Assembly (NCBI GenBank): GCA_048013815.1
Contig: CM106585.1
Location: forward strand, 17,422,001-17,486,000
DNA length: 64,000 nucleotides
Direction: 5' to 3'
Origin: Setoptus koraiensis
Lineage: Eukaryota > Animalia > Arthropoda
Shown here: positions 1-64,000 of the stretch, in pieces
How positions within the stretch are numbered: the first letter of the stretch is position 1
Layout: each line of letters begins with the position of its first letter
Translations under genes and position numbers: made by a program
The notes under the pieces: model-generated
Databases searched by the model: none
Seen by the model: only the letters and a program-made list of their open reading frames with translations
What the model was told of the DNA's origin: nothing

Positions 1-169
1 GGGCTAATCTAATCACAGTCACCTGTTGCTGGCAGCCACGGCACTTTATAGCGTCCGTCCGTTGATGCTGCTGACTAATTCACTGGCACAACTGATACAT
101 TGGCTTACAACTTGCAGACCGTTATCTCAGGCATCGTCTTGCGTTTGTTTGTTGCTCTTGGCCAAACAA

Positions 170-172
<3 letters not shown>

Positions 173-214
<42 letters not shown>
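173..214. repeat. (AC)n microsatellite
   Basis: About 21 uninterrupted AC units. Confidence 0.95.
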
Positions 215-216
<2 letters not shown>

Positions 217-3200
217 GCGAGCTGTCGGACTGATTATTGTTCTAACGGTATTAAGCCGTTAGCCACTGCTATGATATTGTGTAATATAGCGTAATACAAG
301 CACAATATATAAACAATATACAAACAACATACAAACAATATACAAACAATTGCACATTGGCACAAATCAATGGCATTTGGGTCAACAGGAGACACCCATT
401 GTTTTGTGTGTGTGTGTGTGTGCCATTGATTAACATTGGCCGCTCATTTGCATACGACGGCCACGTTGATGCGGCTCCCCTCGCATCTCTCGGCCGTTAC
501 ATCAACAAGCCGTTACGTCAGCCAATTTCGAGCGCCTTTTGGACCGTTATCCCAAAAAAGCGACGATTGTTGTGCAACTAAGACGCACAGCCAACAAATG
601 TTTCCTTTCCGTCGGTGTGTGTGTGTGTGTGTGCAATATCTTGTATAATTGTAACACCGTCGATGCCAGTCACTCGTCAGCTGTTTGCTATAGTTTGCCG
701 CACAAAACCGGAAGTGATCGCACACATGCACTCATGAATACATACAATATCGTGAATACACACACACACAATAATGCGAATTGAAATATGAGCATTTGCA
801 AACGAAACTAACAAGCTCACCTGTCGACAGCTTGCGAATGCTTGTTTGTGCGCAACGTAACTGATTGGCCGTATGCTGATTGCCTCATCTCTGCGACTCC
901 TGTCATGTTGACACCTGTTGACACACACACTCATCTCAGAACAGGCTTGAGCAGACCGAAAGCAATCTATTCATAGGCAGACACACATAGCAAGACGCCG
1001 TTATCACAACGACACCAGCAACAACAGCAACAACCACAACAAACACAACAAGACAGGTTATATTTGTGCGCAGCTGACGCAACCAATATTGGCCGGGTAT
1101 GGGCCGGGTATCGGCCGTGTATCGGTCGGGTATTGGCTGGGTAATGGCGGCCACAAAGGTTGCGTCATAACTCGTTTGTTTGTTTGCTTGTCCGTTGGTT
1201 TGTTTGCTTGCTTAGGCGTGCAGGTCGCCGTTGGTCAGTCCGCTGACTCTGACGATTTCATCATGAGAGTGATTTGATTATTATTGGCACACACGCTGCA
1301 AAAAACACAAACAGCGAGCGGTAAAGGGATCTGTCGTCTGTTTATAATATAATAATATATCTGTGCATGATACACAAGCCATAGAATCTATAATATCGAT
1401 ACTGACAGTGCGCACAATAGACAATTGCGATGTATCTGTCAGTTTATCATGAGATGACCACGCTGATGCAAGCGCGCTGGCTTGATTTGAAATTGCTCAA
1501 ATGTCTTTGTTGTTTGGCTTGTGTTGTGTTGTGTTGTTTTGGGCAACATGAGCCGCATTGCTTGTGATCACGATCTGAGGCGCCGCATGACGCCTCAGAT
1601 GATGAATTGAGTCACATTATCACTCAATTCGGCCAAATCACTTCATTTTTCACTGACCAGCAACATATAAAGTTGCGATGGATGGTGGCTAAAATAGTGA
1701 CGGCCAAACTGCAGCGATACAGCGCAGAGCAGAGTCGTGAGCGCGGCATCAATGGGCTGACAGGTGACTTGATTGGCATTGTTGAGGCCTGAGCAATGTT
1801 ATTGTTGTTTGATTTGTTCATGATTGTTTCCGCTTGCTCGCCATCGCTCGCCAGCACACAGGTGATGAGAATCAGCTGTCATTGTGCTGCCTCGATGGCT
1901 AATCACGTTGTTGCGACAAGCCAAGTTGAGCGTGTTGTTGGGCCTTGTGGCTCCACAAGCGGCCAACAACAAAACAACTTTACTTTTACTGTTACAATTT
2001 GCTCACGAGACACACAAACACGTCAGATAATAGATATCACTGCTGTTGCAACATGTCACAATGTCGCAATGCCGGAACTGGTTAAACTCGAGCCGCCGCG
2101 AGCGACCCCTGTGTGCGAGTTCAATTTAGTTTAGTTTGGTTTGTTTGCACTGGCTAACTGCACTCATTCTGACTCGGTGACTCTCGCTGACTCTCGCTGA
2201 CACTCGCTGTTTCCGGTCACTCAAGTCGACTCAATTCGTCTCCATCCGACTCCATCCGACTTCATCCGACCGCTCAATTGGACACCCAAGGGGCGTCGAT
2301 GGAGACAAGCGGGCAACTTGCCAGCGCTGCCAGCGAGCGAGCCGAAAGAAAGTGAGAAACAATGGCCAACATGGTGATAAATCACTGTTGTCGCTCGAGT
2401 TTGAGTCTGATGAGTTTGAGCTGGCTGGCTGGCCGCAATTCGACTTGACAGCAAGGCGCCAAAACTTGGTCGCTCAGCTGGGCTCGCTGGCCACTGTCAA
2501 ATGGCCGCTGTCAAATGGCCACCGTCAAATGTGGCCCGCTGCGGCCAGCGGATCTGAAAGCAGCGAAAGGCAAAGCTATTAAGCGGTAATAGTCGCTCAA
2601 TTTGCTCATACTTGATCGCACTTGTTACATTTGTTGTTGTTGCTGGCGCCACAGCGACAACAGCGACAACAACGACGACAGCGACGACAGCGACGACGAC
2701 AACAACGACAGCAAGCGCCACGGCAGCACCAACAACCGCGACAACCAGCCAACCGCCGACAACAACAACGGGCTGCCGTCGAGCTAGGCGCTAATTGTGT
2801 CCAAATAGACGAGACGAGACGAAATTCTGATTATGAGGTCGCATTTAAAGCGGCGGCTCATGACACTTGCGCTGATGATTGTTTTGCTCTCATTCTTTGC
2901 TCGGTCGTCTATTATTTTGGCCTTCTATTCTATTATTTTTCGCCGTTGGTTGGTCGCTCTCGCTTTGCACGATCCGTCGCCGGCCGCCACAATGAGCGGC
3001 GCCATCAGTTAATGTTAATGGCGAGGCAAGCAGAGCCAACACTCAGCGAGACAAAGGATAAAGAATGATTTAGATCGACTTCCTTCTGTCCGCTGCGTGC
3101 CCTTTAAATTCGTCTGCTCACTCTCACTGTCTGGCTTGTTAGATTGGCTCAGATTTGCTGAGATTGGCGCAGATTGGCGCCGATCGCTATCTGGCCGACA

Positions 3201-4372
3201 AGCACACTCAAGTCGCTGACCAACTAAACTGACCAATTGAATCTGTCGTCGTCGTCAGTCAGTCGTCTCACAGCGCCATCTGATCGTCGCTGATCATCTG
3301 ACGGCAATTGCAGTTGATATTATGATCGCGATAATATCAAGATCAAGTGAGCGAGATCATTGTTTGTTGTTGCGTAATAAATTATTGCAACTGAACTAAT
3401 TGTTATTGTTGCTGTTTCGTTCATTAGGCTGTTGCTTTATTGGGCCGTTGGGTCAGGCGAGGTTAACACAGCTGCAATTGATTTACACTTTTACCTTTGG
3501 CACTGTCAATGCTCGCCACTGGCAACATTCGTCCGCCAGTTGGCGCCTCCGAAATAGCTCCAACAACAGCAACTACAACAACGGCAACAACTCATGAGTT
3601 GAGCTCACAATAAATACAGCCGATGAAAAGTGGGCACCAGCGCACAAGTTTTAGCTGACCACAACTTTACAAGTTACAACTGTAAGCCACATTTTGGCCG
3701 TTAATCAACCAGCTCGAGACATTACATAATACTCAAATGATACTTAAATAATGCCCAAGTAATTGTAACGCGTTGCGTAATTATAAGCAGCATAAAGTAA
3801 TAATGATCGTCAGCACACTAACAACACATCGTAATGCAGTGCGATACAATGTGATACAATGTGATCACAGGCTCAAATGGGAGAAACTGTGAACTAGAAA
3901 TAACGACATCGGTGCATCGGTTGCAATGGTCACGCCGGCAATAGTTATTTATGGCATTGTCAGAGTGACCGACCGATGGCGATTTGCGGCTCAAATTGGT
4001 GCAACGCAACGCATGGGAGAGTCCCGTGGATCCGGCCATCCATTGCTGCTATCCATGGCTGCTATCCATGGCTGCCAGTAATTCACAAATGTGCCAATGC
4101 GGCACAGCATGCACAATCGGATAATTATTGAATGTGGCATGCGATCATCGTGATGCTCATTATCCGTTGACCGCTATGCGCCCGTTATATCGACAGTGTC
4201 CAGCGCAGTTGCTTGTTTAGATCGCGCGCTCGATTGAATTGGCGCACTCGGTGTGCCTCGCCGCTATGACATGACATGACGAGCTGGCTGGCTGGCTAGC
4301 TGGCATTGATCGCAAGCACGATCGAGCAGTGATAAAAATATATGTTTCGTGCCTAATGGCAGTGCTTTTCAC

Positions 4373-4444
4373 TGGATGCTTTCAATGGATGCGCTCAATG
4401 GATGCGCTCAATGGATGCGCTCAATGGATGCGATCAATGGACGC
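4373..4444. repeat. 13-bp tandem repeat (CAATGGATGCGCT), about 5.5 copies
   Basis: Directly visible; the terminal copies are degenerate. Confidence 0.9.
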
Positions 4445-5082
4445 AGTAAGTGACCAGCATGCAGCCCAAATTGATATCACAAACAATGTTTGTTTGTTGT
4501 TACATGATCTGGCAACAATAATTAAGCAATAACTGCATGCTTATTAACGGAAGACGCTCACCTGAGTGCGCTCGCCTGAGTGCGATATGCGAGCTGTGCG
4601 ATCACCGAGACCAGAGATGGATAAATAAACGCAGGCGCATAACGGGGCAAAAGTGTTGTTGCTAATTTAGCAACAACAACTTGCAAGCAACTGTCAGTGC
4701 ATTGTTGTTGCCGTTGTTGTTGCTCACTACTACGACAACAACAACAACGACAACAAACAACAACGGCAAACAACGGCAAACAACGGCAAACAAGCACCGC
4801 AGCATCGTGCTCGATCTGGACAACAGCAACACATGTAAACAAGGCAGAGATAAACACTGGCAAAAGTATCATAATGTATCATTATTAACGGGCCATTGTG
4901 CATTGCATAATGATAATTGTTTGTTGTTGCTCACTCTCTATGTTGTATAGCCAACAATATACACATACAAACAGACCAGACAGTCAATCTATAGACAGAG
5001 AAGATCGTGCCAGCGGGCCGGCGCATAGACACTTTTACTGGACTTAGCTGGCCGTTGTTGTGCTCACCTGAGCTCAAGAGAT

Positions 5083-5158
5083 ACACTGCACACTGCACAC
5101 TGCACACTGGATACTGGTTACTGGATACTGGACACTGCACACTGGATACTGGATACAC
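5083..5158. repeat. 7-bp degenerate tandem repeat (ACACTGC/ATACTGG)
   Basis: Directly visible 7-bp periodicity with a drifting unit. Confidence 0.85.
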
Positions 5159-5859
5159 TAAATAATAATGTTTATTTACATCAATGATCTTACATCAATG
5201 ATGTGTGTGCAAATGGTGCAATATGGTTATGTGGCCATGCGATACACAACGCTTGATAAGAGCTAGCTTGACTTGACCGTACTTTTGGTACTCATGTGTG
5301 CACCTGTTGCGTGCCCGTCTGCCTGTCCGTCCGCCGATCCGCCGTTTGTCCGCCGCTTGTCCGCCGCTTGTCCGCTCGTTTGTCCGCTCGTTTGTAGGCC
5401 CGCAAGTGTGAGTGTATCAAGTTACCTGTGTAATGATTTATCTCGAGCCACTTGTGGCAACATGATTGCGAGTTCAAGTTTCTGCTGATGATGCAGCCAC
5501 AACAGCAACAAATGATGGCCAAGAAAGTTATTATTTCTATTGCACAAAAGCAGCTAATGGTGTGCCAACAACAAAGCTAACGGTCAACAACAACAACAGC
5601 AACAACACCGACAGCAACAACACCGACAACAACGACACCGACAACAACGACACCGACAACAACGACACCAGCGATAGCAACAGCAACCACAGCAACATTT
5701 GCGCAATGATGAGTGTCTTGGCGAGCCGAAAGTAAAGTTACCAGTCGCAAAGCGCACGCTTTTTGCAGCCTTTTTTGCTCGCTTACACTGAATATCAGCT
5801 CACCTGGTCGGCAGCCCAATGGGAGCCCCTATCACTGTATGTGCATGCTGCTACTGCAC

Positions 5860-5938
5860 ACTCTTACCGTAACAGTCTTACCGTAACAGTCTTACCGCAA
5901 CAGTCTTACCGCAACAGTCTTACCGCAACAGTCTTACG
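5860..5938. repeat. 14-bp tandem repeat (AGTCTTACCGYAAC), about 5.5 copies
   Basis: Units start at 5860, 5874, 5888, 5902, 5916 and 5930. Confidence 0.95.
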
Positions 5939-6216
5939 TAAGATATCACCTGTCTCGCAGACCGTTAGCTGAGGGCAACAGCAACACTGTCATAGCGAGC
6001 ATGTGATGCGAAATGATTGCCGGATAATTGTTATTATTATTATTATTATCATGTGTTGTGTGTTTATGTAATTAAATTGGTCGGTTGGTTGTTGGTTGCA
6101 GTGTCAGTGTCTTGACGCCGGCCAACTGTCATGTGGTAACGCGATACATTATTTATGTTACAACATTTATGTTTGCTCTTGTGTTGTTGTCTAATCACAT
6201 GTGATCACGAACACTC

Positions 6217-6290
6217 TACAGCTGATATGTTACAGCTGATATGTTACAGCTGATGTATTGCAGCTGACGTGTGTTACAGCTGATATGTGA
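6217..6290. repeat. About 14-bp tandem array carrying 5 CAGCTG E-boxes
   Basis: CAGCTG at 6219, 6233, 6247, 6261 and 6277. Confidence 0.9.
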
Positions 6291-9200
6291 TAGGTGAAAG
6301 GTGGTCGCATTGATCGTGTGAGGGATGCCATCTGACAGTTACAGTTACTCACAGTTGATCACGGCAACGGCAGCATCAGCAGCGATATTGTGACGCAACC
6401 AGCAACCAGCAACCACAGCAACAGCGACAACAACAGCGACAACAACAACAACCACAATTTAACAATCAACAAGCGGTCACGTCACGCGCATCAAGCAACT
6501 CATGACGCAACTGCCATCTGATATCAGTGTGTGTGTGTGAGTCGTAAATTGTCCGGTCGACTGGACAAAGGTTGCAAGTTTGAGTAAGTGATGCGATACG
6601 TACGTTACGTAATAATAGCAGCGAGCGAGCAAGCGATAATAATAACTCACACACTGACACCACAAACATATTTATACATACATTATTACATATACATGTA
6701 ATAATAGAATTGGACAGAGACCATGTTTCACAGCCGAACACACACACACACACTCTGTCCGCTCTATTCTGCCCAACAGTTTGTAAGTCACTCTTACGTA
6801 ACACACTCTTACGTTTGACAGTGTCTACAGGCGAGATATAACTGGCACAGGTGACAGGCAAAGAGTAATTATTGTAATTATTGGAGTGACGGTTCTCTAT
6901 TAATAATTTGATGCACCTGTCGACTTGTTTGTTGAGTGGCCGGCTCAGGTTTGCTGTGCCCACAATTGTGTTTAGAGTTGTGCTCATAACTGTGCAAATG
7001 TGAGTTGTGCTGGTCAACAACGGACCCAACATTGTTGCATGACAACATGGCTCGTTCGGGCTCGATCGTTGGCGATTGTTCGCAATTGTTCGCAATTGTT
7101 CCAAATTGTTGCCAATCGCTCATCCGATCGTTTGCAATGCGAATTGATTGGAATTCAAATTCAAGTTCCAACGACAAACTGCGCAACGGGCGATTGTGAT
7201 CAGCATTGTGAGTGCTGCTGGCATCGATGTCCTCAAACGGCGCAAGTGAACTGTCAATTCGTTTGCTGTATTCAATTACAACTTGTCAATTTGTAATTGA
7301 ATACAAACAGTAATTGTGTCACCGTCGCCATTGTTGTTGATTGTTTGTTGATGGCCGACACAAACAGCTGATGTTTGAAGTATGACACGGCTCCTATGTG
7401 AGGCGAGACGAACAACAATTGGCCTGATAATAACAATTATTATCATGCTGCTAACGAGTTAGCTTACCTGTGCGTTAATGTTAACAGAGCAAATTAACGG
7501 CAACCTGTTGCTTGTACCAATGGTATGTTGTGTGTTAACTATATATACTCCTCCGCACAATTTATTTTTGTTTTTGCATCTCTATTTGTGCTATTTGCGT
7601 ACGCGCGATATATATGGTAAATGCGACTAGCGTCGTTTATTCAAACTGCAGTTTGTGTTTACAGACAGTGTTACAATAACGGCCAACAAGTGACTATTTG
7701 TAGCGAGTGATAACGGCAGTGCAAAGCTGCCAGCAGACACTGTCGACGATCAGCTAACAAGTGCACAAAAAACAATGATGTTGTTGTTTTGCTGCGACCC
7801 AAGCGCATCAGTCAAGTTTGCAAGTTACCATTGTCGTACATTGGCAACGTATCGCCGCCGCCAACAGCACCAACAACAACAACAACGGCAACAACAACAA
7901 CAACAACGACAGCATTGCGAGACAGCAACAATATGAGACAACGACAATAATGGGTGACGTTGTGCTCGCTAAAATTAAACACAGGTGAATCGGATTATCG
8001 TCATTGTATCCGAAGTTCGCGTTCTGAAGGCAAGCCGATGATTTATTGACAATAGTGAATAACGGTTATTATCGGCTAGTGAATAGCGCGCTATTCGATA
8101 AATTATTTAGTTGTAACAAATCGCTTTGTATTGATGCTCGTTCATCGCCACAACCGGCAACAGCAACAACAGCGGCCACAACCACAGGTAGCTTCCCTTT
8201 GTTTGTGTGTCAATTCACGAGCGCGCTAATAATAATTATTTATACACGGCTTAAACTAGAAATTGCTCGCCATACTCGATATAGTCGCTCTAGAGTTGAT
8301 ACAACCGGCTTGTAACGGTATTTAGTTGTGGCTGACGGCATCCAGTTGCAGCCAACGGAATGAGCAAGCCCGCCGAGACACGAACCGAGATGCAAAGAGC
8401 GAGACAAAGCCGCCTTAATTAAGATATACCCCCACTCACTGGAGTCGCGAGTCGCGAGTGTGGCGTTGGCATCAAGTTCGCGAGCTTGATTGCCAAATTG
8501 GCCGCATACTTGGCTACGAGAACACCGAGAAGAGATTTTCACTGGCTCACTCACTCACTCACTATCTTCACTATATCACAGCGCAGTATGATATGATTAG
8601 CGGTCGGCTCTCGGTGGCGTTCTCTGTCAAGCTAATGATCGCCAAGACAGAAGGAGAGAGCCTGTTGTTGAGTTAGTACTAACGGCCAAGTATTAATAAT
8701 GTTGCATTAGTGGGCTCCACAATTAAAAGCAACGGCACAAATTGAGAAGTGTGGGCACTGGCAACAATGCAATTTTTAGCAGCAATTATCAGCTGCATCA
8801 ATTGGCGCGCACATGAGTGGCGCATTCACCTGTGTTCACCTGTGCGCTTGTTGCAGTTGTTGTTGGCTGGTAGCCGATGCACTTGCCGTAGCAACATGTT
8901 ACGGCATGTATGTTGTAGCAACATGGACCGGCCTATAGTAACATTGGGCCATTATAACATAATGAATAGTGCGGGGGAGCCACGCAGCCAGCGCTAGTGG
9001 CTACACTGTGGCGACTAGACTCCAGCAACAACAACAACAACAGCGACAACAGCGACAACAGCGACAACAGCGACAACGCCGACAACAACGCCGACTGCAC
9101 CGACTGCAGGCAATCAATAAACGATGGCCCAATTAACCTGTCGCACCTCGGCGCTCACTTGTGTGGCTCTCATTTTATCAATGGCACTCTCAGCTGACTG

Positions 9201-10583
9201 CTGCTCCGTGTGGTGTTAATACGCTTAATATTATATTAATATTATATTGAAAACAACTTGACACTTATCGCCAAGCCAGCCGAGCCAGCCGAGCCAGCGA
9301 TGAGCTTGTGCCAGCGATGAGCTTGTGCCGGTGAGTGGCTTACCTGCCCATGGAATGACAATGGTGGCGCCAAGAGCCCGCAAACAGAAACGACACACCA
9401 CAAATGATAACACAACAAATAAGACATAACAAGTTTGCTTACATCTCATGTCTTGTCATGACGCAACTTCCTGTGTTTGCTTATCGCAAGCTCTTCTTCG
9501 CTTCTCCATCTGGCTGCGACGGGGCCGCTTCGAAGCTGCCGACAAGCTTCGAAGCTTCGAAGCTGCCAAGCCTTGCAGCCATGCAGCCGATGCTCGATGT
9601 GAACAGTTTGCGATACATAAAGAGTTTTAGCATGACGATGTGTTTATTGGTTGCGTATTAATATTTTGTTGCTTACATTTATATTAATGGCGGCCAATGT
9701 GGTGTGACCTGTCCACAGCTCACTTTCACTCGCTCACTTTAACTCATTGTGAGCATTACGTAATGGCACACTTATCAGTTAATTTGCGCTGCCATACAAC
9801 GGGCACACTTTGCCTGCTCGCTGGTTAGCTAGTTTGTTCATTAAACTCAACACACAAACAACGTTTATCGCAACAACTCGAACGCCGAGATAAACTTGCG
9901 ACGACGACGACGCCGACCACGATGGCGCCCAACAGATAATCTGTGCCCATCATCAACTATTATCCTCGCAACGCTATTACGTTGTAGAAGCAACAGGCTA
10001 CTCGCGACTAAATGGCCTTTTTCGATGCCCTCGGCAACATATAACATGATAACAGCATGCATTGGTCATTATCATCACAGTTGATATATGACTGATGACT
10101 CGCCAGTGATTAGCCAAGCCGCAATTAATAAAATGTTTCTTGGCATTTTATTTCGCGGCTTCACTCGCCAGCATCGGGCCCAAATGGCTGGCTTACAATT
10201 TTTCGCCATTTGCCACTTTTTCGGTCTTGCCAAATTGGCACCGCTGGCGAGAGTCGCTGCAACTACCACTAGTGGAGCTACTTTCGCAATGACTTTCAAT
10301 TTGTCACCGTGCAAACACTTGCCTCGTTGACACCTTGCCACTAATTGGCTGAGCAGCGCTCGTTTTTCACTTTATTTTTCTGCTGCCCTCGCGAAACAGC
10401 CCCAGTAAAACAGTTTTAGGCTAGCTTTGGCGTCAATCAGCCAAGTATTGTCGCATCGTCCCGTCGGCATTACTAGAGATTAGCCCGAGTTCTGGGCTAA
10501 TCTATCAACACAATTGCATAATGTTGCTTCAAATCACCGATGCACATCGGCGCGCGTTGTGCCTCGGATGTGCGCCGACATCC

Positions 10584-10682
10584 GCTGATAGTGCGCACAT
10601 GGATATCGGTGCATAATGGCTGATAGTGCGCACATGGATATCGGTGCATAATGGCTGATAGTGCGCACATGGATATCGGTGC
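10584..10682. repeat. 35-bp minisatellite, about 2.8 copies
   Basis: Unit GCTGATAGTGCGCACATGGATATCGGTGCATAATG at 10584, 10619 and 10654 (partial). Confidence 0.95.
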
Positions 10683-10828
10683 GGATATCCATGGAGCGGA
10701 TTGAGACTGATGCGAGTCGGATATCCGCACTGGATATTTGAAGGTGTCTTCAGCTCGGGCCCAACTATCCCAAATATCGCCAGTGAAAACAATTGCGAGG
10801 GCACTCATTTTCTCACTTTGGCCATTTC

Positions 10829-10918
10829 GGCTCGCTTTGGCTCGCTTCGGCTCGCTTTGGCTCGCTTCGGCTCGCTTCGGCTCGCTTCGGCTCGCTTTGG
10901 CTTATTTTGGCTCGCTTC
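10829..10918. repeat. 10-bp tandem repeat (GGCTCGCTTY), 9 copies
   Basis: Directly visible; one copy is degenerate. Confidence 0.95.
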
Positions 10919-12207
10919 GGGCCGCTGTGCCCCGCTGGCTGCGCCGATGCGTTTATTAGGAATAATTAATAATTAAGCGGCGTAATAATTGACTGCGAAC
11001 AGTGTCATTAACCTGATCATGGTGCGATACTGGCGCTGCCAGCGCGAAATGTTTGTTCACAGGCGGCGCAGTGAACAAACATTTGCCAGCAAACAAACAA
11101 ACAAGCAAGCAAGCAGGCAGCAATGGCAATGGGGCGCGACATGAATATCCGCGTTCATTTATTCCGCTCGCTACCTGTGACCGCTCGCCGCGGCTGCCGT
11201 TAGTGGGTGCCCGTTGAACCGCCGTTTAGGTTGTTAGGCTGTTTAGGTATTCAGAAGGAAGCTCGAGAGGTTGATCGCGCAGATTGTTAGCGTGAGTTAG
11301 CGGTTCGCGAGACACAGAGCTCAGAGAGAGAGAGAGCGAAAGTTATAAGTAATGCGATGGCCTGATCATCAATTCAGTTGGCGTCATCGCTCAATGACGC
11401 TAACTGGCGCCACCAAAAGTGATTATGATGATTAATTTAATAATTAAATTAACGTTTGTTGCGATTAGTTGTGTTTGGTTGTGTTTGGTTGTGTGTGCTC
11501 GCAATGAGAACGGGAGAAGAATGCGAGCCCTTCCTTAATCGGCCCAGCTCCGTCCCATCAGCGGCCTGACAAACAAATGCGTCTGTTTGCTATTATCGCC
11601 GGCCATCGCTGGCAGCAACTCGCTCTCTGTCTCTGTCTCTGGCAATAAGTCATCATTTCATTACGTAACCGACTGACCAATGTCTACACTTGAGATATGA
11701 TGTTACTGGCCAGTTGCGCCCGGCGGTTTGTCGTTGTTTGGCGCTTGTCGTTGTTGGGCGCTTGTTGCTGTGCCTATGCCGGTGCAGCGCAACAACAACA
11801 ACAAGTGTATCAACTATAGACAGCTGATTATGACAACTGCGGACTTGCCAGCCAGTGCCGGCCACTCTCTGACGGCGACCCTCTGACGGCGACCCTCTGA
11901 CAGCGACGCTCTCACAGAGAGGAGACCAGTCGGCTCACTTAAATTATGTATTATCTCATTATTATTTGCGATGCGCCGCGCGGCAACAAACACAACAACA
12001 TACGTATGATAATGTTGTATGTATATATAATACTGTTTGCTGTGCCAAAGAATGGCCACAGCGAGCTTGCGATTGTCAGATGGAGAATGGCGAAGAAAAG
12101 TTTAGAGAATGAGCGAGTTTCGAAATGAGCCGCGCTCGTCGAGATCGCCACTCAATTGACTCAATTTGAGAGAGTCAAGAGCAGCTCGCCAATTGCAAGC
12201 CACAGTC

Positions 12208-12308
12208 AACTGTTCGAACTGTTCGAACTGTTCGAACTGTTCGAACTGTTCGAACTGTTCGAACTGTTCGAACTGTTCGAACTGTTCGAACTGTTCGAAC
12301 TGTTTGAA
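12208..12308. repeat. 9-bp tandem repeat (AACTGTTCG), 11 copies
   Basis: 10 perfect units plus one variant; the array repeats the palindrome GTTCGAAC every 9 bp. Confidence 0.97.
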
Positions 12309-13336
12309 TGTGGCCACTCTCGAACAGTCAGATATCGCAGTGTGACGGCACACATCATCTTGGCCATAATATCACTTCCTTTGGCGCAACAGCAACCGGC
12401 CAATCGATGCCGGCGACCTAATGCGACAGCCGCCGTGACACAGGGGGCTACGTGTGTGTCCAATTGTCGTGATGCGTCCTTTGTTTTGCATCCTCTTCTT
12501 GTTTCGTTGCGAATCGGCGCTTCGGTTCGGCGCTTCGAATCGGCGCTTCGATTGCGCGCTTCGATTCGAATGCTCGACAGCGGAAACAGCAACAACGACA
12601 CCAACAGCAACAATTGGTCACAATTGGGTGTTGCGCAACGCAACGCCTGCATCCTTTTGGCGGTTGTTGCACCTGCCGCCTGCGCCGCCGCCGCCGCCGC
12701 CATTTATTATTTAACATTGGTTATGTAACGAAAGCTAACTTTATTATAACTATATATTATAACTGTTCATGTTGTGCGCTTGTGTCGCTCGCGAGCAACC
12801 AACGCTACAAAGACACCGAAGAATCTTGTCAAAGTCACACAAATGATGCAATAGATGGAGGCAAATTAATTTGATTCAGCGAACCGTTTACAGACGCACA
12901 CACTAACTAATGCCGCCTAACCAATGCTGACCGGCTAATACCACTCGCCAACCAGTGCAACGTTGCCGCTTGCTAGTGCCACCAGTTCGGTCGGTTCAGT
13001 CTGCTCGAAAGTGGCTTCAAATTCGAATTCGAATTCGAAGCCGCCGAGCTCGCTGTCAGCTGACAACAAACCGAGCGCTTCCTGCGCCAAACTCAGCTGA
13101 CGCCAGCGAACGCCAGCGAACGCCAGCGAACGCCAGCGAACGCAACGACAAAATGGCACAAGTGACCGGCACCGGCAACAAGTGTGTTACATCAAGTGTT
13201 GCCGGTCAGTGTGTTACATGAGCGACACAGGCGACTGTTGTTCACCTGTGCCATTGCCGGCTTGTGTGCGCGATACACAGTTGGCTGTATAGTTGCATAG
13301 TTATGTAACTTGTGCCAGCTTACGTAACATCTTGTC

Positions 13337-13368
<32 letters not shown>

Positions 13369-13758
13369 GCTGTTGTTGCTGTTGTTGTTGCTGTTGCTGT
13401 TGTTCTTCTTCGTTTTGGTGAGTGTGACAGGCCATTTCTTGCATATTACATGTAATACCAATGTCAATTATGCAAATCTGCCAACAACAACAGCAACAGC
13501 AATAACAACGCCGGCAACAGCTGATCGTGTCCGGCTCAATTCAATTGTTCGGCGACGCAACAACGACACATCCGAGTTTCGACAAATTCCACCTCCGCCG
13601 TCGTTTCGCCAATTGACACAAGCGCAACAGCAACAGCAGCAGCAACAGCAGCAACAACGACAACTACACAACATGTAGTGCGATGAATTAGCCGACGCGA
13701 AGGTGGTCAGCGGCCAGAGCAAAGTGGCTACTTGGCTGCTCGAGTGTGTAGCGCATTT

Positions 13759-13853
13759 ATGGGCAGCAGCAGCAACAGCAGCAGCCAAATAACAGTCGAG
13801 AATAACGGCACTCACAACAGCAACGGCGAGAGTGCCAATAACAGGCACAACAG
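13759..13853 (+). CDS. Candidate alternative first coding exon of the RhoGEF (MGSSSNSSSQITVENNGTHNSNGESANNRHN)
   Basis: ATG at 13759. It ends in CAG|GTGAGG in phase 2, which fits the phase-2 acceptor at 20140. No homology evidence. Confidence 0.35.
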
Positions 13854-14329
13854 GTGAGGCCAGATAGCGGATCCATCAATCAATTGCGCGACACTAATGG
13901 GACCTGAGTGATACTGGCTCGGCTGTGTGTCTGGGCCACTTTGGCTGGCGAGCTTCTCTTCTCATTACTCTTCTCGCATTATTCTTCTCGCATTATTGTG
14001 AATCAATAACAAACAGTGACAGTGCTTTGCCACTCACTCGTGAGCCATCTCATTTGCATGCCATCACTCACACACAATGTGTGCCAATCACAACAATCAC
14101 AGATTAATTAATCACAAATTAAGCCGCTCTCATGTGATCCGGTGGCCAGTGCCAAGTGCACAGTTGAAAGTTCGTGCTGCGTCTACGCTGTGCCGCTAAA
14201 TATAACAAACAGAAGCTCGGCCCGCATTCCTTCTTCGCCGGTCCGGTCCGTTTCGTCTCGACGCCGGCTCATGGGAATGCGGGTCTGGCGCACCGCAACT
14301 CCCGCCCGCTCGGTAACTGCGACACTGCT

Positions 14330-14438
14330 GAGATTCGGCCGAGATTTCGTTGAGATTCCGTTGAGATTCCGTTGAGATTCCGTTGAGATTCCGTTGAGAT
14401 TTCGTTGAGATTCGGACGAGATTCGGACGAGATTCGGA
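14330..14438. repeat. 11-bp tandem repeat (GAGATTCCGTT), 10 copies
   Basis: Units every 11 bp from 14330 to 14429. Confidence 0.95.
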
Positions 14439-16340
14439 GAAAATCTTGAAAATAAAAACACAATTAATTATGCGCTCTGCTGGAAAGTAATATGATGCGA
14501 ATTGTAATCTGTGCCTGTGCGACACAATTGGTTGGCGTTGCCGAAAATAAATTGTCAGACAATGACGTAAGTTTGGACATTGCGACAGCACAACAGTAAC
14601 TCAATTGCAAATTGGCACAGTGCGCACATTGAGAGAAAGTTGTTTCGCAATTACGGTATTACATAACGCGTATAACGAGTCACCAGTATAACGAGTGGCC
14701 AGTTCGATCCAGTTAATTGGCTTCTTTAAGTGATCTAGCCGTTGCTACAATCTGGCGGCCAGATCGGGCGAGCTGGACGAGCGAGCCACAGGCTGTCGAG
14801 AATAGTTGTCCAGAATCCATTCGTAGATTTGCAGAGAATGTGTTTTAGAGAATATTTTGAGAAAAGTTGGCAGCAGTTGCGAGTTGTCGGCACAGATTTA
14901 CAGCTATTGCTGGGACACGATACAAGCGCGAGGGCATTTCTGCACAAATGAACCAACTTGGTTCAACTGAGCGACAAATTAATTTGGCGCTTAATTTCGC
15001 TCTCTCGCTTGATTGTCTGCTGCGCTGACGAGTGCTTTGTTTTAAGCGGAGATTTGAGGCAAATCTTTGACATCTCGAGCGCACATTTTCAGCTATTGAG
15101 GTCGGCGTGAGCGCCGGCGTGTGAAACAGTGCGCGCCCGACCCAAGCAAACTGCTCAAGCTCAAGCTGGCCAATCGGCACAGCAAGTCACTTTTGGCCAG
15201 AGTGGCCAAAATTGAGCCGAACTGGGTATCTCTGAAAAATCTGCACTCCGTCCAAACCAAACCGCATACGTTCTGTTCTGTTCTATTCTGTTTTGTTTTG
15301 TTTCGTTTTGTTCACTTTGTTGGCGCTATCTCATGTCGTGTGAGATAACGGTATCAAAAGATAATAATCGTTCGCTAACTAACAAGTTAACATGCCTCTT
15401 CATTATGTAACATTCATTATGTAACATGCTCATTGTTCCAGCTGATAATGTAATTATGCATGTGTTGTGACAGCACACACTCACAAAGCTAATTATGCGA
15501 CACCGTTATCTCACCACCATACACACAGTCTCATTGTGTGTTATTTGGGAGCCAATTTTACATCAAATGCCTGTCTTACATCAACGTACACGCTGTCTGT
15601 CTACGCCGGCTACATGGGAACCGCTCGCAACCGCACCTATTGCTCAATTATCTGGGTGCACGCTCACGCAACGCGCCTCTAACAACAGCTTGCTGGCAAT
15701 GCGCCCTCGTCTGGTCACTAGCTGCACTAGCCGGACACACAGTTATGTGTAACACACTCATGTGACAGGACACTCATGTCATAACATATTGCATAACAGC
15801 TGATACGCTTATGACAACAACAATAGTGACAAGTGATTTTTTTGTTTTTTGTCTTGTTTATACCCTTTACGCTAGCTGATATAAACAACAACAAGCCAAA
15901 AATGCGCTTCTCGGCTGTCACGAGTCAGCTGGCGGGTCAGCTGACTGCGAGCTAGCTGATCGGTTGGCACCAAAGTTTGCCAAGACAATCCTGCCAAGCC
16001 AAATACAATACGTGAATCAATATCGTCGTCTATGCCGGCTATATCATATATGCAGATATGAATATAAATTGGGCCACACACACACACACACACTCGCTTG
16101 CTGGCGGGTCAATGAACCAGCAGTTCGGATACCAATGAACGACCGATCGACAAACATTTACCGGCATGTTGTGGGCTGTTGGCTGGCCGTTGTTGTTTTT
16201 GTCGTTGCGCAACGTCTGCCGCTGTAATCCGTCATCCGTCATTCATTGATGGCCAGTCGGCTGGCCAAGTGATGCGACGCGATGATGAGGGTTACGCAAC
16301 GCACGCCAAAACAGATAGGCGCCCGTTGTTGTCGTCGTCG

Positions 16341-16380
<40 letters not shown>

Positions 16381-17620
16381 CGTTGTTGCTGCTGCTGCTG
16401 CTGTTGTTGCTGCTGTTGTTGCTGTTGTTGCCGCTGTTGTTGTGATCCATGATTAATGGCTCTCGTTTTGGCGAGTATCAAACTACAAATCACCTGTTGT
16501 GTGTACTCATATAATCTCGTTGTTGTGTTATTATTGCCAGTTTGATCTATTTGCGAGCTTGCCATCTATTTAACTCGCTCGCTTGTGGCAACCGGCAACA
16601 AATAGCTTGCTGCTTGCTGGACAGGTAAGCTAGTTGCTTGTTGCTGTTGTTTATCCCTATGCGACTCGCACAGACATAAACTGTGAGTCGTGGCCGCCGT
16701 TGAGGCACTTGTCAGCTGTGAAAAAGACGACGATAAAATAATAATAACGGTCCACTAATAGCACCTGTTGCTCATCATCATCCACTGGATGGGACAACAA
16801 CAGCAACAGCAACAACATCCCATCGTCTGTCAAATTGTGCTCATATTAATAATACTCTCACTCGCTCGCTTTTATCGGCCATCCGTTGCAAGTTTCAATG
16901 GATAGCCGATAATATATAAATTGTATCGCTTGTTATAAATATCATAAATATATAAATATTACATCCAGGCAATGGCCGGGCCAATGTTGACTTTGCTATT
17001 ATTTTGAGCTGTCGGCCATTTCGGAGCGTATGGACGAGTGGCCGATACCGTCGAGCAGTCGATACCGGCGAGCAGCGAGAGCATCGTTTAAGCGGCACAT
17101 CTCGACCCATCAGATTGGATGACTGAACTCGACCGGCCGGTCTAATTTCGGCCAGTCGCCGTTCGAATATATAAATATCCGACATAAGTGATATCGTCCA
17201 CTGGCGGCCATTTACTTGCCTTTATTTCGGCTTTGTTTGCCGAGCTCACTTTGATTTCTTCATGACGCGCTTGATCGCACACACACAGGAAGTGGCAGGT
17301 GAAGTGGCAGCGATCGATTATTACCGATTATATCTGTTGTGATGGCAGATATGATACGAGATATACAATACAAAGTTGAACATACTCTCCCTCATAATAT
17401 TATCTTATCGGCGCCATTATCTTTTTCGCTATTTACTGTGTATCTAACCCATTATTTGTCTTTGTTTCATCACTGTTTGTTCAATTGGCCGCTTGCCAAC
17501 ATGGCGCTCACTTGCCATGTTTAAATTTATTTGCACGTTTCGTTTTATGTGACGTAACACTAACAATTGAACTAACTTGCAAAATTCGTTGTTGTTGCTA
17601 CCAACTTACAAAACTTACAG

Positions 17621-17797
17621 CAAGCAACTAACACGTGACATGACGTTCATCGTACAACTTACAACTTGCACATCAACGCACAAAGTGGCCAGAGGAAATA
17701 GATGGAGCCACTGTTGAGGAAGCAAGCCAAGGCGAAACAGCAAGCGAACAAAGTGATTAATATTAGACAAGATTATTATTAGCAAACCAATTAGCAG
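17621..17797 (+). other. Probable 5' UTR part of the large RhoGEF exon (acceptor TTACAG at 17615-17620)
   Basis: A 243-nt AG-free zone with CTAAC motifs ends at this AG. An in-frame TAG at 17792 precedes ATG 17798. There is a consensus donor CAG|GTAAGC at 16624/16625 upstream. Confidence 0.55.
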
Positions 17798-19777
17798 ATG
17801 ATGGATGCAGATGTGACTGTTTCATTTGTGTCAGCAGCAGGCCAACAGCAAAGCGAGCAACTTGACACAAGCGAGCATCACAAATTGCAAACAAGCGCCA
17901 CAAGCGGACAGGTGAAACAAGAGCAGACAAATCACATCAAGTATGACAATAATCTACTGATAACCACTGTCCATTCACAGCAGCATCATTCGTTGGTTAA
18001 TTGTCATTCGTTTGATTCGTTGCATGATTCATTGCTACACGATGACAACGATGACACATTGCACAACGCGAAACACCAAGCAACAAACAACAATCACTAT
18101 GACGACGCCACAAAAACAACAACAACAACAACAACAACGACAACAATTGATTATGATTTCACCGACACTAACAACGGCAGCGTGCAGTTTGCGACAAGTC
18201 ACCACAACAGCAGCCCAAACAAACACCAACACAATAGACAACAACATAGTCACATTGGCCCTCTGGAGGTGCTCACCGACACCAGAGATATAATAGTAGA
18301 AGCGGAAGTTGTGTCGGCGAGACCAACAATAGAACAACAAGCGAATAACAATGAGCGCCAACAAACACGAGCCAACAGAGTGGCTGCCGGTTGTGTCGCA
18401 TCACAGCAACAACATCAGCAACAACAACACCAACAACAACAGCAACAGCAACAACAGAGTGGCAATTTAGTCACAGCAACACAGACATTTAATCACACAA
18501 GTCACAAGTCAAAGATGGCGCCCACCTTAAATAATTCCTCCTGTCCGGTAGTGGTAGCGACAATTGGCACCAATACCCTGGCCCAGCACAAATACCAGCC
18601 GGCCAGGGTATTGCCCAAATTGCCCGCTCGAAACATTGTTACAAATAGGGGCTCTTGTTCTCTGTGCAAGGCTCAATCGTGTCTGTCAACTAATTGTCAA
18701 TCAGCACCAATAAGAACAACAACAGCAACAACAACAACAACAACAACAACAATAAACAATAAAATTGTAACTGGATCCTCTACCTCTAACTCGCCACTGT
18801 GTTCGCCGCCGTTGAGTTGTTGCACAAGCGACGAGTCGCCCTCATCAGTGTCGCCCTCATCGTCGTCGACAACGTCGTGCAGCGCCCACTCGAATTCATT
18901 AGTGCCATCATCGTTTGCGTCATCGTCAGCGTCGTCATCATCGTCGTCACCTCCCGCTTGCGTCAGCGATCTTATTCTAATTAATAATGGTCACTCGTCA
19001 TCGTCGCACGACCACGACGACGACAATGACGACAGTGCCAGCTCAATGACATCGCCAGCGCCACCAATAAGCGATGACGCAACATCACTCAATGGTCATC
19101 TTGACAGTCATCATCATCATCATGACGACAGTCAGCTCAACAGGCAGCTTGACGTGGTCGCGGCAACAGCGAACGGTCAGCAAGGTGAGCAGCAAACAAA
19201 AGATTGCTCGCCACAAACACTGACCAGTACAAATGAGATTGAGTCAGCGGATGAGAATTGCGCCCAGCTGAATCAGATGGATTTGATCAGTTTCAACGAC
19301 AACATCGACAACGATAGCGCACTGATTGAGCTCGACAATTGGCACCAGCAACAATTCGACGACGACGAATTGACCTCTTTGCCCTTCGGAACGTTCGACA
19401 GGCACCAATTGAGACGGTCACTCTCGACACCCTCAATTGGCTCGTCGTTTGATAGGTGCCCAAACAATAGTGATCAGCTGTTGTTCAATGAACAAACAAG
19501 CAACAAACAATTAGTGGACACAACACAAATTGTCGTCAATAATCAATCGGCGTGCCAATCGACAATTGTCAGCAAGCAGCAGCAGCAATTGTCAAACAAT
19601 GAACAACAACCACTCACTGACCATGATCACCAGTTGCAATATAAACAGCATGATGCACAATTGGCTTGGCCGGTAGCAGCAGCGCCATCAACCGGTGGTC
19701 AGCAGCAACTACAACAGGCCACAACAAATAGCAGCAGCAGCACCAAGAGAAACTGCACTGCCAACAACAATAAAACC

Positions 19778-19817
<40 letters not shown>

Positions 19818-19956
19818 CTTCCGCTGTAGCAAACCGCTTTTCAGCGTCCAACGCAACAGTGTCGTCGCAAAACTCAGTCGATCAGCTGAGGCCAATGGTC
19901 AAGTCTAGCTGGTGGTCATTGTCGTCGCACTGTGTAGCCGCTCAAGTTCCAACCAG
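17798..19956 (+). CDS. RhoGEF coding exon 1 (low-complexity Q/T/S/N/H-rich N-terminus)
   Basis: 720-codon ORF ending at donor CAG|GTGAGT in phase 2. Its link to the RhoGEF comes from phase-compatible splicing, not from homology. Confidence 0.7.
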
Positions 19957-20139
19957 GTGAGTATTGGTCACTGCCACTGCCACTGCCACTGCGACAGAGA
20001 TCGAGAGATTGACCGGAAGTTTGTTGCAAATCTCTCATTATAACTCTTTCAACTTTGTTTCTTATTTTCTTTTTGTCTTTTCGACAACTGTTGTCATTGC
20101 TCATTGTGACAACTGTTGTGCGTTGCGTAATGCTTACAG

Positions 20140-20951
20140 TGGCACCAACCAACAACACGAGATCTCGGCTCGCCTGATGCGATTGAGCAACAACAACAAC
20201 AGCAACAGCGTGGCCTCGTTATCGGCCGATCAGGGCGCCAAGCCGGATAACGCCGGCATCAATCAGCTGTGCGGAGCGTCGGGCAAATGCGAGCGCCGCT
20301 CCAAGGGTGCAAAACGTTTTCTGTTGCGCAATTTCATGCTTCGCTCCAGCAAAACAACAGCAACAACGACAACAAACTCAGTTGCTGCTGCAACATGTAA
20401 TTTGTCGCCAACCTCGACAACGCCGCCACATCCGGTCTTGGCGAGCGGCCACAAGTCGTCGGCGGCGGCGAAACACCGGACAGCGGCGGATCAAAACGGC
20501 GCCAGCAGCAGTGACAGTTGCAATGATTTGGTCATGTGTTCGCCGGCGACACCGGCTGATAAAATGGTCATTAATGGTTCGTCAGCATCGTCATCATTAA
20601 ACAATCTCGATTTGTGTGTGTTTGATGTGTCATCCAACCTGCCATTGGCAACAATAGAGCAACAACAGCAACAACAGCAACAACAGCAACAACAGCAACA
20701 ACAGCAACAACAGCAACAGCAAGACGCGAACGCATTGTCATCGTTGTGCAATGTTGCGCCAACAATGGACGAGCCAGCCGAGGGTCATGAGATTATCAGT
20801 TCATCGTTGGGCGAGCAACCACCGAGCCACCAGCCCATGGAGGCCAACGGAAAACAGTTGGATGAGCCGCAACGAGTCAGCAATAGCACGGCCAAAAACA
20901 ATAAGCATCTGAGCAAATTAGCCACAGAGCGACGGAGCTCGACAAAACAAG
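20140..20951 (+). CDS. RhoGEF coding exon 2
   Basis: Acceptor TTACAG| in phase 2 and donor AAG|GTGAGT in phase 1; open reading frame with poly-Q. Confidence 0.7.
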
Positions 20952-22359
20952 GTGAGTGACTGGGCGCAATTACATAACTGTTGTTACGTAAGCGTTGTTG
21001 TGTGCAGCGGGTGCGACACGTTTATTCTGCTGGTCACCATCATCATTAGATGGCAATTCAATTTGGCTTCATTTAGCGCGCTGTGGCGATACACTGTACA
21101 GATACAAATAGACAGACATCTATATCTCTCAAAATCTGCCAGTGTGGTGGCGCTCGCGGAACATTATCATTAGTTCGGATTGGTTCAAATTGGTTCGGAT
21201 TGGCTCCGATTGGCTCCAAGACTTGCAGTCGAATCGGCTCCAAGTCGGCGCTCAATATCTGAACTGAGAGTCGCAGTTTCGAGCTGCGCCAAAGCAGCCG
21301 AAATGAAAGCAAACGAAATTAAGTTATGCAAACAAAAATGCAAACAAACCGGCGACTTCTGATTCAGAAGTTCTGAATCATCTGGGCTCGCAACGACGCG
21401 GGCGATTCGTATCGAGCTAGCGAGCCGTTTTGTGCGAACACACAAATTACAAATTTTTAATCAAACGAGTCGCGATAATAACAACCTGTTCTGTTTCATT
21501 ATCATTAGCTGCAATTAGCGATACAATGCGGCTCGTACGATCGCCAAGACTGGTCAACACACTGAATGATGCTCGCCGACTTTGCCGGCCGAAGAGGCTC
21601 TCTGAGGGCCACTGACCGGCCTGGCGTCACTGTTAGGCGTGATTGTGGCAACAATAATGTGGCTGTTGCTTGCAGCGATCAGTTGAAAGAGTTTGCTGTC
21701 TAGAGATCAAATGTTTGCCAAATGGTAGAGTTATTTGGGCGCAATTAGCTCTCTTGTTCAGTGCTCATTGGTCATTGCGGCGCTCGTCTCGTCCATTGTC
21801 CACTGGCCCTAAACAACCAACCAAACAACCGACTCAACAACCGACCGAACAACCGACCGAACAACCGACTCAACAACTGACAACAGCAACCAGCTGATGC
21901 TGCTCACCTGGCGGCTGTTGTGCGCGTATGCCTGACAAACAACAGATGCCTCGACAATGGACGCCAATGGCATTAATCGACAACATTGTTCTTGCTGTTG
22001 CAGCAACATAAACAATCGACCATCCTCGTTGTGTGACATATCGCCGGTCAGTCACCTGTTGCGCAATGTGCTTGCGATGGCCACTTTGAAATGTGTCCAC
22101 TCAGCTTGCTCAAACTAGCTCTTGCTGACCAACAGTCAAGATTGATCGCACGCTGACATTGAGTGTGTGTAAGTGTGTGTGCCGACCAACTTGCGAGTTT
22201 CGCAATTGCCAGTTCGAACTGCGACAATTGCGAGTCGGAGAATTCGAGGTTTGACAATTCCGAACTCGAATTCGAGAATTCGCAATTCCTAGTTCGAACT
22301 CGAGAATTCGCAATTCCTAGTTCGAGTCCGAGTCCGAGAATTTGCAGTGCCGAATTTGA

Positions 22360-22374
22360 GTTCGAGAATTTTCA
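22360..22374. promoter_or_regulatory. Perfect three-unit heat-shock element (gTTCgaGAAttTTCa)
   Basis: Matches the nTTCnnGAAnnTTCn consensus, inside a TCGA/GAATTC-rich island. Confidence 0.35.
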
Positions 22375-25300
22375 GTTCCGAGTTCGAGCATTCGCGGTGC
22401 CCAATTCAAGGCCGCCGGCTCGACAGACACGAAGCACAATCACCGCAGAGTCACTAGAGAAGAATGTCAACAGGCTGCTCGCTACCGGACAGTGGCTAGC
22501 GTGCCATTAAACTGCGCTCACGTTGGCTCAATTCGACTCAATTCAATAAATGAGCCACTCTGTGCATTTGCTCTGGCTGTCGCTCATCATTCAATGGCGC
22601 GATATTATTGCCGATCGATTGTTTGCTGCACAGTGAACAGTCGAATTTTGATTGAACTCTTTCTGGCACGCACACCAACCGGAAGCATTTATATCAAACA
22701 TCATATATCATTTATTGTTTGTCGTATATTATACATGACGCGCGATATTTATTTCGGTGCGATGCGCTTTTTTTAAACCATTGGCCATTCGCCAAAAGCG
22801 TGATTCGCGGCCAACAGTTATTATCATTGAAATTTATTGCATGTGAAATAATTATGGGATTGGGCGCAAGAGGCCGTTTCGCGGCCTATTTCGTGCTTTA
22901 TTTCAAGCACTTAATACACTCACACCATGTGAGTAACAAGTCGGTTGTCTGGCGAATTACAACTCAAAAATAAGTTATTACCAAATTACTTTTGCGGCTG
23001 TTTCCGGCAACATACCGGCGCACGACCGGTGGCGACCAATAGTGGTCGTGGAGCAAAGCAAATTATCGCAAGCGATTATTTAAGTAGTCGGGCCGGCAAT
23101 TGCAGGGCCAGTGTGATATATGCAAGTGGCTGCTTATTTCGTGCACACTCTTTTGTTCCGAATACAAACACAAGCCGCGGTATCGGCCAATCGATTGTTT
23201 TCCTCTCCACTTATTAGCTGTGCTGTGCGCATTGTGTGACACACTCTCGATGTTACGCAATGGCCACTAGTGACGCGGCCATTACGTAACATTGACAGAG
23301 AGCGGCCAATTGTATTATTTTTATCATCGATTGGCTCGCATCAGCGCCGGCAATGTTGCAACGACAGCAACAACGACAGCAACAACGACAACGACAACGA
23401 CAACAACACTCGACATGTTGCGTAACAGGGCATGCTGATGCGGCCGTGCGAGGAGCCAGCGGGTGACAATGAGTTGCCAGCTCGCAAAATAATAGTCATC
23501 TCGACAGCCGACTAGCAGTTGTGAATAGAGACAGACAATGACAAAAGAACACGAGACAGCACACAAGCCAACAAAAAGGCGATAAAGTTATTGTCTTTGG
23601 CCCACAGCTATTACGTAATGTATTATGTGTAATATTATATGTGATGCGCCAGTATTATTACTAGTAAATGTTGTAAGTGTTTATTTTTCTTGTGATCGCA
23701 CACAACAGCTGACAACAGGTTGCAGCATCCTTTTTTCTGCGGCGCATTATTATTATTTTTATCGATGCGATTGCCACTGGCAGCCACTTGCAGTCACTGC
23801 AATGCAGTGTGAGGCATGCAAAAACAAAAGTCGTCGTCTTGTTGTTTGTCGCTCGTTGTTACCTGTTGCCTGTTACCTGTTGCCTGTTGCTGTCAAGGGC
23901 GAGACATCGCCATCGGCAGCAGCCTCATACAAGCCTCATACTGATGGACAAGGCCACTCACCTGTCGCTGTGATGCAATCGATCGTGCTGCTGCTGCCGC
24001 CGTGTCTAGCTTGTCTAGATCTAGGCGGACACACACACACACACACATAATAATAGTGACAACGATGGTCCAGTTCGCAAAGATGATCCGCTCCAGCGAC
24101 ATATCGCACACACAATTGTTGTCGCCAGTGTGACAATCATTTGAATCATGACGCATTCATATGTCCGGCTCATTGTGTCCGCTCGCAGCAATTCAATCAC
24201 AAGTAATCACAAGTTGCAATGTCCAGCCGACGACACAACAACCGATGATGCAACCGATGGCATTATGTCCGCATCATAACCGATAATGGGGACACGCAAA
24301 TCATGGTCGGCCGTTTGATCTTGAAAAAGTGCTCAAATCGCTGCCGGGCACAACAATGTTCGAGGAGAAAAGAACAACGACAATTCACATGCCAACTCAT
24401 AATTCTCAGCTTGGGCCCTGAAAAATGGTTGCGCCGAGCGCGAAAAAAGCGTCGCATTTGTGGCTCATTTTTTCCCCTCCGCTCGGCACAAACCGACAAA
24501 GATGACACCCGACATTTTTTAGCTATCGCTCGTATTGGCGCGCTATTTTCGCAGAAATTTTTGCGCAATTTTGCGCAAACTTGCAGCACTTTACACAAAA
24601 GTGTCACATCGGTTTGTGGCAAGCGATGGCCATAATCTCCAGTCCACACAATAATCAGTTGACGGCGACACACTGACAGCTGAATGCAACCAATGCACCA
24701 TTGTCCGGCTCAAACAATGCTGAAGAGCTCAGCGCATTTTCAAGATTTTTCAAGACTTTTCAGCGAACAATTTCCAAAATCAAGCAGCGTTACCTGGTGC
24801 GTCCCTTGCCGGCTGATTGTTGCATATATGGCACTCTAATCAGCTAATGGGCCAATAACCTGAAGCGCACTCTGTCGGCCAGACGATGATGGCTGTCATA
24901 CATACAGTTAGGCGGCTATAACTGTACGTAAGCAGCTTGCATATAAAGTTGTTACGTAACTGTTGCCGGCGGCGACTTGGTGCCACTCGCAACCCGTTGT
25001 TACAGGCGCACCCGTTAGCGTTGCCACAAAGGCCAGACTGACCTCAACAGCGAGAATGTTGTCGTTGTTGTTGCGCAACTGCTGTCCGTCTATCCGTTTG
25101 AAATGATTGCTTCCTGCTTGCCGTTGTCCCTGATAGAGTGTTTCCTCACAATGCCTCATGACGCCTCACAATGCATCATATGGCATCGCATGGCATCGCA
25201 TGGCATCGCATGGCATCGTAATGGTCAGCTGTTCAGCCGAGTGTCCGGTTGCGATGAACTTGACTGCTGGCAAAGTGTGAATATTTATTACTATTATTAT

Positions 25301-25462
25301 TGTTATTGCGTAACTTTTATTGTGTGTAAGCGGGCGCCATATCGACGCATCGGCAGACAGTCGGACACAACAAGTGGCCAGACGTGAGGCGCCAGTGTTA
25401 AGGACACAACACCGAGGATGCAAATCGATTTGTTTGCTCACATACATCGCCCATCGATGCAC

Positions 25463-25550
25463 AATCACCTGTAATAATCACCTGTAATAATCACCTGTAA
25501 CTATCACCTGTAACTATAACCTGTAACTATCAGCTGTAATAATCAGCTGC
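25463..25550. repeat. 13-bp tandem array of 7 E-box-like units (CACCTGT drifting to CAGCTG)
   Basis: Cores at 25466, 25479, 25492, 25505, 25518, 25531 and 25544. Confidence 0.95.
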
Positions 25551-25732
25551 GAACACACAGGCCAGTGCAGGCCAGTGGTCAGCTGTGTGATGTGTTTGTA
25601 AACAACTCACACATGGTCTGTTGTCTGTTGTGACATAACGGCAATTCGAGCCAAATGCAAGATATTTTTCAATATCTCACCTGTTGATCGTCACAAGGTT
25701 ATTTATTGCGCTGTTATTTATCATTGTTCTCG

Positions 25733-25767
<35 letters not shown>

Positions 25768-26747
25768 ATGAGAAAATTTTATCTTTCATATTTCCAACAC
25801 ACACACACACACACGACTAATCTTGTTACTATTACATCCACTGGCGAGCAACTCATTGCCGAGCGGCCAATTTGTTGGCGCCGATTGGTCGCTTGCCATC
25901 TAACAGTTTGCTGGCGAGCCAATAAGCTGTTACATAAGACAGACTGGCCTCCAACGGACAGCCAAAAATGGACTGATGAGTGGCCAGTTTGGTGCCAAAT
26001 TAAGCCTTCATTTAGGTTGAGTGCAAGTTTAACATGGCAAGTCGCGGGATATAGTTAGAATGGCCGCAATACCAAACAGCGACACCTAGCGAGCCAGCAA
26101 TTGTTTTGGGGGCCAATGTTTTAATTTTAATTCCAATCAGCGGTCACTGTATCACTGTGTAGTGTGTTACCCAACAGATTACAGTACAAGACTAACAGAT
26201 AAGGTGGCGCCAGCAACAACTGATCCGGCTTTATTAGTTGACTGATGGTCGTTACGTAATCCGTGGCGCGTTGTGTTGTGTTGTGTTGCTCAACACAACA
26301 CACACGGGCTGGCGCGCGCCGGATTAAAATGATAAAATCTATTTTTGTATCGGTTGTTGCTGTGGTTGTTGCTGTGGTTGTTGTTGTTGTTGGAGCTTTT
26401 CGCAAACTTTGCAAAAGTTTATTTCTTTGGCACTCGCTTTGTGTGCTCGAATCGGCGATGGTGGCCCAAACGAAGCCACGACACAGGCTTCCTATGGACA
26501 CTGCCAGCCACAGCTGATAATGACCAAAAAGTTGAACAATAACTGAAAAGGCCACCGTTTCACACGCCAAACACACGTTGAATATACATATTGATATATT
26601 TATACATAAATGGATAAGTATTTGTGAGAACTCTGGCGGCAACAATGATCGTTCTGATGGTTGCTATTATTATTATTATTATCACTATTATTATCGCCAC
26701 TATTATTGCTATCATTGTTGTGTTCATTATATTCATTATGTTAACAG

Positions 26748-26795
26748 CGGCCACTCTCATCCGACATAATCTGTATCTCTTAACGCTGCGCCAAG
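26748..26795 (+). CDS. Candidate 48-nt cassette micro-exon of the RhoGEF (AATLIRHNLYLLTLRQ)
   Basis: TTAACAG| acceptor after about 115 AG-free nt and AAG|GTAATC donor; symmetric phase 1-1 and open in the required frame. Confidence 0.35.
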
Positions 26796-27470
26796 GTAAT
26801 CCCTTGCCATTGCCCACTGTGTGTCCCACTGTTTTTCAGCACTATCTACTCTGTTTTATCCGTTTTACTGTTTTATCAGCAGTGTGCGGATAAAACAGAG
26901 CATATTGTCTCTCACAATTGTCAGATATGCGCACAATATGTTTTCACTTGTCTGCCCATCGCCAGCTACCTGACAAGCTACCTGACTTGTCTGACAATCA
27001 GCTGAGCCGTCAGCTGAGCTGTCGGCTGATTGTCAGCCAAAAGTATATTGTTTATCGCGCCAGTGCGTGCATTACTACAAGCAATATTACAATTACTCAC
27101 TTGTCATACGTATTTCCACACGGCACCGTGGTTGACTTGCACAGGTGACTGTTGCACAGTTGCCATTTGCAATGATTTCATTGATGACTTGGGATTTCCA
27201 CTTGCATCTTGTGGTCGCTGTCATAACGGTGGCGCCACTGGCAACACTTGCATCCCATCCACGGCCTTGGCTTATCAACGATAAGCTATCGTCCACGACA
27301 AGGGATAATGTAACCATCTCGACGATTGTTACTTACCGTTGCATTGGCAATTGTCAGTGCGCACTCTGGCTCAAGGTCACTTGACCACAACAGGTGGCGA
27401 CCGCTGACCACACCGTCGATCGGTCGTTCGATTGGCCATTTCCATTGTGCAGGTCGAGATTTTTAATTCG

Positions 27471-27547
27471 GCGTTCGGCGGCGTTCGGCGGCGTTCGGCG
27501 GCGTTCGGCGGCGTTCGGCGGCGTTCGGCGGCGTTCGACGGCGTTCG
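27471..27547. repeat. 10-bp tandem repeat (GCGTTCGGCG), about 7.5 copies
   Basis: Directly visible. Confidence 0.95.
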
Positions 27548-30268
27548 AATTTGGCCAGTTGCATTGGCCGCCATTCGATGGATTGGCGCGTGAGTGCGCT
27601 CCAGTTGCGCACCAAAGATCGCACCGATGCCAAGACCAATCGCTGACCAGTGACTCAGTGCCACTGACAACGGCGAGTCGGTGGTCGGCGCGCAGGAAGC
27701 CGCCGCACCGACGGAAGAGAGTCAGTTTGAGCGAGTTCGAAGCCCTCTGACAATGGCCAAACGATGCAGCGAGTGGTCAACACCGGCAATTGGTCGCTAG
27801 CCGGCCGGAGAGCGTCGAAAAGAAGCGAGCGACAGGTGCCGCTCGCTCACGAGACGCACAGGCAACCTTTGACAACGAAACAAAAGGAACGGCCGGCCAA
27901 TTTATTGTTGGCTGACACACACACACACTTGTTGCATTTCGGCCATTACAACTATTGCGCAACAGACAAACGGACAGTCCGTCAGCTGTGCAATGAAGGT
28001 GCATCGAGCTAGATAGAGTGCGTTAGAGAATGATGAGACGGCCAGACAGAGATCGGCTGCAAACCGCAACTGGCGCCGCTCAGCGCCAAGTTTCCGCTTT
28101 CTTTCATCGGCGTCCAATGAAAGATTGGCTTTCGTTGCCATTGGACAGCCCTCGCAACGGCTCAAGGTCAACGGTCACTCGATGGTCACTCAATGGTCAA
28201 CGGGCGCCACACACACGCTTTAACTCGTATTATGGTTGGTCGTACAGACGACAGCACAATACGAGATAAAGCCGAAGCGAGCGCTTGTCTGATCAATTTC
28301 GAATTTCGAATTTCGAATTGCCAGCTCGCAATCTCGAGCTGAGAATGCCCGAATGGCAATTGTATCAGGCGGAGGCGTCCACTCGCTCGGCCGGCTCGCA
28401 AAGGCCGATTCTTTTTTCTTCCTTTGCGCCGATTCCACGCATCCAATGGCAGACACAGCGCGCCACCGTTGCAACCTACGGCTCGCCTGCCAACTATCGC
28501 ATGAAAAGAATCACAAACACATCGCTGGCGTCAAGATGCATTCATCGGCTTGATAAAAAATAAAAATAAACCATTTCGTGTATCATGAGATCCGTTGGCT
28601 GTGCGTTAAACGGCCAGTGATATCAGCCTGTTGCGGTGCAAATTGCCACGCGAATTCTGCACTGGGCCGCAGCGATTCCGACGGTCGCTCGGCTGAGAAA
28701 ATTTGCAAAAAATTGCCCTTCAAGCGGCCATAAACAAATGAGTGTGTCGCCGCTCACCTGTGCTGTCATGAAAAAAGCAAAGCTATGAGCTGATGAGTTG
28801 AAGAGCGCCAACTCATGTATCAAGCAACAATTTATTTGCATGCCCTCGCTCTGACCATTGATACATTGTGTGTTCATTGGTCATTGGTCATTGCATCACC
28901 CGCATGTTAATGTTGTTGTTGCAGCGACGCAATGACACAACGACGCGACGGGGCAAGCGGAAATGAAAACGCTATTGTTGTGGCCAGCAGTGATGGCCGG
29001 AATGGCATCGGCCGCTGCGTCCCGTCCGGCGATCGGCCGATGACGACAATCACCGCTTGTTAGATATAAAAATAAAAACAAAATCTTCATATCGAGTCGC
29101 TCAGCTTGGTTCGTGTGTCCAGTTTGTGGGCCGTTGTCAATGCGTTCGGTACTGCAATGGCCATTCGAAGGCGCTCACTGCCAACACATCAATTTGCGAA
29201 CGGTGCCAAGTGCCGATCGCCAGCAATGAACTCGAATGCGAGCCACCAGCCGACAAACTGGACGATCCATCAATTGTGCGCCGGCCCGTCGCAGTAACCA
29301 GCCGGACAATAATGGCGCCTATACAGCCCATCGACGTTGCCCAATAAAACCCCATTGACACTGTCCGATGGAACCCGATTGGCATTGCGGCCTCGGCGCG
29401 GTTCAACTGCGTGCTCCATGGATGCAATTGCGTCAACAAATAGTGACACAAGTGACAGTTGGCCGGCCAATTCTCACGCCCGTCAGCCGGCGGCGACTCG
29501 CCAACAGTCGCACTGGTTGCTGTTAGTTGTGTTTGCTGCTGGCAGTGCCATTAATTTTTGCAACTACCTGTTGTAGCTAGATGTTGTAGCTGTTGTATTT
29601 GCAGCAGGATTCATATGATTTTGGGATTGGTAGGGTGCTGAAAGTTTTCGGCTAAAAGTGTTACCAGTGGCCACTGCATTTGCCGGCGGCAAGTTTGTGC
29701 AAAAACAACAACTCTGACAGCAACAAAAACAAAGAGAAAAAGCGATGCACTTGTGCGCTTGTTGGCCAGTGGACGCATTCAAATAATTGCAACATTTCAT
29801 TTGAGTGCGTCCTCTGATCTGTTTATTTCGACGTGTGTTTGCACATTGAAATTGCACAGTTTGGTCGCTTGTTGTCGCCGTCAAATTGCGACAGCAAAGT
29901 CGCTCGTTTGCCTTCTTCGGCTTCTAATTCCATGATCAAGCGGCCGGCTTTTGATTCTAATTCGATGATCAAGCGGCCGGCGTTAAGTGGCAAGCGAGCG
30001 TTAATTGCAAGCGAGAGTTGTCGCCAGTTGCTGGCGACCAGTTAACTGGCCAACTCGCTGATATTATATCAGTGATATCAGTGAACTAAATGTGCAACTG
30101 TCAGCGCCAGTTGGTTGAATGTGTAGTTATATATAGTGTGCTCACCTGTTCGCTGTTCGCTGGCAGGCACAGGTGAGCTGTCACAGGTCGCTTTGCTCGA
30201 TGACAAACGACACACTGACTGGCGAGACTGACGAGAGAGACCGACGAGAGAGACCGACGAGAGAGACC

Positions 30269-30305
<37 letters not shown>

Positions 30306-30598
30306 CGAAAAGGCCAGTGACAAGTCAATATTTGTTCACTTGTTTGTTTGCATTGGCTGTTGGCAGTCGCATAAATAGTGGCTGTCGTAGACAAGTCGGC
30401 CGATGCTCCCACAGCAGAAGGGAGAGGAGAACAGCCATGAGAGGGCCATGGAGAGGCCAGAAAAGGGAGCAAAAGATAGGAGAGGCCAGAAAAGGGAGCA
30501 AAAGATAGGATAAGAAAAGAACAGAGAAGAAAAGAACAGAGTGCGTCGGTCGGCTGTTAACGAGCCGCACCAAACAATAAACTGGCCATGCTCGCTTG

Positions 30599-30601
<3 letters not shown>

Positions 30602-30655
<54 letters not shown>
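30602..30655. repeat. (TG)n microsatellite
   Basis: About 27 uninterrupted units. Confidence 0.95.
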
Positions 30656-30656
<1 letters not shown>

Positions 30657-31414
30657 CTGAATTATCTCACTGGCGAGCACATCGCCAGACTACAAAACTC
30701 ACAATCTAATGCACACAAAATGCACTACAACTCGGCCATCATAACACTGTTATCACAACACCAGATCCATTAGACACACGCTACCTGTATTACACCTAAT
30801 ATATTACACTGTGCCGGTATTAGACTCACCTGTGCTCACCTGTGCTCATTACCTGTGCTGTCGAGTGGTGTTGTCGAGACTCGAGAGAAGCCCTTGCACG
30901 AGTGAGCACAAGTGCTGTCGCATGACCACTCACTCTCTCTCTCTCTCTCATGCTTTTAATACATATCTATTATATGTATTGTATGTGTCACTTGTGTGTA
31001 TCATGGCAAGCTCTTACACTTACTTGTTACTGTGATACAGTTACTTGTTACTGTGATACAGTTACTGTTTGCACACAATTATAACGAGACACGAATAATG
31101 ATTTAAATGAGGCACTCATATGCAAATTAGCTCATTGTGCTCGCAGGGTGTCGCTGGGCCAAGACGCTGGGTGTTTTATTGGCGCTTGCTCAACGATCGC
31201 CGGCCTCAACGGTCACAACAAGACTCATATTGTTGCCATTGTAGCATCAAGCAATTGTGCAAGCATCGACCTGTTGCACACGCAAGCTCCAAGCCAAAAT
31301 TTAGCTCAAACACTAAACACAAACAATCATCTGATAATCATAATTTTACCGTTTTGTCTATTTTAATTTATATCAATTCAATCACGTTACGTTCAATCTC
31401 GCAACAACGCGCAC

Positions 31415-31516
31415 AATAACGCATAACAACGCATAATAACGCATAACAACGCATAACAACGCATAACAACGCATAACAACGCATAACAACGCATTATAAC
31501 GCATATTAACGCATAA
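31415..31516. repeat. 10-bp tandem repeat (AACGCATAAC), about 10 copies
   Basis: Directly visible immediately upstream of the 31527 acceptor. Confidence 0.95.
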
Positions 31517-31526
31517 TCAACAACAG

Positions 31527-31691
31527 CAGCGGCATCATCGTCGTCAGCCAGCAGCGCAAGTGGCCAAAAGAAATCGTCCTACCTTCACCTGTTTGAATTG
31601 GCTTTCAGTTCGCGAAATCAACGGAGAAGTCGCATTAAGGCAGCAGCAACAACAACAACAACGGACACCGTCCAACAATCGTCGTGTTCAG
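31527..31691 (+). CDS. RhoGEF coding exon 3 (AAASSSSASSASGQKKSSYLHLFELAFSSRNQRRSRIK...)
   Basis: 165 nt, symmetric phase 1-1, strong donor CAG|GTAAGC, preceded by about 220 AG-free nt. The given ORF track shows only a different frame here. Confidence 0.6.
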
Positions 31692-32994
31692 GTAAGCAAT
31701 GGGCATTATCTCATTAGATCACTATTGTGCATCACGGATTGTTTATATATTTGTTTATGTGTGTGTGCTGGCAATAATAGTAATAATATTATTTGTTGGT
31801 TGTGATTAGTTGTGACTGAACAGCAAACTATGGCAATCGCAAATGTTGCTGTTGCTGTTGTTATTGTTTGGCCGATGATTGTGTGATTGCGAGTCGCCGT
31901 TTGCCGGTTGCTGGTTGAGAGTGACCCCGAATTGGTGTGTTAGCTCAACAACAGTTGCAGTTAACATTAAGTGAGTTATATAATAATGAGATCAAGGTGA
32001 AAGTGGCACAAGTGGCGTGCCGTTGCCAATCGCAACAAACAAAACAACAAGTGTGCCGTACAGTCCACTGTCCACTGTCAATGGACACAGTCTAATAACG
32101 GCACCAATGCAGCACACTGATCATTAGTGTGACTAATGTAACACGATCCATCGTGACCATAATTATTTAGATTAGCTTAAAATTAGATCAACTCACCTGT
32201 TGAAATGACTCTGTTAATTGGGCTCGAACGAGGCGCCTCTTATAACAACTTGTGCCTCTAATAGCCCATTGATAACGTTACGTAACACAGCAACAGGTGC
32301 AGCCTGAAAGTCAGCCGAGAGTCAGCCCAAAGTCAGCTGAGAGTCGACTGAACGGTTGCGTAACTGGTTGTGTCACCGATTGGAGCGCTAGTTGTCGTGG
32401 CCAGTGTGTTGCCACGACAGTGTGTTGTTAGTGTCCGCAACAGTGGCCAGCAACGAGTCGCTCATGGTGCCAATGTCGTCCACTTGATCGCGCTCTATTC
32501 CAATGAGATCGATTCCAATGGGGGCCTTTGGCGAACGAAGCGGCCTAATTCAAGTGCTCAGAGAACAAACAATAAGTTGCGAGCGACGATATGCCAAGAT
32601 AAAACAGATAACGTTACACGATATAAACTTATCTGACGCACTTGGCAAGACAAACGATCGGCACTGGACGTGATGTGCAATGGGTGCAATAGCGAGCCAA
32701 CTCGACAATTGCCCGCTCAATTGAATGCTGACCATCAGCTAGATGAAGGGGCTGTTGTAACGGTCAGCATCATGCCTCTCGAATGGAGAGTCTCCATTCG
32801 AGACTGTTTAGCGATCTCGATCTGATTTACAATTCCAATTGGAATGAGCGGTCGTGCCGGTGCCTTGCAAAGTGGCCACTTGTGCCCGCTTGTTACTTAT
32901 CTCGTCATCGTGCCAACTAACGAGAACAAATTGCACTATCCGTTCAGTTTTCATCTGGCACCGAGCGGCCAGAGCGACCCACTGCGCACCATGC

Positions 32995-33053
32995 AAATGC
33001 AACGGCCGACAAAATGCAACGGCCGGCAAAATGCAACGGCCGACAAAATGCAA
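32995..33053. repeat. 17-bp tandem repeat (AAATGCAACGGCCGACA), about 3.5 copies
   Basis: Directly visible. Confidence 0.9.
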
Positions 33054-33872
33054 AACAGATAAAATCTCGCTGGCCGCTTGTTTGCAGCGCCCATTAATTT
33101 GGTGTTGCCATTATTCTGGCCAGATCAATTGAGAGATTTACTCTCTCGCTCTCAATTGATGGCAACGTGAACTGGCAACGTGAACAACAAATCAGCTGCG
33201 AGCACCCTCGCCAGTGTCATGACTTGGCGGCCGGTGCGCAGAGTTTTAATGACAACTCGTTGATTAGCGCAATTTGTTGCGTTCACATTAGCATTCAATG
33301 AGAGATGGCGCTCGAGATTTCGCTCTCATTTGCAGCAGCAACAACAACGGAAACAACAACACCCGCAACAACAACAACAGAGATAACGGCCAATGATTAG
33401 AGCGACACGATTCAGCCTTGTTCGGCGCAACTAGTGGCCACCGGAAACAATGGCCAATTGTGTGCTGGTGCAAGCGCCATCGATTGCTTATTAATATTGT
33501 TGCGCGCGCAAAGATGGCGAGATAAACAAATATTGCGCCACCATAATCGTCCAGTTACAATCGTTTGATTATCACTCGATTACATAACTGTGGCCGCGCG
33601 AATCGAGACAATTTTCGCAAAAGCTTCCCATAAAGTTGTGCGCATGAATGATAGCCAGGCAAACATATCTGGTCTGGCAAACATATAATGTTATGTGTCC
33701 ATGTGTTTCCATTGTTAGCCCTTTGTTTCTGTTGCCTGCACCCATCTCATGGCATCTCATGGTGCCTCGATCCTATTTGGCATTGCCCAATCACTCGATG
33801 CTATTATCTAACGTCTATACACTCTTTTCTTCTGTATGTGATATTCATCTTGGTGCCATATGGACGGAATAG

Positions 33873-34155
33873 CAGTCGACGATAAGACACCGACCAACAA
33901 CAGCAACAACAACAACAACAACAACCAATGGTTAGATAAAAGTCAAACTAACGACAACAATCAGCTGTCGCCAACAAATGCACACCCACTAGCGCCATCA
34001 TCGGCAACAACTGCCACTGCGACAACACCGGCCACTGCCAGCAGCGCCACAACAGCCACAGGAAGTGACCAGGCCGGCCAACAGCAGCAGCAACAACAAT
34101 TCAAAAAATTGTTGCCGCTCAACAAACAAACGGAATCGCCAGAAATCAAATCAAG
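33873..34155 (+). CDS. RhoGEF coding exon 4
   Basis: Tandem acceptor TAG|CAG| (33873 or 33876, both phase 1) and donor AAG|GTGAGC in phase 2. CTAAC plus a pyrimidine tract lie about 60 nt upstream. An in-frame ATG at 33860 is an alternative start. Confidence 0.65.
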
Positions 34156-34887
34156 GTGAGCCCAGTCATTGACTATTGCTCTACATGCTAAAGTGAGCGA
34201 AGGAGAGTGTTATATAATTACCATTTTTACTAGTCGAGACTCCATAGCGGGGGCGATCATCGCAATGAGCCAACGACAAAAACAAAGCCACTGGCAACTG
34301 TAATTGCAGCCAATGATTTATGTGCGCTTTGTTTTCGTTTGTGGCTTCGTTTGTTTATTTGTTCATTTTGGGTTCTTTTTCTCTGTGTGTGTGTATATAG
34401 ATAAAGAGAAAATAATAAAAATTTGCGTCGCTGTTGCGACGACAATTCAGACAATTCGAAAACAACGACAGCCCAATGATAAGCGCGTCGAAAATAGTCG
34501 GCATAGTGTGTAAACATTGACACACAGTTGGTGTCACTTTTGTCAGTGTCGCCAATATTGTTTGCGTGTTTGCTTGCACAACCGGAAACGCCGTGGTTGC
34601 CAATGGCAGCAGCGAGCGATTTCGTGTCTCGTCCATGAGCATTTATCCGCGTCTATGCGCGTCTGTGCGAGACGCAACGCACTGACTTGGCAAACTGTCT
34701 GAACAGTCTGAAGGGCCTTTGCTGGCCTTGACACGAAACAATTGATCACAAATGCGCATTGATTTTTGAAATCCCATAATAGCTAGTGGCTGGCGGGCTA
34801 TTATTATCGGATTAGTCAGCATAAAATGACGACCACCAGCGCACGAAACAAACACAACAACAACGACAACAACAACAACAACAACAA

Positions 34888-34942
<55 letters not shown>

Positions 34943-37900
34943 AAATGGGCGAATGTGACGCTAATCAGGCGCTGCCAGTGACTGGCATAATGGTGCCGAT
35001 TATTAAAAGATTCGGCTACGATTGCGCTATCTTGTCAGTGATTGTATTGTTTTTGAAACTTGTGTAATTAGAGGGCACAATCAGTCGAGACGTCGACAGG
35101 TATCGTTTTTGTGGTTAAATAACCGGTGACAGCTGTGTGCCGGCGACACATTCGAGATAATCAGTCAATAAATCAGTTTGTTGTGATCAATTGACATTGT
35201 GAGAGCAAGCCCCAACTGCCAACAGCCACAGTGAGAGCGGATTATTTTTAGTCGCGATTCGCGAAGCGATCGACCAATCGATTAGATCGAACGCATGTCA
35301 ATGCCGACGAAGCGACTCGCGTAAATTCTCGATTGATCCGATCGACATAGCGAGATGCCAATTTGCTCGTTTCTTGATGCAACAAGCAAACAACAAACGA
35401 AGACGACAGAAACTCTAACAAATAAACGCTCTAACAATAATCGCTGCTGATATCAATATGCAAGCGCAACATTTACATTTGAATGTTTTCTTTTGCTGTT
35501 GCTGTTGCTGTTGCTGTTGTCGTCGTTGCTGTTGTTGTCGTTGCCGTTGTTGTCGTTGCTGTTGTTGCGCGACCCTGAAAACGGTTTCCATGGTTACCTG
35601 CATGCCAGAGAGAGAGAGAGAGAGAATGGATGTGTAGAGATAAGAAGGCAACATCAACCAGTTTGCAATGCCATTCAGCGTGGCAACAACCAACAAAGGC
35701 ACACAGAGTTAATTATGATGATCAAATCATAACGGGTTCACTAACTGGTCTATTTACTACTGCTGGCCAACCATTCATAATTCATTTATTTATTTTTACA
35801 CACACGCACACGCAGAGAATAACGGGCCAAACATCGCAATAAATCTGTGCCTGTGTCTTGGCAACAGGTGAATCGGCAGCTAGCCAACGTGCGCTTGCTT
35901 GTCGAATGCTTGCAGCAATTGATACATGATACAGACGTAACAATTGTTGCATGTTATAACAAATCAATTACATCTATTTGGGCCTCTCTCTTATATTTGG
36001 TATTCACCATTCAATATGCCGATCGATTATCAATGTTACCTGCTGGCTGTAGCATTTGCCATGCACAGACAATATTTAAATAACAAACAGTTTTCGGGTA
36101 ACGTTCGCATAGTATTGAGATAATGTGCACACTGGGCATATGTAAATGCTATTGGCGTGCGGTTGTAATTTAATTACGACCATAGAGCAGTCACACTAAA
36201 AAGAGTCTTACTTTGCAGTGTTAGGCTAAACACACACGAGCACAGACAAACAAAGCGACAAGAAACAAGGTAGCGAAAAGAGATAAATAAATATTAAGTT
36301 ATCGCACGCTCATTATGAGCGCACACGATAATTATAATTATGCAATTGAACAATAACAAACAAACCGATTTGCACAAACTGTGCCGCTGGCTGTGCCACT
36401 TGCACAAGTAACGGTTCGTTGTCTATTTAATTTGAATAATACTCATATAATTGATTGTTGTTGTTGTTCGCATCAACAATTATCATGACAGCAAACATAA
36501 CTGGCCAACAGTTACAATGATAGTGGCTCTTGATTGATACTTGTTGTCGCTCTTGTTTGCTCACCTGTTGCTCACCTGTTGCTCACAATAAACCGGCCGA
36601 GGCAACAATATAAACAATGCACAGTGTGCCAAAGATTGTCTTGTTCATTGGTAACGTCATTATGATTATTTTGGCGCCGTCATTTGACCCATAAGTTATG
36701 GCCAACAATGGCCACCATACGCACAATGGCATTCGCACAGGTGAGCTATTTCCACGACAGGTGACTCACAATACAGTCAGATACAGTGTTGGTGTTGTTG
36801 TTGGTGTTGGTGCCAATGCCAGTGTTAGTGCCAGTGCCAGTGTTAGCGCCAGTTACTGCACTGGGCAGTCAGAGCAGAGCGCCAATTGACAAGATTCTTG
36901 TCAAGATTTTGTCAAGTGTGAGTGGCAACTCTCAGTTTCGCCAGCGCTCTCTGTTGGCTCTTGTGTGTGTGTTCTCTGTTGTGTTGTCGTTGTTCGCTCT
37001 CTTCGTTCTTTTTGTTTGTCTTGGCAGCTCGAGGCTCGAAGCTCGAAGCTCGAGCGACGCTCAGCTGGCCAGCGACCGACACATCGGCAGTCGGTGCGTT
37101 TCCCACGTAGCCGTTGCTGGCCACGCCGTCACGCAACAGCCGCCCTTGATTGTGATAGTCGGTGCCCCGTCGGCTCGCCACTCGACTGGCGAGCCGTTCG
37201 CCGAGACGCCGGCAGCTTAGCAAGCGCTTCGAACGCTTCGAACGCTTCAAAGCGCTCGCAGCGCTCCAACGCAGCCCAAGTGAAGTGTTCGGTCTAAGCG
37301 AGCTTGCAATTTTTCCACAATTCGCGCTCCCAATTGCAGCTCAAATGGAGCTTCCAGCCAGCGAGCTTAATTGTGTGTGTCCATGGCGGCCAGTGTGAGC
37401 CAGCCTTGCCATGGCCACTTGATCTTGATAATGAATTCTTTATTTTCTGCTGTCTCCTGTGCTGTCGTTTTGTTTCGTTGGTAGCGTGCCCATTCTTTGT
37501 GTGCCACGGCTGGCCGGCCCATTACGCCAGCCAGCCGGCCCATTACGCCACCCGGCCGGCCCGTAATGCCGGCCGGCCGCAACACTCAAGACTGGAGGAT
37601 AACATTATAATGGCGCAAGACACACGCAGCCAGCGACGCAAAGCGCGCCCGAGCCAAGCTGTTGAAAATGCTTACTTAATTATGGACATACCCAGGCGCT
37701 ACCAAGTTAATCGAATGCGCTACCTGTCCGCAATTGGACATTGGCAACTGGCCAGCGGTTGCATGGCCTGTCAATTGGCCAGTAGCAAGTAGCCGGCGAG
37801 CCGGGGATTACGGGCAGGCACCGATGATTATGATGGCCAGACAATGATGAGATATTAATGATGATAATGGACATGAGGGATTAAGTTGTTGTTGTGGTCG

Positions 37901-39465
37901 TCGTTGCTATGTTTAGCCGTCTGGCCGTCGGTCGCCCGTTTGGAGGTCAAGTATCAATATTATGACGGATGATGAATAATAACAATAACGGTTGCGCCGG
38001 CCGACGCGCCGCCCGACACGCTGGCCGGCGCGTCTCATCATTAACCTGTCGGGACAGCGCCATCGTTTGGCGAGTTGCGGCCCGGCCCGAGCGGCCGCAA
38101 CTCGAGCCGGCCGGTCGCCGGGCATGAGTTTGTTGCTGGCAGCAGCAGCAGCAGCAGTAACAAACTGATTGGCAATTGCGGCGCTCGATTGCCAAGGCCA
38201 GTGATAAATTGGCAATATCTAAACAACGGCCGCGGAGATTATCGAAAAGTGAGCGACTGACCGGACATAACTCGTCTGGCGTTATGATTGATTCACATCA
38301 CTTAAATAGATGGATATATTTATGAGTATTGCCGCTGATGATGAATTCATCAACAGCAACAACAATTACAACGAATCACGATCGCTCGACTGTCTATTTT
38401 TGAAGCCAATGTCGGTCCAATGTCGGTCCAGTGTCGGCCGGCCAGCATTGCATGGCCGACATTGGATGGCCAGCGTTGGATGGCCAGCGTCGGATGGACG
38501 GTGCCGGTGAAACGCGCCAAAGCAAACAGACCTAGAATTCTTTTGCCGTCCGCAATTCTTTTTGCCCACTGACCACTGACCACCGACCGCCGACCACTAT
38601 CCACTGGAACACATTGGGCCCGAAAGAATCGCACTGACCACTGCGCAACTCTCTCGCTCTAACGCCTGATGGCCGTACGAGCCAATCGCGAGCGTCTGGC
38701 CGGCGCTCGTCAGGCCGATTGGCCGGGTGAACCATATTTGCGAACACAATAGTGAAATAGTGCGAAACATTGCGAAATGTTTTCTGTTCGCCGTACACTT
38801 TACACAATCATTAGGCTCGCTCACGACGACCCAAACACTGCCCCCGCCACCACCGTTATCCGTCTGTTACGTAATGATGGCCACAGCTCGAGACGCAACA
38901 CTTGCTCCCTTCGAATCCATTATTTCAGAGCGAATTACTTCGGAGGGAATCATTTCTTAGGGAGTTATTTCGGGAGGGCACTATTACGGGAGAAATTAGA
39001 GATCTCAGCACTGGATGAGAGTGCCCAATCGGGCCGGCCACCTCTTCGGGCATGAACGGAACACAACAGTGTGTCGGGTAATAATTTGAACAAAATTCAT
39101 GCCAGGCCAACAGCGCCTGATTAGATGATGAACTGGGCCGTCGAGCGACTATGCCCAGACGATTACAATTGTGGCCATTTATGGTGCAATCATTAGCGAT
39201 GAGCCAGCATTTCGGTCGGTGGCTCTCGATTGCCAGTGGGACACAACAAACCGACCAAACCAAAGTCAGCTCGTCCGGTCCGGTGTGACCTTCAAAGAGC
39301 TCGCTCGTTTGCTGCTCGTCGCCGAGACACAAATTGGCAAGACGCAATTGGCCAGACACAAATAATATGTAATATATTTGGCACAATGACACGCTCGTTT
39401 GGCGGCCACGTAGCCGCGGCCCGAGTCCGTTTGACAGTATGGAACGAGTCACTTTTGGCCCGAAA

Positions 39466-39564
39466 TTTCGAGCCAAATTCGAGCCAAATTCGACCAATTT
39501 CGAGCCGAGTTTCGAGCCGAGTTTCGAGCCGAGTTTCGAGCCGAGTTTCGAGCCGAGTTTCGAG
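39466..39564. repeat. 12-bp tandem repeat (TTTCGAGCCGAG), 5 perfect copies plus degenerate copies
   Basis: Perfect units from 39498, preceded by shorter variants. Confidence 0.95.
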
Positions 39565-40877
39565 GTCTATTCCGAGCCAAAAGTGAGAAGCGGAAAAGTG
39601 AGCGGGCAACGCTGGTCAGCGGTGTCGCATTTCAGATGGTCCAAATTTAGATAATGCTGATCGCTAATTGTTGCTGATTAATTATCAATTCCAATCGTTT
39701 GTCTGTTTGTTCGTCTGTTTGTTTTTCTGTTGGTCTGGTCCGCGAAAATGAGCGCCGATTTCACTGATTATTATGCAAATTTCGTCGGTCAACTTGTTAC
39801 TTTTGGCCCGTCTATATATCTGGTAACTGTGAGCATATTTGCGTCGCGCGTAAACACACAAACAGCCTCGGGCCGACGACGCCTCGAGCTAGCAACTGGC
39901 GCCAGCTTGGTCAGCCGATTTATTTTATTAATTTAGTCGCTGATACTGGGCAACCTGTGATAATTAGCATAACAGTGGCCATGGACAGTGTTGGTGTTGA
40001 TTAATTAATCGCCTTGTCCCGTTGACGATGCCATAACTCTTGCCTTGGTGATGTGTTCATATGAATTGCACACAATTGCATGTTAGATGCAATCGCTTGG
40101 CATGCTAATTTATGGCATTGTCATTATGGTCATGGCAGCATTGTTGTTGGCTTGTGACTCACAAGTTGTGAGCGATATTGTCGTTGTTGTTGTTGTTGTT
40201 CAAGTCAATTGAGCCGACAAATAACTAGCCGCAACGGCTAATTAACCAACTAATCAATTAACTAATTAATCCAGTCCAATGTCCACACATAAGCAACAAC
40301 ATGTGTCGCGCAAATATGATTGTTGTTCATCTCGCTTCACTTCACCTCACCTCACCTCACTTCACCTGGCTTCACTTCGGCTGGCTTCACGCCTCGGCGA
40401 ATCTGTCTGGCCGCTAGCCATTGGCCAATGACGACCATGGCTGATCATGATAGTGCTGATACATAACAAGACAATATGCTCTCGTTTTATCACACACACA
40501 CACACACTAACAAGCCAATTGAGTCACTTGTGAGTCACAAATTGTCAAGACAACTCACATTTGTGACTCACAAATGGCTGCTGGTATCACCGGCTTCGTT
40601 GTCAAGGTGAAGCCAACAAACTGGCCAGCATCCTATTTGCGAATAGTAGTTATTATATCTCATCATATATTGATCATTCGTGAGACAATAAAGGGTTTCC
40701 TTGTTGGCGCATCCAAACCGGCGAGAGTGGCGCCATCCAGCGACAATTCGGCAACAATGCAGCCAGTGAGTCAGTCTGACACAAGTTGTGCGATTGCGGC
40801 AGCCGCCAAACGAATGTATTGCCGACACAAGAATCTTGTGACAAGTGATACAAGTGACAGAGCTATGACAGTTGCCA

Positions 40878-40976
40878 ACAGTCGACATTCCGACAGTTGA
40901 CATTCCGACAGCTGACTCAACGACAGCCGACTCAACGACAGCTGACTCGATGACAGCCGACTCGATGACAGCTGAC
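40878..40976. repeat. 15-bp tandem repeat with stepwise drift, about 7 copies
   Basis: ACAGTCGACATTCCG changes progressively to ACAGCTGACTCGATG. Confidence 0.85.
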
Positions 40977-41520
40977 AAAATGATGGACGCAGGATGACAC
41001 GGTGTGGTTGGCATCATCATAATGTTTGTGTGCGCTAATTGTCATTACGTTTGTCGTCGTCGTCGTCACCATCAGCTGGCGACTAGCAACAGGTAGTGTG
41101 AGTGGCGGCATTAGGGACAAGTTCAAGTTCATTAGTTACACACTTACAAACAAGTTGTCGTGGCCAGATTGGCTGCAACAGATAGCATGCGCCGAAGTAT
41201 CGATTTGCGATTGTCAGATGCCCATGTCGACAGAGAGATGCGTTGACATAGATTCAAATACTAGTAGCATGACAGTGCTGAGGTAAACGCCGGCAAACAC
41301 ACACACACAGACGAACGTCTAATTAGTCTCATTGTCGGTGCGAAAAATCTCAAGTCTCGTATGTCGACTAATCAACTCGAGTCTCATGCCAACTAATCAA
41401 CTCAAGTCTCATATCAACTAATGCTCAATATTTCTGTTTATTTACAATTGATACAAACAACAACAACACACTCGATGACATGAACACTGACAACAATACC
41501 AATTTATTTGATGTGACCAG

Positions 41521-42436
41521 TGATTCGTCGAGCCCCAATCTCCAGCAGCAGACCCTTTGTCAACAGTCAAGTGAGCGGCAAGAGTTTGTTGAATTGTCAA
41601 ACAGTTCAGACACGCCACAACAACAGGTGAATCAAGCGCAAACACAAACAAATCAAACACAAACAAACCAAACACAAACAAACCAAGACAGAAGAAGCGA
41701 ACAAGAGGAATCGCTCGAAATGGAGGCCGACCAATGGGTGTCCACCATTAAAAACAAACAATTACTATCCGAGATGGAGGACAGTGACATTCAACGTCAA
41801 GAGATTATCTATGAGTTGATACAAACAGAGAAGCATCATTGTTCCACATTGGAGATTATGAAAAAGATTTACAGCGATGGCATCAGGCATCACATGAAAC
41901 TAACACCGTCACCCGCAGCAGCAATACATCAGACAACAACAACAACAGCAACAGCAACAGCCGCCCCAACCACTGCAACAGCAGTGCCCCTAGTGATCAA
42001 CAACCAAACTACCTCAACAACAACAAGTGATACAACAACAACAACAACAACTGACACCACAAGTATCGATGTGTCAAGATTGTTTCCCTGTCTAGACGAT
42101 CTCATTTCCGTGCACGAGACATTTTTGCAGCAATTGCGCGACCGTTACCGTTCGGCAAGATCGCAGCCGGCAGCCGCATCAAAGCAGCACTGTGCATCCG
42201 CAGATTGCCAGCGATTGCATCATGCTAATCATGGCAACACTTATGGCGTAATAAGGCATATTGGTGACATTTTGTTGCGACAATTCAGCTTGCAATTGCA
42301 GCCAGCCGACAACGACAATCAACAACAGCGACATGACGCATCGATTGGCAAGATCGAGCAAAGGTTCGCGTGCAATGCCAACCAGCAACAACATTGCACT
42401 TGTCATACCAATACAAGGGACCAACAACAACAACAA

Positions 42437-42468
<32 letters not shown>

Positions 42469-42589
42469 GTTGGCGCCGGGTACAAAGCTCAGGCTGCTTT
42501 ACGGTCAATTTTGTGGCCAACATTATGACGCAATACAATATTACAAGCGTCTAATGAAGAGCGACAAGCGATTTCAGCGTTTCATTGAG
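41521..42589 (+). CDS. ARHGEF18: RhoGEF exon 5: N-terminal part of the DH domain
   Basis: QRQEIIYELIQTEKHHCSTLEIMKKIY, LFPCLDDLISVHETFLQQL, IGDILLRQFS and YGQFCGQHYDAIQYYKRLMKSDKRFQRFIE match Lbc-family (ARHGEF2/18/28, AKAP13) DH motifs. Acceptor CCAG| in phase 2 and donor GAG|GTGAGT in phase 0. Confidence 0.9.
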
Positions 42590-42814
42590 GTGAGTTGTCT
42601 TGGAATAATTATAATAATACGAGCATTAGTATAATAAATTGTTGTTGTTGTTGTTGCTGCTGCTGTTGCGTAAACTGCAATTGGCCAGCCGGCAACAGCC
42701 ATGAAACGAGCATGAGACGAACATGAAACCGACTAGTTGCCCGCCATAACTGTCTCTAGACTGTTGACCACTCTAGATGGCGACCGACAAAACGCTGACC
42801 ACTGCCTAATCACT

Positions 42815-42858
42815 CACTAATCATCGTTAAAATCTTTTTTATTTTTGTTTATTTTGTC
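42815..42858 (+). promoter_or_regulatory. Candidate distant branch point (CACTAAT) plus U-rich tract for the 43232 acceptor
   Basis: CTAAT is followed by a T-rich tract, with no AG between 42777 and 43229. Confidence 0.55.
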
Positions 42859-43231
42859 TAATGCCTACTTACTCACTTAATGGCCACACAACAAAAACAA
42901 CATGCTGCAAACTACAAACTGCACACTAACCAACAACAAACAACCAACAACCAACAACCCGCTTACGTAACATGCGCTGGCGTGCGCTAATTAAATGATG
43001 ACCGACGCTCCTATGGCCCAATGCACGACTCATGTACGAATAATGTGCGGATAATACTATACCAATAATATACCAATAATATCGCCGACTTAAACCGACT
43101 CAACTCCAACTGCTGGCCACTGCTCAAAACTGAATATTCAAATCGCTCATCATGTTTTACTGGACTCATGTTGCGCAATGCCGGCAATGCACTAATCAAT
43201 GCACCATTTCGACGCAATCAATCGCGCGCAG

Positions 43232-43352
43232 AACTGCAACCAACACTATCCCATTTGCAAGACCAAAGGAATACCCGAGTGCATTCTGTTGGTCACCCAA
43301 CGCCTAACAAAATATCCGCTTCTCATCGAGCAGTTGGTCAAGGTCACCAAAG
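43232..43352 (+). CDS. ARHGEF18: RhoGEF exon 6: DH domain CR3 region
   Basis: KGIPECILLVTQRLTKYPLL is the hallmark Lbc-family DH motif. GCAG| in phase 0 to AAG|GTGAGC in phase 1. Confidence 0.92.
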
Positions 43353-44489
43353 GTGAGCATTCAATCGGCAACCCTTTTGTCCGCTCCATCGTCTCAGTAG
43401 TCGCTCATTCAATAGTTTCCGGTTGAGATGGGGAGATTTTTGGAGAATCTGCGTGCTTCTTTCAATTCAATATTTTATAGTGTCGGCCCATAGTCTGGTC
43501 TCGTCTTGGCGCCTGAGCCGGACGAGCGATTGCCCGGAGCTGCTATTTGTTTAGCGGCGGTTTGTTGCTGCTATCGCGCCGGTTGGGCTATTAGCGGCTT
43601 GATTGATGGCCGGGCAAGCCGCATCGTCGTGATCATTAGTGCAATTGGACAGCGACCAACACACAAAAAAGTTTTCTTCGCAAAATATTGTTTGTTGTGA
43701 ACAGTGTGCGCCGTTGTGATAATGACGCCTCTCCTCTATAAATCGCAACATCGCAATATCGCATTAGATGGATGCAGCAACATGTGTTATTATGCAACTT
43801 GCACCTTGCTGTTGGTCATCGTCATCACGCCACTCATCTGACCGTCGCAGGGCAATATCAATTGGCCATAACGGTTCATTAGATCTGTCGGGCGTGCACA
43901 TTGTGTCTGCTTTATACAAATGCTGCTTCATACAGCAATAGTAATGTGCCAGCAATAGTAAGTTACAATGGCATGACAGACGCTGCATTGGCTGCATCCG
44001 TCAAAACAAGCTCACCTGTGCTGTTGGCCCGGCTCGGTCAGCTGACCCATCAGCTGACACCGACCATCATCTGACAGATGGTTCAACAAAGGTGAAGGTC
44101 AACACACACTTACAGCTGATGTGTTCGCATATTCATTTGAGAGCTTCCCTCAATCTAATGAGCTTATTTAGTATCGCTAATGAGTGTTGCGTGATGCAAT
44201 TTGCAGTTGTAGCAGCGTTAGTGCTTGCACTAGTAATAGTAGAGGTAAATTGACTAGTGGCGGCAGCACTAGTGCCAGTGTGTTACGTCCGTCACCTGCG
44301 GCGCCCAATTGCTTCTATTTGATGCTGCGCTCGCCATATTCCTCACCTGTGCTATGCGCTGTCGTGTTGCGCAAGAATGTGTTGCTGTTGTTGCTGTTAG
44401 GTAATTTTGTGCGAGCGAGTAACTTTATTATTATTTCACTATTACTTCCTTGATGCAACGACAACAGCAACAACGACAGCAACAACAGC

Positions 44490-44523
<34 letters not shown>

Positions 44524-45093
44524 ACAGCAACAACAACGACAACAACAACAACAGTGCAACCACGACACGACGTCGATGGCATGCAAGGTGATTATGGCAT
44601 AAGTTACGTAATTTGTTGGTTGGTCAGAAGTGCAGCCAACCGCTGACCGCTCTTGCATCATCTGGCACAACTGGCTGTATCAGCTGTTGTTGAGCAACAA
44701 TGACCTTCGGCTGGCACTGTCAGACAGTGTGCGTGTGTGTCCACCCTTAGGGCACCCATTGGGCAGTCATCTGTCATCAGCTTGTTTTGGGGCTTATCTA
44801 TCGGGCATTATTTCTCACATCTGTCCTCATGAATGCCAGCGCTGTTTTGCTGTCATGTCATGTCTCGTCATGTCATGTCTCATCTCATCTCGACATGCCG
44901 ACTTGTGCTGTCATGTTGCGTCATGTCATTTTTGCTGTCTTGTCATGTTTGTGTGTGTGTGTTGTCTTTGTGTCCATTTGCGTGCTCGCATCATTAGCCG
45001 CCAGTGTCGCCCGCTCTTAACTGTAGCGGCTCGTCTCTCTTTCGTTCACCCCAACAACCTGTTATTAATGCTGTTCATCAATTTTATCAATGT

Positions 45094-45144
45094 TACTAAT
45101 GCCCCATTGTCCCTCTCTGCCCCCGCTTCCTCTTGTGTCTGCCC
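45094..45144 (+). promoter_or_regulatory. Candidate distant branch point (TACTAAT) plus pyrimidine tract for the 45294 acceptor
   Basis: TACTAAT is followed by a C/T-rich tract about 195 nt upstream of the AG; AG-free from 45027 to 45291. Confidence 0.6.
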
Positions 45145-45293
45145 GATATTCAATGTGCAATGTCCCAAAACGACACGCTCAAAATACCCCAACACCAACT
45201 ACCGGTGCTCAAACTGGCTTCGAAACTGGCATTGAAACTGGCATTGGAACTGGCATTGAAACTCGGGCAAACCAATCATCGCCACAACATCAG

Positions 45294-48200
45294 ATAATCC
45301 CGAGGAGGAGCGCACACTGCGGTTAGCTTTAAGCCAGTGCAAGACCTTGTTGCAACAACTCAACGAGGACCTCAATCAACGCGAACAAAATCTCAGATAT
45401 TGGGACATCATCAACAGGATAGACGAGCGCTCTTTCACAATGTACAACGGTCAACGCTTTACGAAACATCATTTGTTGTTGCCAATCAATGGCACTTTTA
45501 ATCTTGTCAACTTGGCTAAAAACGGCGACAACAGCGCCAAATTGGCGCCCACAACAAACGCAACAACAAACAATTGCACTTGTTGTCAGCATATGCTGCC
45601 GGCCAGAGTGTTGGTTTACGAGGACAATCAATTGAAATGTTGGTCGGCGCAGCGACGAAAACTTGTCGATGTCATATGTTTAGTATTGTCTGACATGGTT
45701 GTATTTTTGCAAAAATCAGACCAATCATCGTCGCACACAGCCGCTGCTGTCACTAGTGTCAATAATCATTCATTAACTGCTGCTGGCTCATCAAATAACC
45801 ATCATCATCATTCAAGTGGCGATTTGGTTGGATTATTGCATCATCATCATCATCATAACAACAACAACAACAACAAAAACAAAATGCAGCAACTGTCAAA
45901 TTGTCCCGCTCACAGCCACGGCCGGCACTGTCATCATGGCGACAGGTGGTCGGCGCCAGCGTGCAGCTATCACTATTCAACAATGGGACTGTTGGGTATA
46001 GCTGCAAACGTCACTGGTCAGTCTGTGTCGATGGCGGCCGCGCTGCAGGGCAACACAAACACTCGTTATCAGTTTGCCTCGATAGATCAAAAATCGGCCA
46101 TTATATCATTGGAGAAATTGCTCATTAGAGAGAAGGCACAAAGCGGTGGTCTGATAACAAGCTCGGCCGCTGTTACGCAACAAACTGACAATTCACACGC
46201 GGCTCACAACAGCGGCTCGGCTCTAAATGCTTCAAGTTGCGCAATTCTCAGTTTGACCAAAGCAACCACGACAGCAACACAACAATCGATCACCACGGCA
46301 ACATCGGCCACAAACTCGGCGTCGTCGTCGTCATCGTCAAGCTCGTCGTCGTCGTCATCGGCGGCCATTGGCAGCAGCCTAAATAACTCGTTGGCGGCCA
46401 TCGGCACGCAAGCAGCCAATGCAATAACAGCAAACAACAGCACATCTAATCAATTTAACAGCAACTGTGATAATGCCAACAGTCTCATTAGGCCCAGATT
46501 GTATCTCATCTCTAGTAATCCAAAGCAACCGGAAATGTATGAGTTGTCCTGTTTGAATTACAAGCACCAGCAGCAGTTCATTGAGCGCCTCAAGCAGGCC
46601 ATTGATGAATATCTGCGCCAGGACGACTTGTTGCACAATATGGCCTGCGACGACTATTACAGTAGCGACGAATCGTGCCAACACTCCAATCGAGATGCTG
46701 ATGAGGATGACGACGACAGTGATGACCATGATGTTGATGTTGACGGCGACGAAGACGATGAAGATGAAGATGATGATGAAGACGACGACGAGCATGATCG
46801 GCGCATTTATCGCCTCAACAATAGCGCTCAGTTGAGTTCGGCGGCGCAAGATGGCGCCGGCAAAGTTGCATTGACCAAGTTCAAAAACAAATTGATGAGC
46901 AATTACAGTTTTGATTTAGCGGCAACAAGTGGCCATGATCAGTTTGACAGCAAACAAACTGGCACAAGTTTCAACAAAAAAACCTGTGTCAGTAGATCGG
47001 CCTCTAGTGCCATTAGCGAACAGCAGCAGCAGCAGCAACAACAACAACAACGCAGTGCAACACGCCTGAAACGACAACGAACTAGCGACGCAGACGCCGG
47101 ACTGACCGGAAGTGGCGCCCAAAAACAGGTTCAACAACAACAGCAACAGCTGCTGCAGAGAAATGCAGTGTTCAAGCATCATGACGAGGATGAATTCGAC
47201 AGTGGGCACTGTCAAGAGAACGGATATTGTTTGTCGTCTAGTAGTAGCAGTAGCAGTAGCAGTGGACGTAGCGAGAGCAGTACGAGCACAAGTAGCGGCA
47301 TGTCGGCACCCTCAACAGCCTCTTCCTCTTTGGACAGAAGATGGACAGCAACAACAACAACTACTACCACATCATCAACAACAACAACCACGTCAGTAGA
47401 GGCAGCGAAGACCGGAAGTGGACAAGCTGCCTGCAACAGGGCTGCCGCTCAGCATGTGCTGCAGCAATTGGTGGAGAAGGATAAAATGATTAGTGAGCTG
47501 TGCGATCAAAAGAATGAACTGTATAAAATGATATTGCCAGTGAGAGTTGATGACAACAACGAGCCAGTTGATGACACTTTCACCTCATCAGCTGCTGCTG
47601 CTGCTGCTGCCGCCAATTTGCAGTTGTTGCAAAATGACGACAACTCACAACAACAACAAGAGTTATGTAATAGCAGCAACATGGCAAGCAGCCTTGCCAA
47701 TGTTAAGGAGCCCTTCTATGTGGCTAGCGAAAAGGCACAGCAATTAATGCATTGCTTACGCAATCAATTTCTCTATTATAGTCACACTGGTCACTTGGCC
47801 GCAGCAACGCCACCTAGGGCCACTCATCAAGTGAGTAGATCTCGCAGTAGCGCGTCACCCTGGGACAGGTTCTATACGCCTGTTGCTTGTTGTCAGCAGA
47901 GCAACGGTGACACAACTAAAACACCTGTCACTAGCAGAGTGCAACAGCAGCAATTAATTGGCAATAAAGAATTGATTAATAAAGACCAAGCCGAGGCAAC
48001 AACAACAACAACAACCACAACGACAACATCATCCTCCAGACAACAGCAACAGTCGTCGATGGCGGTGGCCAGTTCGTTGCCTAAGCGAGCCATTACGTTC
48101 AGTGGGCAGCGTAGTTGCGACAACAGCGGCAAACAGTCATTGCGCCAAGCAACACAATCCAAATTAGAATCGAGTGATCAATTGCCATTGTGTGTAATTC

Positions 48201-48854
48201 CCGCCAATAAAACAAACAATCTAATGAGTACGCTCATGTTGATCAACAAGTGCACTAATGTCACCAGCAATAGCACTAGCAACATCAACAAACACAAGCA
48301 AACAACTGATCACACTAATCATCACAATAACTGTAAGATGACCACCAAACATACTACCAAAGTGGCCGCAATTTTGCCCGATGCAAATTATGATAATGGC
48401 AACAGTAGCTTGGTGTCATCGTCTAGTCAGCAGCAGTTGCCAGCGAGCACAGGTGAGCTCAAGAATAGACGTAGATCTAAGACGCATTCGGGTGCCGTAT
48501 TGTTTGGCGGAGCAGATGTCACAACAACGGCTGATAACAGCAGCTCGGGTGCCAACAATACCAGCGCCGGTGGTTGTGTTGTCAACAAACTGATAGAGGC
48601 CGCCGCTGGCAAATGTACATTTGGACAAAAAATGATTCGCAAGTTCGACTTGATAGTCAACAACAGCAAGACGACGACAACAACGGCGCCCAATGGCGAC
48701 TTAACAAGTAGCGCTCAACCGGCCAAGTCATCTAAAGTCAAGAGTGTTGCCTCACGATTGCGTAAGAATCAGTCTAGATCATCGTCGAGTTTGTGTCTTG
48801 ACAAAGTTGCAGCCGCGGCTGGCACGCCACCTATCAATCACCAACAGCAGCAGC

Positions 48855-48885
<31 letters not shown>

Positions 48886-49696
48886 GAAACAAACTTGTAA
48901 CGAGCTGATGAAACAGCCAGAGATGACAGACAACAATGTTGCTGTCATCAACAGCCAACAACAACAGCCAAGGACAGCAACAGCCAAAGTTGAAGATGAC
49001 ATAACGGAAATGAGCGACGACAAAATGATTGAGGTCATGTTCAAATTGGACCATTACATAAACATTATGCTGATCAACTACGAGCGCCAGCGTACTCAAT
49101 ACCATCAATTGAGAAAGAGCAATCAATCAGCAATGGCGCCGCCGCCACCAGTCAAACAACAGCAACAGCCAGTTACAGGCAATAAACAACAATCAAAACT
49201 GAAAAACAATTGCCGCAAACTGTCCAGTGTCTCCACTATTACTACGGCTAGCTCGGCAACAACATCAACGCGCCATAATAATAATAAAGCCACAATCAAT
49301 CACAATAACGCCACCACCGCTAATAATCAACGTTTACGAAGGACAACTTATAGGCCAGAGCAAAAGCTCGAAGAATTGCGAGATATTCAATTGAGATTGG
49401 ACAAAGACAAGGAGGAATGGAATATAAAATATCAGGCAATGCAAGAGGAATTGTTTAGAGAACGCAAACAATTGGATGATATGCGTGATAAGTTGAAAAA
49501 TGAACGAGCCGAGATTCGCGAAGAACGCGAACAATTGTACAGAAAGTTGGACCTACTAAAAGATAACGGTATTTTGTTGTCGCCATCGCATACACTAATT
49601 ACAACTACACCATTGTTGCCCAGGCCGCCCGGTGGAGGTATCCTCTACAACAATTATCGTCAGAAGGCTAACCAGCCCTTCATTCACATTCTATAG
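45294..49696 (+). CDS. ARHGEF18: RhoGEF terminal exon: DH end, split PH domain, long disordered region, C-terminal coiled coil
   Basis: Phase-1 acceptor ATCAG|. PH motifs DVICLVLSDMVVFLQK, YQFASIDQKSAIISLEKLLIRE and LYLISSNPKQPEMYEL. The coiled coil EQKLEELRDIQ...LYRKLDLL resembles arthropod Cysts/p114RhoGEF. Orthology within the Lbc family is inferred. Confidence 0.9.
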
Positions 49697-50015
49697 AGCA
49701 AACCAGCAACGCAATAATTACTGCACCCAAATCAAACAAACTATTTTCAATTGACTTGATTTAGTTTTGACAAACAAAAAACTCTAGATCGTCCATCATG
49801 TAGGCTTCTAGTGTGATCAAATCAATGTCAGATCGATCAGTTCAATATTGTAGTTTTAAAGAGGCCTCCATTTTATTATTATTTTTCTGAAATGTATATT
49901 TGTGACACTTGTAAAATTTGTCAATTTGTTTATAATACAATCTTATATTAGCTACCACTAGCTTAATAATCATTTTATCCCTACACATTTGAATACCAGT
50001 GATCATAATGATTAG

Positions 50016-50021
50016 AATAAA
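50016..50021 (+). terminator. Candidate polyadenylation signal of the RhoGEF (AATAAA)
   Basis: First AATAAA I noticed, about 320 nt after the stop codon in an AT-rich 3' UTR. Confidence 0.5.
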
Positions 50022-51015
50022 TAGAGTTTTATCTCATGTTTAAGCCATCACATAACATGTGTTAATGAATTATTATACCCATTACAACAAGTCAGTGAAT
50101 TATTCACAAATCCTCTTGTCTGTTTATGCTACCTCATAGACTTTATACAACTTTCAGGTAGGATGACTTCTTTTTTTTTCTGATAGCTCGTTATATCGTT
50201 GATCCACTATATCCCTACCCGATTGGAACATATCGTTCTCTGGCGTGTCGCAATGAGCTATGATTGATTATTTCGAGAAGAAAATACCATTTGGCATACT
50301 ATTTGATCGCGTGAGAGATACACGGGAAACGAAATGCTTGTCCCTCAGACAGTCGGAAAACATTTATCTAATGATACATGTCCAACTGAATCTCCATACG
50401 AACTATATTAAACAATTTTTAGTACAATTCAAGGGTATGGTTTGAATATCTGTGGATTTCTCAGGTGGTCTTCCTGGCAGACAACCAGATAATTCTTTTG
50501 AAATTCACTGTCGTGTCACATATTCATGGTGCACTTGAGATAATAACTAACAACTACTGATAGCCTTAATTGTCGATTCTGATTATCAATCATATCGCCT
50601 CTACGCAATTCAGTGGTTAGCAAGTCGGTCGTTCTGTAGTTAAATAAGAGCCTACAGCAAATTAGCGGTCTTTCGGCACTGTTTTCTTCCTCTCCTATCA
50701 AATAGCTTTCAGACTATGACCATGTGATTTGGAATGAGGTCCAAGTATCGAATTAGATTACTAACTAGAGAACATGAGTAGAATCTTGCCCCAACTGGTT
50801 CGAGCTCAAAACTTTCCAATCTCCATCCTTGATTCACTTGATGATGCCTCACACCGATAAATTCTTCTGACATTTTTAGCATCAATTTTGGAACTGTCTA
50901 TCCTGGATAAACGAAATCCGTTTTAACCAGAGCATAATGCAATCTTCCTCCTGTATCTGCCTATCTGACGGAATACCCCGGATAGTTGGGAGCGTGCCCA
51001 ACCGCGCCACCTTTG

Positions 51016-51024
51016 CCCCGCCCC
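51016..51024. promoter_or_regulatory. GC box (CCCCGCCCC) in the probable Vps34 promoter
   Basis: Short GC-rich patch about 200 bp upstream of the Vps34 ATG in otherwise AT-rich DNA. Confidence 0.35.
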
Positions 51025-51221
51025 CGTGGTTAAAACAGCAGTGCAAGGTCTTGTTTACAAAGTGAAGTGAAGCAAGAAAACAAAAACAAAAAATAGTAAT
51101 AATTGATGTTTGCTAGTACATTGCTAAAATTGTATTGTATCAGCATATTATTATCATTAATATCACTATTATTTTATTATTATCAGCATCAGTCTATCGC
51201 AATACTCAAGAGTCTTCAACA

Positions 51222-54068
51222 ATGGCAATTGTTTATAGTCGAGATGTAAAAGATGAGTGTCTCAAGGTTAAGATTGGTTGCCTGGAAGGCACTCGGCCTC
51301 GGCCGAATTATTCACAGATCATCGAGAAGCCCCAGTTGAAATATTCTGGCTTATTAGACACGGATTGCGCCGATCTTATTGTTGATTGTATTCTAGAATC
51401 AGATGGAAAACAGATTTGTCCAACAGTGCAAACAGCTTATAAACATTTTACAAATCAATGGAGTTGGAACGATTGGTTAGAGTTTCCCATTTCTATTTGT
51501 GATTTACCTCGTGATACAATATTAATATTTAAATTTTGCGACTCGTACGGTCCATCTGAGCCAGTTGTAATTGGAAAAGCGTTTGTAACCATCTATGGCC
51601 AATTGGGTGCTATGAGATCGGGTCTGTATGATCTAAGAGTCTGGACAGAGGATCAGTTAGTAGACAAGTGGACTTTTAGCGGACAGCATGACTTAGACAG
51701 ACTGTATGAACTTAAATCGCATCATCACAATGGCCAAATGACCAAAATTGATTGGTTAGACAAATTGACCTTTCTTAAGATTGAGAAAATAACGCAAGAG
51801 AGCAAGAAAAACTCACAATACATGTATATATCGATTGAATTTCCAAAAGTTCTCATAGACAATATAATTGACGGCTCTATAGTTTATTTTGAGACAAACG
51901 GAGAAGAGGAGAGCTACCACCGTCAGCAGCAGAACCAACTTGAACAGTCATCCAATAGTAGTGATATTATATTAATACAAGATCCAGAATTAGGATTGGA
52001 CAATATCATCGAAGGCAAACATCATAAATTGTCTCGTAGTGCACGAAGTTGTATCAGTGATAAAGATATAAAACCTAATGCAAGTGTTAGAGATCAACTA
52101 AACGCCATTGTTTCTTACCCTCCAACAAAGAATCTTACCAGCGAAGAGCAGGATCTCATTTGGAAATTCAGATTCTACCTAATGAACCAAAAGAAGGCAT
52201 TAACGAAATTTCTCAAGTGTTTAAATTGGGAACTTTCCGCTGAAGTGAAACAAGCATTAGAATTGTTGTCCTCATGGCAACCCATGGACATTCAAGATGC
52301 TCTTGAGCTTTTGTCGCCCCAATTTACACATGCCCAAGTAAGAAGATACGCAGTCTCTCGGCTACAACAAGCACCAGACGAGGATCTATTGTTGTATTTG
52401 TTGCAATTGGTTCAAGCACTCAAATACGAAAATCAAGAATGCATAAATCCCAACGAATCCCAGACCACGGTGGCTTCAGTCAGCTCTACAGCTGGTCTCA
52501 CTACAAGCTCACCACCAGTGACCAATAACCATTGTGATTTAGCTACTTTCCTCATAGATCGGTGCGTAGCGGACGACGTCTTGGCGAATTACTTTTATTG
52601 GTACATGGTGGTAGAGATAGAAAATTATTCATTGAATGTAACGGAAATCAATCCGCATCACTCAGCTAACCAACAGGCATCAAATGAGAACGGCAATAAA
52701 AAACCACCAGCTCCTTATGTTATCGTTATGGACAGATTTATGCAAAAACTAGCATCCGGCAACGTAGAAATGATCAAGAGAAGAAATTTCATATTAAGGC
52801 AGCGTCTATTTGTTGACAAGCTCGTCCAATTGATGAGAATGGTGGCCAAAGAAAGCAAAAATCGTTTAGGTAAGATAGAGAAACTAAAAGAGTTGCTCGC
52901 CGACAGTGGTGATGCCCTCCAGTTTGACTTCAAGCACTTCGACCCACCACTGGCGTTACCTCTGGATCCCCACATTGAGATTTTGGGTGTGATACCCGAG
53001 GCGGCCACTCTTTTTAAAAGTCAACTTATGCCTTGTAGATTGACATTAAAAACGGCACATCACATACCTAGCACCACGCGCCTACCTACAACACCTTCAC
53101 AAACTGATCTAGTAGGTAGCTCATCATCAGCGTCTGTTGAGAGGAGCCGCAGTAGTGATCATCTTAATATGGCCGGATTGAATATACATAACAAGCAGCT
53201 TACGCAACAGTCTCGTCATTTAAAACAAGTTCCTACCACTGGATCATTGCCTAAAACTGTTTATGGACCGCTCCAGGCACCCGCCTATTCCGAATACAAC
53301 ATTATATTCAAGCATGGCGATGATTTGCGCCAAGATCAATTAATTTTGCAGACGATCACATTGATGGATAAACTTCTTAGACGAGAGAATCTGGATCTCA
53401 AACTCACACCTTACAGGGTTCTGGCCACTAGTACGCGCCACGGATTTGTTCAATATGTTGATTCTATTTCTGTAGCTGAAGTACGCGCCACCGAGGGTAG
53501 TATTCAGAACTTTTTTAGACGCTATGCTCCATCGTCCGATGCTCAATATGGCATCTTACCTGAGGTCATGGACACCTATATTAGATCGTGCGCGGGCTAT
53601 TGTGTTATCACCTATTTACTTGGTGTAGGTGATCGTCATTTGGACAATTTACTATTGACAAAGACAGGCAAATTGTTTCACATTGATTTTGGCTATATTC
53701 TAGGTCGCGATCCAAAGCCATTGCCGCCACCCATGAAACTCACAAGAGAGATGGTAGAAGCTATGGGTGGACCAACATCGGATTTGTATCAGCAATTTTT
53801 GAAACTCTGTCACACGGCTTATCTACATCTGAGAAGACATTCAAGTTTGATATTGAATTTGTTCTCACTGATGGTGGATGCAAATGTCCCTGACATAGCC
53901 TTGGAACCGGACAAGACCGTGAAGAAAGTCCAAGATAAATTCCGACTGGATTTAAGCGATGAGGAGGCCGTCCACTATATGCAGAATTTAATCGATATAA
54001 GTGTCTCGGATGTCATGGCCGTTCTGGTTGAGCAAATACACAAGATTGCTCAATATTGGAGAAAGTAG
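51222..54068 (+). CDS. PIK3C3: Class III phosphatidylinositol 3-kinase catalytic subunit Vps34 (948 aa, single coding exon)
   Basis: C2 (VKIGCLEG...WNDWL), helical domain (VRRYAVSRL, YLLQLVQALKYE), kinase FKHGDDLRQD, GDRHLDN, HIDFG and C-terminal EQIHKIAQYWRK. The ATG at 51222 was chosen by similarity to the known N-terminus. Confidence 0.97.
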   Translation: MAIVYSRDVKDECLKVKIGCLEGTRPRPNYSQIIEKPQLKYSGLLDTDCADLIVDCILESDGKQICPTVQTAYKHFTNQWSWNDWLEFPISICDLPRDTILIFKFCDSYGPSEPVVIGKAFVTIYGQLGAMRSGLYDLRVWTEDQLVDKWTFSGQHDLDRLYELKSHHHNGQMTKIDWLDKLTFLKIEKITQESKKNSQYMYISIEFPKVLIDNIIDGSIVYFETNGEEESYHRQQQNQLEQSSNSSDIILIQDPELGLDNIIEGKHHKLSRSARSCISDKDIKPNASVRDQLNAIVSYPPTKNLTSEEQDLIWKFRFYLMNQKKALTKFLKCLNWELSAEVKQALELLSSWQPMDIQDALELLSPQFTHAQVRRYAVSRLQQAPDEDLLLYLLQLVQALKYENQECINPNESQTTVASVSSTAGLTTSSPPVTNNHCDLATFLIDRCVADDVLANYFYWYMVVEIENYSLNVTEINPHHSANQQASNENGNKKPPAPYVIVMDRFMQKLASGNVEMIKRRNFILRQRLFVDKLVQLMRMVAKESKNRLGKIEKLKELLADSGDALQFDFKHFDPPLALPLDPHIEILGVIPEAATLFKSQLMPCRLTLKTAHHIPSTTRLPTTPSQTDLVGSSSSASVERSRSSDHLNMAGLNIHNKQLTQQSRHLKQVPTTGSLPKTVYGPLQAPAYSEYNIIFKHGDDLRQDQLILQTITLMDKLLRRENLDLKLTPYRVLATSTRHGFVQYVDSISVAEVRATEGSIQNFFRRYAPSSDAQYGILPEVMDTYIRSCAGYCVITYLLGVGDRHLDNLLLTKTGKLFHIDFGYILGRDPKPLPPPMKLTREMVEAMGGPTSDLYQQFLKLCHTAYLHLRRHSSLILNLFSLMVDANVPDIALEPDKTVKKVQDKFRLDLSDEEAVHYMQNLIDISVSDVMAVLVEQIHKIAQYWRK

Positions 54069-54175
54069 CCAAAGCAAATAGATTGTTTTGTTTTTTATAA
54101 TTATTTTGAATGAATTCTCTAAATCAAATTTGCCTCATAGTTGTAACAAAGTACAATTGCGTACTGCTGTTGTCG

Positions 54176-55027
54176 CTAACTTCTGTGGTGAGATGATGGG
54201 GATTTTCTTCTATGTTTTTTATGCTTGGAACATTTACTTTTCTTATGTGCTTTCTCTCGATTTGATCGACTATTTTGATCGACATCTCTCCTCTTTTCTT
54301 TTTGGGAACTTTTCCTTTTTCGACGGTGCTTTGCATGCTTCTTATGTTTAGAAATTGAGGGTGTGCCTGGCTCAGTGAGGTCGATAATTATATCTGCAGA
54401 AGTTTTTGTCTTCGATGATTTGACGACGAGCGATTGCTCACTATCGCCGGCCTCAATCTGATTGTCCATCATGATACGTTGAGCGCTTTGCATGATTATT
54501 AAAGGGTCATGGACGCTTCGGATATCATTCGATTTGTCGGCTACAGATTGCTTGTAATGACTAGTTGTCTGTGCTGTGCCACAAGAGGTGAGACCCATCC
54601 TTTTCTCGTGGTCTTGAATGTACCATGGGTTATCGACATTCGTTGACACTCCACCTAATTTATTTAGTATGCCCACTTTTGATTGCCACAATATCTCTTC
54701 TCGCTTTTGTTCGTAATCGCGCTCTTTGTTCGTCGATGTTTGATGATCCTTTGCACAATCAAACAGATTTATATGACCGTCAGGTCCTTTGAGGAACTGA
54801 GAACTCTCTTGTCCAGGGGCAATTGCCGTAGCAGAGGTATCACATGTTGAACTTGGCTCTAGACCTAATCTACCTCTCAGATAATTGATTCTGGCCTCTT
54901 GTTCCGCTACCAGAACCCGTTGCTCCTCTAACTTGGCCAACTCTTCAGCTTTTGCCTCATCCTGACGCACTCTCTCAATATTTTTTTTGGTCCTTACATG
55001 CCAGCTCTTCTTTGGTAATATGTTCAT
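54176..55027 (-). CDS. LENG1: Leukocyte receptor cluster member 1 homolog (283 aa, single exon)
   Basis: The N-terminus MNILPKKSWHVRTKKNIERVRQDE is the characteristic LENG1 (Cir_N-like) start; basic K/R/S/H-rich tail. Confidence 0.9.
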   Translation of the reverse strand: MNILPKKSWHVRTKKNIERVRQDEAKAEELAKLEEQRVLVAEQEARINYLRGRLGLEPSSTCDTSATAIAPGQESSQFLKGPDGHINLFDCAKDHQTSTNKERDYEQKREEILWQSKVGILNKLGGVSTNVDNPWYIQDHEKRMGLTSCGTAQTTSHYKQSVADKSNDIRSVHDPLIIMQSAQRIMMDNQIEAGDSEQSLVVKSSKTKTSADIIIDLTEPGTPSISKHKKHAKHRRKRKSSQKEKRRDVDQNSRSNREKAHKKSKCSKHKKHRRKSPSSHHRS

Positions 55028-56976
55028 ATTCTCTCTAAGTTTAATTAATAAATTGTAGTGAAATCGTTGTATAACGTGTACCGCAAATTAGAGATTCCGG
55101 TGAGGTTTGGCGTTACAGAATCAGCTGATCCTGGATCGGTAAACAAATGATCAAAGAGAAAGAGAGATTCTTCTCTTCTTTTCTATCAACATAATATTTG
55201 TAAATTGAGTCATTACATATATCTCGATGACCTATCATTATTTTCCTTCTGGTTATCAAGTCGTCGATATCAAGTTTATTGTTTCGGAGATTAGCTAGAG
55301 GTGATCATCAAGGAATTGCAAGCCACAAATCTGTGGTGCATCACCGGCTGATAAATGTGATGAGTTTAGTCTATCTTTGTAGTTTGTTATCGAAAATGCA
55401 GCCGAAGATGCCAATTGAGCTTAAGAACACAGGTAAACTAACAGGTAGATGCATATGTGTGACACACACTTGGCAAAACAGCGTCTCTTTGGAACAGCTT
55501 CTTTACAACTGTTAGATTCGTCGTACAACGCGAATAGACAAACGCACAAACAGGTGATTTTCAACAATCCTTACATATACATAACAAGTACACAACACAA
55601 AGATCATCACACTCTTGTCAGATAAATAAATACAAGCCAACCTTTAACTGAGCATTATCTAGCTCTATTTTTTTATATTTTATTAGTTAATCCATATCCA
55701 GACCCCCTGAGAGGTTATTCTTACAACAAATTACTATTATATCCTATTATTGCAATAAACATTTGATTATATGAATTTATTCCATTGTATAAGGACCATT
55801 CATCATTTCTCGACAATCCGTTATGGTTTCTATTAGGATGTATCTAACATAACGAAACAAAATAGGCTCATTGCCTGTCAAAATACTACTATTAGTGATG
55901 CTATATCAATATTTTGTGTATTGGTGACCGAAAAACAACAGCAACAACAAATACATCAAAACAGGGAAGCAGTTTGATGCGAAACAAATTTGTTGTCCTT
56001 GAAGCTCCCCTGGACCCGTTTTTAATGGAGCTTTCAGCTAGTGATTTTCATCGAAGACACTTCGTATATTAATGGAGTTTAGTAGATTTTGTATTTACCA
56101 AAGTTGAACTTACAACTGCTTGAAATACGAGCATTGACTATTCGAATGTACAAACATTTTGGAATTCAAACTAATCTATGTATTTACAGCAACAACAGCT
56201 TTTCGACAGCACTACATTGACACACTCGGCGGCTCAGCTTTCAATCTCTTTGATAACCTTGTTGAGCCCTGAACATTAACTAAGCCAAAATTCATAGCTG
56301 AAACAGGAACGGAAAACACCGGCACTCAACTAATATATTGACCACCGGTGTATAATATTATACTCTTACTTGAGTGATTCGGCTCACTCAACATGACTCT
56401 TGTTTAAACAGAATTTTTTCTATCTGCTGCAACACAATTGTTTGATCTCGATCTATCAAATAACGTCCGTCGAAATCAATAAGTCAAGACTCTCTAACAA
56501 TCATAGTATGACTGACGGACTCATCGAATTTCTATTGACATTTCTAACATGAGTCTGATGCACAACTCCAATCTGAACGCTTCCACCCAGAAAATACAAT
56601 CAAATAACAAAGAAACTTGAGTGAAAAGTAAAGAGATTAAAGAGTAGATAGAAAAAGGATGTAGCCAATCATATTAGTGAATACACAAATGCTTATAACT
56701 TGCAAAGGATAAGCACCATTGCCTTAACATACATAATTCCTTGAAAATTAGCTTAACTGTTGCCTGGTTTCTAAACGCAACGTTGACATCTAAGTTTCGT
56801 TTAAATTTTATCAACTTTTCGGAATGAACCGAACTCCTATTGTAAGGTAAATCATCAACCACAGGATTGGATTAACTTTGAAGAGCACATTCGCGTCCCT
56901 GAAACTATCGGGGATATACTATAATCACACAACTTTAACCAAGAACAACTAGGCTAGTCCATTTACTTATTTTAAG

Positions 56977-58527
56977 ATGTACCAAACAAGCTCATCGAAG
57001 AATTCATCCAAATATATTTTACGAGATGATGATACTATTCATAATTCAATCAATCAATTTGATATTAAGAAAGAGCAACAAGTTACGCAGGAAAGGATTT
57101 CAAATCTCACTCTAGGTAATGTGACCAGCAATACTAAGAAGAGTAATTCAACCAACGATCAACCTAGAATTTTCACTGGCAGCAAAGTTGTCAAAAACAA
57201 CTCCGATCCAACTGATCGTGGTCTACCATTGCCGCCAAACACTAAACGATATTGGGGTGAGGAGAAAAATTTCGATTCTATTTATTCGATCTATTTGAAA
57301 AAGATTAGTTACACTTTCAATGACGCAACACTGCTTAGACCTAGTGCAATAAATTCGCCTTCACTAGATTTGATACACACTTCCGGCACCAATGAAATTA
57401 CCGATGAATTTCAATCTCGAGGTCGAAAAAATTTCTTTAGTCGTAAATACCGAAGACGAAGTTGCTCCGTAGACAAGTATTCGGTTAGCGATACTAAATC
57501 ATCAAGTAGTGAGTTGAGCTCGAAGAGTAAATTAGGTCATGACAATCGCAAATCAAACTTTGAACAAACAAGTCAGAACGTTCACAATTCTTCAATTACG
57601 CAACAACCGAATGAAACAAGTGCTCAATTTTTACAATGGGAAACGAGACAGATTAGAGTTCTCCAAGCCGCCACACTTGATCACATCGTGAAGTTTATTC
57701 TACTTATTAATTCCACCAACGGAACAGACAAAAAAGCCCCGAATAAAGGAACCAACTACTGTAAAATACTTGATGATGTCACATCTAATTCCTTGCTGGA
57801 GGAAGAAAGAAACAATGTGGCCCATATAATTCATGTTTTATTCTGTACATATAGAATTTACACGAATCCCCACAAATTAATGCTCAAAATATTAGAACAT
57901 TCTAAGACCTGCCGACCAGAGCAATTCAAGTTTGTTATGCATTACTGGATGGACAATTATCCTGAAGATTTTCGTTACTCTATAAAATCTGATGAAACAC
58001 AGTCCAGATCTAGTTCTAGTGGCTCTAGAAGCTTGATTTCTGCATTCAACACAGTAGGTGACGGAAATCTGGTGGAACGCTCATCAAAAGATACAGTTCA
58101 AGAGCAGCACCAGACCGAACAGTGTTCTATGACTTCTTGTGATAGTTCTGCGACTGTTTTAAGCAGTACCGAAAGTAATAATACTGTCACCAGCTATAGC
58201 CAGAGTAGCGGCGACGAAGGCGCTAGGTTATTCATAAGACCAACCCATTCTAAGAATCTATTACGCAACTCTAGTTCAAGCTCCAAAGGAAACAAATCCT
58301 TAGACACCACAGATGGTGATCGGTCCTTGATCGATGAACTAATGCGACATCATGACGATGAATCTATTCGTAAGAAGGCCCTGAAAATATCTGAATTGAA
58401 CAACGAACTAGATTTCGAATCAGACGATCCTAGCAGTATGTCTGTGCCTAGCACAGTAGCGAAAAACTCATCAGTTCTTGATCATGACTCTCGATATGTG
58501 TCCCAGCAATTGACTGCGATAGATTTA
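56977..58527 (+). CDS. Rgl: RalGDS/RGL-family Ral GEF, exon 1 (REM domain and start of CDC25)
   Basis: WGEE...SIYSIYLKK, WETRQIRVLQAATLDHIVK, LFCTYR, WMDNYPEDF and VSQQLTAID. Donor TTA|GTAAGT in phase 0. Confidence 0.85.
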
Positions 58528-58615
58528 GTAAGTATTCAAGTCAAGTGCCATAATCAAATCAATTTAACAGAAAATATTTAATAACTAAACTGTTCTTCCC
58601 GCCACGAATTTTCAG

Positions 58616-58822
58616 GAAAACTTTCTTTGCTTACGAACTTACTCTCTACTCAAAGGAACAAAGTCCGATAAAAGGGTCCAGAGTATGATCAGAAACTTCA
58701 ATCTATTATCAAGACATGTGATTATAACGATACTCAAATCTCATAGCCCGCACACTGTCGCATCGCATTGGATTTCTATAGCGATGCATTTGAGGAAGAT
58801 GAAAAACTTCAACTCGCTCAAG
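58616..58822 (+). CDS. Rgl: RalGDS/RGL-family GEF, exon 2 (CDC25)
   Basis: TTTCAG| to AAG|GTACGA, phase 0-0; encodes ...WISIAMHLRKMKNFNSLK. Confidence 0.85.
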
Positions 58823-58912
58823 GTACGAAAAAGAAAATACGTTCACTATAAATCATTCAAAGCGAGGACAAGTTCTATAACAAGTATATCTTCTTTTATT
58901 ATCTTATTTTAG

Positions 58913-59493
58913 GCCATTATCGCAGGTCTAACAAACGAGTCTATATATCGACTGAAGCAAACAGTTTGGGGACGTGTGAATCGCACAGATATGGCTAGTT
59001 TTAAACTACTATCATCTATTGTAGATGACGTCAACAACCAGACTGTGCTTAGACAGACCCAACTTATTATAGAGGGCACCGCAAAGATGAATATAGAAGA
59101 GGATTCTTTCGGAACTATTCCATACCTAGGAACATTCTTGACTGATTTGAATGTGATCGATGCAAGATACCCCAATTTTGTTCCTTCTCCTCATAACGAC
59201 CAATTGGAAGATACAAAGGATTTCAATATCAAATTGATCAACATCGAAAAATGTGCTAAACAGTTTGAAATTCTGACACAAGTGCAATTGTTACAAAAGA
59301 ATGTTCTTGCTTCATTGTATTCCATACTCAGGAAAAATCATTTTGATAGGCATGCCGACAGCACTCGATTTCAAATGGAGTCCAATCAGACACAACAGTT
59401 ACTATTGGTTAAACCATGTATACCTCAAGTGTCAATAGTATTTAAGACTTGGTTTCATGATAAAGAGGTATCTGCCATGACGGATAAGCAATG
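58913..59493 (+). CDS. Rgl: RalGDS/RGL-family GEF, exon 3 (CDC25)
   Basis: AIIAGLTNESIYRLKQT, EGTAK, GTIPYLGTFLTDL and LINIEK. Donor TG|GTAAGT in phase 2. Confidence 0.88.
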
Positions 59494-59602
59494 GTAAGTG
59501 TTTTCCTGATATTCTCCACTTAATTATTTATATTTTGACATTATTACTAACCAGCCTTCTTTCTCAATCCTCAAATATCACTTGTCAAAACTCAAATTGA
59601 AG

Positions 59603-59648
59603 TTATGAAATCTCTATCAGTTTAGAGCCAAATGTCAGCAACAAATGA
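59603..59648 (+). CDS. Rgl: RalGDS/RGL-family GEF, terminal exon (CYEISISLEPNVSNK*)
   Basis: The AAG| acceptor in phase 2 restores the conserved CDC25 terminal motif SYxLSxxLEP. Total CDS is 794 aa. Confidence 0.7.
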
Positions 59649-59784
59649 CGACCCAATCAAAATCAACTTTGGAGTATCGATTATCAATTGTGAATCTAAT
59701 CAATATGTAAACATAAAACATATATAAATATTCATCTAGTTAGGATAGTTTTAGTTGTAGAATGATGGTGATAATTATTTTTAG

Positions 59785-60420
59785 TCACACTATCAATCTA
59801 TGAGTGATGTATCGACCTGCTATATCGCTTTTCCTGACTATTTTAATCACTTGGCCACGCTTATAACCGAAATATCTTGCGACTGGATCTGTCACTAACA
59901 TTTTCATCAAAAGGCTCTCTTTTATCTTATATTTGGTTAGTAGTTCTTGTTTTTCCTCTAGAGTTAATAGTATGTGTTGTGGAACCATTTCGTGCTCTGT
60001 AATGTTGATGAGTAATTCTGACTCTGTGAAATGTTCCAAAACAAATTCAGGCGCCATCTCGGTGAGCGCCTGCTTGGCCGATGGTGTCATGCTCAATTGG
60101 ATCACCAGTATTCCCCTAAATATTCTCTCATCTTTCATGCGTCCCAATAGCGTTTTAACTGTCTTAACGCCTATCTTTGGTTCTTCAGCATAGAAGACAA
60201 CAATTTTATCATTGACATCGTCATGATGTGAGTACTGTTGCGTCAAATCGGCTCTACTGGGCTGATTGGCTGTTATTGGTTTACTTCCATACTGGTTCTT
60301 GAAATCCTCTATTGTTTGGTCCAATTCACTCTGGAGCAGCAGGTAGCCCCTATCGTGACACATTTGCATAATAGTTTTCTTGACTCTCCATAGTTTGTAC
60401 ACCTCAGTCTCGTCCTCCAT
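59785..60420 (-). CDS. POLR2E: RNA polymerases I, II and III shared subunit RPB5 (211 aa, single exon)
   Basis: [26 protein letters not shown] and [31 protein letters not shown] are canonical RPB5 motifs. Confidence 0.97.
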
Positions 60421-61462
60421 TTAATTTTATTTTTCTTATATCATTAATTGGGTACAGAACAATCCGACTGACTGATAATTTTTTTGTAAGAAATATCAAT
60501 CTTGATACACACGAGAATCGACACCATGTGAATCCAAAGAAACGTGGTTTCTACGAGGTCTGTTCCAACTTCTGACGGATAAACCTGGGCGCAAAATTCA
60601 AACATCCGTCAGGCAAAGTTCGCGACTTCGCGGCCTTGACGCAGTCTGTTAAATATGGTTGCCTGTGCATTGAAGTAGATTACGATAGGTGAGAATGGAT
60701 TTTTATCAGATAGCGATGGATATATCGAGGTAAGCTGCTACTTTGAAGAGTTTTGGCCTGAGCTGTATAGTTTCGCAGAGTTGCATTTAACAAGAAAAAG
60801 TTATGGTGGCAGTGTGCTGCATTACATTCACCTGGTTTAGCTTTCGTTGAGCTGCTCACCTGTGTGCATGTGTCAGCTGTAACAACCTGTTATTGTAGTG
60901 GAGTAGCTTTTTATACCTCATTTCCACAAGTGGCAAATGTAGCAACAATGTAAACTGTATTCCAACAGCAATGTCATGTGGTATTTCTGTCCTTTGGATG
61001 TGATCTCTCCCACTGTAATGCTCTTATCATTGTTATTGTCATCTGTAGTTGGCCTGGTGCTTACTGTAGTGGATTGTTCTTGTTGTCTTGCTATAACACA
61101 TCTACTCATATCTGTCGTCGTTATCATTTGCTCTGATCTACAGGCTACATCGACAATAATTCATTAGCTCACGATCGAATTACTAAATGTTTTTGACCCA
61201 CAAAACGGCAAGCCGAACGTTGTAATCATACAAAATATTCACTGATAGACTATGCAAAACTTCTCAATCATATTATAATCATTCAATGTATCATAACATT
61301 AATTATGCGGCGAATAGAATTATTAAACTAGACCACAATTAAATAGACTCAATTAAATTGTATGAATTTAAACTCATTTAGAGCTGTGTTATTATTTTAA
61401 GTAGAACAATAATAAATTTCTCGCGTTTTAACAGGAATCAATCAACTTTTCATCATTAGACA

Positions 61463-61582
61463 ATGCTCTGCATTCAATGTTCCATGCCAAATCTAGTCAT
61501 ACCCATAACGTTGCTTGTTCAATTGTACATGGTGGTCGCTAGAATAATTCCATTGAGTATGCCCAATATTCGACCAGAGCAC
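61463..61582 (+). CDS. Phm: Peptidylglycine alpha-hydroxylating monooxygenase, exon 1 (signal-peptide-like segment and PLSMPN)
   Basis: A hydrophobic N-terminus followed by IPLSMPNIRPEH; donor CAC|GTAAGT in phase 0. The start codon choice is uncertain. Confidence 0.75.
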
Positions 61583-61672
61583 GTAAGTAATCGGATCACT
61601 GTTGATTCTGGAGTCAATCATTAAATCAATATAATTAAGTTTGCTAACAATCATTCTCTTTCACAACATCAG

Positions 61673-61730
61673 GATGAGACCTACCTGTGCAGTGCCACGA
61701 GACTACCCTCGGATGAGCATGAATATATCG
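61673..61730 (+). CDS. Phm: PHM exon 2 (DETYLCSATRLPSDEHEYI)
   Basis: ATCAG| to G|GTAAGT, phase 0-1; conserved YLC motif. Confidence 0.85.
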
Positions 61731-61849
61731 GTAAGTATGCTGACTAGGTTTGTTAAGTTTTCTTCGGATTTGTCTCATTGGAGGCTCGAGGTGAGCGCTA
61801 ATCTTGCATATTTTGCACAACCATATTGATGTTTCATATTGATGTGTAG

Positions 61850-62709
61850 TGGGATTCGAACCGAACGCCTCGGCCACCAAGGTGCATCACATATTATTGT
61901 ATGGCTGTGAGAATCCTGGATTATTTTTGCGCGATACACCCAAAGTAACATGGGAATGCGGTGAAATGGCCCTCACTTCTGAAGAAGCAGCACACAGCTC
62001 TTATGAGAAGGGACCCGTTTGCGGAAATGGTTATACGTCTATACTGTTTAGCTGGGCTTTGGATGCTCCCTCGATTGATTTACCTCCCGGGGTGGGATTT
62101 ATGATTGGTGGAAAGAAATCTAAAGTCAACTATATTGTTTTGCAAGTGCATTATGGACACACACACATGTTTAGACAAGATAAGCATATGAGGGACGACT
62201 CGGGGATAATATTGCACACAGTGCCAGGCAATGATAGAAGTATTACTAAACGGGCCGGAATATATCTGCTATTATCCAATGGTTATGTGTTACAAGGCAT
62301 AAGTAAACACGAGATGGCGTGCAAAATAACGGAGAACAAGATAATTCATCCATTCAGGTATAGGACGCACACGCATAAACTCGGTTATAACGTGGCCGGC
62401 TATAAGAGACCCTTCAATGCACCCTCAAATCACATGCAATTAATTGGACAACATGATCCTCAGCAACCCCAAATGTTTTATCCCATTGAAGATTCTACAA
62501 TGGAAATTGGACAGGGCGACGGCCTATACGCTTACTGTGATTATAATAACACTGTCGGTCATGACGTCATGATTGGTGCCACCGGTAACGATGAAATGTG
62601 CAATTTCTACATTATGTATTGGATAGATGGACCCGATCTTTTGGAAAGTCAAGATTGCCTGCAATACAATCCAAGGCACGCCTTTGATTCATCGAAATAT
62701 GATCATTAA
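61850..62709 (+). CDS. Phm: PHM exon 3 (copper monooxygenase core; total 345 aa)
   Basis: CuH ligands VHHILLYGC and LQVHY; CuM ligands RTHTH and EMCNFYIMYW. The stop follows directly, with no PAL domain. Confidence 0.93.
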
Positions 62710-62965
62710 GTTCTCGAACACTTTTACAATCTAATCAATATATAGATATATAAAGTGCAACAATTGTACATATGTAAATTCAACAGATTGCGCTTGCTAG
62801 CGTCGCGTAGTCGTCCGCTGTTGAGCCATCGACCGAAAAGAGCCATCGACCGAAAACGTAGCCTTCGTAGACTACTAGGTGTTGGAATGAATTCATTGAT
62901 TGAGTATATACAATATGAAATAATATGAAATGGTGGACATCCCGAGAAAGAGTTACAAGACTGAG

Positions 62966-63646
62966 TCATAGATCAAGGTGACCATTCTGGTTTTTTGCCC
63001 CATCACCACTAAGGTTGCTGTATTCAACAGTCAACAAACGCATTTTATCATGAACACTGATGCCAATTGCTCCAAATGTCGTGTGAAAGTCACCTACAAC
63101 CACATGCAATTCGAGCATTAGCGAGTGGACGCCCAAAAGACTACCTAACAATGTTCACATAATAACAACACCAGTTAGAAACAACAGCAACAACATAACA
63201 CACATAAATTTTAGGACGCTTCAAATATTTATTTCAACGACAGGTGTGCATGTATCAGTAGCAGAGAGCAACTAGCGGAAATGTTTCTACAAATAAAGGT
63301 GAACTAACTAACAGTGATGACGAGAATGTGGCTTGGCTCTAGCACACATGAACGTCGGATTTAGAGGAAAACTGGACACCATAACTTTGAATGTTGAACA
63401 TTATACTGTAGTAGTTGGGCAACAATTGAATGAGAATTGTTTGCTATTTGCTTATTTATTTTCAGTAATGATCAGATCGGTGTTTACTCTCTCGTAACAA
63501 CCTTGCTGCCATTTTGTCTGCAATGAAACCATACTTTGCAATACGGTGACCATCACCAACTGCATCTATCAAGTTCCATGTCCAACACAGTGGAACTGGT
63601 ACAACTGCTAGCGCTTTTAAACGAGCTGACAAACGGAAACAATACT
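62966..63646 (-). CDS. Possible last two exons (63646-63488 and 63144-62966) of an unidentified minus-strand gene
   Basis: TTCTAAC branch point and TTAG| acceptor at 63144; phase-1 compatible exon pair with open frames. I do not recognise the protein. Confidence 0.25.
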
Positions 63647-64000
63647 CTTAACACTTGTGACAACAACAATGGTATATGATGAATGTTTTTGTTCACTATT
63701 CTCTTGATGTTTTTGAGTCTGTTTCAGAATGACATTAGTTAGAGAGTGAGTCAGCATGTGTATATAGTCAAATACAACACCGAATAAGCTAATTTCAGCT
63801 AATCTAGAAACGTGTATAATATATAAGTGGCTAATTTGGATCGGGCCCAAAGCGAGAGAGGTTGGTTATAATTAAACAATCATGGGTGATATTTTCGACA
63901 AGTGTGTTCTTTCACGGTGACGCACAGCTTCCTAGAGTACTCTCTAATTGATTAGGAGTTTACAAGGAAACTTGATTGTCCAGCTGGCTAATATAGCAGT

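What the first reader, a model, noticed from the sequence alone, without database searches (positions are those of the whole stretch)
17376..45293. Every acceptor of the giant RhoGEF has an ultra-long AG-exclusion zone: a distant-branch-point, scanning splice system
Seen: AG-free lengths immediately before the seven acceptors are 243 (17621), 118 (20140), about 220 (31527), 152 (33873), 112 (41521), 453 (43232) and 265 nt (45294). The five introns of the compact genes have only 26-52 nt. The nucleotides next to the AG are mostly C/A-rich and lack a pyrimidine tract (for example GCAATCAATCGCGCGCAG and CGCCACAACATCAG). In several introns CTAAY motifs followed by the real U/C tract lie 60-410 nt upstream. 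Established: distant branch points with long AGEZ and 5'-to-3' scanning to the first AG are known as rare exceptions in vertebrate genes. Inference: here it looks like the rule for a whole gene, so sequence inserted between branch point and AG is tolerated as long as it contains no AG. Caveat: AG-free runs of about 100-155 nt occur elsewhere in this domain, so only the four of 220 nt or more are individually striking.
Basis: partly seen in the sequence, partly recalled or inferred. Interest (0 to 1): 0.82.

Follow-up and report, generated by a model that had tools for sequence, protein, structure and literature searches.

The report
Long AG-free zones before mite exons
In a gall-mite (eriophyoid) genome, the introns of one large RhoGEF gene each end with 112-453 bases that contain no AG, which suggests the splicing machinery marks the intron far upstream and then uses the first AG it meets; no RNA data were available to prove this.

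Summary
The four AG-free runs of 220 nt or more are the four longest on the + strand of the window. Six of the seven acceptors fit a frame-consistent gene model. Two are also fixed by DH-domain homology. The one at 17621 has no support.

The organism is an eriophyoid mite, an intron-poor lineage. The gene is an Lbc/ARHGEF18 ('cysts')-type RhoGEF.

The zones show the published hallmarks of distant-branch-point exons:
- AG density is normal just upstream of each zone (median 182 vs 20.5 nt).
- There is no pyrimidine tract next to the AG.
- The best pyrimidine tract and CTAAY motifs sit in the 5' third of the zone.
- GA occurs 78 times in the zones and AG never.

Orthologous acceptors in other eriophyoid species are also long (up to 270 nt) without sequence conservation. 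A spider homologue is ordinary (35 introns, median 53, maximum 145).

Caveats:
- No RNA run was listed, so no branch point is mapped.
- Branch-like motifs lie near the AG at four acceptors.
- Part of some zones is tandem repeat.
- Unchecked scan notes report the same pattern in other genes, so it is probably a lineage trait, not a gene-specific one.

Verdict: real, and a new variant of a known kind.

The parts
17376..17618 (+). 243-nt AG-free run before a putative 5'-UTR acceptor (AG 17619-20). CTAAC motifs at -44, -56 and -172.
   Evidence: The acceptor has no donor, ORF or homology support.
17798..19956 (+). Exon 1 coding part (ATG 17798). Donor AG|GTGAGT at 19957.
20020..20137 (+). 118-nt AG-exclusion zone of intron 1 (19957-20139, 183 nt). 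U-rich tract 20058-20082 ends 57 nt before the AG.
   Evidence: The in-frame TGA at the donor makes splicing necessary.
20140..20951 (+). Exon 2.
   Evidence: donor CAAG|GTGAGT at 20952; phases consistent.
31305..31524 (+). 220-nt AG-exclusion zone at the end of intron 2 (20952-31526). U-rich tract near 31344-31365. 10-mer repeat CGCATAACAA x11 at 31410-31521. CAGCAG tandem acceptor.
   Evidence: An in-frame stop inside the zone.
31527..31691 (+). Exon 3, 165 nt (a multiple of 3, so it could be a cassette exon).
33719..33870 (+). 152-nt AG-exclusion zone at the end of intron 3 (31692-33872). CTAAC at -60, followed by a pyrimidine tract. TAGCAG tandem acceptor.
33873..34155 (+). Exon 4.
   Evidence: phase fits exons 3 and 5.
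41407..41518 (+). 112-nt AG-exclusion zone at the end of intron 4 (34156-41520). CTAAT at -98, U-rich tract, then a 75-nt A/C-rich spacer. An in-phase alternative AG lies at 41405-6.
   Evidence: The orthologous zones measure 194, 198, 100 and 115 nt.
41521..42589 (+). Exon 5, first part of the DH (RhoGEF) domain. Donor GAG|GTGAGT at 42590.
   Evidence: The donor is conserved in 13 or more eriophyoid ORFs, all ending 'FIE VS'.
42777..43229 (+). 453-nt AG-exclusion zone covering 71% of intron 5 (42590-43231). CTGAC/CTAAT x3 and a U-rich tract at about 42795-42862, further CTAAY at 42926 and 42987, and a proximal CTAAT at 43192 (-35).
43232..43352 (+). Exon 6 (DH motif ...GIPECILLVTQRLTKYPLL...).
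   Evidence: The acceptor is at the homologous position in L002, L010 and L011.
45027..45291 (+). 265-nt AG-exclusion zone at the end of intron 6 (43353-45293). CTAAT at -193, then pyrimidine tract 45110-45134, then a 158-nt spacer that includes a 12-mer x4.4 repeat at 45211-45263. No YTRAY closer than -193.
45294..49696 (+). Exon 7: end of the DH domain, a PH_16 domain with long low-complexity inserts, a C-terminal coiled region and the stop codon.
   Evidence: The junction VTK|DNPEEER aligns with L009 and L010.

Best explanation
These are real AG-exclusion zones, kept free of AG by selection, at the 3' ends of the introns of an Lbc/ARHGEF18 ('cysts')-type RhoGEF in an eriophyoid mite.

The most likely mechanism is this. 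In introns longer than about 180 nt, the element that commits the intron to splicing is a branch-site motif (CTAAY/YTRAY) plus a U/C-rich tract. It sits 60-420 nt upstream of the exon. [quoted passage not shown] The interval between them is a G-poor, A/C-rich spacer prone to tandem repeats. The spacer can grow and shrink between species (32 to 375 nt at one acceptor) as long as no AG appears in it. Short introns of about 90-120 nt in neighbouring compact genes keep the usual arrangement, with branch site, pyrimidine tract and AG close together.

The trait belongs to the eriophyoid lineage, not to this gene alone.

Shown here: the AG-free zones, their statistics, their anatomy, their recurrence in orthologues, and their absence in a spider homologue. 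Inferred: which branch points are used, and the first-AG rule.
For: - Lengths are exact, and the four longest AG gaps on the + strand are the four zones of 220 nt or more.
- Composition-based P values run down to 7e-10. GA occurs 78 times and AG never in 3,084 nt of zones.
- EZ1 median is 182 and EZ2 median 20.5, Wilcoxon P=1.2e-4.
- In-frame stops inside the zone place the acceptor downstream of it at window exons 3, 4, 6 and 7 and at seven orthologous sites.
- Pyrimidine content at -25..-3 is 29-58% at long-zone acceptors and 71-83% at short-zone ones.
- The best pyrimidine tract lies at a median 0.30 of the zone, P=0.015.
- Orthologous zones: exon 5 has 194, 198, 100 and 115 nt; exon 6 has 270, 113 and 47; exon 7 has 182 and 49. 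All three exon-6 orthologues and the F. setiger exon-7 orthologue contain the same elements: a branch motif, a pyrimidine tract and an A/C-rich spacer before the AG.
- In the spider homologue, 35 introns have a median zone of 53 and a maximum of 145, with the tract next to the AG. Mann-Whitney P=1e-5.
- Four sequence variants between samples fall inside the zones and none creates an AG.
- Eriophyoids are intron-poor with long remaining introns (PMC7738191).
Against: - No RNA-seq run was listed, so no junction or lariat is observed.
- YTRAY motifs lie 16-57 nt from the AG at 17621, 31527, 41521 and 43232. Relaxed UNAY motifs are common everywhere.
- Two orthologous acceptors are short (49 and 47 nt).
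- The spacers are G-poor (12.8% against 23.7% in intron background) and partly tandem repeat. This inflates AG-free runs: an irrelevant 268-nt run lies antisense to a polyQ stretch.
- The spacers show no stabilising RNA structure that might bridge 150-400 nt (z = 0.49 and -0.61).
- Acceptor 17621 is unsupported and 41521 is ambiguous.
Confidence: 0.6

Rival explanations
1. Conventional proximal branch points are used. The long AG-free runs are a by-product of G-poor, A/C-rich, microsatellite-laden sequence on the transcribed strand, together with the reader's picking of AGs that end long runs.
For: - Proximal CTAAT, CTAAC, CTGAC or TTAAC motifs lie at -16 to -57 at four acceptors.
- The 28-kb gene span gives 119 TRF rows, and 51% of the exon-3 zone is one repeat.
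- 56 runs of 120 nt or more occur in the window.
- GG is absent over similar lengths in the G-poorest zones.
Against: - AG is the longest-absent dinucleotide by a wide margin at the strongest sites: 453 against 58, 265 against 90, 270 against 100, 152 against 21.
- GA occurs 78 times and AG never in the zones.
- AG density is normal immediately upstream.
- Acceptors 43232 and 45294 are fixed by homology, not by the run.
- The zones recur in species whose intron sequence does not align.
- The missing proximal pyrimidine tract and the distal tract are not explained.
Confidence: 0.15
2. The zones are regulatory platforms of a few alternatively spliced exons, as in vertebrate exons repressed by PTB that have distant branch points. 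On this reading the feature is specific to this gene or exon and serves isoform control, not a lineage-wide splicing habit.
For: - In human, long zones are enriched at cassette exons, and the tested cases are PTB-regulated (PMC1431707).
- Exon 3 is 165 nt, a multiple of 3.
- Exons 3 and 4 have NAGNAG acceptors.
- The spacers are enriched in A/C-rich words.
Against: - Exons 5, 6 and 7 encode one DH-PH unit and cannot be skipped singly without breaking the domain or the frame (exon 6 is 121 nt).
- Every intron over 180 nt in the gene shows the feature.
- Unchecked notes report it in many other genes.
Confidence: 0.15
3. Parts of the gene model are wrong. Some 'acceptors' are not used, or further exons with ordinary acceptors lie in the 10.6-kb and 7.4-kb introns. 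'Every acceptor' would then be an artefact of the model.
For: - 17621 has no support.
- 41405-6 is an in-phase alternative to 41519-20, with a CTAAT 34 nt upstream.
- No homology was found for exons 1-4.
- No RNA data are available.
Against: - All six coding junctions keep the frame with GTRAGY donors.
- ORFs inside the long introns have no Pfam match.
- The strongest zones (453 and 265 nt) are at the homology-fixed acceptors.
Confidence: 0.1

Closest known systems
Vertebrate exons with distant branch points and extended AG-exclusion zones (Gooding et al. 2006, PMC1431707; alpha-tropomyosin exon 3, PTB exon 11, GABBR1 exon 23, HTR4 exons 3-5)
   Same: A zone of 100 nt or more without AG directly before the exon. 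Normal AG density upstream of it. A branch motif plus pyrimidine tract toward its 5' end. The presumed rule that the first AG downstream of the branch point is used. Zones of 381-438 nt are known, and several long zones in one gene (HTR4) are known.
   Different: In human only 1.2% of introns have a zone of 100 nt or more, and an estimated 1 in 160-400 has a distant branch point. Here every intron over 180 nt in the gene does, and probably many genes do. The spacer here is A/C-rich and repeat-prone rather than a long pyrimidine tract. The exons involved include indispensable DH-domain exons rather than regulated cassettes. No branch point is mapped here.
Budding-yeast introns: strict branch-site consensus, weak pyrimidine tract, 3' splice site taken as the first usable AG after the branch point (own knowledge; Gahura et al. 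2011, PMC3239191)
   Same: An intron-poor lineage. Strong GTRAGY donors and TACTAAC/CTAAY-like motifs. The AG apparently chosen by position relative to the branch site, not by an adjacent tract.
   Different: Yeast branch-to-AG distances reach about 150 nt, and the long ones rely on RNA structure to shorten the path. Here the distances would be up to about 420 nt, and the spacers show no structure signal. The mite's short introns still have ordinary pyrimidine tracts.
Separation of the pyrimidine tract from the 3' AG by intervening elements (REPA, bioRxiv 10.1101/363804)
   Same: The pyrimidine tract is not adjacent to the AG, and an intervening element sits between them.
   Different: REPA elements are short purine- or G-rich tracts tied to alternative 3' splice sites. 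The mite spacers are G-poor, A/C-rich and 30-375 nt long.

Membership tests
Distant-branch-point / extended-AGEZ exons (criteria of Gooding et al. 2006) | AG-exclusion zone of 100 nt or more immediately upstream of the exon | tested here: met
   112-453 nt at all seven window sites. 100-270 nt at 7 of 9 orthologous sites.
Distant-branch-point / extended-AGEZ exons (criteria of Gooding et al. 2006) | AG frequency returns to normal upstream of the zone (EZ1 much longer than EZ2) | tested here: met
   Median 182 against 20.5 nt, Wilcoxon P=1.2e-4.
Distant-branch-point / extended-AGEZ exons (criteria of Gooding et al. 2006) | [quoted passage not shown] | tested here: met
   The best tract lies at a median 0.30 of the zone, with YTRAY or CTAAY motifs beside it. 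This rests on sequence motifs only.
Distant-branch-point / extended-AGEZ exons (criteria of Gooding et al. 2006) | No good branch site or tract in the conventional position (within 40 nt of the AG) | tested here: inconclusive
   The tract is absent at all long-zone acceptors. YTRAY motifs lie within 16-57 nt at four of seven, and none lies near 45294 or 20140.
Distant-branch-point / extended-AGEZ exons (criteria of Gooding et al. 2006) | Branch point mapped experimentally, and an introduced AG captures splicing | not testable with these tools
   No RNA run was listed. The runs laid on the stretch are DNA contigs.
Lbc-type RhoGEF (ARHGEF18 / AKAP13 / ARHGEF28; Drosophila 'cysts') | DH (RhoGEF) domain followed by a PH_16-type PH domain | tested here: met
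   PF00621 in exon 5 and PF17838 in exon 7. The best named relatives are ARHGEF18 'cysts', ARHGEF28 and AKAP13.

The most novel reading that the evidence does not exclude
Eriophyoid mites as a lineage may have uncoupled recognition of the branch site and pyrimidine tract from the choice of the 3' AG. In introns longer than about 180 nt, a branch-to-AG distance of hundreds of nucleotides (up to about 950 nt by unchecked notes) would then be the norm. This would be a yeast-like first-AG rule in an animal, carried further than in yeast. It might come with loss or divergence of U2AF35 or of second-step factors (Slu7, Prp18, Prp22). It would allow repeat expansion inside introns, constrained only by the absence of AG.
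Probability: 0.4. Interest if true: 0.8.

Novelty: new variant of a known kind. Interest (0 to 1): 0.62.

Why it matters
In animals the 3' splice site is normally defined by a branch point, a pyrimidine tract and an AG packed into about 40 nt. Distant branch points are rare and are usually tied to regulated exons.

A lineage in which long AG-free spacers are routine, even before indispensable domain exons, would be a natural experiment on three questions:
- How far the spliceosome can search for the AG in the second step.
- Which factors set that limit.
- How splice signals change when a genome loses most of its introns.

There is also a practical consequence. Gene finders and splice predictors trained on tract-adjacent acceptors will mis-call exons in these mites, several of which are crop pests.

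Tried and rejected
- RNA evidence. Two run searches listed no RNA run. The three runs that hold the stretch are genomic contigs with no joints.
- A fly origin was rejected. The best named Vps34 match is Aceria tosichella, and the RhoGEF relatives are mite and spider proteins.
- Anchoring on Vps34 to fetch the orthologous RhoGEF failed, because synteny is broken in L007 and L008.
- Protein searches with exon 7 were swamped by low-complexity words, or found nothing.
- RNA structure bridging the spacers: no signal.
- Rfam families in 15-51 kb: none.
- Nested genes or extra exons in the long introns: no Pfam match for ten ORFs.
- A search for spliced transcripts among 13 related proteins: all are genomic ORFs that read into the intron after 'FIE'.
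- An acariform outgroup (Brevipalpus) was not on record, so a spider was used instead.
- The idea that the A/C-rich spacer before exon 5 is coding was rejected. The window-to-L001 alignment needs frame-shifting gaps, and L001 has an in-frame stop inside the zone.


Full report
**Observation.** The + strand of the window has 3,360 AG-to-AG gaps, with mean 17 and median 10. The four zones of 220 nt or more are the four longest.

From base composition alone, the expected AG counts in the four long zones are 21.1, 10.5, 7.7 and 7.6. That gives P of zero of 7e-10, 3e-5, 4e-4 and 5e-4. Runs of 120-190 nt are common on both strands of this repeat-rich region, 56 in all. One irrelevant 268-nt run lies antisense to a polyQ stretch.

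**Gene model.** The + strand ORFs join with GTRAGY donors into a frame-consistent gene:
- CDS start 17798 to 19956
- 20140-20951
- 31527-31691
- 33873-34155
- 41521-42589
- 43232-43352
- 45294-49696

Exon 5 carries the start of a DH domain, and exon 7 carries a PH_16 domain. Exons 5, 6 and 7 together read as one continuous DH domain. The junctions are ...RFIE|NCNQHYPICK...VTK|DNPEEER.

The same two acceptor positions are found in other species. For exon 6 they are L002, L010 and L011. For exon 7 they are L009 and L010. In-frame stop codons inside the AG-free zone show that the acceptor cannot lie upstream of the zone for window exons 3, 4, 6 and 7.

There are two weak points. The acceptor at 17621 lies in a presumed 5' UTR and has no support of any kind. 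For exon 5, the AG at 41405-6 is in the same phase as the one at 41519-20, so it cannot be excluded.

**Organism.** The neighbouring Vps34 gene (51117-54065, a single ORF) is closest to unnamed metagenomic proteins and, among named ones, to Aceria tosichella. The RhoGEF's named relatives are mite, spider and horseshoe-crab ARHGEF18 'cysts', ARHGEF28 and AKAP13 proteins. So the window comes from an eriophyoid mite, not a fly.

Eriophyoids have the smallest arthropod genomes. In Aculops lycopersici 83.7% of genes lack introns, and the remaining introns are long (PMC7738191). The scan's notes place this window on one of two very long sequence pieces. This would fit a two-chromosome assembly like the one in PMC11879100, but that is an inference. 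The two eriophyoid genome papers I read and two library searches turned up no description of branch sites or AG-exclusion zones in these mites.

**Anatomy of the zones.** I applied the internal control of Gooding et al. 2006 (PMC1431707). It compares the zone next to the exon (EZ1) with the next AG gap upstream (EZ2). EZ1 has a median of 182 nt and EZ2 a median of 20.5 nt, over the 14 of 15 window and orthologue sites where an EZ2 could be measured (P=1.2e-4). AG density therefore returns to normal at once.

AG is the dinucleotide absent for longest, by a wide margin, at the strongest sites: 453 against 58, 265 against 90, 270 against 100, and 152 against 21. In the G-poorest zones GG is absent over similar lengths. 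In total GA occurs 78 times and AG never.

The 23 nt before the AG are 29-58% pyrimidine at long-zone acceptors. They are 71-83% at the three short-zone acceptors: the two RasGEF introns and L009. The best pyrimidine tract in each zone lies at a median 0.30 of its length, 140-375 nt from the AG in the long cases, with CTAAY or YTRAY motifs beside it.

The interval from the tract to the AG is A-rich and G-poor (36% A and 12.8% G, against 26% and 23.7% in intron background). It is enriched in CAAC, AACA and TAAC words. It is partly tandem repeat: 51% of the exon-3 zone and about 20% of the exon-6 and exon-7 zones.

**Comparison between species.** For exon 5, the zone is 112 nt in the window, 194 in its closest relative L001, 198 in L002, 100 in L005 and 115 in L006. 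In Fragariocoptes setiger it is about 54 nt at an uncertain acceptor. The window and L001 spacers are homologous but differ by CAA-type repeat insertions.

For exon 6 the zones are 453 (window), 270 (F. setiger L010), 113 (L002) and 47 nt (L011). L010 and L011 show the same order of CTAAC, pyrimidine tract, A/C-rich spacer and AG. The spacer after the tract ranges from 32 to 375 nt.

For exon 7 the zones are 265 (window), 182 (F. setiger, in an intron of only 223 nt) and 49 nt (L009, with the tract next to the AG).

As an outgroup I mapped the 1,508-aa homologue of the spider Caerostris darwini onto its locus. Its 35 introns have a median length of 326 nt. The median zone is 53 nt and the maximum 145, with a U-rich tract next to almost every AG. 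This is despite a lower AG density than in the mite. The Mann-Whitney test against the eriophyoid sites gives P=1e-5.

**Within the window.** Three short introns of compact genes have zones of 43, 26 and 52 nt, with branch-like motifs about 27-48 nt from the AG. The mite's spliceosome therefore handles ordinary introns as well.

**What could not be shown.** No RNA run was listed. The three runs that hold the stretch are genomic contigs. They gave four variants inside the zones, and none creates an AG, but that number is too small to weigh.

Branch points cannot be assigned from sequence. CTAAT lies at -35 of 43232, CTAAC at -44 and -56 of 17621, CTGAC at -29 of 41521 and TTAAC at -16 of 31527. 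Only 45294 and 20140 lack any YTRAY near the AG. The spacers show no RNA structure beyond shuffled controls, and there are no Rfam matches.

**Interpretation.** The pattern meets the sequence hallmarks of distant-branch-point exons. It is lineage-wide at orthologous sites, and it affects indispensable DH-domain exons. I therefore favour a first-AG rule operating from a distal branch-site and pyrimidine-tract module, with an expandable AG-free spacer (confidence 0.6).

The alternatives are less likely but not excluded. They are purely compositional runs with proximal branch points, gene-specific regulatory platforms, and gene-model error.

Sixteen unchecked first-stage notes report zones of 185-957 nt in other genes of this genome. 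I did not test them, but they agree with the cross-species result that the feature is not special to this RhoGEF. The scan has thus found this pattern before on other DNA of the same genome.

**Verdict.** This is a new variant of a known kind. It is interesting mainly as a probable lineage-wide shift in 3' splice-site architecture in an intron-poor animal, and existing Aculops lycopersici RNA-seq data could test it directly.

Noticed in passing
window 51117-54065 and L007: Vps34 is a single intronless ORF. In a close relative (97% identical protein, L007) it is inverted relative to the Cir_N, Rpb5 and Cu2-monooxygenase neighbours. The C-terminal end of the RhoGEF lies on the opposite strand next to it (L007 13492-13854).
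   Followed up: partly
window 17300-45400: The RhoGEF span is very rich in micro- and minisatellites (119 TRF rows in 28 kb). Its coding exons carry long polyQ, polyN and polyT inserts, including inside the DH and PH domains. Exon 5 is only 65% identical to that of a species whose Vps34 is 97% identical.
   Followed up: partly
window 31522-31529 and 33868-33875: Exons 3 and 4 have tandem NAGNAG acceptors (CAGCAG, TAGCAG). The same is seen at exon 5 in L001, L002 and L005. Exon 3 is 165 nt and could be a cassette exon.
   Followed up: no
window 41349-41422: A 25-mer repeat (x2.9) just upstream of the exon-5 zone carries a CTAAT and an AG in every unit. The AG-free zone starts right after the last unit's AG. 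The AG at 41405-6 is in phase and would add 38 residues.
   Followed up: partly
window 20372-20639, - strand: A 268-nt AG-free run lies on the - strand, antisense to the (CAR)n polyQ part of exon 2. It shows that low-complexity sequence alone can produce very long AG-free runs here.
   Followed up: yes
window 59495-59602: The third RasGEF intron has a perfect TACTAAC (59545-59551). An AG lies 2 nt after it, presumably too close to be used, and the next AG is 46 nt further on. The acceptor was not determined.
   Followed up: no
L010 10001-16061 (Fragariocoptes setiger, GCA_019968535.1): The deposited model KAG9511293.1 (589 aa, 'partial') covers only the exon-5 equivalent. Exons 6 (13208-13328) and 7 (from 13552) lie downstream and are not annotated. 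This is the kind of mis-call expected if acceptors lack a pyrimidine tract next to the AG.
   Followed up: partly
window 1-17000: No Pfam match was found for the five ORFs tested in the first 17 kb (GC 43-50%). Several 130-180-nt AG-free runs on the + strand (ending at 5259, 7164, 10958 and 16474) might mark upstream non-coding exons of the RhoGEF. This was not tested.
   Followed up: no
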